DNA of 64,000 nucleotides from contig OY970292.1 in the NCBI GenBank assembly GCA_963716145.1, forward strand, positions 597,171 to 661,170, read 5' to 3'. The position numbers and the translations under genes are program-made. This document shows positions 1 through 64,000 of the stretch, piece after piece. Origin of the DNA: Candidatus Levyibacteriota bacterium (GTDB lineage Bacteria; Patescibacteriota; Microgenomatia; Levybacterales; UBA12049). Every line of letters begins with the position of its first letter. Position 1 is the stretch's first letter. A model generated the notes under the pieces. That model saw nothing but the letters and a program-made list of their open reading frames with translations. It searched no databases and was not told where the DNA came from.

Positions 1-1179
1 GCCGGCGCAAACCCCATGATCTTTGCAACCAATAATACCGAGCGGATGAGAATTGACTCCGCTGGCAATGTAGGAATCGGGACGACAGCACCAACTCATC
101 CATTACATGTCGTAGGTACCGCGATAAAAACAGAGCGTTTTGGAGGTACTCCCCAATTTATAGCAAGCAGATCAAATGGCACTTCCGCATCTCCTACTAT
201 AGTTTCAAACGCTAGTACTCTCTTTGCCTTAACGGGTCAGGGATATGATGGAGCAAACTACCAAAATGCTGCACAAATTTTATTTGAAGTGGATAACACC
301 CCTGGGATAGGTGACATGCCGGGTCGTATAAGCTTCTTCACCACCCCGGATGGCAGTTCTACTCCTCTAGCAAGAATGAGAATAGACTCTAACGGCAATG
401 TGGGAATCGGCACCACAACCCCAACCAGTTTCAAACTTGAAATAGCCGGTAACATCGGCCCTGAGGCAGATAACACACGGGACTTGGGATCAGCAAGCAG
501 AAGATGGGCAAATATTTACGCAACAAATATCACAGGGGCTGTGACACCAACAGGATTTACTCAAGGATCAGTAGCCTTTGCAGGAAGCGGTGGCACCCTG
601 AGCCAGGACAATGCCAACTTCTTCTGGGATGATACGAATAATCATCTAAATATTGGTACTACCAATACTACTGCGGGGGGCAGCTTAATCTTTGGCGCAT
701 CTGTTGCAAATATTTCGATGGATACGGTGAACGGGGCGGATAACAAACGTCTTCAACTTAGTAGTGGTGGCAATGATGGTTCAGTTACTCGCGGAGCTTA
801 TATAAATCTTTTTGGCAATGAAACGGCTTCTCAGCCAGGCTATTTAAGCCTTTTAGCCGGTGAGGGTGGAGATATCACCTTCTATGCTCAGCCGGTTGGA
901 TCGTTACTAGAACGAGTAAGAATTACAAGCGCGGGCAATGTGGGGATTGGGACCACCTCCCCTGCTGCTGTCTTGCATACTGCCTCAGATACCAATGGCA
1001 GCGTCCTTTTTTCACAAGCAAGCAACGATGCCAGCACTGCAAATGTAATCATCCGGAAATCAAGAGGAACTCATGCCGTGCCGCTTGATGTACAAAGCTC
1101 AGACGCTTTGGCAATTTTTGGCGGGCCGGTTACACTGGCGGCTCTTCCTGCAAGCTGCTCAATTGAAGGTGGAGGTTGA
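1..1179 (+). CDS. Giant repeat surface/tail-fibre-like protein, segment 1 (5'-partial; ORF 16..1179)
   Basis: Repeated module '...ERMRIDS(A/N)GNVGIGTT(A/S)P...' and 'FKLEIAGNIGPEADNTRDLGSASRRWANIY'. Open at the window start. The frame changes near 1120-1180 into the next ORF. Confidence 0.7.
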   Translation, partial: AGANPMIFATNNTERMRIDSAGNVGIGTTAPTHPLHVVGTAIKTERFGGTPQFIASRSNGTSASPTIVSNASTLFALTGQGYDGANYQNAAQILFEVDNTPGIGDMPGRISFFTTPDGSSTPLARMRIDSNGNVGIGTTTPTSFKLEIAGNIGPEADNTRDLGSASRRWANIYATNITGAVTPTGFTQGSVAFAGSGGTLSQDNANFFWDDTNNHLNIGTTNTTAGGSLIFGASVANISMDTVNGADNKRLQLSSGGNDGSVTRGAYINLFGNETASQPGYLSLLAGEGGDITFYAQPVGSLLERVRITSAGNVGIGTTSPAAVLHTASDTNGSVLFSQASNDASTANVIIRKSRGTHAVPLDVQSSDALAIFGGPVTLAALPASCSIEGGG

Positions 1180-4100
1180 CGGCGCATTTACTTCCGGAGT
1201 AAGACCACCGGGAAGAATCACATTCACTACCAGTAACAGCGCAGGCACATTAGCCGAGAAAATGAGAATCGACTCTACCGGCAATGTGGGCATTGGGACC
1301 ACTGCGCCAACGGCCCTGCTTCATCTGTTGACAACCGGTCCCACAGAAGCACGGCAAACAATTGAAAGTACGGGAGTCACAGGTCTGTCCACCTTGCACT
1401 TGCGTGCTGGTACAGATGACGTACAAGTCAGCTTAGATAGAGCAGGAAATTTATTCAGCATCACTAATTTAGCTACCGATCCTATTAATTATTTGTTTAA
1501 TGCAACAACAACCGGAACTGCAGGTAATCAGCTATATCTATCAACATCCGGTAATGTGGGAATCGGGACGACTACCCCAACCTCTTTCAAACTTGAAGTC
1601 GCAGGCAATATCGGACCTGAGGCTGATAATACAAGAGACTTAGGATCAGCTTCCCGCAGATGGGCGAATATTTATGGTACCAACTTTGTCGGAGCCATCA
1701 CCCCTACAGGCTTCACCCAAGGTTCAGTAGCCTTTGCAGGAAGCGGTGGCACCCTGACCCAAGACAATCCCAACTTTTTCTGGGATAATACTAATGATAG
1801 ATTGGGCATCGGTACGACCACTCCCGGTTCTCCGTTGAGCATCGCCAAGACCGGTATTTCCAGTTTGACTGCGCTCAACCTTGCTAATAATCAGGGAGGT
1901 TCAGGTGATACTATATCTATAGCAATGTCCAATGGCGGCGGTACCGGCGGACTTATCGGATACGAGCGCCAGGCAGCGGCATCGGGTGACTTTACTTTCT
2001 ATACCTCAGCAACCTTTGGGGGTGCCCTGGCCGAACGTATGCGCATCACCGCTGCAGGCAACGTGGGGATCGGGACGACGAGCCCAGCCACGGCATTACA
2101 TGTTGTAAATAATGTTAGAATTGAACGCTTTGGCAGTACACCAACACTGCAATTTAAACGGGCGAACGGAATAATTTCCTCGCCAACTGCACTAATTCTT
2201 GGAAATACAATTGCATCCTTTACGGCTCAGGGCTATGGTGATACAGGATATGGCGCGAACGTTACCGGTTCATTGATTTTTAAGGCAGCTGAAAACTTCA
2301 CTGATTCAGCACAGGGCACCTACTTTTATCTGGAAACAACCCCAAGTGGCAGCACTACTCCACTCGAAAGATTTCGCATTACCGACTCTGGCAACGTGGG
2401 TATTGGTACCACCACTCCAACCTCTTTCAAACTCGAAATAGCAGGCAATGTAGGGCCTGAGGCAGATAACACCAGAGATCTAGGAAGTGCTTCAAGACGA
2501 TGGGCTAATATATATGGCACCAACTTTGTCGGAGCTATCACTCCCTCAGGTTTTACCCAGGGTAGTGTTGCTTTTGCAGGAAGCGGAGGAACATTGACCC
2601 AAGACAATGCCAACTTCTTCTTCGATGATACGAATAACAGACTGGGGATTGGGACGACAGGGCCTACACGTGATCTCACTTTTGGAGCAACCAATTCGGG
2701 TATTTCGCTTGATACGGTTGACGGAACAGATAATAAGCGGTTGCAGATTATGGGAGGAGGAGATTCTACCTATCTCCGTGGTGCCTATATTAACTTATTT
2801 GGTAATGAATACGCAGGTAGTGGCGGCAACATGAACCTTGTAACTGGTCAGACTGGTTTCTTTTCAGTCTTAACCGGTACAGGACCTCTAGAGCGGATGC
2901 GTATTCAAACAGATGGCAATGTAGGGATTGGGACGACTGCTCCGAATAGTCTCTTATCTGTAGGAGCAACCAATAATTTTCAGGTCGACTCATCCGGACG
3001 GGTAGGTGTCTTTGGCGCACCAACAACTAGTGCGGGGATTACAATTGCCGGAACCCATCCAGGAAACGCAACCACCCTACAAGGGGCATCCTTTGATCCA
3101 ACCTTCCCGGCAACCACCACAAGCTCTGCAAATATTTTGGACATCCGGGGTGTTACAGCAGCTGCTTCTTTTACCGTAGGTAACTGGAGGGGTATTAATA
3201 TCACTTCACCAGTTATAGGAGCTGGCTCAGCAATCACCACCGCAACCGGCATCTCGGTTGGGGCGATTACAACAGGAACCAACAATGCTGGTGTTGTGAT
3301 TGGTGAAGCAACCGGTACGAATCAAAGCAATTTGGTTATTGGGCAAACTACTATCCCCACAGGAACTTACTCTATTTACAACGCTTCAACAGACCAAAAC
3401 TACTTCGCGGGCAACGTGGGGATCGGCACCACTGCTCCAGATGATCTTTTACACTTGAGTAAAAGTGCTGTAAGCGGTGTATCTACACTACAGTTTTCAG
3501 CAGGTAACACTACTACGGTAGGAAATTTCTCATCCGGAAGAATTGCTTCAGGACACACAACTACAAATTATCTTGGAGCATACCTTGACCTGCAATACCC
3601 AACAGCTGAAGACACGTTCACCACGGGCCTGAGACTTATAAACGGTAATGTAGGCATTGGGACGACGGCGCCAAGTGTGAAATTGCAAGTGGTAGATGCC
3701 GCCGCATTCCCACAAATAATGGTTTCCGATTCAATTGCAGACTCTGTAAATAAAAATGGCTGGATCGGCGTCCCTCATTATCTTAACAGTGAAGAAGCTT
3801 TTGGATTCATTTCAGGACGAGTTACCAGCACGACAAATGTAGTGCGCATTGGCGGCTCTTCCTCTGCATTAAACGCCGCTACTGATATACAATTCTATAC
3901 TGCCGCAAATAATACCACTACTACGGGAAACTTGGTAATGCTTATTAACTCTGCAGGCAACGTGGGGATTGGGACGACTACCCCCGGAGACATTCTCCAT
4001 ATCAAAAAGGATCAGGGAGTATCCACAGCGGCAACAATTGAAAATGCCAACGCAGGTGCCGGAGTAGTCGCGGAATTTATCGCGCGCAATGGTACCGGGA

Positions 4101-6139
4101 TTTCCGATGGTTTGAGAATGGGAGCTACCGGTACAGGCTACACTACCTCGGGTGTATTTCTCCAGGACGGCGCATATATCGACGCGGAGACTGCGCTTTC
4201 AGGAGGGCTTGGGATAGCCACCCGCGCCAATGCTCCGATCATGTTCGCGACAAATGGTCAAACCAATGAACGGATGCGTATAGCCGCAGACGGTAACGTA
4301 GGTATCGGCACGACTTCCCCACTCGCTCTTTTTTCTGTCGGTTCAACGTCTCAATTCCAGGTCTCCTCAGCAGGTCTTGTCACTTATGTTGATGGTACTA
4401 CCAATACAGCAACACATGTTTGTAAGAATTCATCAGGACAACTGGCACCGTGTAATACAACCGGTACAGGTGCAGCATTTGTACAGGGTGGTAATTCATT
4501 TGGCGCTCTTGCAACACTAGGAACTAATGATGCATTTGGGCTTGCTTTTGAGACAAGCGGCACAGAAAAGGTACGGATTGACACAAATGGCAACGTTGGC
4601 ATTGGGACGGCGGGACCATTGGCTAAACTTGATGTTCAGGGAGCACCTTATGGAGGCGGTATATGGTCTAGCACATTAAGATTATTTGACACGACTTCGG
4701 CTACGACTGGTACTGGGGCAGGTATTGACTTGGCCGGTTATACAAATGGAACATCGTCAACAGTAGATTTTGGAGCTGGCATAAAAGCAGCAAAGAGCAA
4801 TAGCACGGCAGATAACTACTCATTTGACCTGGCATTTTGGACGAGAACAAATGGGAGTGTTCCCGCCGAAGCAATGAGAATACTTCATAACGGCAACGTG
4901 GGAATCGGGACGACTGCGCCAGGATACAAGCTGGAAGTCAATGGCACAGGTTTTTATAATGGCAAACTCGCAATAAATAACGCAAGCTTGGGCAGCAATT
5001 CATTGGATGTTTTCACGGCGGCCGCTGGAACAATAGCTGCATTCCAAAGCAATGGGACCTTGTCTAATGGGACGCAACTTATGAGTGTTACTCATAGCAA
5101 CGCGGCTACTGGTACGGTAGAGGGTTTTCGAGCTAGTCTAAATTCTACTGTTAATGGTAACATCAGCGTATATCAGTCTGGCGCTGGAACAGCGAACTTC
5201 AATGCATTAGCTTTGAGCACAGGCGACGCACAGTCAACATATGGTCTGAATGGAGGACAATCATGGGCCGTGGGTCTGGATAATTCGGATAGCGACAGCT
5301 TCAAGATAGCGGGATCCACGGCGCTTGGAACAAGCGACTATTTGACCATTCTAACGGGCGGCAATGTGGGGATTGGGACGACCAGTCCTCTTGCCGGATC
5401 CAAACTCGATGTGAATGGAGATGTGAACTTGAGTGGTTCTAACAGGAGTCTATTCTTCCGCCGGGCAGATGGTACAACCCTCTCTGGGACTATTACTACC
5501 GATGGCGCCTCACAATTTGGGATTAATGCTAACAACAGCAGCTTAAATCTTTTATCACGCGATGGGGTGGCTATTACTCAAACAGCAGCAGTTACCGGTA
5601 GTCCACGGGCTCTTATCCTCACAGGTGCATCCCACACAAGCCTTACTGCTTCTGTTGAAGCGCCGGATGTGTTGCTTAACCTTGCGCGGGTGGTACAATT
5701 TTCAACCGGTGCCTTGGCTACTCAAAGAGCAGTCAGAGTCGATGCCCCAGCCTATGCATTTGTCGGTGCCTCCACCATAACTGACGCCACAACCCTTGCA
5801 ATCTCGGGTGCGCCTATATCCAGCACCAATGCAACAATTAGCAATTCTTCTGCTCTGAGAATATCAGCAGGCGCAGTAGGCTCAGGTACAACAAATGCCT
5901 ATGGTCTGTATGTCGATGCACCAACTGGAGCCACCAATAATTATGCAGCAACATTTGCTACCGGCAACGTGGGCATCGGAACCACAGCGCCAGCTGCTAA
6001 ATTGGGTTTTGCGGCTAGTACCGCATCAACAGACGGGATAGATTTTGGAAATGATATCAAGCTTTATAGAGGGCCGGCGGAGCGCTTTATTTCACAGCAG
6101 GAGGTGCGTCTAATACTTTTAGAAGCGCTTCGTCCGTAG
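1073..6139 (+). CDS. Giant repeat protein, segment 2 (1688 aa; frame-shifted continuation of segment 1)
   Basis: More than 20 copies of the GNVGIGTTxP module. The first ~40 aa and last ~25 aa of the ORF look out of frame, so the true junctions are internal (around 1175 and 6065). Confidence 0.7.
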   Translation: MPCRLMYKAQTLWQFLAGRLHWRLFLQAAQLKVEVDGAFTSGVRPPGRITFTTSNSAGTLAEKMRIDSTGNVGIGTTAPTALLHLLTTGPTEARQTIESTGVTGLSTLHLRAGTDDVQVSLDRAGNLFSITNLATDPINYLFNATTTGTAGNQLYLSTSGNVGIGTTTPTSFKLEVAGNIGPEADNTRDLGSASRRWANIYGTNFVGAITPTGFTQGSVAFAGSGGTLTQDNPNFFWDNTNDRLGIGTTTPGSPLSIAKTGISSLTALNLANNQGGSGDTISIAMSNGGGTGGLIGYERQAAASGDFTFYTSATFGGALAERMRITAAGNVGIGTTSPATALHVVNNVRIERFGSTPTLQFKRANGIISSPTALILGNTIASFTAQGYGDTGYGANVTGSLIFKAAENFTDSAQGTYFYLETTPSGSTTPLERFRITDSGNVGIGTTTPTSFKLEIAGNVGPEADNTRDLGSASRRWANIYGTNFVGAITPSGFTQGSVAFAGSGGTLTQDNANFFFDDTNNRLGIGTTGPTRDLTFGATNSGISLDTVDGTDNKRLQIMGGGDSTYLRGAYINLFGNEYAGSGGNMNLVTGQTGFFSVLTGTGPLERMRIQTDGNVGIGTTAPNSLLSVGATNNFQVDSSGRVGVFGAPTTSAGITIAGTHPGNATTLQGASFDPTFPATTTSSANILDIRGVTAAASFTVGNWRGINITSPVIGAGSAITTATGISVGAITTGTNNAGVVIGEATGTNQSNLVIGQTTIPTGTYSIYNASTDQNYFAGNVGIGTTAPDDLLHLSKSAVSGVSTLQFSAGNTTTVGNFSSGRIASGHTTTNYLGAYLDLQYPTAEDTFTTGLRLINGNVGIGTTAPSVKLQVVDAAAFPQIMVSDSIADSVNKNGWIGVPHYLNSEEAFGFISGRVTSTTNVVRIGGSSSALNAATDIQFYTAANNTTTTGNLVMLINSAGNVGIGTTTPGDILHIKKDQGVSTAATIENANAGAGVVAEFIARNGTGISDGLRMGATGTGYTTSGVFLQDGAYIDAETALSGGLGIATRANAPIMFATNGQTNERMRIAADGNVGIGTTSPLALFSVGSTSQFQVSSAGLVTYVDGTTNTATHVCKNSSGQLAPCNTTGTGAAFVQGGNSFGALATLGTNDAFGLAFETSGTEKVRIDTNGNVGIGTAGPLAKLDVQGAPYGGGIWSSTLRLFDTTSATTGTGAGIDLAGYTNGTSSTVDFGAGIKAAKSNSTADNYSFDLAFWTRTNGSVPAEAMRILHNGNVGIGTTAPGYKLEVNGTGFYNGKLAINNASLGSNSLDVFTAAAGTIAAFQSNGTLSNGTQLMSVTHSNAATGTVEGFRASLNSTVNGNISVYQSGAGTANFNALALSTGDAQSTYGLNGGQSWAVGLDNSDSDSFKIAGSTALGTSDYLTILTGGNVGIGTTSPLAGSKLDVNGDVNLSGSNRSLFFRRADGTTLSGTITTDGASQFGINANNSSLNLLSRDGVAITQTAAVTGSPRALILTGASHTSLTASVEAPDVLLNLARVVQFSTGALATQRAVRVDAPAYAFVGASTITDATTLAISGAPISSTNATISNSSALRISAGAVGSGTTNAYGLYVDAPTGATNNYAATFATGNVGIGTTAPAAKLGFAASTASTDGIDFGNDIKLYRGPAERFISQQEVRLILLEALRP

Positions 6140-7101
6140 GTTGGTTCTTTGATGAAAGCAATAGACGGGGTGGAGTGGGGCTAACAGGTGCCTTGGCCGG
6201 TACAGGTGCCAGTAACGCAACCTTCTCAGTCAGTGGAATTTCAAACCGCAATCTAATTGCCATTCAGGGAGTAGCCGGTCAAACTGCAGACCTTTTTGTG
6301 GTACAAAACAACACTCCAACAACACTATTTGATATCACAGCAGCCGGCAACGTGGGGATTGGCACCACAGGACCAGCTGCACTTCTACATGCGCTCATAA
6401 GTAACAGCGCAAATCCAGTGGCTCTTTTTGAAAGAACTACATCAAGCACCGGGTCATTGGGAATTAATTTCGGTTCCGGTATCTCAAGTTTTGCCAGCGT
6501 TAACGCAATCCGTTTCTCTACTGGCTCAACTGCCGGGACAGGCGGCACAGAACAACTGAGAATTGATACAACCGGCAACGTCGGTATCGGGACGACTGCA
6601 CCGCAGGCCAAACTTCATATTGATCAAGGTAATGTGATAATAGGCGCAGCCTCAGGTGGGACTCAAGATCTTATATTTCGTGAAGACACAACCAATTTAA
6701 TGGGATTTCGCTACCAAGGAGGTCAGTCAGGGAATCCATTAGATATCTATAACTTTCAGACTGCTGCAACACTTGTCAGGATCAAGGAGGATGGCAACGT
6801 TGGCATCGGGACGACTGCTCCCACCTACCGCTTGTCAACTCTCAATAGTGTCTCTACTGCAGGTTCAGCAGTCTCTGCTATCACCAACACCAATACCACA
6901 GACAGTGCCAATACAGTCACTTTGAGGTTAAATACCGGTGTCACATCAACTACTACAAACGCCCGATTCGTAACTTTCTATGCAGGATGCACCACAGAAA
7001 ACTGCGCCGGTACAGCTGTGGGGAACATCTCCATAAACAACGGCAATGTTGCCTACAACACAGGAGAGGGCCGACTTTGCCGAAAGAATGTCGGTTGGTG
7101 A
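6070..7101 (+). CDS. Giant repeat protein, segment 3 (ORF 6175..7101; frame open from 6070)
   Basis: Same GNVGIGTT repeats. Frame 1 is open from 6070 and reads as plausible protein ('GGASNTFRSASSVGWFFDESN'). Confidence 0.6.
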   Translation, partial: RAGGALYFTAGGASNTFRSASSVGWFFDESNRRGGVGLTGALAGTGASNATFSVSGISNRNLIAIQGVAGQTADLFVVQNNTPTTLFDITAAGNVGIGTTGPAALLHALISNSANPVALFERTTSSTGSLGINFGSGISSFASVNAIRFSTGSTAGTGGTEQLRIDTTGNVGIGTTAPQAKLHIDQGNVIIGAASGGTQDLIFREDTTNLMGFRYQGGQSGNPLDIYNFQTAATLVRIKEDGNVGIGTTAPTYRLSTLNSVSTAGSAVSAITNTNTTDSANTVTLRLNTGVTSTTTNARFVTFYAGCTTENCAGTAVGNISINNGNVAYNTGEGRLCRKNVGW

Positions 7102-8389
7102 GTCAACGGAAGCAGGAGATGTGATTGGGGCTGGCTCCTCAGGCAATAGAAAATCACAATCCGGTGACCGGATAATTGGAGTAATTTCAGATAGCGCGGG
7201 CTTTATCGGAAACGATAAGGAAGGACTTGATAAAGCAACTCATCCTGTTGTCGGACTCCTGGGACAGATCCGGACCAAAGTCGCCACAGAATCAGGCACT
7301 ATCAAAAAGGGCGACTTCTTAAGCCTCTCAGCAACTGCCGGTGTTGCTAGGAAGGCAACTTCAGGGGGAGAAGTATTGGGAACAGCTCTAGAAGACTTTC
7401 CTTCGGCAGGCTCAGGACAAGTTGGGGGGGTGGGCAAAATAATGGTGTTGGTCCGCCCGGGCTGGTATATGCCTGATGTTGCTATGACGGATCAGGGACA
7501 GGTGAGCTCAACAAATGAATCTCAAATTGCTGATCTGGGCCTGCCTCTTATTGCTTCTCCCGCAAATAATAATCCTGCCTCCCCTGCCCCAAGCGGGTCG
7601 CTTTCCGATCTGGCAAACCGTGTAACAAAACTTGAAGAACGTGTCACTGCGAGCGGTAGCGCGGCAGTCTCTCCAGACCTGCCTGCCGGCGAGGCAGGGA
7701 TTGCTTCGTCGTCTGCAACTTCTCGCAATGACAATGAGATAGCTGACCTTAATTCTAAATTCTTAACTCTTAATTCTAAGATTGCCTCTCTTGAAGCTGA
7801 TCTAGCTCTATTTGCAAGCGGCTCAGCAGTTCTAAGCCAATCCCCCGCTGCTTCATCAGCTGCAGAACTTGGGCTTGATAAGCTTGATGCAAAAGATGTT
7901 GCTATTACCCGCACTCTCTCAGTTGGCGGAAGAACAACCTTGGGAGATGTTGGAATAACAGGAAAGATGAACATAGGTCTACTCTCAATTGAGGGACTGT
8001 CAGAAAATGGGTTTGCCACAATTAACACAACCTCAGGTCCTCTAAAACTTCAATCAGATTCCGTAAATGGAGTTGATATATTGAATGGAAAAGTAGTGAT
8101 ATCAACCAATGGAGATATTAAGACTCAGGGAGAAATTACTGTTAAGAAAGTAAATGTTGATACAGAAGATGTAGCGGGAGCGTCACTGGGAACAGCCACA
8201 ATAGTGGATGGCGAAACGATAGTTTCAGTTCAGACATCTGCCCTGACCGATAAATCTAAGGTCTTTGTGCAGGCAGTTGATAGTCCGGTAGCAACCGCTG
8301 TTAAGAAAACAGGCGCTGACACATTTGATATCAAAATACCGGCAGCAGTAAATAATGATCTAAGACTCAATTGGTGGATAGTTAATTAA
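7046..8389 (+). CDS. Giant repeat protein, C-terminal segment (coiled-coil plus C-terminal beta-rich domain)
   Basis: Heptad-like 'LSDLANRVTKLEERV...IADLNSKFLTLNSKIASLEADLALF' followed by a C-terminal globular domain. Overlaps segment 3 in another frame. Confidence 0.6.
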   Translation: MLPTTQERADFAERMSVGESTEAGDVIGAGSSGNRKSQSGDRIIGVISDSAGFIGNDKEGLDKATHPVVGLLGQIRTKVATESGTIKKGDFLSLSATAGVARKATSGGEVLGTALEDFPSAGSGQVGGVGKIMVLVRPGWYMPDVAMTDQGQVSSTNESQIADLGLPLIASPANNNPASPAPSGSLSDLANRVTKLEERVTASGSAAVSPDLPAGEAGIASSSATSRNDNEIADLNSKFLTLNSKIASLEADLALFASGSAVLSQSPAASSAAELGLDKLDAKDVAITRTLSVGGRTTLGDVGITGKMNIGLLSIEGLSENGFATINTTSGPLKLQSDSVNGVDILNGKVVISTNGDIKTQGEITVKKVNVDTEDVAGASLGTATIVDGETIVSVQTSALTDKSKVFVQAVDSPVATAVKKTGADTFDIKIPAAVNNDLRLNWWIVN

Positions 8390-8428
8390 TTTGCAATTTA
8401 CAATTTATAATTTTCAATAAATAAATCA

Positions 8429-8806
8429 ATGAAACAAAAAACAAACATATATAATCTTGAGGATAGAACAGCCAAACTTGGAGAAGCAACAATCTTATTC
8501 TGTAAGAGCTTAAAATTGGATACGATTCTTGCTCCTCTAGTAAATCAATTAGTGAGATCAGCAACATCGGTTGGAGCGAATTATATGGAAGCTAACGGCG
8601 CAAGTTCTAGAAAGGATTTTCAAAACAAAATATTTATTTGCAAAAAGGAGTCTCAAGAAACCAAACATTGGTTGAGAATGATAGCCGTACATAGTCCTGA
8701 TAGGAAAGAAGAAATTAGAGTCTTGTGGAGCGAGACGCAGGAGCTAACTCTCATATTTCAAAAAATAAACACTTCTTTAAGAGAAAAATCTTTAAAAATT
8801 GAATAA
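8429..8806 (+). CDS. Four-helix-bundle protein (23S rRNA intervening-sequence protein family)
   Basis: 125 aa. 'SATSVGANYMEANGASSRKDFQNKIFICKKESQETKHWLRM' matches the conserved core of that family. Confidence 0.7.
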   Translation: MKQKTNIYNLEDRTAKLGEATILFCKSLKLDTILAPLVNQLVRSATSVGANYMEANGASSRKDFQNKIFICKKESQETKHWLRMIAVHSPDRKEEIRVLWSETQELTLIFQKINTSLREKSLKIE

Positions 8807-8851
8807 TTGTAAATTCAATGAAAACTGAAAATTAAAAATTGGAAATTAAAT
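8807..8851 (+). promoter_or_regulatory. ATP-operon leader module, short copy ('aattcaatgaaaactgaaaattaaaaatt')
   Basis: Shares its 3' ~30 nt with the copies at 10411, 13445 and 14925. Confidence 0.5.
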
Positions 8852-9643
8852 ATGTTTAGTTTTATGAAAAAGCTTTTTAAAATATTTATTTATACAATAA
8901 TAATTGGGGCAATTTTGCCATTTTTTCTACCGCAAAAAGCGTCGGCTCAAATCTCCTCAATTGGAATTGCAACCTATCTCCCAATAAGTGATAAAAGTGT
9001 CGAAGACGGAGACATAATAGTAACAACAGAAAAAGGATACATTCTCAGCACCATTCCTTATGACTCAAGGATGACTGGGGTAGTCACTACCAATCCTGCT
9101 ATCTCCTTAAAAAATGACCAGAAAAAAGGTTTCCCAGTTATAGGATCAGGTACGGCATATGTAAAGGTTACGGGAACAAACGGCTCTCTTGCAAAAGGAG
9201 ACTTTATCACTTCCTCTCAAGTTCGAGGGACCGGAATGAAAGCCGAGGGAAGCGGATTTGTCTTGGGAAGTGCTCTTGAAAATGCCTCTTTTGCAAAAGA
9301 AGATGATATAAAAATCGTTCAGATTTTTATCAACCCGCACTTTGTACAATCCGGGCTTTCATTTAACAATTCTGTTCTTGATATTTTTAAAATAGGCAAG
9401 CTTGCTGCTTCCGAAAAACCAAGTAAGGCATTGCAGTACATAATTGCTGGCTTAATTACTCTTGTTACTTTCGGTGCAGGCTTAACCATCTTTGCAAAAA
9501 CCGTAAGTACAGGAATTGAGGCGATTGGCCGCAATCCTCTTGCCGGGCGAATGATCCAGCTTTCTATAGTGTTTAATATTTTTCTTATTATTGTGATAGT
9601 TACGGCAGGTACTGCACTTGCTTATCTTGTGATACGATTATAG
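8852..9643 (+). CDS. Secreted/membrane protein with a C-terminal ATP synthase c-subunit-like two-helix hairpin
   Basis: N-terminal signal peptide, ~190-aa soluble domain, then 'GLITLVTFGAGLTIFAKTVSTGIEAIGRNPLAGRMIQLSIVFNIFLIIVIVTAGTALAYLVI'. This follows the c-subunit pattern: Gly-rich helix 1, an 'IEGIARQP'-type loop, helix 2. Helix 2 has no Asp/Glu. The gene sits in the atpE position. Confidence 0.45.
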   Translation: MFSFMKKLFKIFIYTIIIGAILPFFLPQKASAQISSIGIATYLPISDKSVEDGDIIVTTEKGYILSTIPYDSRMTGVVTTNPAISLKNDQKKGFPVIGSGTAYVKVTGTNGSLAKGDFITSSQVRGTGMKAEGSGFVLGSALENASFAKEDDIKIVQIFINPHFVQSGLSFNNSVLDIFKIGKLAASEKPSKALQYIIAGLITLVTFGAGLTIFAKTVSTGIEAIGRNPLAGRMIQLSIVFNIFLIIVIVTAGTALAYLVIRL

Positions 9644-9693
9644 TAGGACAATTTTCAATCAAATTACAATTACAAATTTTTTAAATAAAAATT

Positions 9694-10410
9694 ATGATAA
9701 TAGAATCTGGCTTAATACAAAATTTTCTACTTGCAGCTTCCTTCGCTGCTTTATTTGCAGCAATTACATTTATGTTTATGCGCGTATTTAAAAAAGAGGA
9801 TAAGCCCGACAAAACTGATATAAAACCCACTGAAAAACAAAGCCTTTCAACATATAAAAAAGTGCTTAGCACTGCGCATAAACATGCGAAAACTTTGCTT
9901 TTTGATACAACTGTTGAAGCTGTAAATATAATCGCGGGAACTAAACAAACCAACGAACATATGGAGGAACAGCTGGATAAAGTTCTCCAATCAGTGGCTG
10001 TCAAAGAAATTCACACTCTCAAAACCTCAACAGACTCATATGAAAATGATTACCAAAAGCAGCTACAAACTATCCAGGAACAGATGCATCAACAAACTCA
10101 GGAGGCTATAGAAAACACCAAAAAAAGCTATGAGGAAAAACTCGATAAGTTTACCAATGAACTTCTCAGAAACGGACTATCAACTCAGGAGCTGGTAGAC
10201 AAAAAGACATCAGAGTTACTCTCTGTTGCTGAAAAGGAAGTTGCCGAATATAAAAAAAACCAGCTTGCTAAAATAGATGATGAGGTCAAAAAAATGCTCG
10301 AAAAGGTTTATAGGGATGTTTTGAGAATTAGTATTCCTGAGAATATTCATCAGGATCTTATCATTAAAAGCCTTGAGGAAGCCAAACGGGATGGACTGTT
10401 TAAACTTTAA
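9694..10410 (+). CDS. atpF: ATP synthase F0 subunit b-like protein
   Basis: N-terminal transmembrane helix followed by a long charged coiled-coil region. Position is between the c-like gene and delta. Confidence 0.5.
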   Translation: MIIESGLIQNFLLAASFAALFAAITFMFMRVFKKEDKPDKTDIKPTEKQSLSTYKKVLSTAHKHAKTLLFDTTVEAVNIIAGTKQTNEHMEEQLDKVLQSVAVKEIHTLKTSTDSYENDYQKQLQTIQEQMHQQTQEAIENTKKSYEEKLDKFTNELLRNGLSTQELVDKKTSELLSVAEKEVAEYKKNQLAKIDDEVKKMLEKVYRDVLRISIPENIHQDLIIKSLEEAKRDGLFKL

Positions 10411-10521
10411 CAATTTTCAATTTGAAATTTACAATTTTCAATCAAATTACAATGACACAATTTTAAAATTTAAACATTAAAAATTCAATGAAAATTAAAA
10501 ACTGAAAATTAAAAATTATCT
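10411..10521 (+). repeat. ~105-bp intergenic leader module (full copy A)
   Basis: 'caattttcaatttgaaatttacaattttcaatcaaattacaatgacacaatttt...attcaatgaaaattaaaaactgaaaattaaaaatt' immediately upstream of atpH. About 95% identical to 13445..13550. Confidence 0.8.
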
Positions 10522-10980
10522 ATGAACATATCTGCCCTGCATTCATATTTAAGAACCAAAAACGAAGCAACTAAATTAATTCTCTTGCTTGAGAAGCTAA
10601 TTGATGAGCTTTTTAAAGAAATCTTTAGTCTTGATAAGATACTTGCAAGCGAGCTTACTCTGGAACTTAAAATTATTATTGAAAAACTCATAAAAGAATC
10701 AGGGATAAAGACTGAGAACAAAAAAGAAGTACAAGCTTTTTTAGCCAAATTACAAGAAGAGCTGTCCAGACTTCCGGTTGTTCACATAATTTTGTCTATC
10801 TCTCCAAAAGAACAACAGGTTGAGATAATTCACAATTGGTTTTACCAAAATTTCCAAAAAACCGTGCTGCTTGATATTTCAATAGATCCAACAATTATAG
10901 GAGGAGGCGTTATAAGCTTCAACGGACGCGCCAATGATTACTCGCTGAGAAACAAAATAGGCCAGATGCAAGATATCTAA
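10522..10980 (+). CDS. atpH: ATP synthase F1 subunit delta (OSCP)
   Basis: C-terminus 'IIGGGVISFNGRANDYSLRNKIGQM' matches the delta/OSCP signature. Operon position. Confidence 0.65.
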   Translation: MNISALHSYLRTKNEATKLILLLEKLIDELFKEIFSLDKILASELTLELKIIIEKLIKESGIKTENKKEVQAFLAKLQEELSRLPVVHIILSISPKEQQVEIIHNWFYQNFQKTVLLDISIDPTIIGGGVISFNGRANDYSLRNKIGQMQDI

Positions 10981-11128
10981 CTATTGAGTATAAAGAATCA
11001 AGTATAAAGTATTAAGGGCTTCCTTTATACCTAATACTTTCCCCTTTATACCAACCTTATGAGCGATTATAATTACTATCTTAAAAAGTACAACGAATAC
11101 GCAGAAGTAACGGAAATAAAATATCCTA

Positions 11129-12541
11129 TTGTTAAAGCGGTGGGACTACCCGGAAGCCAAAATAAAGGAAATTGTTGTGTTTGAGACCGGAGAAATTGGC
11201 CAAATTCACGACTTAAATTCAGATTTTATCCGCATAATACTTTTTTCACCTTTGGCCGTTAAGGTAGGCGCCAAAATAAGTAGAACCAATAGTCAATTAA
11301 AAATTCCGGTAAAAGATGACTTTTTCGGTCAGATCCTCAATCCGTTCTGTACTTCAGGTACCAATACTCTTAGCAGCGATGACAATTCTTTCCTTCCGAT
11401 TGACATATCTCCTCTAAGTATTAATGAGCGCATAAAGATTACCAAACCCTTAATAACCGGCACTGCTATTGTAGATATAATGCTCCCTCTTGGACTAGGG
11501 CAAAGAGAGCTTATTTTAGGAGACAGAAAAACCGGAAAGAGTACATTTGTTCTCTCGACTATCAAAAATCAAATCGATAACGGCGCCGTAGCAATTTATG
11601 CTGCCATTGGAAATAAAAATTCTGATATAAAAGAGCTCGGAGAATTTATGAACGCGGACCCCCAAAGGAAAAAAAATATGATAGTGGTCGCGACTTCAGC
11701 TTTTGAATCCCCCGGGCTTATTTTTTTAACTCCTTTTACGGCTATGACACTTGCTGAGTATTTCAGGGATCAGGGACGCAATGTTCTTGTAATTATGGAT
11801 GATTTACTTACTCACGCCAAATTTTACCGTGAGTTTTCTCTTCTCGCTGAGAGCTTTCCCGGGAGAGACTCTTATCCGGGAGACATATTTCACATCCATG
11901 CCAAACTGCTCGAGCGAGCCGGGAATTTCAAATATATAGGCAAGGGCCTGCCTGCAGGGAATCAAGGAGAAGTATCAATTAGCTGTTTACCAACTGCTGA
12001 AACACAGGATGCGGATTTAACAGGTTATATTATTTCAAATCTTATGAGTATTACGGACGGGCATCTCTTCTTTGATAATAACGTTTACGCAAAAGGCGTA
12101 CGCCCGGCGATAAACACTCCCTTGTCAGTTACTCGTGTTGGTAAACAAACTCAGGACAAGGTGATGAAAGACGTCAACCGTGAATTGAGTGCTTTATTTT
12201 CTGTTTATGAAAAAATTGAAAATCTTTCTCATTTTGGCTCCGAGCTGTCAGAAAGCGTTAAAAATACACTGGCGCTTGGAGAAAAAATTCAATCCTTTTT
12301 TAATCAGCCTGAAGGAATAACTTTTCCAAAAGAAGTATATCTCGTTCTCTTCTGCTACGTATGGCTGGGTTTTGTTAATACCGAATCAGAAATAGAGCAA
12401 GCACGTATGAAGTTAACAGCAATGATGCAAAATAAAGAAGAAAAACAATTCTTAACTGATCTTATCAGAGCAGACTCTTTCAATGATTTATTAAAACAAG
12501 TTGGTGAAAAAAAAGATATTCTATTGAAACCGATAAACTAA
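11129..12541 (+). CDS. atpA: ATP synthase F1 subunit alpha
   Basis: Walker A 'GDRKTGKST'; conserved alpha-subunit motifs. The first ~30 residues may be encoded in another frame from ATG 11041 (see findings). Confidence 0.9.
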   Translation: MLKRWDYPEAKIKEIVVFETGEIGQIHDLNSDFIRIILFSPLAVKVGAKISRTNSQLKIPVKDDFFGQILNPFCTSGTNTLSSDDNSFLPIDISPLSINERIKITKPLITGTAIVDIMLPLGLGQRELILGDRKTGKSTFVLSTIKNQIDNGAVAIYAAIGNKNSDIKELGEFMNADPQRKKNMIVVATSAFESPGLIFLTPFTAMTLAEYFRDQGRNVLVIMDDLLTHAKFYREFSLLAESFPGRDSYPGDIFHIHAKLLERAGNFKYIGKGLPAGNQGEVSISCLPTAETQDADLTGYIISNLMSITDGHLFFDNNVYAKGVRPAINTPLSVTRVGKQTQDKVMKDVNRELSALFSVYEKIENLSHFGSELSESVKNTLALGEKIQSFFNQPEGITFPKEVYLVLFCYVWLGFVNTESEIEQARMKLTAMMQNKEEKQFLTDLIRADSFNDLLKQVGEKKDILLKPIN

Positions 12542-12550
12542 ACTTAAAAT

Positions 12551-13444
12551 ATGGCACAGCAAAAACAATTACAGGAAGATATAGCAATCAATAAAGATTT
12601 CAAGCTATTAACCCGCTCTTACCAAGAACACGCAATTGAGCAGATTAATTTTGCAAGATACTCTGTCCTGGGATCAAGAGAATTTTCCGGTGATCTTTCA
12701 GATATTTTCGCCAATGTAAAATCTTCATACAAAAACCTGCTTCAAAGAAGAAATATTAAAAGTATTGTCAAAAAAAATGGCCGGGATGCTTGGGTCTTAA
12801 TCACGGCAAATAATAAGCTTTATGGAGATCTTATCCTGAAAATTTGCCAATTGTTTGCGGAAAATGTAAAAAAAAGCAATCCAAACAAGGTCGATTTAAT
12901 AATAATAGGCCGCCAAGGGAGAAACTTTTTTGAGGAACTTAAAACACAGAGACCTTATACATACTTTGAGGTACCGGACTTTAATGTAAGCGCGGATTAT
13001 ATGAAAGAAATTTGCCAAAACTTTATCTTGTATGAAAATATCATCGTGTACTATGGAAGGTTTAATAATATTGTTTCCCAAGCCCCTATCATCGTTTCCC
13101 TCTCGGGAGAGATTACAGAAGGAAAAGACCAGGAAAATGCAAACGTATCAAAAATAATCCCTGACGCAGGACAAAAAAAGGAGAATTTTATTTTCGAACC
13201 GTCGCTTGAAGAAATACTCATCTTTTTTGAAAAACAAGTTTTATCTCTCCTTTTAAATCAGGCTATTCAGGAAGCGCAATTGGCCCGCTATGCGTCCCGT
13301 ATAAACGCTATGGAGATAGCCCAAACTAACATCAAAAAACAACTTTACCGTTTAAAGCGGGAGGAAAAGATGTTCAAAAATATGTCTATGAACAAAAAAC
13401 AGCAGGAGCTATTGGCTGGAAGAGCACTCTGGGCAAAGAAATAA
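12551..13444 (+). CDS. atpG: ATP synthase F1 subunit gamma
   Basis: 297 aa. Lies between alpha and beta with the typical coiled N- and C-terminal helices. Confidence 0.7.
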   Translation: MAQQKQLQEDIAINKDFKLLTRSYQEHAIEQINFARYSVLGSREFSGDLSDIFANVKSSYKNLLQRRNIKSIVKKNGRDAWVLITANNKLYGDLILKICQLFAENVKKSNPNKVDLIIIGRQGRNFFEELKTQRPYTYFEVPDFNVSADYMKEICQNFILYENIIVYYGRFNNIVSQAPIIVSLSGEITEGKDQENANVSKIIPDAGQKKENFIFEPSLEEILIFFEKQVLSLLLNQAIQEAQLARYASRINAMEIAQTNIKKQLYRLKREEKMFKNMSMNKKQQELLAGRALWAKK

Positions 13445-14924
<1,480 letters not shown>

Positions 14925-15066
14925 TTTTCAATTTAAAATTTGAAATAAAATACAAATGTTTAAAACTTTAAATTTAAAATATTGAAAATTCAATGAAAAT
15001 TGTCCATTCGGCAAGCTCAGGATCCTGAGTTAATCGAAGGAAAAACTGAAAATTAAAAATTGCCTT
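14925..15066 (+). repeat. Leader module copy C with an embedded palindromic 'ggcaagctcaggatcctgag' insert
   Basis: Same 5' and 3' ends as copies A and B. The middle is replaced by the palindromic motif. Upstream of atpC. Confidence 0.7.
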
Positions 15067-15318
15067 ATGGATCCAAAACTTCTTACAGTATCAGTTAAGG
15101 GAGCAAATCGTCAGGAATTTCAAGGTCTTGCAACGTCTGTAACCTCACTGAACAATAAAGGTAAATTTGACGTGCTCCCCTATCATGCAAATTTTATAAC
15201 CCTTATTAAGGACTATGTAATTATCCAACAGCAGGATAAAAAACAAATCACTTTTCCTCTCTCAACAGGAATAATAAAAGTCCAAGGAGATAAAGTTCAT
15301 GTGATAATCGGGGTTTAG
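15067..15318 (+). CDS. atpC: ATP synthase F1 subunit epsilon (N-terminal beta-sandwich domain only)
   Basis: 'FDVLPYHANFITLIKDYVII' matches the epsilon 'GILPGHAPL..' region. Last gene of the operon. Confidence 0.6.
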   Translation: MDPKLLTVSVKGANRQEFQGLATSVTSLNNKGKFDVLPYHANFITLIKDYVIIQQQDKKQITFPLSTGIIKVQGDKVHVIIGV

Positions 15319-15656
15319 TTACTTCTTCTCTTACGCAAAACTTACGCCTCTATAAAACTCCTGTGACAAAAAATATGCATGATAATACTTCATGAAAGGA
15401 GGAAATACAAATGGGGAAAGAGATAGGTTACGGTGATTCACTTACCTTTCAAAGCAGCTCTAAAGAACCTCAAAAAGTTTCCCGCAATGGAGATGAATCT
15501 CCGTCTACCGGTCAGTGGGGTGTAACCAGAATGTCTCGCGCACAGGCGGACCAGGATCGAGTCAGTCTGCCATCTACTGCGCCACCGTTGAATTTGAAAG
15601 GATTACCATTACCTGAAAATAAAGAACCTGATCGTCCTCCCGCTGGTTAATACCAA

Positions 15657-16379
15657 CTACTTCGGTTTGGCTATAACAATCAACCTCTTCCAAGTTGTGC
15701 CTGGAGGCCAGCAAGTTTGAAGCACAAGCTGTTGTTCTCCTGTCTGAGGGCGTGCAATGTGGGTTGTATCTTTTGCGTCTGCGATCATTGTTTTGGACAC
15801 TACGTAATCATAGCGCCTATTCTCAAAAAAGACAATTATTTGATCGCCTGCTGACAAGTTCTTAAGCAAATAAAACACAGCATTATAACGTCCGACATTC
15901 CACCAGTTGTCTGTTGAATGAGCGAAAAGATATACATTGCCGGCAAATCCGGGGAAAACGCTCCCCTTGGCGTGAGCAATTCCTTTTTGCAGAACCTGCA
16001 AAAATTCAGATGAGTTTTCCGGATCAACATTGGGATAGACTTTGGCGCTTGCCCCGATTTTGGGTATCGTAATACTAAAAGTCGTATCAGAGGGGATCAA
16101 AATTTGTTCTTTGGATCCAGCCAAAATTTCAGCAAAACCAGGACTTTTGGGAGTAGCTCCTTTTGCATTTTTAAGAACATCGCCAAAGCCCTGCTGCCGC
16201 ACCGCTTCCTCAGCTGATGCAACTTTAAAATGCACACCCCTGAATTGGATTATCTGGAATTGGGCTTCATAATAAAGAGCCGGCCCAAATGTAGCAGCAA
16301 CACCATAAAGACTAAAAAGAACCAAGAAATTTCCCAAGGATCTGGTGAGTACAAATTTGATAGCATCATTCCGCTTCAT
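15657..16379 (-). CDS. Sortase-family transpeptidase
   Basis: N-terminal transmembrane anchor; 'NVYLFAHS' (catalytic His) and 'LVLQTCWPPG..KR' (TLxTC Cys plus Arg). Confidence 0.6.
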   Translation of the reverse strand: MKRNDAIKFVLTRSLGNFLVLFSLYGVAATFGPALYYEAQFQIIQFRGVHFKVASAEEAVRQQGFGDVLKNAKGATPKSPGFAEILAGSKEQILIPSDTTFSITIPKIGASAKVYPNVDPENSSEFLQVLQKGIAHAKGSVFPGFAGNVYLFAHSTDNWWNVGRYNAVFYLLKNLSAGDQIIVFFENRRYDYVVSKTMIADAKDTTHIARPQTGEQQLVLQTCWPPGTTWKRLIVIAKPK

Positions 16380-16429
16380 ACAATTAGTATAAAGTATTTT
16401 TAGAAAGTATCAAAATGGGTTTCAACTTG

Positions 16430-16501
16430 TATCCCTGAAGGGAATCGAACCCCCATCTCGCCCTTAGGACGGGCTTGCTCTATCCATTGAGCTACAGGGA
16501 C
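16430..16501 (-). tRNA. tRNA-Arg (anticodon CCT)
   Basis: Reverse complement 'GTCCCTGTAGCTCAATGGATAGAGCAAGCCCGTCCTAAGGGCGAGATGGGGGTTCGATTCCCTTCAGGGATA'. D-arm GCTC/GAGC; anticodon loop GTCCTAA; T-loop TTCGATT; 7-bp acceptor stem with G·U at 1:72. CCA is not encoded. Confidence 0.7.
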
Positions 16502-16585
16502 ATATATTGTATTCTAGCATAGAAGAAAGTAGAATAAATGTTTTACAATTTCTCCAGCTTCAGCTATACTAACCTTCTGTAATTT

Positions 16586-17314
16586 ATGGAATTGCCAAAA
16601 TTTATCCCCCGATATATTGGAGAATATAAGCCTGTTGATCATGGTGTAAAAGCCGACTGCGTAAGAGTTGGAGAAAGCGGATTGGTATATAAAGCGAGAA
16701 AAAAAGCAGTTAAGACTGCAGAAGAGGCTGAAAGGCTTGCGGGTGAGATGCAAAGAGATTACAGATTATTATCAAAATATTTGGGTCCATACGTTTCTTC
16801 AACCCAGTTTGTGATAGGAGATGGAAGTGACGGACCAACGGTTTTTGCATTTCAAGAAGAAATAAAAGATGGCATGAGTATTAAGCAAGCCCTAAAACTT
16901 GCACGGAAAGAAAATTTGAGCATTGAACATATAGTAGATTTATATAGCAGAGCAGGGGAAATGTACAAAGCAACCGGAAATCCACCTGATTTCAATGGCA
17001 CCGGACGCTTTCTCGGTTGGCCTAGACCAAACTCCACCCGGAATGTACTAGTAACTGTAAAGGAAGTTGATGGACAAAAAATGCTTTGGCCAAACGTAGT
17101 TGATGTCGGGCTTATCCGAGAGGGATATCTAACCCAACGCACTCATAAGGGTGTTCTTGCAAGGAGTATTTTCGACCAACATCTTGAACTAAGCGCTGTC
17201 GGGAGAGGCACATTGCGGGTAACGGATAATTCTGTCGATATAATTCCTATCGACCGAGCGATGCAAAGAGAAATAAAGGAATCCAAGAGACGCCATCCCA
17301 CCGCGCGATTTTGA
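16586..17314 (+). CDS. Hypothetical protein (242 aa; GC-richer than neighbours)
   Basis: Long ORF with no recognisable motif. Lies between the tRNA and the sigma-factor cassette. Confidence 0.4.
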   Translation: MELPKFIPRYIGEYKPVDHGVKADCVRVGESGLVYKARKKAVKTAEEAERLAGEMQRDYRLLSKYLGPYVSSTQFVIGDGSDGPTVFAFQEEIKDGMSIKQALKLARKENLSIEHIVDLYSRAGEMYKATGNPPDFNGTGRFLGWPRPNSTRNVLVTVKEVDGQKMLWPNVVDVGLIREGYLTQRTHKGVLARSIFDQHLELSAVGRGTLRVTDNSVDIIPIDRAMQREIKESKRRHPTARF

Positions 17315-17320
17315 GGTTAA

Positions 17321-17352
17321 TTACTTCAACTCTTCTTCGAGATAAACGTGGA
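17321..17352. repeat. 32-bp direct repeat, left copy (a duplicated copy of the ndk 3' end)
   Basis: 'ttacttcaactcttcttcgagataaacgtgga' versus 18081..18112 'ttacttcaactcttcttcgaggtaaacgtgga' (31/32 identical). The reverse complement encodes '...HVYLEEELK*', which is the Ndk C-terminus. Confidence 0.85.
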
Positions 17353-17417
17353 TGTCATCTTTTATATACTTACTGTTTCCGGCCTACTCAAGAATATGTT
17401 ATAATCCAAAATAAATT

Positions 17418-18065
17418 ATGGGAATTGAGAGGATTGAGGACCTACAAGGAGAAAATTTGGAAGAACTTTTAGCTCGTTGGCATGAAGGCGACCCAGTAGA
17501 TAGAATAAGAAGGGCCAAAACAGGAGACGAAGCTGCGATAGTAGAAGTAGTTACCTTAATGCATCCATACGCGTTGGCAGTTGCGGGAAGTTTAATGCCG
17601 GGATCTGCTGAAGCTGAAGACTTGGCACAACAAACGATGTTAAAAGCTTTAATATACTTAAACAGGTTCAGAAACCAGAATGCTGAGGCATTTCCAAATT
17701 GGATAAGTCGGGTTGTAAAAAATGATGTAGTTCGTGCAAAAAGAAAGATGGAAAGATCTATCCCTACTGACCCTCATATTTTGGATGAAATGAAATCCTC
17801 CGATGAGCCTTTTGAAGATGAGTCTATTAGAGTAATAGATCATCCTAGGCTAGAGCATGCAATGCGTACTTCCATAGGAGCACTGAGCGGAAGTCAAAGA
17901 ACCGTAATGTTGGGACTTACAGGAAAAGGTATATTTCCCGGTGATGATCATCTTTTATATAAACAATTAGCAAGAAGAGATGGTATACCAGTAGGCAGCA
18001 TTGGTCCGACCCGACGAAGAGCTTTTACACATTTAAGACCAGCGCTGAGAGAATTTAGGGGTTAA
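17418..18065 (+). CDS. ECF-type sigma-70 family protein (regions 2 and 4)
   Basis: Region 2-like 'DLAQQTMLKALIYLNRFRNQNAEAFPNWISRVVKNDVVRAKRK' and a C-terminal HTH-like region. Flanked by the 32-bp direct repeats. Confidence 0.5.
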   Translation: MGIERIEDLQGENLEELLARWHEGDPVDRIRRAKTGDEAAIVEVVTLMHPYALAVAGSLMPGSAEAEDLAQQTMLKALIYLNRFRNQNAEAFPNWISRVVKNDVVRAKRKMERSIPTDPHILDEMKSSDEPFEDESIRVIDHPRLEHAMRTSIGALSGSQRTVMLGLTGKGIFPGDDHLLYKQLARRDGIPVGSIGPTRRRAFTHLRPALREFRG

Positions 18066-18080
18066 TATCTAAAACGGAGT

Positions 18081-18112
18081 TTACTTCAACTCTTCTTCGA
18101 GGTAAACGTGGA
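18081..18112. repeat. 32-bp direct repeat, right copy (the native ndk 3' end)
   Basis: See 17321..17352. Confidence 0.85.
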
Positions 18113-18545
18113 CTTCTTCTGATTTATTCCATTCAAATATCTCATCTGCGTCAAACATTATTTTTATCTCTCTTTTTGCGATTTCTGCATCTTCTGATGC
18201 GTGTACCAGATTATATTGCTGGCTCATGGCAAAGTCACCTCTTATTGTCCCCGATTCCGCGTCCCTAGCTTTTGTAATACCAATCATCTTGCGCACAGTT
18301 GCAACACATCCTGCTCCCTCCCAGACCATAGCGACTATCGGATAAGACTTCATATATGACTTCAGTGCCGGGAAAAAAGGCTTATCTTTGTGATGAGCGT
18401 ACCATTCTTCAAGAAGAGTATCTTCAAGCGAGACCATCTTAATTGAGGCCAATTTGAGACCTTTTCTTTCAAAACGGTGAATTATCTCACCAATCAGGCC
18501 TCTTTGTACTCCGTCAGGTTTTACCAAAACTACTGTTTGTTCCAT
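18081..18545 (-). CDS. ndk: Nucleoside diphosphate kinase
   Basis: 'VVLVKPDGVQRGLIGEIIHRFERKGLKL...NLVHASED', with the active-site His in NxxHxS. Confidence 0.9.
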   Translation of the reverse strand: MEQTVVLVKPDGVQRGLIGEIIHRFERKGLKLASIKMVSLEDTLLEEWYAHHKDKPFFPALKSYMKSYPIVAMVWEGAGCVATVRKMIGITKARDAESGTIRGDFAMSQQYNLVHASEDAEIAKREIKIMFDADEIFEWNKSEEVHVYLEEELK

Positions 18546-18622
18546 AATAATTAGCTAATGGCCAATAGCGTATGGCTTATGGTTTCTATTTGCCATATGC
18601 CATTTGCTATACGCAAGGGATA

Positions 18623-19897
18623 TTATAATTTTAACAGCGCTTCTAGTTTTTGTCTATCTTCAAAATTACCAATCAAAGCAAGATTAAGGGTGTTTTCGAT
18701 GAAAAACTCTTTTCCTGCCTGTTCTACCTCTTCTTTTGTGACGTTATCCAAGTGGGCCAAAATCTGGTCAGGATTTTCAATTTCGTTTTCCAAAAGCTCC
18801 TGATGTCCATAAAATCCTGCAACTGAATTGCTGTCTTCAAGCCCAAGAACAAGATGCCCCTTCAGAAATTCTTTTGCCTTTGCAAGCTCTTTATCTGATA
18901 ATTCCATCTTTCCACTCGCCACCTTACTATACTCTGAAAGAATTACTTCTATTGCTTCTACAACTCTTTTTGGGTCAATTCCGGCGTTTGAAACCAAAGT
19001 ACCGGCATCCGTGTACTCATCGGAATTGGATCTGATGTAGTAAGCAAGTCCTCTCTTCTCACGAACTTCGTGAAATAATCTGCTGGACATTCCCCCACCA
19101 AGTATTGCGGCTAAAACAGACAATGGATATTTTTTGGATGATTTAAGTGAAACAGTCCTTACTCCCAAGGCAATATGAATCTGTTCTGTTTTTTTGGTTT
19201 TTATAAAAACTGCAGGTTTTGTCTGGTTTTCGGAAAGCGCCAATGGCTTGCCGGTTGCAAACTGTTTCATTGAAGAGAAATATTTCCCAACCAATCCTTC
19301 GGCAAGCTCAGGATCGATGCCTCCGGCAACGACTACAGTCATGTTGTCAGCGCTATAAAGTCCTCCCATGTAGTCACGGAAATCCTGCTGTGTGATTGTC
19401 TTGATATTTTCCTTAGGTCCCGCGATATCCCATCCCATCGGGGTATCGCCATATAGCAATTCTTCGTACAAGTCCCCAAGTTTTCGCATCGGATTATCCT
19501 CAATCATGTTAATCTCCTCCATTATCACTCCCCGCTCCTTGTCGATTTCTACAGGATCGAGTTTGGAATTCTGGAGCATGTCTGAAAGAAGATCAAGAAG
19601 GGTCTCAAGCTTTGCTTTTGCCGCCTTAATGTAATAACCTGTTATTTCTTTGCCGGTAAAAGCATTGAATTCCCCTCCAATTCCATCGATTAATGAAGAA
19701 ATCTCCATTGCGCTTGGCCTTTTCTCAGTTCCCTTAAATGCCATGTGCTCAAAAAAGTGGGAAATCCCATTATTCTTCTTATTCTCATAGCGGCTACCTG
19801 CCCCAACCATGACTATGACTGTAACGCTTTCAAGGGAGGGCATGGGAACTGTTATTACGCGGAGACCATTGGGAAGGAGTGTGCGCTTAAATTGCAT
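18623..19897 (-). CDS. M16-family (insulinase/pitrilysin) zinc peptidase
   Basis: Inverted zinc motif 'HFFEHMAFKGT' (HxxEH). 424 aa. Confidence 0.8.
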   Translation of the reverse strand: MQFKRTLLPNGLRVITVPMPSLESVTVIVMVGAGSRYENKKNNGISHFFEHMAFKGTEKRPSAMEISSLIDGIGGEFNAFTGKEITGYYIKAAKAKLETLLDLLSDMLQNSKLDPVEIDKERGVIMEEINMIEDNPMRKLGDLYEELLYGDTPMGWDIAGPKENIKTITQQDFRDYMGGLYSADNMTVVVAGGIDPELAEGLVGKYFSSMKQFATGKPLALSENQTKPAVFIKTKKTEQIHIALGVRTVSLKSSKKYPLSVLAAILGGGMSSRLFHEVREKRGLAYYIRSNSDEYTDAGTLVSNAGIDPKRVVEAIEVILSEYSKVASGKMELSDKELAKAKEFLKGHLVLGLEDSNSVAGFYGHQELLENEIENPDQILAHLDNVTKEEVEQAGKEFFIENTLNLALIGNFEDRQKLEALLKL

Positions 19898-19960
19898 TCG
19901 AGCCTTATTATAGCAAATTCGTGTGTTATTTAAAAGGTTTATTATGTAGGGACTCAGCTA

Positions 19961-21145
19961 CTATGCTGCTTTCAAAGCTTCTGTTACTCTTTTACTTGGT
20001 AAGGTACACTTAATTGAAATGGCATCCGATATCCTGTCTGACACGCTGTGTAATATATCAGTCTTTTTGGGTTCACGTACTTTCATTATTGCCATCTCCG
20101 AAACCACCTGCTTAAGCCTTTCACGAGCTTTTAGGATATCAAGCGAAGGATCAATTTCCTTTTTATACCGGTCAATTACAGCGAACAAACTCGACACATA
20201 TTGTCTTATTGCCTCAGCACACGCTTCCTCGCTTTCCAATAAATTATTGATCCCGTATTTGTGCATTTCGCCTGCAACGATAAGAGCGGGAACGCCCAAC
20301 TCCGGTAGATCTCCATCTTCTACCAATATATCCATTGCGTCTTTTGTTTTTAATACATAAAGGCCATTGCGGGCATTGATCCATTCTAGACCGGAAATAT
20401 TATTTGTAGCTATATCCATTAGTTTTTTATTGCGTTCATCAATGGCACTGGTATATGCCGGTACTTGTTTCTTTGGATATTCTGAACTAAATAAGTGGAA
20501 CTGCTTTGATGCTGCAGAAAGCCCAAATAACCCAACTGCTGCAAGCCTTAACGCATCTCTCCTACTAAAACTAGGCTCATCAACTTCTGCTAGTGCCAAG
20601 CTTAGCGCTGTAACTGCCGCAGTTAAAGCAATATCTTCTATTCTTGCTGATTGGCTAACAGGAGGATTAATAGCAGGCACCATTCTTTCGGCCGTATCCT
20701 TTCCCTTGCTTAATCCTTTTAGCTGATTGGAAACAATTCTATCTTTTAATCTTTGGTCTAAAGAATCTTCTGGGGAAAAAGCGAAATTATTTGCAGTTAT
20801 AGTATCTGCTGCAACAAGCCAAATCCCATCACGTCCGATATCACTTGGTCTGGCAGGCAAATGCAACCAGGTATTCATTTTCATACCATGAGTGTCGCGA
20901 TGAGTAGAAACGTTAACGCTGCTTAAACTATCAATAGTCAAAATCTGCGGACGGCATCTTTTTACACTATCCCTAACTTCTTTAAACCATACAGATGCAT
21001 TTAAATCACCGTTTTCAAGCTGTGTATACAGCCCCTTTACTCCGCTAGGTTCTACATGTAGTCCCAATCTGGCAGAAATATTATAATATGGATTTACTAA
21101 TTGCTCCCTTCTGGGTAAATGTCGAACCTCTGCCAAGCTTGTCAT
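19961..21145 (-). CDS. Hypothetical protein (394 aa)
   Basis: Long ORF with no recognisable catalytic motif. Contains an internal 'SRRDALRLAAVGLFG' twin-arginine-like stretch. GC-richer than its surroundings. Confidence 0.4.
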   Translation of the reverse strand: MTSLAEVRHLPRREQLVNPYYNISARLGLHVEPSGVKGLYTQLENGDLNASVWFKEVRDSVKRCRPQILTIDSLSSVNVSTHRDTHGMKMNTWLHLPARPSDIGRDGIWLVAADTITANNFAFSPEDSLDQRLKDRIVSNQLKGLSKGKDTAERMVPAINPPVSQSARIEDIALTAAVTALSLALAEVDEPSFSRRDALRLAAVGLFGLSAASKQFHLFSSEYPKKQVPAYTSAIDERNKKLMDIATNNISGLEWINARNGLYVLKTKDAMDILVEDGDLPELGVPALIVAGEMHKYGINNLLESEEACAEAIRQYVSSLFAVIDRYKKEIDPSLDILKARERLKQVVSEMAIMKVREPKKTDILHSVSDRISDAISIKCTLPSKRVTEALKAA

Positions 21146-21167
21146 TTGGCGAGATTATATCATAGCC

Positions 21168-22640
21168 TTACACTCCTTGTCTGTTTGTCAGCTCTCTGAG
21201 GAAAAGATTGTAATCAAACTGGTTTACTGCTCCGTCATCATCCAAATCGGATAGCAAATTATTTGCTGCGGTGCAAGAGACGGCAGGTAGGAAATCAGAA
21301 TAGCATCCCATCAAAATATTGTAATCAAGGATATTAATTACATTGTCTCCATTAATCTCACCATTTATTAACACTGTTTGAGGCATTTGATTAGTTGTTC
21401 CTGCGGTTATTGTCTGAATGCCCGGAACTAAGGATTTTAAGAACTGGTTTGTCTTTACTTTTACCGTATATGCACCGGTTACAAAAGCGCTACCCATATC
21501 AATATTCCCCGTGAATTTGCCGGAAGTTGAATTATAGTTAACAGCTCCGTCTTTTGTTGCTACCAATTGGTTCTGAGCATTGAGCACTTCAACTCGTACA
21601 TTTCTTTGTGGGTGCAATGGGTCGGGATTTCCCCCTGATGCCGGATTCGCGCTATCCCCACCCTGACCTATTCCATGAAGAAGAAGAGTTAGGGACAAAG
21701 TTGTATTACCTGGAGCCGGAGTTGATGTTGGAGTGATTGTAGGACTTGGAGTAGTTCCTCCTTCAGCTCTAGTGTGATCGTAAGAGTTTGGGTTGCTGGC
21801 ACTTCCATCTGTGTGGCATATAGGATCTCCACCGTCAATTAAACCATTGTTGTTATTGTCTCTTGAGTCAGCGCAGGTTGCTCCGTTTCCGCCCTGTTCC
21901 CCAGGTCTTGTAGGGTCGTAACTGTTGGGATTATTTGGATTATTGTCTGTGTGACAGGTTGAATCCAAATTGTCTTTGAAACCATTGTTATCGTTATCAA
22001 TGTTGTCTGAGCATCTTGAAGGAGGAGTGGTTACCGTGGGATTGACAGTCCCTTCATTTCGCGTAGGGTCATATGGATTATTTAGATTTCCACCTGTGTG
22101 ACAAGCAGGATCCCCCGCATCAATCAACTCATTCTGGTTATTGTCAATTCCATCAGCACAAGTTGCAGGAGGTGAAGTGGGTGAAGGGGTGGGGCTCGGA
22201 ACTGTAGTAGGACTTGGTGTTGGAGTTGGACTTGGGATTGGAGTTGGGGTGATCCGCATACTTCCACACGCTGCTGATGAGCTGAGATTATTACCTGTGC
22301 CGTTATTGTTGCCGGTAAGCCCCTGATGAATTGTATTGTTGTTACCGGTAAGATTACCTATCATGCCAGCACACACTTCATTACCATGCCCTGTTAAGTT
22401 CCCTATATATCTTCCTGTAATCAGATTCCCGTTCCCATACATATTCCCTTGGAAATCCCCATTTACTGTACAATTGTTAACATGCAGATCGCTTGCTCTG
22501 TTGGGACAGGTAGTTTCCGCAGCATTTGATCTTGTTTCCTGTCTTTGCTGACTGACCAAAACACCGCCGAAAAGCCCAAAAACAAGCACTATCCCTACCA
22601 ATACGGGTAATTGTTTTCTGGAGAATAATTTTTTTAGCAT
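21168..22640 (-). CDS. Secreted Cys/Asp/Asn-rich repeat protein with C-terminal dockerin-like domain (paralog 1)
   Basis: N-terminal signal anchor. Three 'C(A/S)D.IDN..N..ID.GDP.CHTD.N.NNP.SYDPTR' repeats. Pro/Thr linkers. C-terminus 'INGDNVINILDYNILM...DLDDDGAVNQFDYNLF' looks like duplicated dockerin type-I Ca-binding segments. Confidence 0.6.
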   Translation of the reverse strand: MLKKLFSRKQLPVLVGIVLVFGLFGGVLVSQQRQETRSNAAETTCPNRASDLHVNNCTVNGDFQGNMYGNGNLITGRYIGNLTGHGNEVCAGMIGNLTGNNNTIHQGLTGNNNGTGNNLSSSAACGSMRITPTPIPSPTPTPSPTTVPSPTPSPTSPPATCADGIDNNQNELIDAGDPACHTGGNLNNPYDPTRNEGTVNPTVTTPPSRCSDNIDNDNNGFKDNLDSTCHTDNNPNNPNSYDPTRPGEQGGNGATCADSRDNNNNGLIDGGDPICHTDGSASNPNSYDHTRAEGGTTPSPTITPTSTPAPGNTTLSLTLLLHGIGQGGDSANPASGGNPDPLHPQRNVRVEVLNAQNQLVATKDGAVNYNSTSGKFTGNIDMGSAFVTGAYTVKVKTNQFLKSLVPGIQTITAGTTNQMPQTVLINGEINGDNVINILDYNILMGCYSDFLPAVSCTAANNLLSDLDDDGAVNQFDYNLFLRELTNRQGV

Positions 22641-22685
22641 GGATAATTTATGTATAATTGCTACCTAATTATAAGTAGAACAGAA

Positions 22686-23586
22686 CGGGTAAGCTTTGTC
22701 AAGAATAATGCTTATACTCCCTGCCTATTTGTCAGCTCTCTGAGGAAAAGATTGTAATCAAACTGGTTTACATGACCATCGTCATCCAAATCGGCTAACA
22801 AATTATTTGCTGCAGTACAGGAAACGGCAGGCGTAAGATCGGAATAGCATCCTATCAAAATATTGTAATCAAGGATGTTAATGGTGTTGTCTCCGTTAAT
22901 CTCACCATTTATCAATGTTGTTTGAGGCATTTGATTAACTCCTCCCGCAATTATATTTTGAATACCGGGAGTTAATGCTTTTAAGAACTGATTTGTCTTT
23001 ACTTTTATGGTATAAACTCCGCTTACGAGAGTAGTCCCCGCATCAACAGTTCCTGTGAAATTACCGCCAGTTGTACTGAAATTAACTACTCCGTCTTTTG
23101 TTAAGATCAGCTGGTTCTGAGCATTGAGCACTTCAACTCGTACATTTCTTTGTGGGTGCAGTGGATGTTGATTTCCCCCTGATCCAGGATTGGCGCTATC
23201 CCCCGCACTACCAATACCGTGAAGTAGAAGATTGAAAACCAGACTCGTGTTTCCGGGAACAGGTGTTGAGGTAGGAGTTCTAGTTGGTGTAGGCGTGAGA
23301 GTTGGCGGTGTGGTTGGTGAAGTCTCATTTCTACTAGGATCGTAAGAGTTTGGATTATTTGGATTTCCGTCTGTGTGGCAGATTGGATCTCCACCGTCAA
23401 TCACACCGTTATTGTTGTTATCTCTTGAATCAGCACAGGTATTCCCTCCCCCTTGCTCTCCCGGTCTTGTAGGATCGTAGCTATTGGGATTATTTGGATT
23501 ATTGTCTGTGTGACATGTTGAATCAAAACTGTCTTTGAAACCATTGTTATCGTTATCAATGTTGTCTGAGCATCTGGAGACGGGAG
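22686..23586. repeat. ~900-bp identical direct repeat (3' halves of paralogs 2 and 3, copy 1)
   Basis: DNA identical to 24298..25198. The two copies diverge at ~23587 and ~25199. Confidence 0.85.
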
Positions 23587-24253
23587 TGGTCACTGGAGGA
23601 GTTACTGTAATAGTAAGTCTAGGAGTTACTGTAGGAATAGAGCCTTCATTTCTGGTAGGGTCATAGGTATTTGGATTGTTCTGATTGCCATCTGTGTGAC
23701 AAGCCGGATCTCCACCATCAATCAACTCATTCTGGTTATTGTCAATTCCATCAGCGCAAGTTGCTGGAGGTAGGGTGGGACTGATAGTTGCGGATGGACG
23801 TACTCCGCATGGCGTGGAAGCATTTGTGATATTTCCTGTTCCGTTTATCGGGCCGCCAACTCCTCCATGAATTATGTTGTTGTTGCCGTTTATACCACCA
23901 TTTAGTCCGCCGCAGATGTCATTGCCATTGCCGCGAATAGTCCCGTTCATTCCTCCCATTATTATATTGTTGTCACCGGTAATGTTCGCCGGGAAGCCTC
24001 CCAATCCTCCACGAATTGTATTTCTACTTCCAAAAATACTGCCATTAAAGCCGCCATCAATAGTGCAGTCATCAGCGGTCAGATCCTGACCCGGTCCAAC
24101 AGTAGTGCAGTTTCCGGTTCCTCCGCGGCCTGCAGCGCTACTTCTTTGGTCCTGCTGCTGCTGACTAACCATCACCGCGCCGAACAGGCCAAAAACCATA
24201 ACAACACCTACTAGTATCGGAAGACTAGATTTTGAAAAAAGTTTTTTTAGCAT
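22712..24253 (-). CDS. Dockerin-domain Cys/Asp-rich repeat protein (paralog 2)
   Basis: Same architecture as paralog 1. The C-terminal ~295 aa are identical to paralog 3. Confidence 0.6.
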   Translation of the reverse strand: MLKKLFSKSSLPILVGVVMVFGLFGAVMVSQQQQDQRSSAAGRGGTGNCTTVGPGQDLTADDCTIDGGFNGSIFGSRNTIRGGLGGFPANITGDNNIIMGGMNGTIRGNGNDICGGLNGGINGNNNIIHGGVGGPINGTGNITNASTPCGVRPSATISPTLPPATCADGIDNNQNELIDGGDPACHTDGNQNNPNTYDPTRNEGSIPTVTPRLTITVTPPVTTPVSRCSDNIDNDNNGFKDSFDSTCHTDNNPNNPNSYDPTRPGEQGGGNTCADSRDNNNNGVIDGGDPICHTDGNPNNPNSYDPSRNETSPTTPPTLTPTPTRTPTSTPVPGNTSLVFNLLLHGIGSAGDSANPGSGGNQHPLHPQRNVRVEVLNAQNQLILTKDGVVNFSTTGGNFTGTVDAGTTLVSGVYTIKVKTNQFLKALTPGIQNIIAGGVNQMPQTTLINGEINGDNTINILDYNILIGCYSDLTPAVSCTAANNLLADLDDDGHVNQFDYNLFLRELTNRQGV

Positions 24254-24297
24254 AAATTAACTATATTAAAATTGGCCTAACTATAGTAGAACAGATA

Positions 24298-25198
24298 AAA
24301 TTATACTTTGTCAAGAATAATGCTTATACTCCCTGCCTATTTGTCAGCTCTCTGAGGAAAAGATTGTAATCAAACTGGTTTACATGACCATCGTCATCCA
24401 AATCGGCTAACAAATTATTTGCTGCAGTACAGGAAACGGCAGGCGTAAGATCGGAATAGCATCCTATCAAAATATTGTAATCAAGGATGTTAATGGTGTT
24501 GTCTCCGTTAATCTCACCATTTATCAATGTTGTTTGAGGCATTTGATTAACTCCTCCCGCAATTATATTTTGAATACCGGGAGTTAATGCTTTTAAGAAC
24601 TGATTTGTCTTTACTTTTATGGTATAAACTCCGCTTACGAGAGTAGTCCCCGCATCAACAGTTCCTGTGAAATTACCGCCAGTTGTACTGAAATTAACTA
24701 CTCCGTCTTTTGTTAAGATCAGCTGGTTCTGAGCATTGAGCACTTCAACTCGTACATTTCTTTGTGGGTGCAGTGGATGTTGATTTCCCCCTGATCCAGG
24801 ATTGGCGCTATCCCCCGCACTACCAATACCGTGAAGTAGAAGATTGAAAACCAGACTCGTGTTTCCGGGAACAGGTGTTGAGGTAGGAGTTCTAGTTGGT
24901 GTAGGCGTGAGAGTTGGCGGTGTGGTTGGTGAAGTCTCATTTCTACTAGGATCGTAAGAGTTTGGATTATTTGGATTTCCGTCTGTGTGGCAGATTGGAT
25001 CTCCACCGTCAATCACACCGTTATTGTTGTTATCTCTTGAATCAGCACAGGTATTCCCTCCCCCTTGCTCTCCCGGTCTTGTAGGATCGTAGCTATTGGG
25101 ATTATTTGGATTATTGTCTGTGTGACATGTTGAATCAAAACTGTCTTTGAAACCATTGTTATCGTTATCAATGTTGTCTGAGCATCTGGAGACGGGAG
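24298..25198. repeat. ~900-bp identical direct repeat (copy 2)
   Basis: See 22686..23586. Confidence 0.85.
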
Positions 25199-25865
25199 TT
25201 GGTGTTGGTGTTATAGTTGGCCTCAATGTTGGAGTAGGTGTGCTGGTTGGAATCCTAGTTGGGGTTGGAGTAGGTACGCGGCTAGGAGTTGGTGTTGGAA
25301 GATTAACCTCAGATCTGTGAGAGTCATATGAGTTGGGATTGTCCTGGTTACCGTCAGTATGGCAGGCAGGATCACCTCTATCAATCAGTTCATTTTGGTT
25401 ATTGTCAATTCCATCAGCGCAAGTTGTGGGTGGTGGCGTTGGCGAAGAGGTTGGAGTTATATATGGATTGGGCGAGCATCCGCCAATGTTGGCCACTTGC
25501 CTTGCAGTATTACCGCTTCCACGCATACTTCCTAAAACATTATTTCCAACATGATTGTTATCCCCTGTCACACAACCCGCGACATTATTCCCAATTCTAT
25601 TACCATTACCGAATACATTTCCTACATTATTTGTTATATTGTTATTATTTCCAATCAAATACCCAGAAACATTAACTGCAGTACAGTTATCGGCGATTAG
25701 ATCCCCATTCGTATTTGCGCTGCAATTGCCGGCAGCATTTGATCTTGTTTCCTGTCTTTGCTGACTGACCAAAACACCGCCAAAAAGCCCAAAAACCAAA
25801 AGAACGCCGGCAACAATTGAAAATTTTGTTCCAAATGAAAGATTTTTGAGGCTGTAAAAACTCAT
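24324..25865 (-). CDS. Dockerin-domain Cys/Asp-rich repeat protein (paralog 3)
   Basis: Same architecture. Divergent N-terminal ~215 aa. Confidence 0.6.
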   Translation of the reverse strand: MSFYSLKNLSFGTKFSIVAGVLLVFGLFGGVLVSQQRQETRSNAAGNCSANTNGDLIADNCTAVNVSGYLIGNNNNITNNVGNVFGNGNRIGNNVAGCVTGDNNHVGNNVLGSMRGSGNTARQVANIGGCSPNPYITPTSSPTPPPTTCADGIDNNQNELIDRGDPACHTDGNQDNPNSYDSHRSEVNLPTPTPSRVPTPTPTRIPTSTPTPTLRPTITPTPTPVSRCSDNIDNDNNGFKDSFDSTCHTDNNPNNPNSYDPTRPGEQGGGNTCADSRDNNNNGVIDGGDPICHTDGNPNNPNSYDPSRNETSPTTPPTLTPTPTRTPTSTPVPGNTSLVFNLLLHGIGSAGDSANPGSGGNQHPLHPQRNVRVEVLNAQNQLILTKDGVVNFSTTGGNFTGTVDAGTTLVSGVYTIKVKTNQFLKALTPGIQNIIAGGVNQMPQTTLINGEINGDNTINILDYNILIGCYSDLTPAVSCTAANNLLADLDDDGHVNQFDYNLFLRELTNRQGV

Positions 25866-25927
25866 ATATTATTTTAGCTATTTATAGTAGAGCAGATATA
25901 TGAACGGCTTGTCAAGAATAACTTTTA

Positions 25928-27658
25928 TTACATTTTTGAAGGAGCTTCTATTCCTAGAAGATTCAGGCCTTTTTTAATCACTTCTCCTGTTTTGGATGTT
26001 AGAGCCAAACGAAAATCTTTACTCCCCTCCTCGGCCTTTAAAATTTGATGTTTTTGATAAAAAAGATTAAAACCTTGAGCAAGCTCAAAAAGATATGTCG
26101 CTACAGCACTCGGGCTCAACCTCTCCGCAGCCTCAATGATTACATCGTCAAATTTTGCCAGCAAACGAAGTAGCTCTCTCTCCTCAGGTTCAAATTCTCC
26201 TTTGAAATTGGAAATTGGAAATTGGAAATTGGAAATTCCTGCTTTTAGCAGCACACTCTGTGTGCGAGCATAAACATACTGTATATATGGTCCTGAATTT
26301 CCATCAAAGCTAATTGACTCTTCCAAATCAAATGCAATCTCCTGCTGTGTCGAAACTTTAAGAAATGAATATTTTACTGCAGCGACTGCAACCTTCTCGG
26401 CAATAATTTTTTGTTCCTCTTTTGTATAGTCTGATGCATTTTTATCTAGAATATCAATTATTTCTTTTTTTGCTTCATCAATGAGCCAATCTCCCAATAT
26501 CACGTTTCCGGATCTTGAGTTCATTTTACCGTGTTTTAGCTTGACCCACCCATAAGCCAAATGTTTCTCCTTACCACGCGTCTCCGGAAAAAGCTGAGCG
26601 AGCGCTTCAAAAACAACCTGAAAGTATCCCGACTGTTCAGGACCCACAACGTGGATAATCAAATCAGGATTATTTTCTTCAAATTGCAATGGCCCGAGCC
26701 CCATATCCTTGCCTTCGTAGGTTGGATTTCCCTCACTCGTAATAAATACTCTGTCATGAAGACCAAATTTTTTGCCGGGGAAAATAATCGCCCCATCGCT
26801 TTTTTCAAAAACTCCTTTTGTAAGCCCCTTCAAAACATTTTCTTTACCGGTCTCATATACCTCACTCTCAAAATAATAGCGGTCAAAATGAGCGTAAACT
26901 CTTTTGTAAATTTGTTCAAAGTAATCAAGGCTCCACTGCCTAGTGGTTTGGTAAAGCTCCCAAATAGACTTGTCTTTTGCATAGATTTTTTTGTTGATTT
27001 CACCAATTTCTTTTTTCGCATCCGGATTTTCTTCATAAGCTTTACTGCCTGCTGCATACGCTTTACCCAATAAATTAATTTTCTGTTCTAAGTTTAATTC
27101 TGAATTCTGAATTCTGAATTCTGAATTCTGCAAAATGCCGTACAGGCATTTTGCAATATGCATTCCAACATCTCCCTGATAATTTCCGCGGACTACTTTT
27201 GCACCCACAGCCTCAAGTAAACGCACAATTGACTCGCCGGTCGCAATATTGCGCAGATGACCGATGTGAAACGCTTTGTGGGTATTTGGGTGAGCAAATT
27301 CAACCAATATTTTCTTACCGGTAAGAGAAGTTTTATTTTTTTTACTATCTAAGTCTGTCAAACTATCAATTAGTGTATCATTTGAGATCCAAAAATTGAT
27401 AAACCCCGGCTTTACGACTTCCATTTTTTCAAAAATCCTTAATTCTTTATTCTTACTTCTTAATTCTTCTGAGATTTCCTCCCCCAACTCCATAGGATTT
27501 TTACCAAGTTTTTTACCTGCAACCAATGCTATGTTACTGGAATAATCCCCATGTTTTGGATCAGCCGGATAGTCGACTTTGACCTCAATATCACCCAATC
27601 CTATTTTTTCCAGAATTTCACCTAATTCTTCTTTTATTGTTTGTTTAATCATAATCAC
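25928..27658 (-). CDS. argS: Arginine--tRNA ligase
   Basis: 576 aa. 'HIGHLRN' class-I motif. The C-terminal anticodon-binding domain ends in '...APSKM'. Contains two in-frame heptamer microsatellites. Confidence 0.85.
   Translation of the reverse strand: MIMIKQTIKEELGEILEKIGLGDIEVKVDYPADPKHGDYSSNIALVAGKKLGKNPMELGEEISEELRSKNKELRIFEKMEVVKPGFINFWISNDTLIDSLTDLDSKKNKTSLTGKKILVEFAHPNTHKAFHIGHLRNIATGESIVRLLEAVGAKVVRGNYQGDVGMHIAKCLYGILQNSEFRIQNSELNLEQKINLLGKAYAAGSKAYEENPDAKKEIGEINKKIYAKDKSIWELYQTTRQWSLDYFEQIYKRVYAHFDRYYFESEVYETGKENVLKGLTKGVFEKSDGAIIFPGKKFGLHDRVFITSEGNPTYEGKDMGLGPLQFEENNPDLIIHVVGPEQSGYFQVVFEALAQLFPETRGKEKHLAYGWVKLKHGKMNSRSGNVILGDWLIDEAKKEIIDILDKNASDYTKEEQKIIAEKVAVAAVKYSFLKVSTQQEIAFDLEESISFDGNSGPYIQYVYARTQSVLLKAGISNFQFPISNFKGEFEPEERELLRLLAKFDDVIIEAAERLSPSAVATYLFELAQGFNLFYQKHQILKAEEGSKDFRLALTSKTGEVIKKGLNLLGIEAPSKM
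26204..26238. repeat. Tandem heptamer (gaaattg)x5 inside argS, encoding 'GISNFQFPISNF'
   Basis: Perfect 7-bp tandem repeat that keeps the reading frame. Confidence 0.9.
27096..27130. repeat. Tandem heptamer (aattctg)x5 inside argS, encoding 'QNSEFRIQNSEL'
   Basis: Perfect 7-bp tandem repeat that keeps the reading frame. Confidence 0.9.
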
Positions 27659-27708
27659 AGTATATCATGACCTGAGTCTTGCGTTGACTCCAGGAAATTA
27701 AATATCTG

Positions 27709-28272
27709 TTGCAAATGCCGAAATTTTTTGCTACTCTCCAAATATATATGACTTACAATTCAGAAACAACACCTGCCGAAGGTAAGCGCGCAAGATTTTT
27801 ACTTGTTGTTATAATTCTTCTTTTTGTGATCAGAATGCCATTTTTCCCACTTGGACAAAATAATCACTCATTCATGATTCTGGCCGAGTTGATTTCTGTT
27901 GCGGGATATCTCTTGTTCTTTCCAGTCATGGCTTCTCTACCTGGACCATCATGGACCAAGGCCGCGGGATATATGTGGATAATACTTGACTCAACGGCGA
28001 GTACACTTCCTCTCTACGGCGTGTCTGCGGAAATCTCAACAGCTTTACGCTTCGGCGGAGCGCATCTTGCATTGGCAGTCTGGATGGTATCAACTTCTTA
28101 TTATAGCCGGAGAAAAGCTTTGATGTTCACAAGTTTTCCCGTGGCTTTTTTTCTGATTGTTTACTCTTTTATAAATACTTGGGTGCCTCAGACAGCATTC
28201 ATTGCCTTCTATCCTATTTTATTAATTTGGTTTTTCCTGTTGCGAGGCTTACTGACAGGAAAAAATAAATAA
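27709..28272 (+). CDS. Hypothetical integral membrane protein (187 aa, ~5 transmembrane helices)
   Basis: Hydrophobic helices throughout. Confidence 0.45.
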   Translation: MQMPKFFATLQIYMTYNSETTPAEGKRARFLLVVIILLFVIRMPFFPLGQNNHSFMILAELISVAGYLLFFPVMASLPGPSWTKAAGYMWIILDSTASTLPLYGVSAEISTALRFGGAHLALAVWMVSTSYYSRRKALMFTSFPVAFFLIVYSFINTWVPQTAFIAFYPILLIWFFLLRGLLTGKNK

Positions 28273-28287
28273 ATATCCTGTACAAAT

Positions 28288-28959
28288 TCAGCGAGTTAAG
28301 AAACTTCTTACCTCCCCCTTTTCAAACTTCTTCCAATCATATGATCCGAATGGTTCGGAGCAGACGATAGTTAGTTCAGGGCTCTCAAAATAATACACAG
28401 AGTAATATTTTTCATCTGTCGCGTATTGATTGAGCACGTATACATCTTTTCCTACAACCAAACCGATATTCATCCCCTCTATCTTTTGAGAATTTCTGAT
28501 AATAAGTTTATCAACTATTTCCAAAGCGTTTTTGGGATCCTTGTCTTTCATTTGAAGCTTAAGTAGGGAAAATATTTTTTGAGAACCAATTTTCCCCTCA
28601 AGCGGAGTCGTTAATTTGACTTTATAAATAGTACCGTTAAAAACATAACACAAATCCCCATCAATAAACGGCTGGTTAAACTCAATTTCCCCTGTGTCTT
28701 TCATAAACCCAGACCCCCGGGCATGAGCAACAAGCATATCTGTTGCGGGAATTTGACTAAACATAGATTTCTCTTCCCACATTGGTGACAGGGATTTTTT
28801 GACCTCCCACTTACCGTTTTCCCGGAAAGCAATCCCATATCCATCCCATTGCCTATCACCATTTGGAGCAACGCTTTTCTCACTCAAGTCAGACAATGGT
28901 GTTAAAAAATCATCAGGATTTATTTTTTCTTTTGATTTGACGATTAGAAATCTGCACAT
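28288..28959 (-). CDS. Class-II glutamine amidotransferase-like Ntn hydrolase (N-terminal Cys2)
   Basis: Starts 'MCRFLIV...'. 223 aa, single GATase-2/EgtC-like domain with no synthase domain. It is the last gene of the LysW arginine operon. Confidence 0.5.
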   Translation of the reverse strand: MCRFLIVKSKEKINPDDFLTPLSDLSEKSVAPNGDRQWDGYGIAFRENGKWEVKKSLSPMWEEKSMFSQIPATDMLVAHARGSGFMKDTGEIEFNQPFIDGDLCYVFNGTIYKVKLTTPLEGKIGSQKIFSLLKLQMKDKDPKNALEIVDKLIIRNSQKIEGMNIGLVVGKDVYVLNQYATDEKYYSVYYFESPELTIVCSEPFGSYDWKKFEKGEVRSFLTR

Positions 28960-28962
28960 ATT

Positions 28963-30153
28963 TTACTGAGCAAATACTTCTTGAATAATTACCAGTGCTT
29001 CATCGATTTCCTTTTTAGAGACGTTGATTGGAGGCAAAAATCTAATTGTATCCGTACTTGATAAGGCGGCAATGAGTCCTACGTCCTGCATTTTTTTAAC
29101 GTAAGGTGTAGTTTTTTCCGAAAGCTCGATGCCAAGCATCAGTCCTTTGCCTTTTATTTTTACAATTACTGGGTTTTCCAATTTTTTAAGTTCCTCAAGG
29201 AAATATTTACCCATTTCTTTCGCGTTCTCAAGTAACTTTTCTTTCTTAATCTGCCTTATTACCTCAGTTGCCGCAGCACAAGCTAATGGAGATCCGCTAA
29301 ATGTACCTCCATGACCGCCTTTTGTCATCAAATCACCTACTTCTCTGGTGCTCATAACAAATCCAAAAGGTATTCCGTATGAAAAACTTTTTGAGAAGCA
29401 GGCAATATCCGGCACAACTCCGTACTGATCGGACGCGAGCCAACTTCCGGTCCTGATCGCGCTTTGTACCTCATCAAAAATAAGAAGAATACTCTTTGAT
29501 AGACAGAATTCTTTTAGTTCGCTTAAATAATTTTCATTGGGCAAAATCACTCCTGCCTCTCCCTGAATCGGCTCAACAATAACCGCCGCCGTGTTGCCAT
29601 TTATATTTTGTTTTACTGCTTCAATATCATTGAATCGAACATGAACAACATCTTTATTTATAAATGCCATGTAGTTTTTTTTGTACAATTCCGAGGCTGT
29701 AACAGACAGGCTGCCTAGTGATTTTCCATGATACGCGTTAGTTACTGCGACAAATCCGCTCTTGCCCGTTGCTGTCATTGCGAGTTTTAACGCGGCATCA
29801 ATTGATTCGGCTCCGGAGTTGGTAAAAATTATCTGCGTAAGATTTGCTGGAAGGATAGCGCTTAGTTCATTAATAAACTCCGCCCGCTTATCAGAATAAA
29901 ATGTCTGATGAGTTGAGGGAAGTGTCGTAAGTTGTTGACTAATCGCTGATGTAACTGAAGGATTTGTATATCCGAGAATATTGACCCCGATATTGGTCAT
30001 AAAATCCAGATACTTTTTACCGTCCGTATCATAAACATATGTTCCTTGTCCACGCTCCAAAGCGATCCCCCGCTTTGGGTAAAGCTTTACTTCGGATGTA
30101 TTTTCCAGATCGCTGATTTGTTTAAGATTCATAAATATGAGTTCCTCCCCCAT
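28963..30153 (-). CDS. argD: Acetylornithine/[LysW]-ornithine aminotransferase (class III PLP)
   Basis: 'LIFDEVQSAIRTGSW' and the 'CFSKS' lysine region. 396 aa. Confidence 0.8.
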   Translation of the reverse strand: MGEELIFMNLKQISDLENTSEVKLYPKRGIALERGQGTYVYDTDGKKYLDFMTNIGVNILGYTNPSVTSAISQQLTTLPSTHQTFYSDKRAEFINELSAILPANLTQIIFTNSGAESIDAALKLAMTATGKSGFVAVTNAYHGKSLGSLSVTASELYKKNYMAFINKDVVHVRFNDIEAVKQNINGNTAAVIVEPIQGEAGVILPNENYLSELKEFCLSKSILLIFDEVQSAIRTGSWLASDQYGVVPDIACFSKSFSYGIPFGFVMSTREVGDLMTKGGHGGTFSGSPLACAAATEVIRQIKKEKLLENAKEMGKYFLEELKKLENPVIVKIKGKGLMLGIELSEKTTPYVKKMQDVGLIAALSSTDTIRFLPPINVSKKEIDEALVIIQEVFAQ

Positions 30154-30940
30154 TTAATGCTGCGCTAATAGGGTTTTCAACCCTGCCATCCGTAATTATT
30201 ATTTTCCCAATCCCTAGATCTAAAAGCTTACTACATTCCAAAAGTTTTCTCTTCATCCGCCCGCTAACAATGTTGACTAACTCATCTAAATTTCCTTTAT
30301 TAACCTCTTTAATCAGAGAACTCTCGTCATTGAGATCTTTCAAAATACCCGGTGCTTCTATCAGGAACAGGAGAACTTCGGATTTAAAATCAGTAGCAAT
30401 TTTTGAAGCAATCTTATCCCCGTCCACATTTATAACCTCTCCCTCCTGAGTAATCACAGGCGGAGTAATTACAGGAATTATTCCTTTGTCCAAAAATAAA
30501 TTGAGCAGGTCCAAATTAATACTTTCAACATTTCCCGTCAGATCATCTTTCACAACTTTTTTCTTATCTCCCTCAACAGTAATTAAAGCCTCATGTTTTT
30601 TGCCAACTATTAATCGCCCGTCAACTCCAGATAAGCCAATCGCGTTAACACCGGATTTTAATAACGACTCAACTATTTTTTTATTCGCAAGCCCCGCGTA
30701 AGTCATGTACATCAACTCAATCGTTTCGCGTGTTGTATAGCGGCTGGTCATTCCTGAGGGTAAAGTGAGCATCTTTTTTTCAATACCAAGCTTCTGGCTA
30801 TAGAAATCCAAATAATAATTTCCGCCGTGAATAATAATAAATTTTTTATCCTGAGCTTGCCGAATGGACTGAATAGCAATATCGGAACTTATTGACTGGA
30901 GGTTAAGTGATTTGCCACCGCCGATTTTAATAACTATCAT
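30122..30940 (-). CDS. argB: Acetylglutamate/[LysW]-glutamate kinase (amino-acid kinase family)
   Basis: 'VIKIGG', 'IIHGG', 'NVDGD' motifs. Confidence 0.75.
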   Translation of the reverse strand: MIVIKIGGGKSLNLQSISSDIAIQSIRQAQDKKFIIIHGGNYYLDFYSQKLGIEKKMLTLPSGMTSRYTTRETIELMYMTYAGLANKKIVESLLKSGVNAIGLSGVDGRLIVGKKHEALITVEGDKKKVVKDDLTGNVESINLDLLNLFLDKGIIPVITPPVITQEGEVINVDGDKIASKIATDFKSEVLLFLIEAPGILKDLNDESSLIKEVNKGNLDELVNIVSGRMKRKLLECSKLLDLGIGKIIITDGRVENPISAALNGGGTHIYES

Positions 30941-30952
30941 AATTTTTAAGTT

Positions 30953-31999
30953 CTAAACCGGGTAAAGTCCGATCGTCTCAAGACCCAGATTTTCATCAAA
31001 CCCTTGAGCGATATTGAAACATTGCACAGCCTGTCCGGCGGCACCTTTTATCAGATTATCAATTGCCGACATCACAACCAGGCGGTTTGAATGCGGATCT
31101 TTTTCAAATCCAATCTCGCAAACATTTGTCCCGATCAGCAACTTTGGCTCAGGATATTTGAAGTTCCCTTTCTTCTCCTTAACTATACGGATGAAAGGCT
31201 TATCTTTGGCAAACTCGCGGTAAATGCCCCAGATATCAATTTCCGAGACATTCTCTTTGAGAAAAACATGAGATGTCGCAAGTATTCCTCTTACCGCCTC
31301 AACCGCGGTTGCTGAGAAATTAATTTGCGGCTTTTTCCCATCAATTGTCAGCTCCTGAATTATTTCAGCCGAATGTCTGTGCCCAGTCGGAGCAAATGAG
31401 CGCATTACGCCTGATCGCTCAGCATGCATTGAAGCCTTGGATAACTTATTCCCTGACGCGGAAGAGCCTGTTTTGGCCTCGATTATGATCGGCGCGTCAT
31501 CTACAACTCCCGCTTTGAGGAGTGGGTACAAACTTAAAATCGAAGCCGTAGACATACATCCGGGACAGGCGATAAGATGAGCGCTTTTAATTTGCTCTTT
31601 ATAAAGTTCAGGCAAGCCTAGCACTTTGCTCTTGAGCAAATCAGGATTTGGATGATCCAATTTATACCAGGTTGGATAATCTCCCGGATTATCCAGTCTG
31701 AAGTCCCCACTCAAATCAATAACTGTTTTGGCAATTGGCAGAAGATCATTTATCTGGTTCATGCCGATGCCATGCGGCAGGCAAAGAAACAACACATCGC
31801 ATTTTTCCAGATCTTTTATCGAAACAAATTTATTGCTGAACTGCCTTAAGTTTGGGTGGATTGTTTTTATGAACTGACCTTGATTTGTCTCAGACGTTGC
31901 TTGATGCAGATTCACATTCGGATGCTTGAGTAAGAGTCTCAAGAGCTCCCCTCCTACATAACCCGATGCGCCGATTACTGATACATTAATTTTTTCCAT
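30953..31999 (-). CDS. argC: N-acetyl-gamma-glutamyl-phosphate / [LysW]-glutamyl-phosphate reductase
   Basis: 'VSVIGASGYVGGELLRLL' NAD(P)-binding fold. Catalytic Cys region 'ACPGC'. Confidence 0.8.
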   Translation of the reverse strand: MEKINVSVIGASGYVGGELLRLLLKHPNVNLHQATSETNQGQFIKTIHPNLRQFSNKFVSIKDLEKCDVLFLCLPHGIGMNQINDLLPIAKTVIDLSGDFRLDNPGDYPTWYKLDHPNPDLLKSKVLGLPELYKEQIKSAHLIACPGCMSTASILSLYPLLKAGVVDDAPIIIEAKTGSSASGNKLSKASMHAERSGVMRSFAPTGHRHSAEIIQELTIDGKKPQINFSATAVEAVRGILATSHVFLKENVSEIDIWGIYREFAKDKPFIRIVKEKKGNFKYPEPKLLIGTNVCEIGFEKDPHSNRLVVMSAIDNLIKGAAGQAVQCFNIAQGFDENLGLETIGLYPV

Positions 32000-32852
32000 A
32001 TTTTAAAACATACTCAACCATCAACTTAGCGATATTTACATCTGATACATCATTTAACCCATGGAATTCAGGCGTAGTATTTACCTCAAAAACAAGATAT
32101 TTATTATCATGCTCCACCAGATCGACTCCGGCAATTTCAACTCCCAAAACATCAACTATATTCTTGCACAGATCTATTATGTCTTTATTCAAATCCAGTT
32201 TCTGAGGAATCCCGCCTTTTGCGGTGTTGGTCAGCCAATGGGTAGATGCTCTATACATCGCGGCGACCGGTTCGCCTCCGATCACAAATACCCGTAGGTC
32301 ACGATCCGGCTTTTTGATATACTGCTGGATATAAAATATCGAATGCTGCGGTCCGCCGAGTCCTTCCTTATGATCCATAATAGCCTCCAAATCCGACTCT
32401 GAACTAATTTTTGAGACAAGTCTTCCCCATGAGCCCCAGACCGGTTTTATAACAATCGGATAGCCGATTTCTGAGGCGGCTTGAAGAGCCATTGATTGTG
32501 AAAACGCGATTTTGGTAATGGGAACCGGTATACCTTTTTGTTCAAGGAGTTGTGTTGAAAGAATCTTGTTATTGCAAAGTGTTGTGGCAGCGCCTGAATT
32601 AATCGTCCTGACACCCATCGCTTCCAGATAATCAACAATCAGCTCGGCCCTTGTCTGCCCTATTTCGCGGTTGAGAACCAGATCAACTCCTTCAAAATCC
32701 AAAGTAGCAGAACTTAAGATAATTTTCCGAGGATCAATCTGCACTACCTCAATATTCTTTTTGGCGAATTCCTGAAACAACAATTTCTCCTCAATTCTGA
32801 TTTTCGAACACAAAATACCTACCTTCATGACACTTCGCTTTTCATCTTTCAT
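31986..32852 (-). CDS. lysX: RimK/LysX-family ATP-grasp ligase (glutamate--LysW ligase ArgX/LysX)
   Basis: ATP-grasp fold, ~288 aa, immediately downstream of lysW. Confidence 0.7.
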   Translation of the reverse strand: MKDEKRSVMKVGILCSKIRIEEKLLFQEFAKKNIEVVQIDPRKIILSSATLDFEGVDLVLNREIGQTRAELIVDYLEAMGVRTINSGAATTLCNNKILSTQLLEQKGIPVPITKIAFSQSMALQAASEIGYPIVIKPVWGSWGRLVSKISSESDLEAIMDHKEGLGGPQHSIFYIQQYIKKPDRDLRVFVIGGEPVAAMYRASTHWLTNTAKGGIPQKLDLNKDIIDLCKNIVDVLGVEIAGVDLVEHDNKYLVFEVNTTPEFHGLNDVSDVNIAKLMVEYVLKYGKN

Positions 32853-32930
32853 GTTAATTTTAAACCTTTCCTAATTCTCATAACGCAATTAAGCTTCACG
32901 TCATGATCCTGAGCTTGCCGAATGGACATA

Positions 32931-33122
32931 TTATTGTCCCCAATCTTCCTGCGCGACAGGCGCCAGGGTGAGCTTAATTGGATTCACTTCAACAACCTCC
33001 AAATCAGTACTGCACTCAGGACAAGTTATAACTTCTCCTACCTGAGTATCTTTCTCAACAGTAATTTCTCCATGACAATCCAGGCATTTTGTTTTTGTGT
33101 TATCTAAAATTTGATCATTCAT
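32931..33122 (-). CDS. lysW: LysW/ArgW amino-group carrier protein
   Basis: 63 aa. Two CxxC pairs ('CLDCHG', 'CPEC') and a C-terminal 'EDWGQ' (LysW 'EDWGE' tail). Confidence 0.8.
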   Translation of the reverse strand: MNDQILDNTKTKCLDCHGEITVEKDTQVGEVITCPECSTDLEVVEVNPIKLTLAPVAQEDWGQ

Positions 33123-34111
33123 AATAGCTCACCCCCCTTAAGTAACCATACAATTAATGCTTTTTGAACGTGCATTCTATTCTCGGCCTGCTGAAAAACA
33201 ACTGATTGCTCTCCGTCAATTACCTCTTCAGCCACTTCGTTTCCCCGGTATGCAGGCAAATCGTGCATAAATATCGCGTCTTTCAACGCATGCTCCATCA
33301 TATCATTATTTACTTGATAAGACTTAAATATACTCAATCTTGTATCCTTATCTTCTTCAGACCCCATACTTACCCAGGTATCCGTGTAGACAACATCCGC
33401 GTCTTTAATAGCTTCTTTGGGGTCATCTGTTTCCAAAACGTTTCCGAATTTTTTGGCCGCCGAAACAATTCCGGGGTCCATAAAATATCCTTTTGGAGCG
33501 GCGCATTTGAAATTTGCGCCAAGCATTGTTGTTGCCAAACATAATGAATGCGCAACATTATTATTCCCGTCCCCAATGTAGGAGATATCTAAACCTTTAA
33601 TCTCGCCCTTTAATTCCCAGATTGTAAAAAGATCTACTAGGGCTTGGCAGGGATGCTCCAGATCTGAAAGCGCGTTGATTACAGGAACTGTCGAATACTT
33701 TGCCATCTCTTCCAAGCTTTTATGCGAGTTAACCCTCGCGACAATCAAGTCGCTCATGCTGGATGTAACTTTGGCAATATCCGAGACCGACTCCCTCTTC
33801 CCTAGTCCGATTTCGGCAGGACCAAAATACAATGCATGTCCGCCAAGCTGATCAAAACCCATATCAAAACTAAGTTTGGTCCGTAAAGACGGCTTTTCAA
33901 ATAGCATTGCCATCTGTTTGCCTTCCAGAACATGCTGGTTCTTCCCCGTCTTTTTAAACTCAGTTTTCAGTTTTTTGGCAAGTTTGAGAACTTCCCAAAT
34001 CTGCTGTGCGGATAAATCAGTCACCGATAAAAAGTCTATTTTTTGCTTAATATTGTTCATTTTATTAGTTTTTGTGTAATTTTGACAAAATATTACTATT
34101 TTTTGCCGCAA
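33119..34111 (-). CDS. argF: Ornithine carbamoyltransferase
   Basis: 'KPSLRTKLSF' (STRTR motif), 'HPCQALVDL', 'DTWVSMG', 'HDLPAYRGNEV'. Confidence 0.85.
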   Translation of the reverse strand: MRQKIVIFCQNYTKTNKMNNIKQKIDFLSVTDLSAQQIWEVLKLAKKLKTEFKKTGKNQHVLEGKQMAMLFEKPSLRTKLSFDMGFDQLGGHALYFGPAEIGLGKRESVSDIAKVTSSMSDLIVARVNSHKSLEEMAKYSTVPVINALSDLEHPCQALVDLFTIWELKGEIKGLDISYIGDGNNNVAHSLCLATTMLGANFKCAAPKGYFMDPGIVSAAKKFGNVLETDDPKEAIKDADVVYTDTWVSMGSEEDKDTRLSIFKSYQVNNDMMEHALKDAIFMHDLPAYRGNEVAEEVIDGEQSVVFQQAENRMHVQKALIVWLLKGGELL

Positions 34112-34140
34112 AATAGCTCATTTTTCTCTAATTACTGTCT

Positions 34141-34169
34141 ATTCTATAAAAAATCGAAGCTTTTGTCAA
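34141..34169 (-). promoter_or_regulatory. Sigma-70-type promoter for the argF-lysW operon
   Basis: On the minus strand: TTGACA, 17-nt spacer, TAGAAT. About 25 nt upstream of the argF ATG. Confidence 0.45.
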
Positions 34170-34253
34170 GGATTCTAGTAAATTTTAATTTCATACATTA
34201 ATTTATATATTTATTGCAAATGTCGGTAAATGAGTTTATAATATAGGCCTTAT

Positions 34254-35276
34254 ATGCCAAGTATAATAGATAGATATAGAGACATTCATGCAGGTAGCAA
34301 ACCAAGAGTTCTTGAGTCTATCGGTACGAAAGGTGATCGTATTACGATAAAACCGCGTCTCGGTGGAGACTTTAAAGTTAAAAGAATAGGCACAGGAGGA
34401 TCTAGCGAACTCCCTTTTAAGGATTTTGAGGAAGGAATCGTCTTACTCCCTGCATTTCGCGAGGCATTGCCAGCACTCGCCGAACTTTATCCTGCGTCAC
34501 CTAAATGGTCTAGGGTAGTAGAAACAGATCTTATTCTCCCCGGTAAAAAAAGGACAGATGATTTCAGGAGAAAATGGCTCCAGCCAATTGGGGCAAACAC
34601 TGCACCCGTTTCCTATCTTAAAAGTGATGAATTTAAGAGAAAACAGATAGCTGAACAAACTGCCGCAGGAAATTTGCTAATAGCACAGGGAGATCAGTCT
34701 GCGGAGTATCCGGTTCACGACCGGATGTTTCACTTATTTGGCTTATTAGCGGAACCCCAGGTTACATTGCAAGCATTACAATATGTTGCCCAGAATATAC
34801 CTGACTTAGCAAAAAGACACCCGGAAGCTGCAGATGTAGTCAGAAAATCAATTGCCGAATCCTTTGAGCTATCAAGTAATAGCTCAGAAATTAATAATAG
34901 AGATTTATATATCCCATCTCTGGATATTTTAAACGCGCTAGTTATATGGACTGATGTTAATTCAATGGATCAAGCCGGGAAAACCGCTAATAACTTTGTG
35001 AAGAGCTTACTTGATGAACGCGGTTTTGAAGTTGTCAGAAGCACAAATCTATTATCTACCACAAGGGAAACTCTCCCCAGCGGCAGGTTTATGCATTTTG
35101 TTAGCCACATTTTACAAGGAGAGGTGTCAGGCTTGGTCGTACCCAGAGAGCAGGAACTATTAGTTGATTATATTCCAAAACTTGTACGACATCTTCAGCT
35201 TGTACCCGATCCTGCTTCAGAACCTGAAATATCGCGACATGAATACTCTCGCCTCTCTAGAAGAAGAGCCGCTTAA
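34254..35276 (+). CDS. Hypothetical protein (340 aa)
   Basis: Long ORF with no recognisable motifs. Preceded by TTGCAA-17-TATAAT about 11 nt before the ATG. Confidence 0.4.
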   Translation: MPSIIDRYRDIHAGSKPRVLESIGTKGDRITIKPRLGGDFKVKRIGTGGSSELPFKDFEEGIVLLPAFREALPALAELYPASPKWSRVVETDLILPGKKRTDDFRRKWLQPIGANTAPVSYLKSDEFKRKQIAEQTAAGNLLIAQGDQSAEYPVHDRMFHLFGLLAEPQVTLQALQYVAQNIPDLAKRHPEAADVVRKSIAESFELSSNSSEINNRDLYIPSLDILNALVIWTDVNSMDQAGKTANNFVKSLLDERGFEVVRSTNLLSTTRETLPSGRFMHFVSHILQGEVSGLVVPREQELLVDYIPKLVRHLQLVPDPASEPEISRHEYSRLSRRRAA

Positions 35277-35280
35277 ATTG

Positions 35281-38200
35281 TTACTTTAGATACTCACTCC
35301 ACGCTTTTATTTTCAGATCGGTGAATTTATTATTCGTAAGCGCGTCTATAAAAAGACTTGTGGTTTTGATCTTGGTGAACAACGCTATATTGTTTTCAAT
35401 AGCTGCTCTCCCAATCTGATAGTCATCCTGAACTTCTTTTCTTATATTTTTATCCACTATATTTATAACTAAATCTATTTTTTTATTTCTGAAATAATCA
35501 AGAATATTCGGGGATTTATTTTCGTGAATCTTATAAAGTGTTTTTGCTTTTATGCCACTGAGCTTAAGGAAAGCGGCGGTTTTTTCGGTGGCGTACAATG
35601 GAAAACCCAATCCAGTAATTTTTTTAGCAACAGCTAGAAAATCCACTTTCTTCTGCTCCCCCCCAACGCTTATAAAAATTCCTTTCTCCGGCAGTTTATC
35701 CCCGGTCGCGATAATTCCTTTGAGATACGCTTCCTCCAAATTTTCCCCAAAACAGGCGACCTCACCGGTTGAGGCCATTTCGACTCCAAGACTTGGTGAG
35801 GCACCCACCAATCTTGCAAATGAAAATTGCGCTACTTTAAGAGCAGTAAAATTTTGCTGAGGCACGGAAACATCAGCAATATTTTTCTTGAACAACGAGT
35901 CGATAAATAAAGAGATCAAGTTAATTCCCGTCACTTTCGCGATAAACGGAAATGTTCTTGAAGCTCTTAAATTGACTTCTATGATGTAAACTTCTTGATC
36001 CAGAACAAGAAACTGAATATTGTAAGGACCAGTAATCTGTAACTCTTCAGCAATTTTTTTGCCGGTTTCTTTTATTTTGTTTTGAATTTCCGGAGATATT
36101 GTTTGGGCGGGAAGAGCAATTGTCGCGTCCCCCGAGTGAACACCTGCGTACTCGATGTGTTCTGAGACAACTGCCGCTTTTGTGACTCCATTTTGGGCTA
36201 CTGAATCAAGCTCTACCTCTTTGGACTTTTGAAAAAACTTGGAAACTGTCACAGGATATTCTTTTGAGACCAAAGCTGCCTCTTCAAGATATTTTTCAAG
36301 ATCTGACGCGTCATTGCAGATGTTCATCGCAGCTCCTGATAAAACATACGATGGCCGGATAAGAACCGGATAGCCAACTTTATCGGCAAATTTTTCAGCT
36401 TGTTCAAGCGTTGAAAAAGCATTCCAGGCAGGCTGCTTGATCTCCAATTTATCAAGGAGTGCGGAAAACTTGCTTCGGTCTTCAGCCCTATCAATGTTTT
36501 CAGGACTTGTTCCAAGAATATTGACACCGTATTTATAGAGCGCTTTGGCTCGGTTATTTGGAGTTTGCCCGCCTACTGAAACTATCAAACCCTGCGGATT
36601 TTCAAATTCATAGATATCGGCAATCCGTTCAAAAGTCAGCTCTTCAAAATACAATTTGTCTGAAATATCATAATCGGTTGAAACTGTTTCCGGATTGCAA
36701 TTTATGATTATTGATTGCCTGTCATACTTTTTAAGATTTATTACAGTGTTGACCGAACACCAATCAAACTCAACTGACGAGCCGATGTGGTAAGGACCGG
36801 AGCCAAGAACTATAACTGCATCTTTACCTGCTGCTTTGACATCATCGTGACTTGCGTTATAAGTCATATATAGATAATTTGTTTTCGCGGGAAACTCTGC
36901 GGCAAGAGTATCAATCTGTAGCACACTAGGTAATATTTTTAATTTTTTGCGGATTTCGCGGATTTCAAGTCCTGTTTTTCCAATCAGCTCCCCTATTCTT
37001 TTATCTGAAAAGCCGAGTTGCTTTAGTTCCAATAAATAAGATTGGTTATTTGAAATTTGAAATTTGAAATTTGAAATTTTTTTTAGCTCTTCCTCGTGGT
37101 CTGTTATATTTTTAATTCTTGAGAGAAACCAAGGATCAATTCCCGACAATTTATAAATTTGATCAATCTCCATTTTGTTTTTGAGAGCGCGACTGACAGC
37201 AAACATCCGCTTGGGGGTTGGGTTTTTAAGAGTATCAATAACTAAATCTTTTGCTTTAAACTCGTTATCATTGACCGCCCCCTCATACTCCATATCCAGC
37301 ATCCTGATTGCCTTTTGATACCCCTCTTCAAATGTTCTGCCGATTCCCATAACCTCACCAACGGACTTCATACTGCTTCCCAATTTATCACTCGCTCCTT
37401 TGAATTTATCCATATCAAATCTGGGGATTTTTACCACTATATAATCAAGCGCAGGCTCAAAACAGGCCTGAGTTACTCCGGTTACTTTATTTTCGAGACT
37501 AGTCAGACCGTATCCAAGACCTAATTTAGCGGCGATATAAGCTAGAGGGTAGCCGGTTGCTTTACTCGCAAGAGCGGAACTTCTTGAAAGCCTCGCGTTT
37601 ACTTCAATTACATAATAGTCGGGTACGGTACCGCTCGAGCGTGGATTTAAGGCAAACTGCACATTGCACTCTCCTATTATTCCAAGACTCCTGACAATCT
37701 CAATTGATGCTCTTCTTAATTCATGATATTCTTCGTTATTAAGAGTTTGGCTTGGGGCCACAACTATTGAATCACCCGTGTGGATTCCCAGAGGATCCAT
37801 ATTTTCCATGTTGCAGACAGTCACACAATTATCAAATTTGTCCCTTACGACTTCATACTCAATTTCTTTATAATGATGAAGGTACTGCTCAATCAGCACT
37901 TGGGGCGCAAAAGCCAGTGCGTGTTCAACAATTTTTTTAAGCTCTGTCATGTTTTGAGCGACTCCTGATCCCTGACCGCCGAGTGCAAAACCAGCTCTTA
38001 TCATTGCCGGAAATCCGATCTCTTTTGCTATTTTTACAGCTTCCTCAATAGTTGTTGCTGCGCGCGATTTGGGAGTTGGGATATTTAATTTATTCAAATG
38101 CTGCGAAAATTTCTTGCGATCCTCAGTTAAAATAATTGCCGAGATTGGAGTACCCAAAATTTCGACATTGTGCTTTTTCAACACTCCGTTTTTGTGAAGC

Positions 38201-38505
38201 GCAATCCCGCAATTGAGGGCTGTCTGGCCTCCAAATGAAAGCAGAATACCATCAGGTTTTTCCTTTTCAATTACTTTCTCAACAAATTCGGGTGTTACGG
38301 GCAGGAAATAAACTTCATCAGCCAATTCTCTTGAGGTCTGAATTGTCGCGATATTTGGATTGACTAGAACTGTTTTTATTCCCTCCTCTTTAAGAGCTTT
38401 TATGGCTTGGGAGCCTGAATAGTCAAACTCCCCCGCCTCACCGATTTTCAGAGCACCCGACCCGAGGATCAGGACCTTTTTGATTTTTTTATTTAAAATA
38501 TCCAT
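35281..38505 (-). CDS. carB: Carbamoyl-phosphate synthase large subunit
   Basis: 1074 aa. Two ATP-grasp halves plus an MGS-like C-terminus. Contains an in-frame (tgaaatt)x4 repeat at 37051..37078. Confidence 0.9.
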   Translation of the reverse strand: MDILNKKIKKVLILGSGALKIGEAGEFDYSGSQAIKALKEEGIKTVLVNPNIATIQTSRELADEVYFLPVTPEFVEKVIEKEKPDGILLSFGGQTALNCGIALHKNGVLKKHNVEILGTPISAIILTEDRKKFSQHLNKLNIPTPKSRAATTIEEAVKIAKEIGFPAMIRAGFALGGQGSGVAQNMTELKKIVEHALAFAPQVLIEQYLHHYKEIEYEVVRDKFDNCVTVCNMENMDPLGIHTGDSIVVAPSQTLNNEEYHELRRASIEIVRSLGIIGECNVQFALNPRSSGTVPDYYVIEVNARLSRSSALASKATGYPLAYIAAKLGLGYGLTSLENKVTGVTQACFEPALDYIVVKIPRFDMDKFKGASDKLGSSMKSVGEVMGIGRTFEEGYQKAIRMLDMEYEGAVNDNEFKAKDLVIDTLKNPTPKRMFAVSRALKNKMEIDQIYKLSGIDPWFLSRIKNITDHEEELKKISNFKFQISNNQSYLLELKQLGFSDKRIGELIGKTGLEIREIRKKLKILPSVLQIDTLAAEFPAKTNYLYMTYNASHDDVKAAGKDAVIVLGSGPYHIGSSVEFDWCSVNTVINLKKYDRQSIIINCNPETVSTDYDISDKLYFEELTFERIADIYEFENPQGLIVSVGGQTPNNRAKALYKYGVNILGTSPENIDRAEDRSKFSALLDKLEIKQPAWNAFSTLEQAEKFADKVGYPVLIRPSYVLSGAAMNICNDASDLEKYLEEAALVSKEYPVTVSKFFQKSKEVELDSVAQNGVTKAAVVSEHIEYAGVHSGDATIALPAQTISPEIQNKIKETGKKIAEELQITGPYNIQFLVLDQEVYIIEVNLRASRTFPFIAKVTGINLISLFIDSLFKKNIADVSVPQQNFTALKVAQFSFARLVGASPSLGVEMASTGEVACFGENLEEAYLKGIIATGDKLPEKGIFISVGGEQKKVDFLAVAKKITGLGFPLYATEKTAAFLKLSGIKAKTLYKIHENKSPNILDYFRNKKIDLVINIVDKNIRKEVQDDYQIGRAAIENNIALFTKIKTTSLFIDALTNNKFTDLKIKAWSEYLK
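37051..37078. repeat. Tandem heptamer (tgaaatt)x4 inside carB, encoding 'ISNFKFQISN'
   Basis: Perfect 7-bp tandem repeat. Confidence 0.9.
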
Positions 38506-38510
38506 AATTC

Positions 38511-39593
38511 TTAATTCTTAATTCTCTCCATAAAAAAGTCGAATATCCACTCTGTGTCTTTTGGTCCCGGTGTTGCTTCAGGATGAAATTGAACTGACAT
38601 GAAAGGAAGCTTACTATGAATTATGCCTTCGATGCTTTTGTCATTGGCGTTGGTGAACCAGGGATTAAATCCTGTCGGAACATCCGAAATCGCGAAGCCA
38701 TGATTTTGGGTCGTGATATAGCATCTGTTACTTTTTTTCAACAAACATGGTTGATTTTGGCTTCTGTGACCGTACTTCAATTTATAAGTATCCCCTCCAG
38801 CGGCAAGTGCGAGTAGCTGATTACCAAGACAAATTCCAAGAGTGGGAATTTTATTTTCAAGCGATTTTTTAATAGTCGCTATAGCTTTGTCAGCTTTTTT
38901 TGGGTCTCCTGGGCCATTGGAAATAAATAAAGCGTCAAATTTGAAATCAACATTTTTTGCAAAAGGATCAAAATCCCATGGAACTGTAATTACTTCAATT
39001 TCTCTTCTGAGAAAGCAGCGCGTGATATTCCTCTTCGCCCCACAGTCGATAATTACAACTGTTTTACCCTGCTTGCCCCGCGAAGCTTTAGCGAAGTGAG
39101 GAGCCAAGTCGAAGGGCTTCTCCTTTATTATTCTTTTTGTAGAAACCTGTCCGACTATATTTACCTCATTCGGGTCAAAAAATGCTGTGTCAGACTTGTT
39201 AATTATTTTTCCAAGCATTGTTCCGTTTTCCCGCAAATGCTGGGTTATAAATCTCGTATCTTTTATCTCAAGCGCGGGAACTTTTTCCTTTTTCAGCCAC
39301 TGAGAAAGTGTCATTTTGCTTTGGAAATGAGACGGGGTGTCAATGTAGTCGGAAACAATCAGGCCCGAGATTTGTAGTTTTCCTGACTCCCAAAACATCT
39401 TGTCTGGCACTCCATAATTGCCAATCAATGGGTAAGTCAGGACCAGTATTTGCCCGGCAAATGAGGGATCAGTCAACGCCTCAGGATATCCGGTCATTCC
39501 TGTAGCGAAAACAACTTCACCGGCGACAGAACCATCATATCCAAACGATTTTCCCTCAAACTCTTTGCCGTTTTTAAGTACTAACTTCGCCAT
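38511..39593 (-). CDS. carA: Carbamoyl-phosphate synthase small (glutaminase) subunit
   Basis: 'GICLGNQLLALA' and a C-terminal 'FHPE' triad region. Confidence 0.85.
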   Translation of the reverse strand: MAKLVLKNGKEFEGKSFGYDGSVAGEVVFATGMTGYPEALTDPSFAGQILVLTYPLIGNYGVPDKMFWESGKLQISGLIVSDYIDTPSHFQSKMTLSQWLKKEKVPALEIKDTRFITQHLRENGTMLGKIINKSDTAFFDPNEVNIVGQVSTKRIIKEKPFDLAPHFAKASRGKQGKTVVIIDCGAKRNITRCFLRREIEVITVPWDFDPFAKNVDFKFDALFISNGPGDPKKADKAIATIKKSLENKIPTLGICLGNQLLALAAGGDTYKLKYGHRSQNQPCLLKKSNRCYITTQNHGFAISDVPTGFNPWFTNANDKSIEGIIHSKLPFMSVQFHPEATPGPKDTEWIFDFFMERIKN

Positions 39594-39757
39594 TCTTTGG
39601 TTATTTTTGTTGATTTAATAAAAATTTTATGAAAACTTGAACAAAATTGATTAATTTTATCTCATTTTCAGCAAATTCTCCCCAAAATCTTCAAAAATGA
39701 TATATTATTGGGACAAAAAAGTCAAGATTTACAACGGGAACTAGGAGGCAAGAATTT

Positions 39758-40279
39758 TTAATTGCAATTGTAGTAGCAAAATTCAATTTTCCCTATTATA
39801 CTTTCTTTTTTAATAAATCCAAATTCTCTTGAATCAGCACTGAATGGCCTATTGTCTCCCAAAATAAAGTACTGATTTTCAGGAACAGTAACACTTTGCT
39901 CTTCTTTGAGAAAGGTTCCACCATATGTTTTTTCGCCACTTTTGAGATATGAGTTTTCATCAAGCTTATTATTGTTCAGATAAACATCGCCGCTCTTTAT
40001 ACTAAGAGTGTCACCGGGAAGCCCGATGACTCTCTTTATAATATCTTTGTTAGGATCCAATGGGGCATGGAGAACTATAGCATCTCCTCTTTGCGGTGCA
40101 TTGTAGGCTATTTTTCGGGCTAGAATGTATTGGCCCTTCGTATATTTTGGAGCCATTGAATCTCCAGCGACTTGAAAAGGACGAAAGAAGAAAAAATATG
40201 TAATTAAGAAAAATGCCGAAAGCGCGCTAATTAAAATCACAAAAAGAGTGAAGCCAAATAAAATAGACCGTATCTTCAT
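39758..40279 (-). CDS. lepB: Signal peptidase I
   Basis: 'GDSMAPK' Ser box and 'GDNRPFSADSREFG' box E. Confidence 0.85.
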   Translation of the reverse strand: MKIRSILFGFTLFVILISALSAFFLITYFFFFRPFQVAGDSMAPKYTKGQYILARKIAYNAPQRGDAIVLHAPLDPNKDIIKRVIGLPGDTLSIKSGDVYLNNNKLDENSYLKSGEKTYGGTFLKEEQSVTVPENQYFILGDNRPFSADSREFGFIKKESIIGKIEFCYYNCN

Positions 40280-40364
40280 TATTCTTTTTTTAGTAAATCA
40301 ATTGCGCTTTCGTATTTGGTTTTCTTCTCACCCCACCATTTTTTCTCTTCATTAATCGCAGTTA

Positions 40365-41627
40365 CTATTTTTTCCAGACCCAGATTTCCGGGCCGCCTTG
40401 GTGATTTGAGGACTTCAAAACTTCCACCACATCAAACTGTGGTATTTTGTCCAGCGACATCCCAATCTCTTTATATGCATCGCGGAATGGCATTCCTTTT
40501 TTCACCAAAAGATACGCAGCGTGCGCCGCGAACATATCCGGCGTGCAGGATTTTAACAATACGTCTTCGTTGGGGGTAAGATTTTCAAGAACCAATTTCA
40601 CGATCCCGATTGAGTCGCGTGTGATATCAACGCAATCAATAAAAAGCTCTTTTGTCTCGCCAAAATCTACGTTATAGCCCGATGGCAAACCGGCAACAAT
40701 TGAAGCAGCCGTCTGCTCATGTCCCACAACCATGTGGGATCTGGCCCGCAAAACTTCCATAATATCCAAATTTTTCTTCTGAGGCATGATGCTTGAGCCT
40801 GAAAGAAGTGAATCATCAACCGTAAAGAAATTGTATTCACTGGTCGTAAAAAGCAGCAAATCCTGAGCAAATCTGGATAATGTCAGCATTGTCTGGGTAA
40901 GAACGTGCATAACCGCGAGCTGAAATTTGACTCTGCCCGCTTGAGTATAAAGAGTATTGTTCTGGACTTTGGCAAAGCCAAGCATATCCGACACAAGAGT
41001 TCTGTTGATAGGAAGTGAAACTCCGTACGCAGCCCCAGCGCCAAGCGGTGACTGATCGGTGATGATAAAAGCACTCTTCAGAAGTATCAGATCATCAATT
41101 ATTGATTCGGCAAAGCTCCCCATCCACATTCCCACACTTGAGGGCATTGCCTTTTGCATGTGAGTGTAGCCGGGCATTGGGACAAATTCATAGCGCACAG
41201 CCATTTTCTGAAATGCCAGAACCAGATCCGAGGCCGCTTCAAAAATCCCGAAAAGTTCTTCTTTGGCAAAAAGCCGCAAATCTAAAATAACTTGGTCATT
41301 TCTTGACCTTGCAGTGTGGATCTTTTTGGCAGGCTCGCCCACTTTTTCAGTCAGAAAATTTTCGATTTTGGTGTGAACATCCTCGTCATGTGAGTCTATT
41401 GTGAACTCACCTTTCTCATCTAACCGTATGATTTCAAGCAGCTCTTTTTTTAATGACTCAAACTCTTCAGGAGTCAAAATACCGATAGTTGAGAGCATTT
41501 TGGCATGAGCAATCGAGCCCAAGGCATCGGCTTTTACAAGCCGAGTGTCCAGCACGGCGCTGCGCGCAAAGCAATACATCTCAGCCAATTCATTTTGAGT
41601 ATAATTTTTATGCCAAAGTTTTTTCAT
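40365..41627 (-). CDS. argH: Argininosuccinate lyase
   Basis: 'GSSIMPQKKNLD' fumarate-lyase signature. N-terminal 'DALGSIAHAKML'. Confidence 0.8.
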   Translation of the reverse strand: MKKLWHKNYTQNELAEMYCFARSAVLDTRLVKADALGSIAHAKMLSTIGILTPEEFESLKKELLEIIRLDEKGEFTIDSHDEDVHTKIENFLTEKVGEPAKKIHTARSRNDQVILDLRLFAKEELFGIFEAASDLVLAFQKMAVRYEFVPMPGYTHMQKAMPSSVGMWMGSFAESIIDDLILLKSAFIITDQSPLGAGAAYGVSLPINRTLVSDMLGFAKVQNNTLYTQAGRVKFQLAVMHVLTQTMLTLSRFAQDLLLFTTSEYNFFTVDDSLLSGSSIMPQKKNLDIMEVLRARSHMVVGHEQTAASIVAGLPSGYNVDFGETKELFIDCVDITRDSIGIVKLVLENLTPNEDVLLKSCTPDMFAAHAAYLLVKKGMPFRDAYKEIGMSLDKIPQFDVVEVLKSSNHQGGPEIWVWKK

Positions 41628-41640
41628 ATTTACTTATCTT

Positions 41641-41690
41641 ATCACAATAAAAAAACCGTCTCTGTAAATATCTGATATTTAGATACTTAC
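41641..41690 (-). terminator. Rho-independent terminator / T-box terminator hairpin
   Basis: Minus strand: 'gaccgtccttgtaag...cagagacggttttttt'. The stem is ccgtc/gacgg plus an inner palindrome, followed by a T7 run. It sits just 5' of argH. Confidence 0.55.
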
Positions 41691-41905
41691 AAGGACGGTC
41701 ATTCTTTTACCGTGGTACCACCTTGTTTCTCCGCCAGCTGGCGGACTCATTTATCTTTTACAGTTTTGTCTCTGTAGAGCATTTTTTGCTCTCTGCGTTC
41801 TCCTTCTGAAACCTTGGTGAAAGAGGATCCCGGATCGCGACTTCGGTTTTCATCCCTCATAGCTTTAGCGACGTGGGACAAACGCATTTAATCTTTAATT
41901 GTTAA
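41691..41905 (-). promoter_or_regulatory. T-box-like leader upstream of argH
   Basis: Minus strand contains 'AACAAGGUGGUACCACGGUAAAAG' (T-box core AGGGUGGNACCGCG) immediately 5' of the terminator. There is an 'AGAGAG' element upstream. A possible specifier region 'GAAGGAGAA' contains the Arg codon AGG. Confidence 0.5.
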
Positions 41906-41906
41906 A

Positions 41907-41935
41907 ATTATACCAGTCTGACCACAAAATGTCAA
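41907..41935 (-). promoter_or_regulatory. Consensus sigma-70 promoter driving the argH leader
   Basis: Minus strand TTGACA (41930-41935), 17-nt spacer, TATAAT (41907-41912). Confidence 0.6.
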
Positions 41936-41944
41936 TAAAATTTC

Positions 41945-44900
41945 TTACTCTCCCTTTTTCCGGAGCATGAGGTAGTACATTATCGGAACGAAGAAAAGTT
42001 TTATCGCCCCTGAGAAAATAAGACCAGCAATGATCGCACCTCCCAATCCCCTCCAAAGCGGATCGGTCAATGTAATAGGAATCAAACCAACTATAGTCGC
42101 GAGCGAAGTCAATAATACAGGCTCCAGACGATTGGCAGCCGCGTCAACAATCGCCGCTTTAAGAGGAATTCCGTGACTCCTATTCTCATTAATCTTCTCA
42201 ATCACAACAATCGCGTGAGTCACAACTATTCCAAATAAAGCCAAGAGTCCGATAAGCGCAGGGAACGATAACGGTGTTCCTGTCAATCCGAAAACGTAAA
42301 ACACTCCCGCAATTGAGAGAGGGATAATCATCATCGCGATAAGCGCCTGGCGGAAAGATCCAAACTCCAGAACCATTGTAATAAGAATCAACAGAAAAGA
42401 AATTATCATCGCCTGAAGAATTGACTGCACGGATTTGTTGTTTTCTTCATTAACTCCCCCTGTCTGCCATGAATAACCGCTTGGAAGACTCAAAGTATCC
42501 GCGAACTTCTCAAGCTTGCTATTGGTATCTGAGATTGAATATCCTTTAGCAACTGCCGCTGAAACCGAGATAGTTCTCTTACCTTTTTCCCGGGTAATTA
42601 CAGTCGGATTAGTCTCCAACTTCAAACTGCCGAGTGACAACAGCGGAACTGATGTTTTATTCTTTCCGGGGATTGAGATTGTTCCCAAGTTGCCCGGCGC
42701 CTGCTGAGAATAAGAATTTTGGCGAAGAATTATATCCTGATCATCAGTCTCATTGCCGAGCTTAATAGTATCCAGTGTAAAACCTTGTGTGTATGAACGT
42801 AGCTGCAGGCCGATTGTATCAACCGAGATTTCCTCCTCGCTCAACTTCACCTTATCAGGCTGAAAAACTAGCTTACTAATTCCGGGCTTTATTGATTTCT
42901 GGACGTTGCTGACGCCGGTTTGTTTGCTCAAAAATGCGACAATAGAATCCGCCTCTTTATCCAAAATAGATAGATCTTCTCCGAGCAATTTTATCTGAAC
43001 ATCAGCACCGGCGGGCGGACCGCCTGAAAGCTCCTGGACAAAGAAAGTACCTTTTGTATAATCCTTGTAGGTTTTACGCAATCTCTCGGCTATCTCACTT
43101 GATGAAGTTGAACGCGTCTTATGAGGCGGCAGATGAAGTGTCAGCAATATAGAGCTTTGGTCATTGCTCCGGTCCCCGCTATCTGCCTGAAAAGTTGCCC
43201 CGATTTCGGCAACAACATAATCAACTATCTCAGTCTTGCGGACTTTGTCCATCAGATTTAGGGCTTCCGCGTTTGTCGTCTCAAGATTGGTTCCGGCCGG
43301 CAATTTGACATTGACATAAACTACATCGGCGTCCCCCTTAGGAAAAAATTCATTGCCTATAAAACCAAACCCAAGCAGCATATACGCAACAACCGCGAAA
43401 ACAATAATTGCCAAAAGAGTTTTACGCCTTGCGGATTTAGAATGAATTATATTATCAATTGCACCTCTGTATACATTGCTTAATCTTTCAATATCAATAA
43501 GCCCATGTTCACTAACACGTCCAGCGTGTTTGTGCATATATTTGAAAAATCTTGATTTGGCAGTGCGTCTATCGTATTCTTTTCTAAGTGATGCACGCAC
43601 TCTATAACCTACCAAAAGCAAGACAACAAACAAAACAATCAGAAGCGGTGTAATTTGGCTCTTGGGAACAATTGCGATAAAGAGCCCAAAGATAGCGACT
43701 ATTCCAAGTACCCGGAACATGATTACAACTCTTCTTGGAAAGTTTGGCTTCAGAAACACGATCATCAATGGAATTGTGATAAATACCGCTATTGAAGTAG
43801 ACGAAAGAAGTGTCGCTGTCACAACGATCGGAATTGATTTTATGAATTCCCCTATGATTCCTGTTGACAAAAGAAGCGGCAGAAAAGCCCAGATAGTCGC
43901 GATTGTTGTTGACCAGAGCGGAACTATAAAATCCCTCCAAACCATAAGTCCTGTTTCCATAGGCGTAAAGTGTCCGGTTTTGTAATAACGGGTCATTGCG
44001 GCAACTGTCACGATCGTGTCATCAATCAAAAGTCCAAGCGAAATCAGGAAGGCAAAAGTCGTTAGAAAGTTAAGCGTCAGCCCCATCGCGTTGATAATCG
44101 CAAGCGCAGAAAGCATTGTTAGAGGCACAGTAACAGCAGCAATTACTGCTTGTCTCAGACCCAAAAAGATAAAAAGCAGGACAAAAACAAGAACAACTGT
44201 TGAGACAAACTCCCAAAATAGATCACTGAATTGAGTACTTATTTCATCCGCCGTATTTGTAACAGTCTGAACCTTAAATTGTCCGCTGTACTTTCTAAGA
44301 GTTGAGTCAACCACTGTTCTGGCGTCTTTTTCCGCCGCGTCTATATTTGCATTACTGGTTTTATAGACAAAAAACTGAACTCCCTGTCTTGAGGGTGTTG
44401 TCGTAGATGCAATATATGTATGGGCTTGATTTGCATTGGGGCGAAGCGCTACAGTTGCTATATCGCCCAAGCGCACACTCTGCTCCTCAACAGCAATTCT
44501 TAAGTTTCTTATGTCCTCGATGGATGTAATATCTTTATTAATAGTCAGAACAAATGAAGACCTGCTGGTATTCACACTGCCTGCAGGATATGAACCGGCC
44601 GCTTTTTGCACACTTGAGGCAAGAGAAAAGGGATCAAGCTTATACTCCTGCATCTTTTCCGGATTTATAATTACTTCAATATCCTCTGCATCCTGGCCTG
44701 ATGTTGTCACACGGTCAACCTTTGTAACTCCTTCAATATCTTTTTTTAGCACCTTTGCAAAACGCATTAGGGAAGCATTGTCCGATTTTGAAGTTATGAT
44801 AAAGGTCCAGACCGGCTGATCTTCAAAATCAAGCTTTAACACATTTGGATCTTGGGCATTGTCAGGAAGCTTATTTACCGAATCAACCAGCGATTGAGTG

Positions 44901-45277
44901 TCGGACCGCGCTTTTTCACCATCAACGGTTGAAAGAAATTGCAAAGTAATAGTTGATGAAGATTCATTTGAAACAGAATTTAGGGTATCGAGTCCCTTGA
45001 CACTTTTTAGCTTGTCTTCAAGCGGAATGGTGATCAGTGACTCAACATCCTCCGGAGAGGCACCCGGCAGAATCGTGTTGACTATAACTATCGGTATTTT
45101 AATTTCAGGATTTACTCTTTTGGGAATTGTTAAAAAAGCCGATGCTCCCATAAAAATGATTGATAAAACCAGCAAAATAACCAAGCGGATATTTGAAAGA
45201 TATTTCGCCTGAAGTGAATTTTTAAGTTTGGGATCAAACTTGAGCTTGCTGATGAAGGATACTCTTTTGCTTTCCAT
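41945..45277 (-). CDS. RND-family efflux transporter permease (AcrB-like)
   Basis: 1110 aa, 12 transmembrane helices. N-terminal 'LP..NPEIKIPIVIVNTILPGASPEDVESLITIPLEDKLKSVKGLD' matches the RND signature. Confidence 0.8.
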   Translation of the reverse strand: MESKRVSFISKLKFDPKLKNSLQAKYLSNIRLVILLVLSIIFMGASAFLTIPKRVNPEIKIPIVIVNTILPGASPEDVESLITIPLEDKLKSVKGLDTLNSVSNESSSTITLQFLSTVDGEKARSDTQSLVDSVNKLPDNAQDPNVLKLDFEDQPVWTFIITSKSDNASLMRFAKVLKKDIEGVTKVDRVTTSGQDAEDIEVIINPEKMQEYKLDPFSLASSVQKAAGSYPAGSVNTSRSSFVLTINKDITSIEDIRNLRIAVEEQSVRLGDIATVALRPNANQAHTYIASTTTPSRQGVQFFVYKTSNANIDAAEKDARTVVDSTLRKYSGQFKVQTVTNTADEISTQFSDLFWEFVSTVVLVFVLLFIFLGLRQAVIAAVTVPLTMLSALAIINAMGLTLNFLTTFAFLISLGLLIDDTIVTVAAMTRYYKTGHFTPMETGLMVWRDFIVPLWSTTIATIWAFLPLLLSTGIIGEFIKSIPIVVTATLLSSTSIAVFITIPLMIVFLKPNFPRRVVIMFRVLGIVAIFGLFIAIVPKSQITPLLIVLFVVLLLVGYRVRASLRKEYDRRTAKSRFFKYMHKHAGRVSEHGLIDIERLSNVYRGAIDNIIHSKSARRKTLLAIIVFAVVAYMLLGFGFIGNEFFPKGDADVVYVNVKLPAGTNLETTNAEALNLMDKVRKTEIVDYVVAEIGATFQADSGDRSNDQSSILLTLHLPPHKTRSTSSSEIAERLRKTYKDYTKGTFFVQELSGGPPAGADVQIKLLGEDLSILDKEADSIVAFLSKQTGVSNVQKSIKPGISKLVFQPDKVKLSEEEISVDTIGLQLRSYTQGFTLDTIKLGNETDDQDIILRQNSYSQQAPGNLGTISIPGKNKTSVPLLSLGSLKLETNPTVITREKGKRTISVSAAVAKGYSISDTNSKLEKFADTLSLPSGYSWQTGGVNEENNKSVQSILQAMIISFLLILITMVLEFGSFRQALIAMMIIPLSIAGVFYVFGLTGTPLSFPALIGLLALFGIVVTHAIVVIEKINENRSHGIPLKAAIVDAAANRLEPVLLTSLATIVGLIPITLTDPLWRGLGGAIIAGLIFSGAIKLFFVPIMYYLMLRKKGE

Positions 45278-46725
45278 TAATTTGTTTCAACCTTGTCTCC
45301 TGAAATAACAGTCCTGCTCTCAATTACCTGATCACCGCGTGCTAGACCTGATTTTACCTCAACAAATGAACCATAAACTTGACCCAAGGTAACTTTCCTG
45401 CCCACGGCTTTTCCATTCTTGACAACAAAAACATAGTCCTGCTCGCGGGTTTGATAAACAACGTCAATCGGCAGGAATGGCGCAGCAGAAGCTGTGTCAT
45501 AGTATCCAATCGGCAAATCTATTTGGATATATCCTTTTTCCGAAACTTTGCTATTAAGCTCATCCGGAAGAAGAAAATAAACTCCATAAAGAGTCCCCTG
45601 AATCGCTTCTTGACTGACAAATGTCGGAAAAGCCGAATAAGTTTCTGATCCAATGTGAAGAGTACTTTGCTCAAGCTGGGAAATTTTCTGAGCGATTTCG
45701 CGGGAGACATACGCAACTGCAGTAACAGGATCAGCCGAGGAGTCCCCTGCTATGACCATAAGCGGTGTGCCGGGACTTACTGATTGGCCTTCTTTTACAA
45801 AAACCCGCTGGACAACGCCTGCGAAAGGAGCATCCGGGAACATAAGCGCTTCATTGACTTGTGCAATTTGAAGCTGGATTCTGGAAGCTTCTTTACTAAG
45901 TGCAAGTGTTTTTTCTTGGAGATCCAACTGGCGCAGCATCACATCTTTTTGAATATCTGACAATTGAGCTGGTGGCTTGTCTCCTGATGCCTGGAATTCC
46001 GCATTTCTAAGAGCAGCTTTTGCTCCATTGTTGGCTGAGATAAATTGGGATCTTAATTGTTTTGCGGAAAGAATCATCGCGTCATTTGACGGAGTGGGTG
46101 GATTAGCTTCAAGACTTGCAATATTGGAATCAAGAGTTGAAAGGATATTGTCATTTGCAGAAATAGCATTTTTTGTTTCATCAATTGATTTTGCAGTTAT
46201 ATCGCGTAGCTGATCGGCATTTTCATCCCCCTTATTTGCCAGATCACGCTGCTTCTGAATAAGATCCTTCTGCGCTTGAAAAGTATCAGACGCATTTTGG
46301 TACTCGAACCCTGCCAGCTGACGCTGAAGACTAAAACTATTTCCGCCCTGATAGTTGCTTGACAGACCGATTAATGTTTCGCCTCTTCCGGCTTCTTCTC
46401 CCTCATGCTTATAGATAGTCTGAACAACTCCGCCTGTTAAAGCTGTGATCTGAATAACTTGCGATTTTTCAACTTGTGCCGATACCGCGACCTTAGGCGC
46501 TGTACCGATCTGATAGACTTCAACCTTTTTTGGAGGCAATGTTGCTTTTTTGACTTCAGGCGGTCTTCTGAGGAAGCTACTAATTATTATTAGCAAAACC
46601 AAAATCCCAAGTATTACAAAAAATGCCCGCAGAGGATTTTTATCAACCCAGATAAGTGTTTTCTTTTTTGTGTTACCAAATCTTTTTTTAAGATTTTTAA
46701 AAACCTTATGGGCCCTATCTTTCAT
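45277..46725 (-). CDS. Efflux periplasmic adaptor (membrane-fusion protein, HlyD family)
   Basis: N-terminal transmembrane anchor, long coiled-coil, C-terminal beta-barrel. Start overlaps the stop of the RND gene. Confidence 0.65.
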   Translation of the reverse strand: MKDRAHKVFKNLKKRFGNTKKKTLIWVDKNPLRAFFVILGILVLLIIISSFLRRPPEVKKATLPPKKVEVYQIGTAPKVAVSAQVEKSQVIQITALTGGVVQTIYKHEGEEAGRGETLIGLSSNYQGGNSFSLQRQLAGFEYQNASDTFQAQKDLIQKQRDLANKGDENADQLRDITAKSIDETKNAISANDNILSTLDSNIASLEANPPTPSNDAMILSAKQLRSQFISANNGAKAALRNAEFQASGDKPPAQLSDIQKDVMLRQLDLQEKTLALSKEASRIQLQIAQVNEALMFPDAPFAGVVQRVFVKEGQSVSPGTPLMVIAGDSSADPVTAVAYVSREIAQKISQLEQSTLHIGSETYSAFPTFVSQEAIQGTLYGVYFLLPDELNSKVSEKGYIQIDLPIGYYDTASAAPFLPIDVVYQTREQDYVFVVKNGKAVGRKVTLGQVYGSFVEVKSGLARGDQVIESRTVISGDKVETN

Positions 46726-46869
46726 TGGCAGAGTATATCATATCAACCTAATATAGACAATAATTAAAATTAGAGGCTTAAATAAATATACACAAACCTA
46801 TATATAATATATTTTCCTTGAATAAGCCTATTGCAATTAAATATAAATGCTGTTAGTTTTAATTAAGAT

Positions 46870-47241
46870 ATGAAAATACTTATAATTGATGACGATGAGA
46901 TGCTGATCAACATTTGGTCACTTGTTATTACCAAAGAGGGATATTCAGTAATTACAGCAAGAAGTGGGCGAGACGGAATAGATATGGCGAAAAAAAACCA
47001 GCCTGACTTTATTTTACTGGATCAGATTATGTCCGATATGAAAGGCAATGATGTGCTCGACGCCCTTAAGCAGGACCCCGCAACAAGCAAAATTCCCGTT
47101 GCTATTGCTTCAAATTACAGTGAAAATGAGCTTATTCAGACAGCTATACAAAAAGGCGCTGTTGACTATATCTTAAAATACCAAATTGATCCGCAAGATC
47201 TTATAAGTAAGATAAAAAACCTAATTCAGGAAGTAAAATGA
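46870..47241 (+). CDS. Stand-alone response-regulator receiver domain (CheY-like)
   Basis: 'ILIIDDDE...LLDQIM..MKGNDV...' with the phospho-acceptor Asp. 123 aa, no output domain. Confidence 0.75.
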   Translation: MKILIIDDDEMLINIWSLVITKEGYSVITARSGRDGIDMAKKNQPDFILLDQIMSDMKGNDVLDALKQDPATSKIPVAIASNYSENELIQTAIQKGAVDYILKYQIDPQDLISKIKNLIQEVK

Positions 47242-48971
47242 CTCTTCTCGCTCTTATAACTTCCGGCTTTGTACTGTCAATTGGAATTTTGGCGTTCATC
47301 CTTTCCGAGCAAATAAAAAAAACTTTCAAGTATAAATCCCAAAGCCTAGCAAAAGAAAAAAACAATCTGTATCTCGTAAACACGCTTAAAGAAATCCAAA
47401 GCAATACTGAATACGAAAAAGATTTGGAAAACGTAATAAATGCAATCAGCAAAAATATTGAGAGTAATTATCCTTACTCAGCACTCTCTTCAATTTTTAT
47501 AAATGACAACAAGTTAATTTTTAAATCTAAAGTCCAGGAAGCCTTAAGCCGCGGCTTTATTGATCACGTGAGAGACACCATGATCCAATCCCTCAATATT
47601 GGTGGTGAAAACAAACCCCACACAACAACCGAAGAAAGTATAACCGGTGTGCCACTTGATGATCAAATTAATTCCAACCTGATGTCTACTTTTAATATTC
47701 CAATTAACATTGGAAGCGAAACGCGAGCTATAATTAACCTCTCTTCCACTATAAATGGTATTTATAAAAATGAGGAAGATATGAAAGCTCTGTCAACTGC
47801 AGCTGATCTCGCCTCTGGCTTCTTAACGCGCATTCACATACGCGTATCTCATGAAAAAGGCAAATCACTTTCCATGATTAATAGTTTTTCTGAGGGTATA
47901 TTTGTGATTGATAGACAAAATGAACTAACTGCTATTAACAGCAGTGCGCAAAATTTCCTGAATATTCATAAAGAAAAACCGACAATTAGTGACATACTGG
48001 TTTCCCTCCCCAATACCTATAATTTCAAAGATAAAATTGACCAGGCAATTGCGCAAAATAAGCAAATAATTGAGACTGATCTCCCTCTTGGGGCAAAAAG
48101 TTTTAAAATCATCATTACTCCTGTTCTGGAAATGGGCAGTCTGGAAAAAGCAAAAAGCCTGCCTCGCCAAAGCGAAGCCTCGGCGGGTGTAATTGGTGTC
48201 TCGGTTCTTCTTCATGAAACTACAATTGAAAAGTCCCTCTCTCAAGTGAAAGAAGACTTTACCAACATTATGGTTCATGAACTACGCTCTCCCTTAACAG
48301 CTATCAAAGCAAGCAGTGAATTTCTGCTGTCTCAAGCCGAACTAACAGATATAGAAAAAAAAGAATTGACCCATATGATAAGCGAATCATCCAAAAAAAT
48401 GCTTGATGAAATTTCACTCATTCTGGATTCCGCCAAGATGGATGCGGGCCTCTTTAGCATCAGAAAAACTAAATCTGATCTGAAAAAATTGATTGCGGAC
48501 AGAATTGCTGTGTTTGAGCCTCTTGCTGCGGAAAAAACAATTAAATTATCTGTTGATATTGATCCGGCTCTTAGTACCTTCTCATTTGATCCTATCCGGA
48601 TTGATGAGGTCGTCAATAATCTTCTATCCAACAGCTTGAAATTCACACCAACAAACGGAACAATAAGTGTTAAGGCTCATACCGACGCGGGTAAAGTAAG
48701 CGTCAGCATTTCTGATACAGGAGAAGGCGTTGCCAAAGATAAGCAGCATCTGCTTTTTGCCAAATTCCAGCAAGCTCCAACAGATGGTGAGCATGTCGGA
48801 ACAGGTCTGGGGCTTTATGTTGTAAAAGGAGTTATTGAAGCCCACAGCGGTACGGTTGATCTTAAATCTGAGCCTGGTCATGGAACGACAATCACGTTCA
48901 CCCTACCGCTTTCGGATACTCAGCATGGATATACCCCGCTTATCAAACCCGCTAATCCCATGGCAAACTAA
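47238..48971 (+). CDS. Sensor histidine kinase
   Basis: N-terminal transmembrane helix, H-box 'HELRSPLTAI', G-boxes 'ISDTGEGV' and 'GTGLGLYVVKGVIEAHSGT'. Confidence 0.8.
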   Translation: MTLLALITSGFVLSIGILAFILSEQIKKTFKYKSQSLAKEKNNLYLVNTLKEIQSNTEYEKDLENVINAISKNIESNYPYSALSSIFINDNKLIFKSKVQEALSRGFIDHVRDTMIQSLNIGGENKPHTTTEESITGVPLDDQINSNLMSTFNIPINIGSETRAIINLSSTINGIYKNEEDMKALSTAADLASGFLTRIHIRVSHEKGKSLSMINSFSEGIFVIDRQNELTAINSSAQNFLNIHKEKPTISDILVSLPNTYNFKDKIDQAIAQNKQIIETDLPLGAKSFKIIITPVLEMGSLEKAKSLPRQSEASAGVIGVSVLLHETTIEKSLSQVKEDFTNIMVHELRSPLTAIKASSEFLLSQAELTDIEKKELTHMISESSKKMLDEISLILDSAKMDAGLFSIRKTKSDLKKLIADRIAVFEPLAAEKTIKLSVDIDPALSTFSFDPIRIDEVVNNLLSNSLKFTPTNGTISVKAHTDAGKVSVSISDTGEGVAKDKQHLLFAKFQQAPTDGEHVGTGLGLYVVKGVIEAHSGTVDLKSEPGHGTTITFTLPLSDTQHGYTPLIKPANPMAN

Positions 48972-48988
48972 CTGTCCCTCCAGAGACT

Positions 48989-49016
48989 TGACAAACCCCC
49001 TATAGTGTGATATAGT
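48989..49016 (+). promoter_or_regulatory. Consensus promoter (TTGACA-17-TATAGT) abutting an ATG, possibly leaderless
   Basis: 'TTGACAaaccccctatagtgtgaTATAGTatg'. The same 'TGaTATAGTATG' arrangement recurs at 58392..58411. Confidence 0.4.
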
Positions 49017-49262
49017 ATGCGTCTTATGCTAGACAGACTAATAGCACGCAGGAATCCTGAAGCACTGCATTTCAAAAGACTTGATCAGGCTCGTTTAATG
49101 GAACAGCTTTCTGAAACACCGCCTAGGGAAAGACTTGCTGTAGCTGCAAGGAGACAATTAAAGGCAACGTGGAATAATATAGTTGCTGGAGCGAAGTATC
49201 ATTTACCAAGTTCTGCGCCCGAATATAAACTAAATCAAGAAGATGCGCGACGCCGTGCTTGA
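49017..49262 (+). CDS. Small hypothetical protein (81 aa; GC-rich)
   Basis: ORF only. A leaderless start at 49026 is possible. Confidence 0.25.
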   Translation: MRLMLDRLIARRNPEALHFKRLDQARLMEQLSETPPRERLAVAARRQLKATWNNIVAGAKYHLPSSAPEYKLNQEDARRRA

Positions 49263-49556
49263 ATTATTTTTAAAACTTCAACCCCCTTTTCTACGACCTT
49301 AAAGCTTCTTTATTGCATTACTTAAAAACATCTCACTAACTTCTGACAAAAGTTTATAAGACGCACCAACTACTCCACTCCTTAACTTATTAATGTAAAT
49401 CCTATGTCGTCATCGAGTCCGCTTCGACCGCGAAGCGAGGCGAGCCTGATAAAAAGGGCAAAAGAATCATAATCCGCAAACGGCAAGAAAATGATTGGTA
49501 AAACTCCCTACTCTCCGCTAAAACGACATAAATAGTATTTCTGATATACTCCTATT

Positions 49557-50139
49557 ATGCTGGATTTTAAACCCATTTTAGCTATTTTCACAGTAATATT
49601 AACTTTTGTTGGCTATGTTCCTTACATCCGGGATATACTTAAAGGCAAAACCAAACCTCATGTATACAGTTGGTTCGTTTGGACCTTGACCTCAGCCATT
49701 ACTTACGGTTTGCAGATTGAGGGGGGGGCAGGAGTAGGCTGCCTGGGTTACATTGGCAATTGTAATTGGTTTATCTTTTATATTTTTGCTGAGTTTGCGA
49801 AGCGGCAAAAAAGATATAACACTGCCGGACACGATATTTTTAATCCTTGCATTTGCTGCTATCTACTTATGGCTGGTAGCCAAGCAGCCTGTCTTGTCAA
49901 TAATTCTTGTTACGACAATTGACATGCTGGCTTTTGCTCCGACCATCAGAAAGTCCTGGAATAAACCCCACTCCGAAACACTCTTTCTATATAAATTAAG
50001 CACTTTCCGCCATGCGTTAAGCATCTTTGCCCTACAGCAATATAGCATCGTTACATGGCTTTACCCCGCCAGCTGGGCTGTAGCAAACCTAATATTTAGT
50101 ATTTTGCTGATAATAAGACGGAGGAATATACTAAAATAA
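49557..50139 (+). pseudogene. Membrane protein in two overlapping frames (ORFs 49557..49922 and 49753..50139) with a G8 tract at 49721..49728
   Basis: The first ORF has two transmembrane helices, then turns Cys-rich and low-complexity after the G8 run. The second frame from TTG 49753 encodes ~3 further transmembrane helices. This suggests an indel or a pair of indels. Confidence 0.4.
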
Positions 50140-50177
50140 TATTGAATTGGCGATCAAAGCCTCAATGTATATTGAAT

Positions 50178-50582
50178 CTAAATTTGGTTATCGTCCATTT
50201 CCGTTCGGGGGAGCTTTGGGGGGAACTCATATGCTACAAACTCTGTTTGATCTGGATCTCCTTGACTTCCAGCGTGAGGACTCCTGGTAAATTTTCCTAC
50301 ATACCCTCTCGTAGTACGTCCTTCCTCCAAGGACTCATAAACATACTTTTGCGCTGTTCCCCGAACAAAAACTGTAGTCGCCACTACTCCATTAGGTCTT
50401 ATTTCGCGTACTGCACCACTCATACTAAGACCTTGGCGCCTCACTGCATCAAACAGTCCTCCTGTTTGCTGACTTGGGTTAAGAGTCTCGACCGGTGGAG
50501 TATCAATCTTACTATCGCCGATTACGGCTTTAGGACTTTCCCATCCATCCGTATGTCTTTCATAATCGATTAATAGTGACAT
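50178..50582 (-). CDS. Hypothetical protein (134 aa; GC-richer)
   Basis: ORF only. Confidence 0.3.
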   Translation of the reverse strand: MSLLIDYERHTDGWESPKAVIGDSKIDTPPVETLNPSQQTGGLFDAVRRQGLSMSGAVREIRPNGVVATTVFVRGTAQKYVYESLEEGRTTRGYVGKFTRSPHAGSQGDPDQTEFVAYEFPPKLPRTEMDDNQI

Positions 50583-50630
50583 ATTAATTTCTGACTGTAA
50601 TTAAGATATACACCTGTTTGTGAAAAGTTG

Positions 50631-51884
50631 TCAAGAGGGATTTTTGCTTTTTGCTTCGGTTTTTGATTTTTTAGCACGTATGAAAACTATTAACCCTGCC
50701 AAAAGCAAATAGTACCCTATCCAAACAGCAGCTGATACAGCAGGAATTGTCAGAGTCCAGCCAAAATTGGCAAAATACGCGACTATTTTTTCGAAAAAGA
50801 AAAGGATGGGCTCACAGAGAAATAAGAAAACTTTTCCGAGTGGTTCAAAAACTATTCCCAAAATAACTCCAAGTGAGCCCAAAATCATAAGCACAGGCAC
50901 GGTCCAGAGAATAAGCGCGTTAACCAAAATTGACAGCAATCCATATTGCCCAAAAATTGAAAGAAGAATGGGAAGTGTGGCTATTTGCGCTGCTACAGTA
51001 GTCCAAACATCATCCAACAGGGAAAAGTTTTTGGGCGTTGGAAAGAGAGGCTTAATCACAAGAATTCCTAAAGTAGCGAGAAAAGACAGTTGAAACCCAA
51101 TATCTGTGACTAGAAATGGCGACAGCAGAAGCATGATATAACCGGTAAGAAAGACAGAAGCGAGGGCAAAGTTTTGCCTTCCCAGTAGGCTTGCTGAGAA
51201 AGCAAGGATACTCATGATTGCAGCTCTGACTATAGAAGGCTCAAAACCGGCCAGGAAAGCATAAAAAACAATTCCAAAAATCGCTATAGTAAGTGCTATT
51301 TGCCTTTTGAAAATTACCCCAAGAATAGCTATCAATGCGCTCGCTACAAACGTCACATTCATGCCGGATGCCGCAATTACGTGAATTACCCCAACACTTC
51401 GCAGTTGGAGCAAAAAGTTTTGCGGCATGTTTTGATTACCTCCGAATATAATTCCGTTCAATAGACCTGCTGAGGCTGTAGGAAGATTATCTTGGAATAA
51501 TTTTGTAGCTTTTCTTCTTACGTAGGTTGCTGCGGATGTAATAAAATTTTGCTCAGTATGATCTATTTGGAGAGCTGGAGACTTAATTTTGTTAAAAATG
51601 TGACCTTTGTAATTATTTTGTGAAATAACTCCCTCAATTTTAATTCTGTCTCCGTATTGATAAATCGGAGATAGTCCTGTAATTATTGTGATTCTTTCTC
51701 CATTACCATTTTTTACCCGGAATTGCTGATGACCGTAGATGATTTGGGGCTCCTCTGTCAAGCGGGTATTAAATTTTATTTTCTGCCCCTCCGCATAGGA
51801 TTCTTGATTGATATTAAAAAGTATCAATCTTAAAATCAGAAAAATCAATAGAATTAATAGGACTATTATATAATTTCTTCTCAT
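50631..51884 (-). CDS. comEC: ComEC/Rec2-family DNA-uptake channel (competence domain; no beta-lactamase domain)
   Basis: 'GVIHVIAASGMNVTFVASAL' and 'EPSIVRAAIMS' competence-domain motifs. 417 aa. Confidence 0.75.
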   Translation of the reverse strand: MRRNYIIVLLILLIFLILRLILFNINQESYAEGQKIKFNTRLTEEPQIIYGHQQFRVKNGNGERITIITGLSPIYQYGDRIKIEGVISQNNYKGHIFNKIKSPALQIDHTEQNFITSAATYVRRKATKLFQDNLPTASAGLLNGIIFGGNQNMPQNFLLQLRSVGVIHVIAASGMNVTFVASALIAILGVIFKRQIALTIAIFGIVFYAFLAGFEPSIVRAAIMSILAFSASLLGRQNFALASVFLTGYIMLLLSPFLVTDIGFQLSFLATLGILVIKPLFPTPKNFSLLDDVWTTVAAQIATLPILLSIFGQYGLLSILVNALILWTVPVLMILGSLGVILGIVFEPLGKVFLFLCEPILFFFEKIVAYFANFGWTLTIPAVSAAVWIGYYLLLAGLIVFIRAKKSKTEAKSKNPS

Positions 51885-51948
51885 GCTAAAATGATGATAT
51901 CATTTATTTATCTTTTTGCGATAGGCTTTTTGCAGAAAGGACAAGCTG

Positions 51949-52695
51949 ATGACGAAAAAGAAAAAAGGCGGCTTTATCAATCTATTAAGTCAGATTTTTA
52001 CAAAACCATCTGAGTCATCTAATGCGCATGGAGCTATAGTCAGATCTGTCTGGCTTCTGCGAATTTTTACCTTCCTATTTGGTATTTATCAGATTTTTTT
52101 TGGGGAAATGCTTATTGGGATAATGATTGTCCTGTGCGTGATCTTTCTGGTCGCTCCCTCTATTTTCACTAGAGGCCGCATAACCGATATTCCTTTGGAG
52201 ATTGAGTTTTTTCTCTTTATTATGGTTGTTTTTCAATACGTGATTGGGGAGACGCAGGGTTTTTATAGGAATATAGTTCATTATGATGATGTTATCCATT
52301 TTTTCTTTCCTTTTCTGATCAGCGTGATTGGTTTTACGATTGCTTATACGCTCTATTTCTCACGCAAGTTAAAGCTTTCCATTGGTACAATGATATTTCT
52401 TGTTATAGTTGTTACGCTTGGAATTGGGGCGTTTTGGGAGATAATTGAGTATGGCAATGATATACTCCTCGTCCCCCACCTTAAAAATTGGCACAGATTT
52501 CAGGGATCCAGCGCCGCGGTAGCCAATTCTGACACGATGAGTGATCTGGTTGCGGATCTACTAGGCGGGATTTGCGGTGCGGTCATCGCTTCAAGATACA
52601 TAATTGAGGCAAAATATAACAAGCGCTTAAATGAGCTTTTCAGAGAGATCATGCGGGACTTCTTTAAAAAAAGAAGAAGAGTCAAAAAACACTAA
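51949..52695 (+). CDS. Hypothetical integral membrane protein (248 aa)
   Basis: Multiple transmembrane helices. C-terminal basic tail. Confidence 0.45.
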   Translation: MTKKKKGGFINLLSQIFTKPSESSNAHGAIVRSVWLLRIFTFLFGIYQIFFGEMLIGIMIVLCVIFLVAPSIFTRGRITDIPLEIEFFLFIMVVFQYVIGETQGFYRNIVHYDDVIHFFFPFLISVIGFTIAYTLYFSRKLKLSIGTMIFLVIVVTLGIGAFWEIIEYGNDILLVPHLKNWHRFQGSSAAVANSDTMSDLVADLLGGICGAVIASRYIIEAKYNKRLNELFREIMRDFFKKRRRVKKH

Positions 52696-52699
52696 CTAT

Positions 52700-53148
52700 A
52701 TTTCTACACTTTTGTGAAAATGGGACCCAAATCATACTCTTATCTGTTCTTTTGTGCCGACAAAAGAACCAAAAGCTCGTGAGCAGCAAAGTCGCCCTAT
52801 TTTTCTTCAGTAGCTCACGGGGGATTGTCCTCCCCCTTCGGCCACTCAGCTTTCAGCTTCGAGCCGGATTCCCCCTGTTTCGCTACTTTGAAAAACTTAA
52901 CGCGCTTGTTTGAATGCTCACACACGAAAAAATAATTAATGACTAAAGATTTTGCCGTTCGCTGCGTAATGCATGAAAAAGTTTGCGAATGCATCAGGGG
53001 GATTCCTCAGTCATGCGAAGCATGGATTGAGGAGGGGGTGAAATCACCCGATAAGTGAGCAAATCTTTTGAGAGCATGTAGCGAGACTAGGCAATAGTTT
53101 TGCGCACTTTTGCTACCAAAAGTGCAAGAATAAAGCTAAAATTGAAAA
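52700..53148. ncRNA. Unassigned GC-rich structured non-coding region; possibly RNase P RNA-like, unverified
   Basis: About 450 bp with no ORF in an AT-rich genome. Many strong hairpins: cttttgtgccgacaaaaga; cgtgagc..gctcacg; gggggattgtcctccccc; gcacttttgctaccaaaagtgc. 'GGGGGUGAAAUCACCCGAUAAGUGAGC' resembles the RNase P CR-II 'AGGGUGAAA..GGUAAGAGCGC'. 'GCAAAGUCGCCC' is weakly CR-I-like. Confidence 0.3.
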
Positions 53149-53820
53149 TTAGTAAACCGATATCTTGTCTTTTATCTTCTCAAATACACTCTGTCCGACC
53201 GCTTTTTTACTGACTAAGTCCTCAATTTTTTCATACGGCCTGTTGTTTATTATCTTCCCTGAGGTTACCGGGCCAACTCCCGGCAAACTGTCAAGCTGGA
53301 CAGCGCTTGCAGAATTGATGTTGATGGTCCCGCTGTTTGAATCCCCCACCGCGCTTGAGTCGCCGGTTAATCCCTGCGCGATATTTGTTGATCCGCCAAG
53401 AGGAGAAGCCGTATCGCCAATAAATGGAATATAAATTTTTCCTCCATCCACCACTTTTGAAGCTAAATTTAACCCTTTGGAAACTTTTTCCCGATCTGCT
53501 TTATCCGATAACCCACCTGCCGCGATCAAAGCATCCTGAATCCTGGCATCTTTCTGCAGTTTATAAACTCCGGGACTTATCACAGCTCCCTCAACATCAA
53601 GTGTGATTTCAGAAGCTTTAGTTTTTGCTGCCGCGACATCAGCAACTTCCGCAGTGTCTGCTGCTCCTTCTGCCAAAATATCCTGATTTTGCTTATTGTG
53701 ATTTACGGATGTTATCAGACCATATAGCAAGAATGCCAATCCGAATACTCCTAGTAGAATGGGAATCCAATATTTTCTAAGAATTGGGGCATATTTTTCC
53801 TGAAGTTCTGAGAAATCCAT
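53149..53820 (-). CDS. comEA: ComEA-like DNA receptor (transmembrane anchor, SLBB domain, C-terminal helix-hairpin-helix)
   Basis: C-terminus 'INSASAVQLDSLPGVGPVTSGKIINNRPYEKIEDLVSKKAVGQSVFEKIKDKI' contains HhH motifs. Confidence 0.75.
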   Translation of the reverse strand: MDFSELQEKYAPILRKYWIPILLGVFGLAFLLYGLITSVNHNKQNQDILAEGAADTAEVADVAAAKTKASEITLDVEGAVISPGVYKLQKDARIQDALIAAGGLSDKADREKVSKGLNLASKVVDGGKIYIPFIGDTASPLGGSTNIAQGLTGDSSAVGDSNSGTININSASAVQLDSLPGVGPVTSGKIINNRPYEKIEDLVSKKAVGQSVFEKIKDKISVY

Positions 53821-53861
53821 TAGTTACAGAATAAATGTTTGGAAAGAGGATGTAAAGAGGG

Positions 53862-54383
53862 TTATTGTCTTACTACTCTGACTGCTTCCGCCCGGCCTTT
53901 AAGTGTTAATAGTTTTTTTCCAACTTCTATTTTTGCCTTACCCGTCCAATAGTCACCACCATCGCTAGCTATTAAGGGGTTTGTAGCCTTTTCTCCGGGA
54001 ACTAAGTTTTGTCCTAACAAATTAAATTCATTTTCTACTGAACGGTAGTTTTTAGATGATCGTCTCTTTGCTACCACTCCTGTGAGTTCATGCTCTCTCC
54101 GGATAGAATTGAGATGCGGAATTACTTTGGGTAATGACAAAGCAGAATGATCAGTAGCTTCTATAATCCCCCTATCTTCCAATAATTGCGCTTGGTGACC
54201 TATAACTTCCAGTTTTAAATCTCTGGAAGCCGGATCTGCTTCAACCCAATCCCAAATTGCTCTCCACCTTCCAGTTTGAGCCGCTTGTCTTTCCTCTTTA
54301 CTTAAGCCCCCCCCCAGGGCTGGTCTGGTATCTGCTGACATAGCTGGAATTATAAACTTATGGTCTTTACATGTCAATAACAA
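53862..54383 (-). CDS. Hypothetical protein (173 aa; GC-richer; start probably the internal Met at ~54338)
   Basis: ORF only. Overlaps the leuS stop by 17 nt. Confidence 0.35.
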   Translation of the reverse strand: MLLTCKDHKFIIPAMSADTRPALGGGLSKEERQAAQTGRWRAIWDWVEADPASRDLKLEVIGHQAQLLEDRGIIEATDHSALSLPKVIPHLNSIRREHELTGVVAKRRSSKNYRSVENEFNLLGQNLVPGEKATNPLIASDGGDYWTGKAKIEVGKKLLTLKGRAEAVRVVRQ

Positions 54384-57228
54384 AATTTAGAACTTTTCCC
54401 TCAATATAAATTGCTTGTTTAATATTTTTTCCTTCTAGGAATATAGCCACCTTCTGATCTTTTCTGGCCATTTCTTCTATTTTGGCTTTATCTTTACTTT
54501 CTGAAGACGGAACCTCAAGCATTCCTCTTAATTTTCCATTGACCTGAACCGGAATCTTGACTGTATCCGCAACCAGATACTTTTTATCATGCTTTGGCCA
54601 GGGACTTGTATGGATAGACTCAAATCTTTGATCTTTGATCTTTGATCTTTGATCTTTGAAGATTTGTTGAAACAAATCTTCTGCCATGTGCGGTGCGAAA
54701 GGCGCGAGAAGCTTGAGGTAAACTTCCGCTTCCTCCTGACTAACAGAATTCTGCTTACTCAGAAAGTTGTAATAAGTCATAAGATGGGCAATCGCGGTAT
54801 TAAACCGCAGGTTTTCCATCTCCTCAGTCACCAATTTTATGGTCTGATGCATCATCCGCAAACCATTATTGGAAATTGGAAATTGGAAATTGGAAATTGG
54901 AGCTTCCGAAAAAAGCTTCCAGATCTTTTTGAGGAAGCGATGCATACCCTGAACGCCTTCATCGCGAAAATCCCCTTCTTGGCTAAATCGTGCCATAAAA
55001 TGGAGATACATCCTGAGAGAATCTGCACCGAACTTCTTGATATAAAGATCAGGACCTACCACATTACCTTTGCTTTTACTCATCTTTGCTCCGTCCTTAA
55101 TTATTAAACCGTGGGCAAAAAATCGGGCAAATGGTTCTTCAAAGCCTATCTTACCCAAATCTTTTAGGAACATGGTGATAAACCGCGCATACAAGAGATG
55201 AAGAACCGAATGCTCGGCCCCTCCTATATACATATGTACCGGCAACCAAGCCAGCCGCTGGCTGGAATTGCCAATTCCTGCCTTGCCGGCAGGCAGGTCT
55301 AATTTCAAATTTCCAATTTGTTTTGAATTTTTGTCATTTGTATTTTGTATTTGTTTCGGATTTAGTGCTTCGGATTTCGGATTCAGCATTGGAAACGGTA
55401 TATCATCTTGATCCGTTGCCAAATATCTCAAGAAGTACCAAGCAGAATCAAGAAATGTATCTGATACATCAGTCTCTCTTCTGGCTGGATGACCACAGTG
55501 AGGACATTTGACCTCAAAAAACTCAGGATGATTGGCAAGGGGAGAATTGACTGCCTCACCTTTGGAATTCTGCTTTGCAGAACCAAGTGGTTTGAAATCT
55601 TCAATATACGGAAGCTTAACGGGAAGATTCTCCTCTGGAAACCAGCCACTCATTTCGGAAAACTCGGAAGACTCAGATGATCGGTTTGTCTGATTTTCAG
55701 ACTTATCAGATTGTCTGACTTTCTGGCCTGCTGAGTTTTCTGAGTGTTCTGAAGTAAACCAGGATAAACCTTTAGTTGCGCACTTCTCACAATAAATCAT
55801 CGGGATCGGCGGTCCCCAGTATCTTTGCCTCGAAATCAGCCAATCACGAAGATGATAAGTGGTTGTTTTGTCCCCAAATTCTTTCTCCTTGATAAACTCA
55901 AGCATTTTTGCCTTGGCCGCAGCATTTGTTAATCCATTAAATTCGCCAGAATCAAATAATTCGCTCTTGTCGGCAAATTTTGTTTTAATTTCCGGGTAAT
56001 CCCAGAAGCCGTCTTTCTCGACTTTTGCTCCCTGAACACCTTCTTTTGGCTTAACAACCGGTTTTATCGGCAAACCAAACTTCTTAGCAAATTCATGATC
56101 ACGAGCATCATGGCCTGGAACACCCATAACAGCACCTGTTCCATAACCCATCAAAACATAATCCGCTACCCATAGAGGAACTTTTTCACCATTAAAAGGA
56201 TTAATCATATAGGCTCCGCTGAATACTCCTGTCTTTTCTTTACCTTCACCGGCTCTTTCTATATCTGACTTATTTTTAGCTTGACTTATATAGTCATTGA
56301 CAGACTTGATGACCTTTTCATCCTGAACTTGTTTCAGGATCTGCTGTACCAATGGGTTTTCCGGAGAAATAACCATAAATGTTACACCGTAAATCGTATC
56401 AATTGCCGTAGTAAAAACTTCAACTTTGAACTTTGAACTTTGAACTTTGAACTCGATCCGAGCCCCTTCGGATCGTCCTATCCAGTTTCTTTGGGCAATT
56501 TTGACCTTTTCAGTCCAGTTTAGACTATCTATATTACCTAATAAACGATCCGCGTATTTGGTGATCCGGAAAAACCACTGCTCTAAATTCTTCTTTTCAA
56601 CAACAGAACTACATCTTTCACACTTCCCGTCAATTACCTGTTCATCTGCCAGAACCGTTTTGCAGGAAGGGCAGAAATTTACCGGAGATTTTTTTCTGTA
56701 TGCCAGGCCTTCTTTAAAGAGTTGAACAAAAAGCCACTGAGTCCATTTATAATAGTCGGGTTTGTAAGTCTCTACCGTTCTTCCCCAATCAACCCCTATG
56801 CCGGCTTCTTTGATCTGTCGGTAAAAATTTTTCTCAGTAACCTGAGCAAGTGTCATTGGGTTCTTACCAATTTTAAGGGCATAGTTTTCGGCATGAATTC
56901 CAAAGCCATCCAGACCAAATGGTTGGAAGACGTTGTTCCCCTGCATTCTCTTAAACCGTCCATAGATATCAACTCCGGCGAATGTTCTCACTCCTCCGAT
57001 ATGCAATCCTTCGGCTGATGGGTAGGGAAACATCATTAGATTGTAAAAAGGCCTGAGTGGTGAGCCAGTCGAACCATCTTGTCCTGAGCTTGTCGAAGGA
57101 TTAGCAGACTCGAGGTCCGGGTGATAAATTTCTTCTTTTTGCCAAATAGATTGCCATTTCAGCTCAATCGTTGCAGGATCGTACTTGTTTATGGCTAAAT
57201 TTTGCTGTTTTTTGTCTGTTTTTTTCAT
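54367..57228 (-). CDS. leuS: Leucine--tRNA ligase
   Basis: 953 aa. 'FPYPSAEGLHIGG' (HIGH region) and 'KMSKSKGN'. Carries four in-frame simple-sequence insertions. Confidence 0.9.
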   Translation of the reverse strand: MKKTDKKQQNLAINKYDPATIELKWQSIWQKEEIYHPDLESANPSTSSGQDGSTGSPLRPFYNLMMFPYPSAEGLHIGGVRTFAGVDIYGRFKRMQGNNVFQPFGLDGFGIHAENYALKIGKNPMTLAQVTEKNFYRQIKEAGIGVDWGRTVETYKPDYYKWTQWLFVQLFKEGLAYRKKSPVNFCPSCKTVLADEQVIDGKCERCSSVVEKKNLEQWFFRITKYADRLLGNIDSLNWTEKVKIAQRNWIGRSEGARIEFKVQSSKFKVEVFTTAIDTIYGVTFMVISPENPLVQQILKQVQDEKVIKSVNDYISQAKNKSDIERAGEGKEKTGVFSGAYMINPFNGEKVPLWVADYVLMGYGTGAVMGVPGHDARDHEFAKKFGLPIKPVVKPKEGVQGAKVEKDGFWDYPEIKTKFADKSELFDSGEFNGLTNAAAKAKMLEFIKEKEFGDKTTTYHLRDWLISRQRYWGPPIPMIYCEKCATKGLSWFTSEHSENSAGQKVRQSDKSENQTNRSSESSEFSEMSGWFPEENLPVKLPYIEDFKPLGSAKQNSKGEAVNSPLANHPEFFEVKCPHCGHPARRETDVSDTFLDSAWYFLRYLATDQDDIPFPMLNPKSEALNPKQIQNTNDKNSKQIGNLKLDLPAGKAGIGNSSQRLAWLPVHMYIGGAEHSVLHLLYARFITMFLKDLGKIGFEEPFARFFAHGLIIKDGAKMSKSKGNVVGPDLYIKKFGADSLRMYLHFMARFSQEGDFRDEGVQGMHRFLKKIWKLFSEAPISNFQFPISNNGLRMMHQTIKLVTEEMENLRFNTAIAHLMTYYNFLSKQNSVSQEEAEVYLKLLAPFAPHMAEDLFQQIFKDQRSKIKDQRFESIHTSPWPKHDKKYLVADTVKIPVQVNGKLRGMLEVPSSESKDKAKIEEMARKDQKVAIFLEGKNIKQAIYIEGKVLNFVIDM
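54624..54658. repeat. Tandem heptamer (atctttg)x5 inside leuS, encoding 'FKDQRSKIKDQR'
   Basis: Perfect tandem repeat. Confidence 0.9.
54871..54900. repeat. Tandem heptamer (ggaaatt)x4 inside leuS, encoding 'PISNFQFPISN'
   Basis: Same unit and same peptide as the argS repeat at 26204. Confidence 0.9.
56422..56453. repeat. Tandem heptamer (aactttg)x4 inside leuS, encoding 'FKVQSSKFKVEV'
   Basis: Perfect tandem repeat. Confidence 0.9.
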
Positions 57229-57619
57229 TTTTTGCTTATTTAATCATTTTTTGCCGAAATTCTTTGTATTATCTAAAGTATACCACACAAAAAAAATATA
57301 AAAAAGTAGCTTAAATTTCCCGAATTAAGCAAGTTTTGCTAGCCCTGTAGTTAAATTAGCGAATTAGCTTCATATCTTATGTTGTATCATTTGATCTCTT
57401 TAGAGTAGGTTATTTTGAACCTAAAAAAAATAATTGGTAAATTAATAAGTAATTATTTGATAAATAACGGTAAAATATAGTCCTGTAGGTTTTTTAGCTC
57501 TCTTTAACTATTTGCTAATTGTTATTTGCAAATTGTCGTAGACGGTTTGTCTTTTCGGACTAAATAAACTAACATTAAAATGCCGATTGCCAATTTTAAT
57601 TTGAAATTTAAAATTCGAA

Positions 57620-58375
57620 ATGAAGCATAAATTTAAAATGTTTAAAAATTTAGTAATTGAAAATTCACTGAAAATTGAAAATTGTAAATTGAAAATTCTT
57701 ATTATTTGCTTATTTGCTTATTTGCTTATTTGCTTATTCTCACCAAAAGCCTTTGCGTCGACTTCCTCAAACAACAATTACAATATCGATTTGCAAGACA
57801 TAGATATTAATCCGGAAAGGTCTGGAGTGGCCCCCCAACCCTACCAGATGGTTGCTACTGAGCCGCTAGATAAGACACCCGACATTACCTTCGGTAACTC
57901 GGCAATAACTTTTTCAACAGACAATAATCTTATTGATTTTGGGATACTGTCTCCGGCTAATCCTGTTGCCAGAACCGTCAATTTATCTATAATAAATGCT
58001 CAAACGCAGTATCAGCTTTTGGCATTTGAGGATCACCCGCTGTCAACAGGAAGCACCATAATTCCCGATACGACTTGCGAGGATGGGCAGTGCTCGGAGA
58101 TAAAAGAAAGCCAATGGATCAACAATTTAACTTACGGATTCGGATTCCGCTGTGACGATATCACAGACTCAGCGTGTATTGGATTTTCAACTGATAATAA
58201 CTACAAGCAATTTGCAGACAGTGCCAAGCAGGAAAAACAGCAGGCAATAATCACAAGCTTGCTAAATTATGGAGATAATAAGGCTAAGCTTACCTTTAAA
58301 TTAAATGCTGCAGGAACCCAAAAACCCGGGGTTTACACTAATACAATCACCTTTATAGCCGTACCGAATTATTAA
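57620..58375 (+). CDS. Secreted hypothetical surface protein (251 aa)
   Basis: Signal peptide encoded partly by a (gcttattt)x4 repeat at 57702..57738. Cys-containing mature domain. The true start is probably downstream of 57620. Confidence 0.45.
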   Translation: MKHKFKMFKNLVIENSLKIENCKLKILIICLFAYLLICLFSPKAFASTSSNNNYNIDLQDIDINPERSGVAPQPYQMVATEPLDKTPDITFGNSAITFSTDNNLIDFGILSPANPVARTVNLSIINAQTQYQLLAFEDHPLSTGSTIIPDTTCEDGQCSEIKESQWINNLTYGFGFRCDDITDSACIGFSTDNNYKQFADSAKQEKQQAIITSLLNYGDNKAKLTFKLNAAGTQKPGVYTNTITFIAVPNY

Positions 58376-58408
58376 TGTGTATATAGTATTTATTGTCGTT
58401 GATATAGT

Positions 58409-59419
58409 ATGAAAAGCGCAAACTTCAAGCTTCAAATTTGGGTTATTTGTTTATTGGGTTATTTGTTTATTGGGTTATTCTCGCAAGCTAAGGCTCAAGC
58501 GGTTAGCTTGCGGGTTTACCCTTCTCTAATAAAAATCAATGCCGAGTCTCCAAGCGATCTTAACACAAATATAAATATAGAAAACTTGTCAGACAAAGCG
58601 GTCGAGATTGAGACCCAAATTAAATTATTTAAAACACAAGAAAAAGAAAACGGTCAGGTTGAATATTTAAAAAGTAGTGAAAATCCAAATGAAATTTTAA
58701 ATAGAATACAAATTCTTAGTAAGGATAATGTGATTACAGGACTGAGTCTTGGCCCAAAACAAAAGACGTCTTTAAAACTCAAAATTTCACTAAATGAAAA
58801 TGATCTTGGTAATGACTATTACTTCTCAGTCATATTTATAACCAAATCAAAAGCTTCTCAAGTACAAAATGGTTCCGCCGCATCAATTCAAAGTAGTTTC
58901 TCCAAAATCAATATGGGCGTTGCGGCAAACGTGTTATTGTCAGCAGGGTCTGCCCATTCGACAAGCTCAGGACAGACTTCAGCCGCAATTGAAGAGTTTT
59001 CCTCTCCCCAATATGTTGAAAAAGGACCGCTGCCTTTTACTATCAAGATTCACAATAACGGATCAACCTATATTAGCCCCAAAGGGAGGATAGAAATTAC
59101 CAACATGTTCGGGCAAAGGATTGGCAAGGTTGATCTGCCCGCTCAAAATATTCTGGCTAATAGCAGCAGGTATCTTGCTACGCAAGATCAACTTATAACT
59201 TATAACTCATCACTTATAACTCCGAAGGCTGTTTGGCCTGAAAAATTTTTACTTGGATTTTATAAATCTACCTTAGTAGTTGAATTATCTGATAAAGGAC
59301 CAACGCTTGACAAAACAATTCAATTCTTTGCCTTTCCATCTAAATTCATATTGGTACTAATTATTGCTATAGTAATATTTTTGCTAATCAGAAGAAGAGT
59401 AAAGCAAAAAATGCTATAA
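58409..59419 (+). CDS. Cell-surface protein with signal peptide and C-terminal transmembrane anchor (336 aa)
   Basis: Signal peptide encoded by a (gggttatttgtttatt)x2 repeat at 58440..58480. C-terminus 'FILVLIIAIVIFLLIRRRVKQK'. Confidence 0.5.
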   Translation: MKSANFKLQIWVICLLGYLFIGLFSQAKAQAVSLRVYPSLIKINAESPSDLNTNINIENLSDKAVEIETQIKLFKTQEKENGQVEYLKSSENPNEILNRIQILSKDNVITGLSLGPKQKTSLKLKISLNENDLGNDYYFSVIFITKSKASQVQNGSAASIQSSFSKINMGVAANVLLSAGSAHSTSSGQTSAAIEEFSSPQYVEKGPLPFTIKIHNNGSTYISPKGRIEITNMFGQRIGKVDLPAQNILANSSRYLATQDQLITYNSSLITPKAVWPEKFLLGFYKSTLVVELSDKGPTLDKTIQFFAFPSKFILVLIIAIVIFLLIRRRVKQKML

Positions 59420-59690
59420 GGTTAATTTGCTATCTGACAAGCCTTACTCTTCAACCATTGTATTTTCTTCTTACAGTTAGAATTTTCATAAGTAAATTTT
59501 GCATTTTTTCCAGGCGTGAATAAATTATTGTTAAGTTTAGTTTTGAGTATTCCCCCGTGAAAATAAATGAAAACCAAATGTGTACATACTTTTGATTTTG
59601 TGCATTGACAAGTTTATTAATATATGTCGTAATGGAGCTAGACAAACTATGACAGGTTATGTCATTTAGGCTCTGAGACCTATTCTGCCC

Positions 59691-60269
59691 ATGACAAACA
59701 ATTTATTAACGATTCAAAAAGCCGCGGAATTATTGGGTATTTCTACCAGAACTCTAAAGCGCTATGAGGAGAGAGGTCTCATAACACCCCAGCGCACTCC
59801 CGGAGACCAGCGTAGATATACACTAGAGGACATTGAAATATTGTCCAAGCGCACAAATGGAAATATAGCTCCTTCTTCAGTAATCGCTCCAGTGGCACAA
59901 TCAGTAGAATCACCACATTTAGCTTCCCAAACCAGGTCAGCAAAGCGTGTCTTCTGGTATCTGCTCATTCTCTTGCTGCTGATAGGAGGAAGCTATTGGA
60001 TTTTAAAAACTAACACAGATGCTCTGCGTGAGCAGCAGGCACAAAACCAGTTGGAGCAGCAGGCACTTGAGGATAAGGTGGATAAGTTAAGAGGTAATTC
60101 CTATACTTCCAACCTAACAGCCAAAGATCTCAGAGTAGCCCAGAATATAAGTACGCAGGATCTGCTTGTTGAGAACAACCTGACTGTTGGGGGAAGCTCC
60201 AACTTACAATATCTGAATGTGTCTGGAGGCACTACCCTGGCAAATCTGACTGTTACAAATGGCCCCTAA
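59691..60269 (+). CDS. MerR-type HTH, transmembrane helix and coiled-coil segment; probable N-terminus of the downstream giant protein
   Basis: 'LLTIQKAAELLGISTRTLKRYEERGLITPQR...RRYTLEDIEIL' (MerR/HTH_17-like), then 'VFWYLLILLLLIGGSYWIL', then 'NLTVGGSSNLQYLNVSGGTTLANLTVTNGP*'. The frame two positions over continues without a stop into ORF 60359. Confidence 0.5.
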   Translation: MTNNLLTIQKAAELLGISTRTLKRYEERGLITPQRTPGDQRRYTLEDIEILSKRTNGNIAPSSVIAPVAQSVESPHLASQTRSAKRVFWYLLILLLLIGGSYWILKTNTDALREQQAQNQLEQQALEDKVDKLRGNSYTSNLTAKDLRVAQNISTQDLLVENNLTVGGSSNLQYLNVSGGTTLANLTVTNGP

Positions 60270-61645
60270 ACCTTCCCAACGGCTCAATTGATAACTCGGA
60301 ATTAGTCAATTCAACCCTAACCTACAATGCGGGAAGCGGTTTAACAGGTGGAGGAATCTTGGCACTTGGCGGAACAGCGACTTTTGACATTGGAGCGGGA
60401 AATGGCATACAGGTTGAGGATGACAAAATAAGCGTTATATACGGCGAAAGCGCCAATACTTCGGTTGTGGGTAATCAAACCATTGAGATTGCAGCCGGAA
60501 GCAATCTAGCTGGTGGCGGAGTACTCACTCTTGGTGCGGGAGGAACACTGACTCTTGAGACTATATCAAACCCTATATTTTCCACATCAGTTACCTCTCC
60601 CCTTCTATATCTGACTAACTCGGGCTTTACTACAGTTCTTCAAACTACGACTTTGACTGCTGATCAAACCATTACACTTCCTGATGATACCGGAGAGGTC
60701 TGTATCTCAACCGGTAATTGCGCGGGACTTGGCGGTACTATAGCAGGTGCAGGTACGCCAAATCGAGTTGCAAAATTCAATACTTCGAGTACTATAAGCG
60801 ATTCCAGCATCAATGATCTATATTCTGCAGTTGCTATGACAATTGATGCATCCGGGAACGTGGGAATCGGCAATACAGCTCCTTCTTATCAACTTGAGGT
60901 AGGAAGCGGAGCTTTCGGAGCTGGCAGGCTTAACCTGAATGGGTCTCAGCCATTCCTGAGAATCCAGGATACCGACGCCGGCTTTGCCACAAACTGGCTT
61001 TTTCAGGCTTTCAATAACCGCCTGCGGCTTCTCAATAATGACGGTGCTACAGAGCCTCTCTCAATATTGACCAATGGCAACGTGGGCATCGGAACGACAG
61101 CACCCTTGAGTAATTTTCATGTATCAAGCGCTACTGGCACAACAGGAAATATCCTTCTGGATACTTATGGAGGAAACGGACAGGTAAGCATTAGGAGGGC
61201 TAACGGCACACCATCAAGTCCTACCGCAGTTCTAAGCGGTGAAGGCATTGGGGCTTTCGGGGCACGAGGTTATGGTGCTACAGGATTTAGCGGTGGCAAT
61301 AGAGCGCGTATTCTTTTCTCAGCTGCTGAGAACTGGACTGACACAGCTCAGGGAACATTCTTGGATCTACAGACCACACCTACCGGGAGCACTACTATTA
61401 CCAGCCGATTGCGGATTACTGCAGATGGCAACGTGGGTATTGGCACTAATACCCCATCCTCCTTCAAACTCGAAATAGCAGGCAACATCGGGCCTGAGGC
61501 GGATAATACTCGCAACCTGGGATCGGCTATCAGACGCTGGGCGAATATTTATGCGACCAACATAACTGGCGCAGTTACTCCCACAGGATTTACTCCAGGA
61601 AGTGTCGTCTTCGCGGGTACGGGTGGTCCACTTAACACAAAATAA
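60262..61645 (+). CDS. Giant repeat protein (second locus), segment 1 (frame open from ~60262; ORF 60359..61645)
   Basis: GNVGIGTT modules and 'FKLEIAGNIGPEADNTRNLGSAIRRWANIYATNITGAVTPTGF', paralogous to 421..600. Confidence 0.65.
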
Positions 61646-62999
61646 CGCGAATTTCTTCTGGGATGATTCAAATGCCAGATTGGGGATAGGGACAACTGCG
61701 CCTAGTACGCAGTTAAATATTGTAGCTAATGGATCATCTGCTCAAGCTCATATTGATACTTATGGAAATAGTAATGCTACTGTACTTTCTTTAAGGCGTG
61801 CCAAAGGGTCTTTCACTACGCCTACTGCTGTTATTTCCGCAGATTTGCTTGGAAGATTAAGTTTCCGCGGTTATGATGGCAGCGCATTCTCCAATAACAG
61901 AGTAAGCATAGATGGTTCAGCTGCCGAAGCATGGACAACGGGCGCCAATGGTACTTACTTGAGCTTTCTTACTACCTCACTGGGAACAACCACAACTTCT
62001 GAAAGAATGCGCATCGATGCCACCGGCAATGTGGGGATCGGGACGACAGCGCCTGGATACAGCCTGGAAGTATTACGGGATGGGAGCACTGCGAATTTAG
62101 GTTTGACCAATTATGGTTCGGTGACTCCCGCCATAAACGGGCGCCGCGCAAGAGGAAGTGTCGCTTCTCCTTTGGCTCTGGCAGTAGATAATGGCATACT
62201 CAGCCTGAATGGTGGCGGATATGATGGAACAAGCTTCACTGATATTGGTGCTCGCATTTTATTTTCTGCTGCAGAAGCATGGACCGTAAGTACCCATGGA
62301 ACATATATGCGGTTTGATACAACACCAATTGGGAGCACAACCGTAGCTGAGCGTATGCGGATAGACGCAGCCGGCAACGTGGGAATCGGCACCGTGACCC
62401 CAACGTCCTTCAAACTTGAAGTTGCTGGCAATGTAGGACCTGAGGCGGATAATACCCGGGACTTGGGAAGCGCATCGCGACGATGGGCCAACATATATGC
62501 TACCAATTTTGTCGGAGCCATTACCCCAACAGGATTTACCCCAGGTTCAGTAGTCTTTGCCGGCCCGGGAAGAAGCCTTTCTCAGGATAATCCCAACTTC
62601 TTCTGGGATGATACAAATAACAGGTTGGGTATAGGGACCACTGCGCCTGCGGGAATTTTGGATCTCACGGGTTCAGCGGGAGTGACCCAAAATCTGACCA
62701 GAAGCTCCGCAGATACTAGTGCGGCAAATATCCGATTCAGAAAAGACCGTGTCGCCGCCATTGTGCAAAACGGTGATGAATTGGGATACCTCGATTTTAG
62801 TGGATATGACGGCGGGACATATAGGAGAGGTGCTTATATTGCGTCATTTGTAGATGGTGTTCCCGGCGCATCTGATATGCCGGGGAACTTGGCTTTTGCC
62901 ACCACTCCAGATGGTGCTGTAGCTTCGATAGAGCGTATGAGAATAACCAATGCCGGCAACGTAGGGATCGGGCACCACCGCGCCTGCGGCACTTCTTGA
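61602..62999 (+). CDS. Giant repeat protein (second locus), segment 2
   Basis: The junction with segment 1 needs a 1-nt correction near 61628 ('cttaAcac'). Same repeat family. Confidence 0.65.
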   Translation: MSSSRVRVVHLTQNNANFFWDDSNARLGIGTTAPSTQLNIVANGSSAQAHIDTYGNSNATVLSLRRAKGSFTTPTAVISADLLGRLSFRGYDGSAFSNNRVSIDGSAAEAWTTGANGTYLSFLTTSLGTTTTSERMRIDATGNVGIGTTAPGYSLEVLRDGSTANLGLTNYGSVTPAINGRRARGSVASPLALAVDNGILSLNGGGYDGTSFTDIGARILFSAAEAWTVSTHGTYMRFDTTPIGSTTVAERMRIDAAGNVGIGTVTPTSFKLEVAGNVGPEADNTRDLGSASRRWANIYATNFVGAITPTGFTPGSVVFAGPGRSLSQDNPNFFWDDTNNRLGIGTTAPAGILDLTGSAGVTQNLTRSSADTSAANIRFRKDRVAAIVQNGDELGYLDFSGYDGGTYRRGAYIASFVDGVPGASDMPGNLAFATTPDGAVASIERMRITNAGNVGIGHHRACGTS

Positions 63000-64000
63000 A
63001 GTTGCTTCAAGTACAAATCCCAGCCTTACCGGTACAGCCTGGACACAGCTCCTCAATGATACGCGCAGCGCTACTATCGGGGTAGGTGGAAGTTTGCTCT
63101 TCAAGGGGTATAAAACAGCACAGACAAATTCGGCTGTATTTGCCGGTATATGGGGACAAAAAGAAAATTCTACATCAGGTAACGAAGCTGGAACACTCCT
63201 CTTTTACACCAATCCTAATACAGGCGTTTTGACTGAAAGAATGAGAATTGATTCAAACGGTAACGTGGGCATCGGTACCGCCACCCCATCCTCCTTCAAA
63301 CTCGAAATAGCAGGCAACATCGGGCCTGATGGAGATTTGACTCGTGATCTTGGATCAGCTTCAAAGAGATGGAACAATTTGTATGTTGGCACAGTTGTCG
63401 GAGGAGCAACATCATCTGGAAATATCAATCCGTCAGCTGATAACACATATGACCTGGGTACTACATCTCTCCGCTGGAGAAAAGTTGAGGTAGGACCTGG
63501 CTCACTTGAACTTACTTCCACAACCGGAACCAGTGGTGCAGGAGCAAATTACACTCTGGGTAAGCTTGAGTTTGCCACCAACAACCTCAAGCTTTCAACC
63601 AGTGCGGTCGGATCTGGTAACACCGGTACACTCCAGCTGACAACAGGCGCAAATGTAGGGCTGAACATTGATACATCAGGCAACGTGGGCATTGGGACGA
63701 CTTCTCCCAATCTTGGAGGAATTGCGGGCACGGCATTGACCATCTTGGGAAGCAGTACAAATCGTGGAACGTTAGAGTTAGGCAGCACCACTGCTACAAC
63801 AGGGCCTGTAGGTGATATTACCGGATTTAGTGGTTCTACGGCTACACAAAAAATTCAATTCGCAGGAGATGGAGTAAATACCGATGCCGGGTATATTAAG
63901 TTTTTCACCAAAGCAACAAGTACGGCCATAGCTGAAAGAATGAGAATAGACACAAATGGCAACGTGGGTATTGGGACTACAAATCCTACTTATCAACTTC
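62983..64000 (+). CDS. Giant repeat protein (second locus), segment 3 (3'-partial; reading frame 1, no Met start, so not in the ORF track)
   Basis: Frame 1 reads 'GTTAPAALLEVASS...ERMRIDSNGNVGIGTATPSSFKLEIAGNIGPD...ERMRIDTNGNVGIGTTNPTYQL' without stops to the window end. An extra 'c' at ~62979 separates it from segment 2. Confidence 0.6.

Follow-up and report, generated by a model that had tools for sequence, protein, structure and literature searches.

The small dispersed repeats SDR1–8 of Nostoc punctiforme and its relatives reportedly consist of units of ~21–27 nt that are predicted to form hairpins, a prediction said to be backed by compensatory changes. They are said to occur in nested or compound copies, often within tandem heptamer repeats, to have been recently mobile with no associated transposase, and reportedly were proposed as the smallest mobile elements. 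The uptake sequences of Haemophilus (USS) and Neisseria (DUS) occur about once per kb, are equally frequent in both orientations, are taken up preferentially through a specific receptor, and are found in ORFs, where they arise at proto-sites by substitution rather than indels, as well as in intergenic inverted pairs. REPINs are inverted doublets that fold as one long or two small hairpins (Bertels and Rainey, 2011, PMC3116915). Rickettsia palindromic elements (RPEs) are ~100–150 bp long, restricted to Rickettsia, and lie in frame in unrelated housekeeping genes, where they give the surface-exposed parts of the proteins a conserved peptide without destroying them (reviewed in PMC10969869). The SDR study itself (Elhai et al., 2008, Genome Res 18:1484) and the site-specific insertion of Nostoc SDR5 are both documented in PMC4390886.

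Here, we report a short repeat in a 64-kb stretch (“the window,” the whole of the DNA analyzed) of a 1.14-Mb Microgenomates (CPR) genome. Its conserved 13-nt core, TTCGRCNNGCTCA, is closed by about three covarying base pairs (TCC/GGA and variants). The degenerate 15-mer TTCGRCARGCTCAGG has seven exact matches in the window, compared with 0.28 expected. The 18-mer TTCGGCAAGCTCAGGATC, allowing up to three mismatches, also has seven (0.03 expected), a number reached in 0 of 100 shuffles, and the 21-mer form has five (0.00 expected). An earlier sequence-only reading had listed six sites, and the motif is present at each; the over-representation it had set against a frequency expected from composition is borne out by seven copies vs. 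0.03–0.3 expected. Absent from its list were a seventh copy at 7402–7419 (plus strand, in ORF 7046–8389), the reverse-type second arms at 15025–15041 and 32878–32906, and a degenerate second leuS unit at 57061–57073. Four copies are on the plus strand and three on the minus strand, at a density of 0.11 per kb (seven in 64 kb); in 123 kb of DNA from relatives the density is ~0.065 per kb. Similarity between copies is limited to ~20–24 nt, and the flanks are unrelated. The copies and their context are:

7399..7425, plus strand: monomer, TCC-TTCGGCAGGCTCA-GGACAAG, in ORF 7046–8389, sense frame, read as “FPSAGSGQV”
15002..15041, plus strand: inverted dimer of 39–40 nt in the atpD-atpC spacer, GTCC-A-TTCGGCAAGCTCA-GGATCC-TGAGTTAATCGAA-GGA
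19295..19315, plus strand: monomer, antisense to the M16 peptidase gene (18623–19897, minus strand), read as “DPELAEG”
27096..27130, minus strand: perfect (CAGAATT)x5 heptamer array within the ArgRS gene; context, an empty site
30847..30874, minus strand: monomer in the LysZ-type kinase gene (30122–30940, minus strand), read as “IQSIRQAQD”
32853..32930, minus strand: spacer of ~77 nt between lysW (32931–33122) and lysX (31986–32852)
57055..57099, minus strand: 45 in-frame nt inserted close to the leuS N-terminus (gene 54367–57228, minus strand), read as “PSTSSGQDGSTGSPL”
58948..58977, plus strand: monomer in a variable loop of a secreted/membrane protein gene (58409–59419), read as “HSTSSGQ”

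Five of the seven window copies are intragenic, and those of relatives lie in leuS, leuS-adjacent genes, and ArgRS. The sense strand carries 4/5 ORF copies in the window, and all seven copies in the leuS and neighboring genes of relatives are on the leuS strand. The window copies use four different reading frames, in addition to non-coding DNA. Most ORF copies encode the Ser/Gly-rich “HSASSGQ”; “IRQAQD,” “PFGKLR,” and, antisense, “PELAEG” also occur. The peptides given previously (GIDPELAEGL, QSIRQAQDK, PSTSSGQDGS, and HSTSSGQTSA) are all correct.

The repeat occurs as a monomer of 20–24 nt, (T)CC(A)TTCGGCARGCTCAGG(ATC / ACAAG), and as an inverted dimer of 39 nt, TCC(A)TTCGGCAAGCTCAGGATCCTGAGTWWATCGAAGGA. 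All three closing pairs show covariation: pairing holds in 72% of cells vs. 55% in shuffles, and double changes at these pairs number 16 vs. 7.2 expected, a level reached in 0 of 500 shuffles. The variants are TCC/GGA, CCC/GGG, TGG/CCA, TCG/CGA, and GCC/GGC. Taken singly, a unit does not fold with significant stability in this AT-rich genome (z ~0 to +1.7), and only 3 bp covary. The dimer is a 39-nt module with constant boundaries, identical at non-homologous loci with unrelated flanks on 14 contigs and surrounded by AT-rich heptamer-like repeats. Its second arm is always TGAGtwwaTCGAA, which creates a conserved asymmetric internal loop, and the whole is equivalent to a monomer whose GGACAAG tail is preceded by an additional, inverted unit. 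As to terminal inverted repeats, the two inverted arms make up the entire dimer, and monomers have none. Relative to neighboring genes, dimers are 11 sense and three antisense, which is not significant (p ~0.06). Inverted doublets occupy 15002–15041 and 32878–32929 in the window, and in L099 a dimer lies in frame within a P-type ATPase.

The motif is not confined to this genome, and the core is found in many phyla: in other CPR groups, Omnitrophota, Chloroflexota, and cultured Comamonas and Sphingobium. The Comamonas units are 33-nt hairpins in spacers. Among 119 reference-genome matches to the 18-mer, 37 have complementary flanks of at least 3 bp (3.5 expected), and ~60% look like ordinary coding sequence (“FGKLRI”), mostly in high-GC genomes, with flanks that are not complementary. 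A selfish repeat specific to one lineage would not usually keep a single loop across phyla, which hints at some function or at a universal partner.

Several in-frame copies were gained by insertion. The gene labeled argB in the sequence-only reading encodes a LysZ-type [LysW]-aminoadipate kinase (3u6u, E = 1.9e-65), and 18 nt of its copy (30857–30874) are unique to this genome, with no counterpart in any aligned ortholog, including one that is 85% identical; the empty site already held the 3′ CTCAGGAT (30848–30855). The leuS segment described earlier as extra is indeed a 45-nt addition that most of 25 orthologs lack. It comprises two direct units, CC-TTCGACAAGCTCA-GG and GG-TTCGACTGGCTCA-CC; the site, which held CCATTC / CCTTT when empty, is unoccupied in L123 and L124, and L120 and L122 have decayed copies at the same position. 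In other Microgenomates LeuRS the same word is inserted sporadically at several other positions, and different orthologs carry inserted “SSGQ,” “RQAQD,” or “FGKLR” at several distinct positions. The ArgRS of L128 carries a 24-nt hairpin-unit insertion, CCCATTCGGCTGGCTCAGGGCAAG (“THSAGSGQ”), which is absent in the window and splits a (CAAAATT)n heptamer array. The secreted/membrane protein is ~5–7 residues longer than its orthologs at the motif, where the copy has an 8-bp imperfect stem, GTCTGCCC-A-TTCGACAAGCTCA-GGACAGAC.

Spacers were also targets. The dimer between atpD and atpC, previously assigned to an ATP-operon leader, is a clean addition of 39 nt to an AT-rich spacer module, of which the same window contains three empty paralogous counterparts (8775–8855, 10440–10525, and 13475–13555); the perfect palindrome reported there, CTCAGGATCCTGAG, is present at 15016–15029. 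The ~77-nt lysW-lysX spacer is missing from the closest relative, L128. It contains one unit at 32903–32929, ATGTCC-ATTCGGCAAGCTCA-GGATCAT, and a degenerate, inverted second unit at 32878–32906, TCATGACG-TGAAGCTTAATTG-CGTTATGA.

The M16 peptidase copy was considered as an insertion and rejected as such, given that the protein is 424 aa long in almost every one of 120 orthologs and can be aligned gap-free with solved M16 structures. Here the motif has taken the place of a variable 7-residue patch with the length unchanged, an event that insertion alone would not predict. The ancestral-like patch matches the motif at 12 of 21 positions. The copy sits in a 45-nt tract identical to that of an ortholog with only 74% DNA identity, and the closest ortholog lacks the motif. 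The tract is weak evidence because the same comparison contains another identical run, of 38 nt. The proposal of a miniature element that lands harmlessly in ORFs, to be confirmed by ortholog comparison and offered alongside a candidate role as recombination or nickase target, stands for LysZ, LeuRS, and the surface protein, whose additions keep the ORFs intact, but not for M16, where sequence is replaced.

The suggested target-site duplications are not consistent: across the LeuRS, LysZ, ArgRS, and dimer junctions they share no length or sequence, and the L128 ArgRS insertion has none. The junctions instead re-use bases already matching the motif, a microhomology that rests on only three or four junctions and could reflect chance or alignment ambiguity. 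For example, the flanks CCTT..CCTT in LeuRS and TTCAG..CTCAG in LysZ belong to the motif. Where the surroundings are AT-rich or made of heptamers, direct repeats at the flanks say nothing either way. The cognate transposase, HNH, or GIY-YIG gene that had been suggested was not detected, nor was an HUH domain, in a Pfam scan of 20 window ORFs, and no RAYT, reverse transcriptase, or nuclease was found in these ORFs or among the called genes of relatives L120–L128; the search covered 20 ORFs of a 64-kb window from a 1.14-Mb genome and the called genes of relatives.

Judged from aligned sequences, comparison with relatives shows recent and repeated gains in this Microgenomates lineage, in AT-rich spacers, heptamer arrays, and protein-coding genes, because empty sites occur in close relatives or paralogous spacers (LysZ, LeuRS, atpD-atpC, lysW-lysX, and the L128 ArgRS). 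We favor, with a probability of about 0.62, the joint reading that these are tiny non-autonomous dispersed repeats, gained recently and repeatedly, that keep the frame in genes and spread by templated copy-and-paste. In genes, a copy would survive only if it preserves the reading frame and is not read in the one frame that contains a stop, and genic copies would be placed in variable surface segments. Another copy, as an ssDNA or RNA hairpin, may serve as template, anchored on short target stretches that already resemble the motif. Such templated, anchored copying would explain why insertions vary in length, why no clear target-site duplications are seen, and why a motif-like patch in M16 was overwritten. 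Candidate enzymes are a trans-acting, hairpin-recognizing HUH/Y1 (RAYT-like) transposase or a reverse transcriptase.

A bolder and, in our judgment, doubtful extension treats the 13-nt-loop hairpin as an ultra-small mobile module found throughout bacteria, template-written at microhomology and inserting or overwriting 20–40 nt, even in essential genes. If so, an unrecognized enzyme or a widely shared host pathway would be performing a natural analog of oligonucleotide-directed editing, and CPR proteins would continually gain short linker peptides.

Other explanations must be weighed against dispersal by copying. That a favored peptide or oligonucleotide recurs through composition or codon usage has a practically negligible chance of being right: shuffles never reached the observed window count, four frames and non-coding DNA are used, and insertions are polymorphic relative to close relatives, even though ~60% of the 119 reference matches do resemble ordinary, mostly high-GC coding sequence. 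A competence-favored motif of the USS/DUS type, arising by mutation, biased uptake, and homologous recombination with no transposase required, would fit the ComEA and ComEC genes in the window (which also adjoin leuS in relatives), the copies on both strands, in ORFs, and as an intergenic inverted pair, and the M16 copy, which has a motif-like proto-site, an unchanged length, and a 45-nt tract in common with a 74%-identical ortholog, as expected from patch exchange. We nevertheless regard an uptake sequence as quite improbable. Most copies are true 18–77-nt insertions (LysZ, LeuRS, ArgRS, and spacers) rather than point-mutational conversions, with M16 the sole substitution case, and 0.11 per kb is roughly tenfold below the density generally given for USS/DUS. 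The core also occurs in many phyla including cultured Proteobacteria, whereas known uptake sequences are family-specific, and the second identical run of 38 nt weakens the argument from the M16 tract.

A strict REP/REPIN system, with inverted dimers replicated via a single-copy RAYT (Y1 HUH) encoded elsewhere and monomers as decayed or broken remnants, draws support from the discrete dimer with constant boundaries at many loci, the monomers alongside it, the Comamonas spacer hairpins, and the lack of target-site duplications, as in IS200/IS605-type transposition. The anatomy also fits the REPIN definition with its two alternative folds (PMC3116915). It is unlikely to be the explanation, since most window copies (5/7) are intragenic, ORF monomers match the consensus as closely as dimers do, and at least the LysZ monomer was inserted recently, which is not expected of singlets that are immobile relics. 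Moreover, the loop is conserved rather than the stem, there is no conserved 5′ GTAG-type tetranucleotide, no RAYT occurs in the window ORFs scanned or the fetched relatives, and REP families are normally lineage-specific, whereas this loop spans phyla. The constant loop with its covarying closing pairs, the conserved internal loop of dimers, and the orientation of copies (dimers 11 sense to three antisense, ORF copies 4/5 sense, 7/7 copies of relatives on the leuS strand) would suit a functional cis-element: an RNA or ssDNA hairpin with a protein-recognized loop acting in mRNA stability or processing, regulation, or replication, selected anywhere, with ORF copies as tolerated by-products. There is little chance that this is correct, given positions that differ between close relatives, gains in LysZ, ArgRS, and spacers, no Rfam match up to E = 5, no terminator-like tail, the insignificant folding energy of the single unit, and a dimer bias of p ~0.06. 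Peptide tolerance accounts for the ORF sense bias, because the SSGQ frame is benign and one antisense frame holds a stop.

If the repeats are indeed mobile, units of 20–40 nt would be among the smallest mobile sequences known, and essential enzymes of streamlined CPR genomes (LeuRS, ArgRS, LysZ, and P-type ATPase) would be repeatedly altered by in-frame repeats. Such insertions would also make proteins vary in length and give rise to false or misleading gene calls in metagenome-assembled genomes; the signatures HSASSGQ, IRQAQD, PFGKLR, and PELAEG could serve to flag them. Conservation across phyla points to an unrecognized broad-host mobilizing enzyme or a conserved cellular partner. The loop is present in cultured Comamonas and Sphingobium, and thus the mechanism is open to experiment, which is rare for CPR biology.

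Among described systems, the repeat shares with USS/DUS its over-representation on both strands, in ORFs and inverted intergenic pairs, the encoded ComEA/ComEC, and the unchanged length of M16, but differs in its ~tenfold lower density, its predominance of insertions, and a core common to many phyla. MITEs are ~50–500 bp rather than 20–45 nt and have a related autonomous IS whose ends match theirs, and neither a fixed-length target-site duplication nor a transposase (in the window ORFs or relatives) was seen here. Like RPEs, it is a palindromic repeat that sits in frame in unrelated housekeeping genes, giving the proteins a conserved peptide at probably surface-exposed parts and leaving them intact; unlike them, it has a 20–45-nt unit, a non-Rickettsia host, and one copy that overwrites sequence, and it lacks the architecture of terminal inverted repeats plus target-site duplication of RPEs and intragenic MITEs. 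With REP/REPINs it has in common a short dispersed repeat far above chance, inverted doublets with coexisting singlets, and no target-site duplications, yet most copies (5/7) are in ORFs rather than extragenic, the loop and not the stem is conserved, a GTAG-type 5′ motif is missing, no RAYT was found in the scanned ORFs, at least one monomer insertion is recent, and several phyla are involved. It resembles the Nostoc SDRs, as these are reported, in its 20–24-nt monomer with covarying closing pairs, its embedding in heptamer arrays (L128 ArgRS and dimer contexts), its nested copies, and its recent mobility with no transposase found. It departs from them probably in sequence, in hosts (CPR and many phyla vs. 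one heterocystous cyanobacterial subgroup), and in its prominent in-frame residence in essential genes, inverted-dimer form, and cross-phylum loop. Membership in the Nostoc SDRs by descent is unlikely because the host is a CPR bacterium. By analogy, then, the repeat appears to behave most like Nostoc SDRs, REP/REPINs, and RPEs, while being a demonstrated member of none.

The ~20-nt motif is strongly over-represented in the window (GC ~40%). The 18-mer TTCGGCAAGCTCAGGATC gives seven matches with ≤3 mismatches against 0.03 expected, a count reached by none of the shuffles, and TTCGRCARGCTCAGG gives seven exact matches against 0.28 expected. Direct reading of the sites confirmed the motif at all six places listed in the sequence-only reading. 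The seventh copy is at 7402-7419, within ORF 7046-8389; a scan with the loop alone (TTCGRCNNGCTCA) returned the seven copies and a second unit in leuS. When the copies are aligned with 60-nt flanks, likeness is confined to ~20 nt. Among the matches listed, the nearest named relatives are Microgenomates/Patescibacteria, e.g., Levybacteria and Daviesbacteria. The copies are located as follows:

7399..7425, within ORF 7046-8389; HSASSGQ-type reading (7402)
15002..15041, between atpD (13551-14924) and atpC (15067-15318)
19295..19315, M16 peptidase gene; antisense PELAEG reading
30847..30874, LysZ gene; IRQAQD reading
32853..32930, lysW-lysX spacer
57055..57099, leuS; HSASSGQ-type reading (57083)
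58948..58977, surface protein gene; HSASSGQ-type reading (58957)

Two place names had to be changed: the copy at 15006, earlier put in an 'ATP-operon leader', lies between atpD and atpC, and the gene called 'argB' encodes a LysZ-type [LysW]-aminoadipate kinase. The HSASSGQ-type reading also occurs in many LeuRS and ArgRS orthologs, and a PFGKLR reading in some LeuRS orthologs. Five of the six motif reading frames are open, and the sense bias of the ORF copies is most simply attributed to peptide tolerance. In L099, another of the DNAs compared, a dimer (a 39-nt inverted pair of units) lies in frame within a P-type ATPase, directly before its GDGINDAPALA motif.

ORF 7046-8389, which has a weak Peptidase_G2 match, lies in one of two regions (1-8400 and 60300-64000) of very large repetitive ORFs with dozens of 'GNVGIGTT' repeats and a GC of ~49% vs 40%; these ORFs resemble tail-fibre or surface proteins. 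Another GC-rich palindrome, ACCTGCCTGCCGGCRAGGCAGG, is present in two copies (0.00 expected), at 7677-7698 (+) within this ORF (read 'DLPAGEAGI') and at 55277-55298 (-) within a 46-residue LeuRS insertion (read 'LDLPAGKAGIG'). It looks like another repeat family with behaviour like that of the motif.

The motif copies are recent and repeated, vary in length (18, 24, 39, 45, and ~77 nt), and usually lie in frame. The proposal that they insert into ORFs without disrupting them holds for LeuRS, LysZ, and the surface protein, all of which carry extra residues relative to orthologs, but not for the M16 peptidase, whose length is unchanged. The six extra residues of LysZ are unique to the window among all aligned orthologs. 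An 85%-identical relative, L128, has the empty site (GAT ATT GCA/ACT CAG GAT) where the window reads GAT ATT GCT ATT CAG TCC ATT CGG CAA GCT CAG GAT, an insertion of 18 nt that re-uses CTCAGGAT pre-existing at the site. L128 also has lysW and lysX one base apart (TAA C ATG), compared with a ~77-nt spacer with two inverted units in the window. The atpD-atpC spacer has three AT-rich paralogous modules in the window, and it is precisely the 39-nt dimer that these are missing; a dimer-filled AT-rich module with 86% identity is present in another genome at a non-homologous locus, between frr and a rseP-like gene. The surface protein, whose copy is read 'HSTSSGQ', is ~5-7 residues longer in the window, in a variable loop. 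The AT-rich module itself (~80 nt, ...AAATTCAATGAAAAYTGAAAAYTGAAAATTAAAAATT...; 8775-8855, 10440-10525, 13475-13555, 14950-15070, and 57596-57700) directly precedes start codons, among the ATP synthase genes and ahead of ORF 57620, and could act as a common promoter or 5'-UTR element.

The LeuRS copy falls in ~14 extra residues relative to the T. thermophilus enzyme. Most of 25 Microgenomates LeuRS orthologs have nothing at this site, and empty sites are seen in the relatives L123 (GCC AAA/AAG CCT TTT) and L124 (GCT AAG/CGG CCA TTC). In the window gene the insert is 45 nt long, consists of two direct units, and is read 'PSTSSGQDGSTGSPL', and two other relatives (L120 and L122) carry diverged copies there. 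Across the LeuRS alignment, the positions of motif peptides vary from ortholog to ortholog, indicating that hits were repeated and independent. Compared with the T. thermophilus enzyme, LeuRS has two more insertions of ~46 residues (residues 485-529 and 614-658; leuS 54367-57228), low-complexity, repeat-like peptides that are sporadic among orthologs. Genes of the DNA-uptake channel adjoin leuS (ComEC, 50631-51884; ComEA-like by synteny, 53149-53820), an arrangement kept in L120 and L122-L124. Small 23S_rRNA_IVP genes (PF05635, to which DGR Avd proteins also belong) occur in L120 (589-960), L123 (10442-10804), and L128 (1658-2062) at sites that differ among relatives (after comEA in L123, in the carA-carB interval in L128), and are absent from the corresponding places in the window.

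The polarity is reversed for ArgRS: a 24-nt unit ('THSAGSGQ') splits a heptamer array in L128, and the window has an unbroken (CAGAATT)x5 array. Perfect or near-perfect heptamer arrays of ~5 copies (GAAATTG, AATTCTG, ATTTGAA, ATCTTTG, and others) lie within essential ORFs of the window:

26204-26237, 27096-27130, and 27434-27468, ArgRS arrays
37048-37079, CarB array
54624-54659, 54868-54901, and 56422-56453, LeuRS arrays

Their translations include 'ISNFQFPISN' and 'KDQRSKIKDQR', and LeuRS orthologs have differing heptamer-derived peptides at matching positions. Three tandem paralogous genes (21168-25865; ~490-513 aa) include 300-nt stretches that are 100% identical (22694-22993 and 24306-24605), which points to duplication or gene conversion in the recent past.

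The oriented alignment and the repeat list show CC before and GG after almost all copies, and the 3' end has two sub-types, ...CTCAGGATC and ...CTCAGGACAAG. Covariation was evaluated on 32 unbiased instances in 1.1 Mb of the DNA compared. The three closing pairs covary (TCC/GGA, CCC/GGG, TGG/CCA, TCG/CGA, GCC/GGC), with 72% of cells paired vs 55% in shuffles and 30-42% in slid controls, and double changes number 16 against 7.2 expected (reached in 0/500 shuffles). Exact 18-mer matches in reference genomes have complementary flanks of at least 3 bp in 37 of 119 cases, against 3.5 expected. We do not claim a stable monomer hairpin because single units lack significant stability, their folding energy being non-significant in the window genome. 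The dimer alone folds, modestly (-6.5 kcal/mol, z = -1.9). Its 39-nt sequence, TCC(A)TTCGGCAAGCTCAGGATCCTGAGTWWATCGAAGGA, recurs as a fixed module in 14 contigs of low GC content, where its AT-rich flanks are unrelated; the second arm never complements the first exactly. A terminator/promoter scan of the atp spacer gave no terminator. In Rfam searches with E up to 5, no match overlaps any window copy and tRNA alone passes the gathering threshold; a T-box-leader-like match at 41688-41869 (-) is below it (45.9 bits vs 93; E = 6.6e-7) and lies upstream of the argininosuccinate lyase gene (40365-41627), with an AcrB-family gene (41945-45277) on its other side. Read by eye rather than by computed test, the sequence does not fit tRNA T-arm/D-arm mimicry, a hammerhead core, an integron attC site, a Tn3 inverted repeat, or DGR elements.

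Among the matches listed, exact 18-mer copies come from many CPR groups, Omnitrophota, Elusimicrobia, Planctomycetota, Chloroflexota, Acidobacteriota, and Proteobacteria, and many of these cross-phylum copies show the CC prefix together with a partner arm. In cultured Comamonas, Sphingobium, and Novosphingobium, the motif lies in unannotated spacers of megaplasmids, which have as many as 21 copies. The Comamonas unit is a 33-nt hairpin, CCGTCCATCC-TTCGACAGGCTCA-GGACGAACGG, and Rfam returned nothing meaningful for its spacer. A phage-borne element was rejected, as INPHARED has no motif match and IMG/VR has 12 single matches, by rough estimate at most few-fold above chance, i.e., there is no enrichment in phage/viral collections.

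The M16 copy is the one equal-length replacement. Nearly all of 120 orthologs have the same protein length, 424 aa, and no gap opens when the protein is aligned with solved structures; the motif occupies a hypervariable 7-residue patch, where the closest ortholog (91% aa) reads GAA TCA GAG CCA ACC GAG ACA, 12/21 identical to the motif. In an ortholog with 83% aa identity (L126), a 45-nt tract containing the motif is identical to the window's, and no identical run in the gene is longer; we downgraded this as proof of recombination because a 38-nt identical run occurs elsewhere in the same gene pair. An uptake sequence, recognized during DNA import, would account for such a copy without length change and for the presence of ComEA and ComEC, yet it leaves the insertions, the low motif density, and the cross-phylum spread unexplained, and we consider it improbable.

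The junctions overlap bases already matching the motif. Target-site duplications, which the sequence-only reading proposed looking for, were not consistent across the five junctions inspected, and no transposase was found among the tested window ORFs. We infer that the motif may spread by copy-and-paste from another copy, via a hairpin-forming single strand or RNA. Copying would be anchored at the target by microhomology, and selection would then purge ORF copies that shift the frame or add a stop. Candidate enzymes are a reverse transcriptase and a RAYT-like HUH transposase, the latter as in the REPIN model (PMC3116915).

In the literature searched, neither the motif DNA sequence nor its peptide words appeared in a relevant context. 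Functionally, the closest known elements are of three kinds: Nostoc small dispersed repeats, REP/REPINs, and Rickettsia RPEs. The Nostoc repeats, reported (Elhai 2008) to form a hairpin with compensatory changes, to associate with heptamer arrays, and to have no transposase, resemble the motif in these respects and in size. REP/REPINs share the inverted doublets, and Rickettsia RPEs share in-frame insertion (PMC10969869). The motif differs from REPs in their defining extragenic location, from MITEs in target-site duplication and size, and from USS in density and substitution origin. Its routine presence within essential CPR genes is unusual, as is the cross-phylum conservation of its loop.

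Follow-up and report, generated by a model that had tools for sequence, protein, structure and literature searches.

The repeat-flanked interval between ndk and tRNA-Arg

The window, by which we mean the whole 64-kb stretch of DNA analysed, belongs to a 1.1-Mb genome of the Levyibacteriota and carries the following features between ndk and a tRNA gene.

16429..16501, minus strand: tRNA-Arg(CCT), found by ARAGORN and by Rfam (tRNA, 56 bits); conserved far boundary of a variable gap, its 5' end directed towards the variable genes
16586..17314, plus strand: hyp242, a gene for 242 aa with no assigned function and no Pfam or NCBIfam match; the older resident of the hotspot
17321..17352, minus strand: orphan copy of the ndk 3' end, reading HVYLEEELK* on the minus strand, 6 nt from the hyp242 stop codon
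17353..17417, plus strand: upstream region of the sigma gene, with an extended -10 element, TGTTATAAT, at 17397-17405, about 12 nt before the ATG, read directly from the sequence
17418..18065, plus strand: intact ECF-like (group IV) sigma-70 family gene, 215 aa, a singleton, assigned by Pfam, NCBIfam, PDB and phmmer matches
18066..18080, no strand: spacer of 15 nt from the sigma stop codon to that of the convergent ndk
17353..18112 (equivalently 17321-18080), no strand: putative inserted unit of 760 bp, consisting of 728 bp of cargo and one repeat copy
18081..18112, minus strand: resident repeat copy, the functional last 10 codons and stop of ndk
18081..18545, minus strand: ndk (nucleoside-diphosphate kinase; Pfam NDK 174 bits, 2e-51; NCBIfam 181 bits), conserved border of the hotspot and proposed homologous anchor

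The segments 17321-17352 and 18081-18112 form a direct repeat, TTACTTCAACTCTTCTTCGAG(A/G)TAAACGTGGA, with 31 of 32 positions identical and a start-to-start distance of 760 nt; the single mismatch splits the 32-mer into exact stretches of 21 and 10 nt. Further matches with up to three mismatches were not found in the 64-kb window, out of a genome of 1.14 Mb, and none is expected by chance from 100 shuffles. The repeat is a two-copy family, and a common intergenic motif is excluded. Between the copies lie 728 bp, and the single gene there is an intact ECF-like sigma gene preceded by an extended -10 of its own. No terminal inverted repeats were observed at the cargo ends, no terminator was predicted at the repeat, and the tRNA was the only known RNA element that Rfam detected in the intergenic regions. 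An apparent extension of the repeat to 47 nt is weak, since over the following 17 nt agreement with the resident ndk drops to 10 of 17 positions, which is the background of unrelated ndk tails; on the same count, an orphan of about 49 nt from a foreign ndk allele was rejected.

The first-pass annotation had described 32-bp direct repeats around the sigma gene and had taken the right copy as the real C-terminal end of ndk and the left one as an orphan duplicate of it. Both statements were borne out. The same tail, EEVHVYLEEELK*, also terminates ndk in the closest relatives (ndk 95% identical), which marks the resident copy as native and leaves the left one as the orphan. The orphan agrees with the window's own ndk at 31 of 32 positions and with every other ndk allele at 29 of 32 or fewer. 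Its closest counterpart is thus the ndk of its own genome, which points to a recent, lineage-specific insertion.

The tRNA-Arg(CCT) was likewise correctly recognised by the first-pass annotation, though its picture of a tRNA-adjacent island did not hold. It is the 5' side of the tRNA that faces the variable genes, and no fragment of the tRNA is duplicated in the window; a tRNA-targeted island was rejected on these grounds.

The source is a metagenome-assembled genome, and the exact 21- and 10-nt stretches of the repeat are of the kind at which a chimeric join at a shared k-mer could make a false insertion. We regard such an artefact as next to negligible in probability. An independent Logan contig (k=31, L001, 4,759 nt) is identical to window positions 16455-21213, covering hyp242, sigma, ndk, M16 and the next gene, which makes an assembly error unlikely; a chimera would give a junction rather than a complete promoter-bearing gene within a duplication; and analogous structures occur in unrelated assemblies (see below).

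The sigma gene and hyp242

The assignment of the repeat-flanked gene to the sigma-70 family, already proposed in the first-pass annotation as an ECF-like factor, is confirmed by several matches. Sigma region 2 is present (Pfam PF04542 Sigma70_r2, 39.9 bits against a cut-off of 24, residues 48-111), while region 4 gave no Pfam match. The alignment with TIGR02937 covers residues 44-207 at 37.1 bits, under the cut-off of 42.9. SigW and SigH were the best PDB matches (E 1e-4). Regions 1.1 and 3 are absent, and only regions 2 and 4 can be aligned. In an exhaustive phmmer search of 1.8 billion representative proteins, the best non-self match reached 33-38% identity (E 4e-14, residues 25-210) and no relative above about 38% was found; a word-indexed search of 5.8 billion returned only 8 matches, at 31% identity or less. 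A single-sequence AF2 model was confident in the N-terminal half only and was too poor for use.

The protein resembles ECF (group IV) sigma-70 factors in its size of about 200 aa, its sigma-2 domain, the extent of its alignments and its best PDB matches. It differs from them in falling under the TIGR02937 cut-off, in lacking a Pfam region-4 match, in having some 25 aa more at its N-terminus and an insertion within region 4, and in its identity of 38% at most to anything known. It also differs in its surroundings. A co-encoded anti-sigma factor or regulator is usual for the ECF family, though not obligatory; here no anti-sigma or dedicated regulator lies beside the gene, the neighbours being hyp242 upstream and the convergent ndk.

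As for expression, the extended -10 is omitted by a two-hexamer promoter scan because its -35 is weak, and no Shine-Dalgarno sequence is evident before the gene. A second promoter might be sought in the repeat itself. The consensus of ECF promoters has AAC in the -35 and CGT in the -10, and both repeat copies contain TCAAC-N16-CGT on the plus strand, a combination with no further occurrence in the 64 kb; relative to the sigma ATG, the left copy is placed 66-97 nt upstream and is correctly oriented. The tail could then have been co-opted, with the left copy serving autoregulation of sigma and the right copy driving sigma-dependent antisense transcription into ndk. We consider this extremely unlikely. 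The motif amounts to conserved ndk codons (HV… LK*) in reverse complement and is present in relatives that have no sigma gene; its 2 matches compare with 1.1 expected and are not significant, 28 of 100 shuffles reaching 2. The conventional extended -10 is nearer to the gene, and the ECF consensus may not be the one that this sigma factor recognises.

Composition gives no sign of foreign origin. The first-pass annotation had called hyp242 and sigma GC-richer, a description that was not upheld: hyp242 has a GC content of 0.428 (z +0.4) and sigma one of 0.419 (z +0.1), the 44 background ORFs having a mean of 0.414 and an sd of 0.037, and codon usage is normal. A slightly low GC3 of the sigma gene (z -2.2) was the sole deviation. 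An anomaly of GC or codon usage was rejected as a sign of foreign origin since the values are ordinary.

Three homologues of hyp242 were found, with 54-58% identity, and relative to them hyp242 has a C-terminal extension of 36 aa in the alignment. Two of the three are tRNA-proximal at the same locus in relatives (L084 and L086), which indicates that hyp242 predates sigma. Acquisition of hyp242 and sigma as one unit is unsupported, the comparison of loci pointing to hyp242 as the older gene. Nor do they make up a conserved two-gene module, as the 217-aa gene that follows the hyp homologue in L083 is unrelated to sigma. A weak hint of a kinase-like fold in hyp242 was left out of all conclusions.

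The locus in related Levyibacteriota

About 170 related Levyibacteriota ndk loci were compared. The order M16-ndk-[variable gap]-tRNA-Arg-sortase-atp is common to them, with the tRNA-Arg adjoining the sortase in the relatives as well. The gap ranges from 10, 52 and 63 nt, in what are empty loci (L063, L005 and L048, respectively), to more than 5 kb, and 114 of the 230 gap ORFs are singletons. Judged from these comparisons, the interval between ndk and tRNA-Arg(CCT)/tRNA-Pro(CGG) behaves as a gene-turnover hotspot in Levyibacteriota. Hotspots of horizontal gene transfer between conserved core genes often adjoin tRNAs. The present locus is similar to them in its conserved flanks (ndk on one side and tRNA-Arg/sortase on the other) around strain-specific contents, half of the ORFs being singletons; it differs in belonging to a CPR phylum and in its recurrent ndk-tail scars, which are not standard in such hotspots.

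The sigma gene is absent from the approximately 170 related loci by both tblastn and phmmer, and no relative of it was found at phmmer E<1 among all hotspot ORFs of these loci. The closer relatives in Logan, JGI and ENA, with ndk 90-95% identical, have other gap contents and possess neither sigma nor the duplicate. In L086 the hyp242 homologue and ndk are convergent with 3 nt between their stop codons, and this junction represents an empty site for sigma. Two findings would, by the first-pass annotation, have spoken against its reading: a relative carrying sigma with no duplicated ndk end, of which none was found in these loci, and a repeat common between genes, which this one is not. The absence of sigma in relatives, the empty site and the lack of any relative above about 38% identity together argue for a recent duplicative insertion of sigma at the 3' end of ndk, specific to this lineage.

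The host-like GC and codon usage would suit an ancestral sigma gene lost in all sampled relatives, with the repeat arising by local tandem duplication followed by deletion and no horizontal transfer at all. This scenario seems highly unlikely to us, as it needs loss in about 170 sampled loci, including those of relatives with 95% identical ndk, and leaves sigma with no relative above about 38% identity anywhere searched. Moreover, the ndk tail alone is duplicated, and the orphan stands exactly at the position of the ndk end in the L086-type arrangement.

The duplication in the window is not an isolated case. At least three other independent ndk-tail duplications, of about 32 to 161 nt, were found among the relatives. 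In L034 the duplicate is 161 nt long (98%) and flanks a 158-aa ORF, with L052 as the empty-site relative; in L142 it is 32 nt (87.5%) with an AbrB-like/PIN-like pair as cargo; and in the group L004/L084/L087 it is about 51-57 nt with BrnT/BrnA. Such tail duplications were seen for ndk at 6 of 141 loci, compared with 0 of 123 for M16 and 0 of 40 for the sortase as controls. The outer boundary of the duplication is always within 7 nt of the ndk stop, while the inner boundary varies between events, and the cargoes of separate events (sigma, toxin-antitoxin operons, a hypothetical gene) are unrelated. In L084 and L087 the orphan and resident tails differ mostly at third codon positions, as expected of allelic ndk tails rather than decayed local copies. 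The differing lengths and inner ends (32, about 51-57, 161 and 32 nt) are not what is expected of the fixed core of an integrase. By the pattern of their ends, the variable inner boundaries, the stop-anchored outer ones and the unrelated cargo fit homology-anchored recombination that would use ndk.

Mechanism and meaning of the insertion

Integrase-bearing islands and prophages in the 3' ends of tRNA or protein genes have integrase-less derivatives, the CIMEs. The locus has the same flanking direct repeats and the same duplicated and restored target 3' end, and the 32-mer could accordingly be seen as an att core, with the sigma cassette as a decayed or non-autonomous (CIME- or satellite-like) element mobilised in trans by an integrase with the ndk 3' end as its target. 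The near-perfect direct repeats around a small cargo, the restoration of a conserved gene's 3' end and the repeated use of the same gene end across the phylum are in favour of site-specific integration, which we nevertheless judge improbable. The cargo is sigma only, at just 728 bp, and brings no integrase. In a survey of hotspot ORFs of at least 170 aa, no integrase or recombinase was found among the families listed (the best 25 of 78 for Pfam and the best 25 of 30 for PHROG) for 95 representative proteins from about 165 loci. The repeat core is not fixed across events, and the cargoes are unrelated between them; inverted repeats or another shared motif are lacking at the cargo ends. A degenerate ndk-tail motif, searched as a viral attP, had 0 matches in IMG/VR viral contigs; no attP-bearing element was found there, and the unit carrying sigma is known from this genome only, no copy elsewhere, circular form included, being found in sequence searches. 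The variable region, as described above, lies on the 5' side of the tRNA, another departure from the known islands. The first-pass annotation had offered att-site integration or duplicative insertion as alternatives; the latter is supported by the empty site and the approximately 170 loci, the former is disfavoured by the variable core. Its suggestion of a decayed or hitch-hiking element loses ground with the same integrase survey, cargo ends and viral contigs. Insertion of a transposon or IS was rejected, as the cargo has neither inverted repeats nor a transposase and the duplications are long and variable in length.

The explanation that we favour, as somewhat more probable than all others combined, is an integrase-independent, homology-anchored insertion of foreign sigma DNA behind ndk. 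The older order would have been tRNA-Arg, hyp242 and ndk, with hyp242 and ndk convergent. Foreign DNA of 728 bp, whose one gene is the ECF-like sigma gene with a sigma-70-type extended -10 promoter in front of it, would then have entered directly behind the ndk stop codon with duplication of the last 32 nt of ndk, a duplication that left ndk intact and an orphan tail beside the hyp242 stop. The event may have been a single crossover of a circularised fragment bearing an ndk tail. Or it may have been homology-facilitated illegitimate recombination (HFIR) of a linear fragment anchored in ndk, where the illegitimate join would fall a few tens of nt upstream of the resident stop codon. The tail left as an orphan would be a scar and not a functional att site. 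The conservation of ndk and M16 at all loci and the end of the duplications within 7 nt of the ndk stop are in support of homology anchoring. Microhomology at the inner junction is weak in the window (ATAAA at best, by eye), and inner junctions vary between events. Against the favoured explanation, the databases searched gave no sigma relative above about 38% identity from which a donor molecule could be reconstructed. A length of 32 nt is at the lower limit for a RecA-dependent crossover, which likewise counts against it.

Both options have experimental or genomic counterparts. When a circular molecule integrates by a Campbell-type single crossover, part of the homologous locus becomes duplicated (PMC3240628) and, as here, the insert comes to lie between direct duplications, whose variable length depends on the segment that the molecule brings; in the experiments they measured 109-950 bp, against 32 nt in the window, and a circular sigma unit did not appear in sequence searches. 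In the same study, HFIR at lacZ was expected to give deletion, and duplications were ascribed to circular molecules (PMC3240628), a further point against the homology-anchored reading. T6SS and Rhs loci offer a case in which homology-anchored displacement by HFIR leaves 3' gene ends behind as orphans (PMC5361080). The T6SS effector-immunity, Rhs and CDI systems share with the ndk locus a conserved one-sided anchor with new DNA beside it, older material pushed distally, orphaned 3' ends marking the boundaries, and no integrase (PMC5361080). In the present case the anchor is a housekeeping gene, its tail is restored unchanged, no new toxin domain is swapped in and the cargo is arbitrary (sigma, toxin-antitoxin operons, hypothetical genes), and here we infer the mechanism.

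A bolder proposition would be that the ndk 3' end is a dedicated landing pad for small cassettes in Levyibacteriota, by a mechanism undescribed for CPR, and that its tail has in addition been co-opted as an ECF-type promoter, TCAAC-N16-CGT. If true, cassettes of regulators and toxin-antitoxin pairs would be captured by a trans-acting recombinase or by transformation-driven, homology-anchored capture, and a new sigma factor would become coupled both to the expression of its own gene and to an antisense control over ndk. We hold this very improbable.

Under the homology-anchored insertion, sigma is probably expressed, whether its own promoter, transcripts running on from hyp242 or both drive it, and would give a 1.1-Mb genome a second, highly divergent promoter specificity. 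The gene is an extreme singleton; such an extra specificity, if active, would be a rare one. In CPR bacteria, whose genomes are tiny and regulators few, and for which there is no genetic system, gene gain is inferred only from scars. The ndk locus provides a clean before/after example of a regulatory gene added with no visible mobile-element machinery: a relative shows the empty site, the orphan tail remains and the anchor gene is intact. That such scars recur at ndk throughout the phylum points to a route by which genes are gained through recombination with conserved genes as anchors, plausibly following uptake of DNA. Current views are not overturned by what is a real but fairly ordinary insertion scar; it makes a modest, useful case study of how these bacteria may acquire genes.

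Duplicated ndk tail at the sigma locus

The direct repeat TTACTTCAACTCTTCTTCGAG(A/G)TAAACGTGGA, proposed in the first-pass annotation, was confirmed at 17321-17352 and 18081-18112. The copies agree at 31/32 positions and start 760 nt from each other. No further match exists in 64 kb with up to 3 mismatches (0 expected from shuffles), and a whole-window repeat scan places the pair in an isolated two-copy family, distinct from the repeats in coding regions and the AT-rich motifs between genes elsewhere; the repeat is thus not a common intergenic motif. The locus is arranged as follows.

Features of the locus (window positions)
16429-16501, minus: tRNA-Arg(CCT)
16586-17314, plus: hyp242, a 242-aa ORF convergent with the orphan tail
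17321-17352, minus: orphan tail (left repeat copy), with no ORF in front, 6 nt from the hyp242 stop codon
65-nt stretch left of the sigma ORF, including an extended -10, TGTTATAAT, at 17397-17405
17418-18065, plus: sigma, a 215-aa ORF
15-nt spacer between the sigma ORF and the resident copy
18081-18112, minus: resident repeat copy, the final ten ndk codons and stop
18081-18545, minus: ndk (Pfam NDK, E 2e-51; NCBIfam, 181 bits)

The right copy had been taken as the genuine end of ndk and the left one as its orphan duplicate, and both assignments hold. Pfam and NCBIfam identify the gene as ndk, and EEVHVYLEEELK followed by the stop terminates ndk in relatives, which makes the resident copy the native one. 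The orphan matches the window's own ndk at 31/32 positions and any other allele at 29/32 or fewer; judged by these alleles, the tail was duplicated recently and locally. The idea that the orphan is what remains of a longer stretch of foreign ndk was considered and dropped, as the next 17 nt match at 10/17, the background level. Across 16455-21213 the window is matched without any difference by an independent Logan contig (k=31), and an assembly artefact is therefore unlikely.

An exact 14-mer, TCATCTTTTATATA, directly abuts the orphan tail (17355-17368) and recurs within the sigma ORF (17948-17961), the similarity reaching ~18 nt if a 1-nt indel is allowed. It may be due to chance or may be a trace of the event that formed the junction. 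Between ndk and M16 (18546-18622) lies a palindrome-rich motif (AGCGTATGG … GCCATTTGCTATACGC), which holds the only terminator-like hairpin near ndk and resembles sequence just downstream of ndk in two related loci, L034 (6904-6990) and L052 (6463-6550). Beyond a 394-aa ORF adjoining M16, three tandem paralogous units of ~1.6 kb with segments 79-100% identical occupy 21150-25800. Very large repeat-protein genes are found at 1-7000 and 60800-64000, with ~20 copies of a unit encoding …GNVGIGTT.P…. A 56-nt AT-rich intergenic motif, 96% identical, precedes two atp-operon genes (10409-10464, 13440-13495), and several intergenic regions contain short arrays of tandem GAAATTG/GAAATTT heptamers (26201-26239, 37042-37094, 54855-54907).

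The sigma gene and hyp242

The claim of an ECF-like sigma factor was borne out. The 215-aa protein matches Sigma70_r2 at 39.9 bits, the ECF superfamily model TIGR02937 spans residues 44-207 at 37.1 bits, slightly below cut-off, and the closest solved structures are SigW and SigH; by these profile and structure matches it is an ECF-like protein of the sigma-70 family. Among 5.8 billion proteins, a word-indexed search returned sigma itself and eight matches, all at 31% identity or less, while HMMER, run exhaustively against 1.84 billion representatives, gave a top non-self match of E 4e-14 (33-38% identity, residues 25-210). Within these databases, sigma is an extreme singleton. One of 95 representative hotspot proteins from related loci matches the PHROG family "RNA polymerase sigma factor" (E 1.8e-24); phmmer found no relationship between it and the window's sigma.

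As the extended -10 lies only ~12 nt upstream of the ATG, the sigma mRNA would be nearly leaderless. The ORF is intact, and between the co-directional hyp242 and sigma genes there is no predicted terminator; together with the extended -10, this makes expression of sigma plausible. Read on the plus strand, the repeat contains TCAAC-N16-CGT, which resembles ECF promoters. In 64 kb this pattern is present in the two repeat copies only (2 matches vs 1.1 expected, not significant), and it is the reverse complement of conserved ndk codons. That the repeat acts as an ECF-type promoter is a speculative suggestion of low probability.

No family assignment was found for hyp242 in Pfam or NCBIfam. It has only three homologues (54-58% identity), which lack its 36-aa C-terminal extension. 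Its AF2 model is moderate (pLDDT 62), with weak protein-kinase-like fold matches (PI4K-II, PknB), so that a kinase-like fold may be considered a lead only. Both hyp242 and sigma had been described as GC-richer; their GC (0.428 and 0.419, respectively) is ordinary against a background of 0.414 ± 0.037. The sole deviating value is a mildly low GC3 of sigma (z -2.2); in codon score the gene is normal.

The ndk-tRNA interval in relatives

An ndk probe yielded 80 loci of species-representative genomes and another 80 of metagenomic origin, almost all of them Levyibacteriota (CPR); contigs from Logan, JGI and ENA further extended the set. Gene order is conserved as M16-ndk-[gap]-tRNA-Arg(CCT)(±tRNA-Pro CGG)-sortase-atpC/atpD. 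The gap itself is hypervariable, from 10 nt (L063), 52 nt (L005) and 63 nt (L048), which are effectively empty sites, up to >5 kb elsewhere, and 114/230 gap ORFs are singletons. Sigma was found in no locus other than the window (tblastn 1e-5; phmmer E<1, all ORFs). The closest relatives without it are L003 and L167 (ndk 95% identical), L168-L170 (90%) and L087 (88%), each with different gap contents.

L084 and L086 have a homologue of hyp242 at the end of this locus nearest the tRNA, and hyp242 therefore predates sigma. In L086 this homologue and ndk are convergent with 3 nt between stop codons. Removal of the 760-bp unit from the window would give the same arrangement, since 6 nt separate the orphan tail from the stop codon of hyp242. 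The comparison with related genomes that the first-pass annotation had proposed thus provides an empty site in L086, which is not very close (hyp242 55%, ndk 87% identical). The newest genes adjoin ndk, and in the window, L084 and L086 the hyp242 homologues adjoin the tRNA; this gene order agrees with genes being added from the ndk side.

Comparison of the final 200 nt of ndk with downstream sequence in 141 loci revealed orphan tails in six, the window included.

Orphan ndk tails and their cargo
Window: 32 nt; sigma gene
L034: 161 nt, 98%; 158-aa ORF
L142: 32 nt, 87.5%; AbrB-like + PIN-like pair (5990-6692)
L004: 50 nt, 98%; BrnT/BrnA (4351-5283)
L084: 34 nt, 91%; BrnT/BrnA (~7736-8350)
L087: ~51 nt, in frame; BrnT/BrnA (4136-4756)

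The uninterrupted ancestral context of L034 is seen in L052. In L004, L084 and L087 the 3' end of the BrnA antitoxin gene directly precedes the orphan, and from this common junction the three scars probably descend from a single older event. At least four independent duplications are thus counted, and in 2/4 the cargo abutting the orphan is a toxin-antitoxin operon (BrnT/BrnA; AbrB-like + PIN-like). In all events the duplication ends distally ≤7 nt from the ndk stop codon, whereas its proximal end varies. In L084 and L087, orphan and resident tails differ mainly at third codon positions; such orphans look like allelic ndk tails of other lineages rather than decaying local copies. Tails of control genes in the same loci were not duplicated (M16 0/123, sortase 0/40), which is mostly a consequence of ndk being the gene that borders the hotspot.

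Genes for 23S_rRNA_IVP-type four-helix-bundle proteins lie at differing hotspot positions (L004 4300-4908, L087 4814-5371, L168 6155-6712). In L004 the insertion, which is followed by TAGTTGG…ATAGG-type repeats, changed the final two codons of ndk (LK-stop to LR-stop, TAA to TAG). Genes for tRNA-Arg(CCT) or tRNA-Pro(CGG) are flanked by their own partial copies in L084 (4253-4443; e.g. 36 nt + 22 nt, 100% identity), L090 and L145, which hints at separate rearrangements or insertions on the tRNA side in some genomes.

Origin of the insertion

The first-pass annotation offered, as one reading, that the repeats are the att sites of a decayed or hitch-hiking element. Integration by a trans-acting recombinase is quite improbable: the sigma cargo carries neither a recombinase nor terminal inverted repeats, a degenerate ndk-tail motif has 0 matches in IMG/VR, and repeat sizes are unequal between events. 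The 95 representative hotspot proteins include one DDE transposase and no integrase among the best 25 of 78 Pfam and best 25 of 30 PHROG families. Nor does the locus behave as a tRNA-adjacent GC-rich island: its variable genes are located 5' of tRNA-Arg, and no partial tRNA copy is present in the window. The alternative, a duplicative insertion, is supported here as a lineage-specific insertion of a regulatory gene, and the earlier interpretation is thus partly supported.

An integrase-independent, homology-anchored insertion fits the pattern, in which the anchor gene is conserved, the outer boundary coincides with the homology end, the inner boundary varies and the cargoes are small, unrelated and recombinase-free. 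By one route, a circular molecule with a short homologous segment would integrate by single crossover and duplicate that segment, as observed experimentally for 109-950 bp (PMC3240628). The other would be homology-facilitated illegitimate recombination, invoked for sequential displacement at T6SS and Rhs loci, where it leaves 3' ends orphaned (PMC5361080). Both are compatible with the scar; the databases searched hold no donor, and a homology of 32 nt is short for RecA. Insertion into a turnover hotspot anchored on a conserved gene is an already known type of event, to which the window adds a new example. Two aspects are mildly notable: ndk-tail scars recur in loci across a CPR phylum, and sigma is itself an orphan.

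What the first reader, a model, noticed from the sequence alone, without database searches (positions are those of the whole stretch)
21168..25927. Three tandem dockerin-tailed Cys/Asp/Asn-rich secreted proteins with a 900-bp gene-converted block and hypervariable N-termini
Each protein has an N-terminal membrane or signal anchor and a Gly/Asn-rich head. It then has three thrombospondin-type-3-like Ca-binding repeats ('CADGIDNNQNELIDGGDPACHTDGN.NNP.SYDPTR'), Pro/Thr linkers, a beta-rich domain and a C-terminal pair of dockerin-like segments ('GDNVINILDYN', 'DLDDDGAVNQFDYN'). Paralogs 2 and 3 share a 100%-identical 900-bp 3' block (22686..23586 and 24298..25198) while their 5' thirds differ. 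That implies recent gene conversion, diversifying heads on a constant tail. A conserved upstream box 'cttgacaa(a)g..ctg(t/c)tctact(a)ta' precedes each gene. Dockerins imply a cohesin-bearing scaffold partner, so this may be a cell-surface assembly or host-attachment system in a CPR-like organism.
Basis: partly seen in the sequence, partly recalled or inferred. Interest (0 to 1): 0.65.

Follow-up and report, generated by a model that had tools for sequence, protein, structure and literature searches.

The report
Dockerin-tailed surface proteins of a Levybacterium
Three neighbouring genes in a tiny-genome (CPR, Levybacteria-like) bacterium encode secreted proteins with different beta-solenoid heads on a shared X-module plus dockerin tail, which most likely plugs them onto cohesin proteins on the cell surface; two of the tails were recently made identical by gene conversion.

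Summary
Three co-oriented minus-strand genes (21168..22640, 22712..24253, 24324..25865) encode 490, 513 and 513 aa acidic proteins rich in Asn, Gly, Thr and Pro, each with 12 Cys. Each has a hydrophobic leader, a divergent Gly/Asn-rich head (38-42% identity), three ~41-aa acidic two-Cys repeats, Pro/Thr linkers and a conserved 184-aa tail.

The exact repeat is 894 bp (22694-23587 = 24306-25199). It has abrupt edges, so gene conversion is the best reading.

The tail is an Ig-like X-module plus dockerin dyad. Its profile matches the CipA X-Doc in PDB (E 1.4e-6), and its AlphaFold model (pLDDT 93.5) matches a type II X-Doc as the only significant Foldseek hit.

Cohesins exist. The same genome encodes a membrane-anchored 200-aa cohesin beside other tail-bearing genes, and in related genomes such cohesin genes usually sit directly downstream of tail-bearing genes.

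Two claims fail or weaken. Thrombospondin type 3 is not supported; the repeats are nearest NCBIfam NF033662 and the teneurin C-rich domain. The heads are old paralogue classes with orthologues in other genomes, not hypervariable.

Verdict: a non-cellulosomal cohesin/X-dockerin surface-display system, widespread in Levybacteria-like CPR genomes and undescribed in the papers searched. Binding and function are inferred.

The parts
24324..25865 (-). Gene C (513 aa): leader, beta-solenoid-like head, 3 acidic two-Cys repeats, PT linkers, X-module + dockerin tail
   Evidence: ORF, translation and alignment, Pfam Dockerin_1/FlgD_ig, NCBIfam NF033662 at 40.9 bits
22712..24253 (-). Gene B (513 aa): same architecture with a different head
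   Evidence: AF2 models
21168..22640 (-). Gene A (490 aa): same architecture with a third head type; its tail is 78% aa / 79% nt identical to B and C
22694..23587 (-). Gene-conversion tract, copy in B: repeats 2-3, PT linker, X-Doc tail, stop codon and 18 nt downstream
   Evidence: exact 894-bp identity with 24306-25199; abrupt drop to 78% and lower outside it
24306..25199 (-). Gene-conversion tract, copy in C
24131..24253 (-). B leader (aa 1-41): hydrophobic helix followed by the conserved QQxQ(E/D)xRSxA motif; probable Sec signal peptide
   Evidence: AF2 helix 11-38; invariant Q31, R37, S38, A40 in alignment A2; the leader alone is shared with cohesin-like/X-Doc proteins (hhalign E 1e-11). 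Cleavage is inferred.
23804..24130 (-). B head (aa 42-150): Gly/Asn-rich beta-solenoid-like domain with 4 Cys
   Evidence: AF2 pLDDT 86-96 with regularly spaced short strands; only non-significant beta-helix matches (ice-binding proteins, bactofilin)
23318..23761 (-). B acidic two-Cys repeats 1-3 (aa 165-205, 227-267, 272-312) with PT linkers between them
   Evidence: repeat extraction; consensus TCxDxxDNNxNGxIDxxDPxCHTDGNPxNPxSYDP; NF033662; teneurin C-rich domain E 0.023
22913..23251 (-). B X-module (aa ~335-447): Ig-like beta-sandwich packed against the dockerin
   Evidence: AF2 strands 7-118 of the tail model, pLDDT 93.5, pTM 0.87; profile match to the CipA X-Doc spans the end of the X-module and the dockerin; Foldseek 5k39_B
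22715..22912 (-). B dockerin (aa ~448-513): two Ca-loop/helix segments (EINGDNTINILD, DLDDDGHVNQFD) with a conserved Cys pair between them
   Evidence: Pfam Dockerin_1; PDB dockerin hits; three helices in the AF2 model
21171..21707 (-). A X-module + dockerin tail (aa ~312-490)
   Evidence: hmmsearch with tail profile A1, E 1.6e-90
24327..24863 (-). C X-module + dockerin tail (identical to B's)
22668..22708 (-). Conserved upstream box of gene A (TTATTCTTGACAA ... CTGTTCTACTTATAAT)
   Evidence: (D8)
24280..24320 (-). Conserved upstream box of gene B
25881..25921 (-). Conserved upstream box of gene C, directly after the argS stop codon
22519..22583 (-). 65-nt patch in the leader region of A, 98% identical to C (25732-25796): a second, short exchange between paralogues
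   Evidence: (D7)
25732..25796 (-). Matching 65-nt patch in C

Best explanation
The three genes encode exported, disulfide-stabilised surface proteins of a Levybacteria-like CPR bacterium.

Proposed steps:
1. A conserved leader takes each protein through Sec. The leader is a hydrophobic helix followed by QQxQ(E/D)xRSxA and is probably cleaved after the small-x-Ala site.
2. The mature protein has an N-terminal beta-solenoid head that differs between paralogues and is the presumed ligand- or host-binding end.
3. Behind the head is a stalk of Ca-binding acidic two-Cys repeats and Pro/Thr linkers.
4. At the C-terminus is an X-module/dockerin dyad.
5. The dockerin binds, with Ca2+, to a cohesin module on a cell-bound partner. 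The partner could be the small membrane-anchored cohesin protein encoded elsewhere in this genome, or the N-terminal cohesin-like module of other X-Doc proteins. Binding leaves the head pointing outward.
6. Each gene has its own copy of a conserved promoter-like box.
7. The tails of B and C, together with repeats 2 and 3, were recently homogenised by an 894-bp gene conversion. This keeps different heads on the same docking module.

Shown here: the gene and domain architecture, the X-Doc identity of the tail, cohesin genes in the same genome, their conserved linkage to tail genes in relatives, and the conversion tract. Inferred: leader cleavage, Ca2+ binding, the actual cohesin partner, and what the heads bind.
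For: Dockerin:
- Pfam Dockerin_1 scores 24.8 bits on the tail against a cut-off of 22.9, and 40 of 45 family tails match.
- All best PDB sequence matches are dockerins covering both segments.
- Both 12-residue loops carry D/N/E at positions 1, 3, 5, 9 and 12 (sequence).

X-Doc dyad:
- The tail profile's best PDB match is the CipA X-module plus type II dockerin, 2b59_B, at E 1.4e-6. The match spans the end of the X-module and the dockerin.
- The AF2 model has pLDDT 93.5 and pTM 0.87. Its only Foldseek hit at E<=1e-3 is the type II X-Doc 5k39_B (E 2e-4, TMt 0.60).

Cohesin partners:
In its locus L001 there is a 200-aa TM + Cohesin protein (28.3 bits versus a cut-off of 24.1) and two further tail-bearing proteins.
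- In 77 related loci there are 38 cohesin-only ORFs of ~200 aa. 32 of them start within about 110 nt downstream of a tail-bearing gene.
- 32 of 34 of these proteins match Pfam Cohesin (best E 1.1e-11), and their profile matches solved cohesins at E 1.4e-10.

Modularity:
- The tail is always C-terminal and sits behind many different passengers, including VWA/SdrD_B, CARDB, ricin, CBM, pectate-lyase-like and BNR domains.
- About 1010 clusters at 50% identity match the tail at E<=1e-30.

Export:
- Cys counts are even in every domain.
- The conserved leader is shared across passengers.
- Some family members carry a classical short signal peptide in its place.

Gene conversion. Paralogue tails in other genomes are only 60-76% identical at the nucleotide level.
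Against: - No cohesin is encoded in the 64-kb window.
- The window's tail subtype ('RELTNxxGQ') is rarely next to cohesin-only genes in relatives (1 case) and almost never occurs with an N-terminal cohesin (2 of 22). Its specific partner is therefore unidentified.
- On the full-length proteins Dockerin_1 falls just below Pfam's cut-off (22.5 and 17.8 versus 22.9 bits).
- Leader cleavage is not demonstrated. The polar stretch between the hydrophobic core and the putative site is long (~11 aa).
- No binding, localisation or expression data exist.
- That L001 lies in the same genome as the window rests on the identical longest-contig length and sources, not on a sequence overlap.
Confidence: 0.68

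Rival explanations
1. Inverted topology. The N-terminal helix is an uncleaved membrane anchor, so the head sits close to the membrane and the X-Doc tail is the distal end. The tail would then capture cohesin-bearing proteins, or bind a cohesin-like receptor on another cell such as a host.
For: AF2 predicts one long helix at residues 11-38. The polar spacer before the putative cleavage site is unusually long. Cohesin-like modules occur on other exported proteins that such a tail could recruit.
Against: The invariant small-x-Ala motif after the helix is typical of a signal-peptidase site. Some family members carry a classical short cleavable signal peptide at the same position. Cohesin-only proteins carry a plain TM segment without the motif, as expected for the true anchors. 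In characterised systems a C-terminal X-Doc is the attachment end (established knowledge of CipA/SdbA).
Confidence: 0.18
2. The tail has no cohesin partner. It would instead be a Ca-stabilised beta-sandwich/EF-hand module that binds cell-wall or host glycans directly, or a C-terminal secretion/sorting domain.
For: There are weak hits to FlgD_ig and to the T9SS sorting domain Por_Secre_tail. Many non-cellulosomal dockerins have no known cohesin (my own knowledge of Peer et al. 2009). No cohesin lies in the window.
Against: Linkage of tail genes with cohesin-only genes across genomes is strong and conserved. Cohesins exist in this genome. T9SS belongs to diderm Bacteroidota, and the hits are far below threshold. 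The whole tail matches X-Doc rather than a sorting domain.
Confidence: 0.08
3. The 894-bp identity is an assembly or polishing artefact, with two similar paralogous tails collapsed to one consensus, rather than a biological gene conversion.
For: The genome is a metagenome-derived 1.14-Mb contig. No reads are available, and no independent assembly of the locus was found.
Against: Both edges are sharp and lie in locally similar sequence (a PT linker and the conserved box), as expected for homologous exchange. A second, independent 65-nt A/C patch shows that the paralogues do exchange sequence. A's tail is closer to B/C (79%) than paralogue tails are to each other in other genomes (60-76%). Polishing cannot erase ~20% divergence.
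Confidence: 0.06
4. The heads are actively diversified, by a DGR-like or phase-variable mechanism, giving strain-level hypervariability.
For: The heads are Asn-rich and differ strongly between paralogues. DGRs are common in CPR (my own knowledge). An Avd-like gene is present in a related genome (L078).
Against: No template repeat for any head occurs elsewhere in the window. No reverse transcriptase was found among the window ORFs scanned; eleven ORFs of 150 aa or more between 38.5 and 59.4 kb were not scanned. Each head type has orthologues in other genomes, at 58-72% identity measured over head plus repeats.
Confidence: 0.03

Closest known systems
X-module/type II dockerin dyad (X-Doc) of cellulosomal scaffoldins, e.g. 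C. thermocellum CipA bound to the SdbA cohesin (PDB 2b59, 3kcp, 5k39)
   Same: An Ig-like beta-sandwich lies directly before a two-segment, three-helix Ca-binding dockerin at the extreme C-terminus. Profile and fold matches span both modules. The presumed role is to attach a protein to a cell-bound cohesin.
   Different: Sequence identity is only ~14%. The organism is a CPR bacterium, and no glycoside-hydrolase domain was annotated among the tail-bearing proteins listed. The tail sits on individual cargo proteins rather than on one large scaffoldin. A conserved Cys pair lies between the two dockerin segments. The candidate anchors are ~200-aa TM + cohesin proteins, not SLH-domain proteins.
Non-cellulosomal cohesin/dockerin modules (Peer et al. 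2009, from memory) and the dockerin-domain protein SEML1_0315 of Saccharibacteria (Wang et al. 2023, PMC10633639)
   Same: Dockerin-bearing envelope proteins occur in organisms without cellulosomes. In Southlakia the dockerin protein is essential for epibiotic growth and is proposed to act in adhesion.
   Different: Here the dockerin is part of a 184-aa conserved X-Doc tail used by about a thousand protein clusters. Cohesin genes are co-operonic with it, and a shared leader is present. No paper describing this arrangement was found in the library searched.
NCBIfam NF033662, acidic double-disulfide repeat
   Same: Three stretches per protein match the 32-position model, at 38.5-41.0 bits against a cut-off of 41. 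The repeats are acidic, D/N-rich and Cys-bounded.
   Different: The scores sit at or just under the cut-off. The units here are ~41 aa with only two Cys each.
Teneurin C-rich (Ca-binding) domain (PDB 7plp, 8r50, 8fia)
   Same: The motif C-x-D-S-x-D-N-D/N-x-D/N-G-L-I/V-D-x-x-D-P-x-C is shared. The teneurins are the top PDB matches of the repeat profile.
   Different: E-values are only 0.023-0.24. Teneurins have extra Cys, and no homology claim can be made.
Thrombospondin type 3 repeat (Pfam PF02412)
   Same: Both are Asp/Asn-rich, Ca-binding-looking and disulfide-containing short repeats.
   Different: There is no Pfam match at E<=10 on the concatenated repeats, or at E<=1 on the whole proteins.

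Membership tests
Dockerin (Pfam PF00404 Dockerin_1) | Whole-protein score at or above the Pfam gathering threshold (22.9 bits) | tested here: inconclusive
   Full-length A scores 17.8 bits and B/C 22.5 bits, all below the cut-off. The isolated B/C tail scores 24.8 bits, above it, and 40 of 45 family tails match at E<=0.01, best 4.4e-8.
Dockerin (Pfam PF00404 Dockerin_1) | Two duplicated segments, each a 12-residue EF-hand-like Ca loop (D/N at positions 1, 3, 5, 9, 12) followed by a helix | tested here: met
   EINGDNTINILD and DLDDDGHVNQFD are each followed by YN(I/L)(L/F)(I/L). They align to both segments of the Xyn10B/XynY dockerins. AF2 helices are at 131-140, 152-158 and 168-179 of the tail.
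Dockerin (Pfam PF00404 Dockerin_1) | Ca-dependent binding to a cohesin | not testable with these tools
   Only genomic association is available: cohesin genes in the same genome and directly downstream of tail genes in relatives.
X-module/type II dockerin dyad (X-Doc) | An Ig-like X-module immediately N-terminal to the dockerin and forming one rigid unit with it | tested here: met
   The profile match to 2b59_B covers X-module residues 58 onward and the dockerin (E 1.4e-6). The AF2 pTM is 0.87 for the whole 184 aa. Foldseek 5k39_B aligns over 185 columns, TMt 0.60, E 2e-4.
X-module/type II dockerin dyad (X-Doc) | The partner is a type II cohesin on a cell-anchoring protein | not testable with these tools
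   Candidate anchors are ~200-aa TM + cohesin proteins. The cohesin type and the pairing were not determined.
Cohesin (Pfam PF00963), as a partner in the same genome | A protein of the same genome scoring above the gathering threshold (24.1 bits) | tested here: met
   L001 6602..7204 (200 aa) scores 28.3 bits and L001 711..1391 scores 21.7 bits. L001 carries P0049, whose longest contig is the same 1,142,061 bp as for P0001. No cohesin is present in the window itself.
Thrombospondin type 3 repeat (PF02412) | Match to the TSP_3 profile | tested here: not met
   No hit at E<=1 on the proteins or at E<=10 on the three concatenated repeats.
NCBIfam NF033662 acidic double-disulfide repeat | Score at or above the curated cut-off (41 bits) | tested here: inconclusive
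   A scores 41.0, C 40.9 and B 38.5 bits, with three stretches each.
NCBIfam NF033662 acidic double-disulfide repeat | Two disulfides per repeat, as the family name implies | not tested
   Each ~41-aa unit here has two Cys. The model's own Cys pattern could not be inspected.
Gene conversion between tandem paralogues | A tract of identity with abrupt edges, identical at synonymous sites, flanked by diverged sequence, and shorter than the repeat period | tested here: met
   894 identical bp lie within a 1612-bp period. The flanks are 78% identical or less, with 14 synonymous differences in 30 codons. A simple tandem duplication would give identity over the whole period.
Diversity-generating retroelement target | A template repeat and a reverse transcriptase nearby | tested here: not met
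   No second copy of any head occurs in the window. No RT was found among the scanned ORFs. The rest of the genome was not available.

The most novel reading that the evidence does not exclude
Levybacteria may build a hierarchical, non-covalent surface fibre or scaffold entirely from cohesin/X-dockerin links. It would have three tiers:
1. A ~200-aa membrane-anchored cohesin encoded at the 3' end of the operons forms the base.
2. Proteins made of leader + cohesin-like module + X-Doc (56 ORFs in 77 loci) plug into the base and into each other.
3. Cohesin-less proteins with the 'RELTNxxGQ' tail subtype, such as the three in this window, cap the assembly. They would present interchangeable beta-solenoid heads as tip adhesins for attachment to a host cell.

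Gene conversion of the tails would keep all tips compatible with one socket.
Probability: 0.2. Interest if true: 0.75.

Novelty: new variant of a known kind. Interest (0 to 1): 0.5.

Why it matters
CPR/Patescibacteria are thought to live attached to host cells, yet how most of them build their surface and hold on is unknown.

This family gives a concrete, testable surface-display system. It has a conserved export leader, a conserved X-module/dockerin plug, matching small membrane cohesins, and a wide range of passenger domains, including adhesin-like VWA/SdrD, lectins, beta-solenoids and enzyme-like modules. About a thousand protein clusters carry the tail.

It also extends cohesin/dockerin assembly, best known from cellulosomes, to a lineage where it appears to serve general surface display. 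And it shows concerted evolution keeping the plug constant while the heads differ.

The Southlakia result, where a dockerin protein is essential for epibiotic growth, suggests that such proteins can be central to this lifestyle.

Tried and rejected
- Thrombospondin type 3: no Pfam hit at E<=10. Rejected as a family assignment.
- Heads as divergent cohesins: rejected. hhalign of the head alignment against cohesin-like domains aligns only the 37-column leader. No cohesin-profile hit occurs in the window.
- DGR or other templated hypervariation: no head-like template in the window.
- Canonical sigma-70 promoter for the upstream box: the scan did not call it. TTGACA and TATAAT are 23 nt apart, so 'promoter' remains an inference. 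The box is nevertheless conserved across genomes.
- Exact look-ups of genes A and B in the contig index failed, and cluster look-ups gave no names. Taxonomy was taken from ArgRS homologues instead.
- Strain-level variation: not testable, because no relative above 72% identity exists in the collection.
- T9SS sorting-domain reading of the beta-sandwich: hits are far below threshold and it is biologically implausible in this lineage.
- Simple recent tandem duplication as the source of the identical block: rejected, because identity covers 894 bp of a 1612-bp period.

Full report
**1. What is in the sequence**

Three co-oriented ORFs lie on the minus strand: A 21168..22640 (490 aa), B 22712..24253 (513 aa) and C 24324..25865 (513 aa). 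They sit between argS (25928..27658) and a 394-aa ORF with no family match. Beyond that come an M16 peptidase, ndk, a sigma factor, a sortase and the ATP synthase operon.

The proteins are acidic (pI 4.6-4.8) and rich in Asn (13-14%), Gly, Thr and Pro. Each has exactly 12 Cys: four in the head, two in each of three repeats and two in the dockerin. Even Cys counts in every domain fit an extracellular, disulfide-bonded protein.

**2. The identical block**

The exact match is 894 bp, 22694-23587 against 24306-25199. The block covers repeats 2 and 3, the PT linker, the whole tail, the stop codon and 18 nt downstream, which includes the first half of the next gene's upstream box.

In a codon alignment, B and C are 78% identical across repeat 1, with 14 synonymous differences in 30 codons. 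They then become 100% identical for the rest of the gene. A against B/C is 64-93% identical per 30-codon window, with many synonymous changes. Protein-level constraint therefore does not keep these nucleotides identical.

The identity covers only 894 bp of the 1612-bp period, so a simple recent tandem duplication does not fit. A non-reciprocal exchange (gene conversion) is the most economical reading.

A second, 65-nt patch in the leader region is 98% identical between A and C but not B. This shows repeated exchange among the paralogues. In the orthologous arrays of other genomes, paralogue tails are only 60-76% identical at the nucleotide level, so the homogenisation here is recent and local. 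An assembly or polishing artefact cannot be excluded without reads, but it is unlikely.

**3. The tail is an X-module/dockerin dyad**

- On the full proteins, Pfam Dockerin_1 scores 22.5 bits (B, C) and 17.8 bits (A) against a cut-off of 22.9.
- On the isolated 184-aa tail it scores 24.8 bits, and 40 of 45 diverse family tails match.
- phmmer of the tail against PDB returns only dockerins covering both segments (best E 0.016).
- A profile of 45 tails (A1) gives its best match to 2b59_B, the X-module plus type II dockerin of C. thermocellum CipA, at E 1.4e-6. The alignment runs from the last strands of the X-module through the dockerin. Other X-Doc chains follow (3kcp, 5g5d, 4wi0, 4u3s, 5k39).
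- AlphaFold2 with this alignment gives pLDDT 93.5 and pTM 0.87: a beta-sandwich followed by three helices.
- Foldseek against PDB finds one hit at E<=1e-3, the type II X-Doc 5k39_B (E 2e-4, TMt 0.60, 185 columns).
- The two Ca loops (EINGDNTINILD and DLDDDGHVNQFD) have acidic or amide residues at positions 1, 3, 5, 9 and 12. Both are followed by DYN-hydrophobic helices. This internal symmetry is my reading of the sequence.

**4. Cohesin partners**

No ORF in the window matches a cohesin profile, and none of the window proteins scanned with Pfam carries one.

P0049 is an 852-aa VWA protein with the same tail. Its longest contig has the same length (1,142,061 bp) and sources as the contig of P0001, and it was retrieved on an 8.6-kb contig, L001. 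L001 carries, in one orientation:
- a 226-aa cohesin-like protein (21.7 bits);
- P0049;
- a 654-aa protein with a cohesin-like N-terminus, Big_1 and the tail (Dockerin_1 23.5 bits);
- a 200-aa protein with an N-terminal TM segment and a Cohesin domain (28.3 bits against a cut-off of 24.1).

A scan of one genome per GTDB species with the tail profile returned 76 loci. Most come from MAGs titled Levyibacteriota, Levybacteria or Patescibacteria, and some carry implausible titles. In these 76 loci plus L001:
- 43 of 77 loci carry two to four co-oriented tail-bearing ORFs.
- 56 ORFs combine an N-terminal cohesin-like module with the tail, 90 have the tail only, and 38 are cohesin-only ORFs of ~200 aa.
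- 32 of the 38 cohesin-only ORFs start within about 110 nt downstream of a tail-bearing gene.
- 32 of 34 cohesin-only proteins match Pfam Cohesin (best E 1.1e-11), and their profile matches solved cohesins (6kg8_A, E 1.4e-10).
- The N-terminal modules of the tail-bearing proteins are a divergent cohesin class. 18 of 40 match Pfam Cohesin, and hhalign to the cohesin-only family gives E 1.4e-28 over 180 columns.

**5. The other domains**

*Leader.* The leader is a hydrophobic helix followed by QQxQ(E/D)xRSxA, with Q31, R37, S38 and A40 invariant in 28 relatives. It is the only part shared between the beta-solenoid-head proteins and the cohesin-like/X-Doc proteins (hhalign E 1e-11 over 37 columns). 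Looser variants occur in most tail-bearing proteins, and a few have classical short signal peptides instead. The cohesin-only proteins have a plain TM segment without the motif. I infer a cleaved Sec signal for the cargo and an uncleaved anchor for the small cohesins. This is not shown.

*Head.* For B aa 42-150, AF2 gives pLDDT 86-96 with short, evenly spaced strands. Foldseek gives only non-significant beta-helix matches. Paralogue heads are 38-42% identical. Over the N-terminal part, which also includes the conserved repeats:
- B pairs with the last gene of the arrays in L078, L080 and L002 at 68-72% identity.
- C pairs with L080 gene 2 at 58%.
- A separate head class is shared by the first genes of the L078, L080 and L002 arrays (63-68% to one another), but it is not represented in the window.
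- By visible motif, A's head resembles P0016, P0019 and P0024 ('NCTINGDFQGN...').

The heads are therefore old paralogue classes, not hypervariable regions.

*Repeats.* The repeats are ~41-aa units with consensus TCxDxxDNNxNGxIDxxDPxCHTDGNPxNPxSYDP. There are 216 units in 97 of the 120 listed relatives, with one to seven per protein.
- NCBIfam NF033662 matches at 38.5-41.0 bits against a cut-off of 41.
- The repeat profile's best PDB matches are the teneurin C-rich domains (E 0.023-0.24).
- TSP_3 does not match.

**6. Context and conservation**

The array occupies the same place, argS - array - (hypothetical) - M16 peptidase - ndk, in two related assemblies: two copies in L078 and three in L080.

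The upstream box (TTATTCTTGACAA, about 13 nt, CTGYTCTAC, T(T)ATAAT-like) occurs only at these three genes in the window. It recurs upstream of related genes in L078, L080, L005, L007, L012 and L015. TTGACA and the TATAAT-like hexamer are 23 nt apart, and the consensus scan did not call a promoter there. The element may therefore be a promoter with an unusual spacing, or a promoter plus an operator.

The organism is a CPR bacterium. The nearest named ArgRS is Levyibacteriota at 68% identity, followed by Gottesmanbacteria and Patescibacteria.

The tail family is large: about 1010 representatives of 50%-identity clusters at E<=1e-30, with the tail almost always at the C-terminus.

**7. Mechanism and rivals**

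The best-supported model has four parts:
- The proteins are exported through the conserved leader.
- The head points outward on a stalk of Ca-binding repeats and PT linkers.
- The protein is attached through Ca-dependent X-Doc/cohesin binding to a cell-bound cohesin.
- Tail homogenisation keeps the paralogues compatible with one socket.

One cross-tabulation refines this. The window's tail subtype ('RELTNxxGQ') almost never co-occurs with an N-terminal cohesin (2 of 22) and rarely precedes a cohesin-only gene. The 'REISTQPGE' subtype often does both. This hints at two tiers: membrane cohesin, then cohesin-bearing adaptor, then cohesin-less cargo. It is inference only.

The rivals are:
- an uncleaved N-terminal anchor with the dockerin distal;
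- a tail that acts without a cohesin;
- an assembly artefact for the identical block;
- templated hypervariation of the heads.

Each is weighed in its own section.

**8. Comparison with what is known, and novelty**

Cohesin/dockerin pairs outside cellulosomes are known (my knowledge of Peer et al. 2009). A dockerin-domain protein is essential in the saccharibacterium Southlakia (PMC10633639). Dockerin and TSP3 repeats occur in giant Omnitrophota proteins (bioRxiv 10.1101/2023.11.21.568195).

I found no paper on a Levybacteria/Microgenomates cohesin/X-Doc system in the searchable library.

The three genes themselves are new members of a recognisable kind. The family-wide arrangement is a new variant of the cohesin/dockerin theme. 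It combines a shared leader, variable passengers, acidic repeats, an X-Doc plug and co-operonic small membrane cohesins.

Noticed in passing
window 1-8389 and 60359-64000: Two blocks with GC 0.47-0.50 against ~0.40 elsewhere. They include a 1688-aa ORF (1073..6139) with no Pfam match, flanked by ORFs with weak, sub-threshold hits to a phage endosialidase tail spike and to Peptidase_G2. This may be a prophage tail-fibre-like region or a giant surface protein.
   Followed up: partly
window 28963-38505: An arginine biosynthesis cluster is present: a LysX/RimK-type ATP-grasp enzyme, a semialdehyde dehydrogenase, an amino-acid kinase, a class III aminotransferase, ornithine carbamoyltransferase and the carbamoyl-phosphate synthase large subunit. 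That is more biosynthesis than is usual for a 1.14-Mb CPR genome.
   Followed up: no
window 41945-45277: A 1110-aa AcrB/RND-family transporter sits in a lineage generally considered to lack an outer membrane.
   Followed up: no
window 24131-24253, 22518-22640, 25743-25865 (leaders of B, A, C): A conserved leader, a hydrophobic helix plus QQxQ(E/D)xR(S/Q)(R/K)A, is shared by otherwise unrelated X-Doc-tailed proteins. It is absent from the small cohesin-only anchors. It may be a lineage-specific export or processing signal, analogous to YSIRK-type signal-peptide motifs.
   Followed up: partly
L001 711-1933: A 226-aa cohesin-like ORF overlaps, in another frame, a 210-aa ORF that matches the X-Doc tail. 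This is probably a frameshifted or mis-sequenced cohesin/X-Doc gene in the window's own genome.
   Followed up: no
related loci L002-L077: There are two tail subtypes. 'RELTNxxGQ', as in the window, is nearly always on cohesin-less proteins. 'REISTQPGE' is often on proteins with an N-terminal cohesin-like module and lies next to cohesin-only genes.
   Followed up: partly
L078 20610-20984: A bAvd/23S_rRNA_IVP-family gene (the DGR accessory protein family) is inserted within the ATP synthase operon of a related genome. It is absent from the equivalent place in the window.
   Followed up: no
loci (e.g. L003, L006, L014, L016, L027): Many contigs carrying this CPR-type gene family are titled 'uncultured Gammaproteobacteria', 'Lysobacterales', 'Acidiferrales', 'Sulfotelmatobacter' or 'Methylomirabilota'. 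These are probably mislabelled or mis-binned MAG records, and they include a closed 1.61-Mb chromosome (OZ246394.1).
   Followed up: no
window 15657-16501: A sortase gene lies next to the only tRNA in the window, tRNA-Arg(CCT). The three X-Doc proteins have no LPXTG-like motif, so they are not obvious sortase substrates.
   Followed up: no
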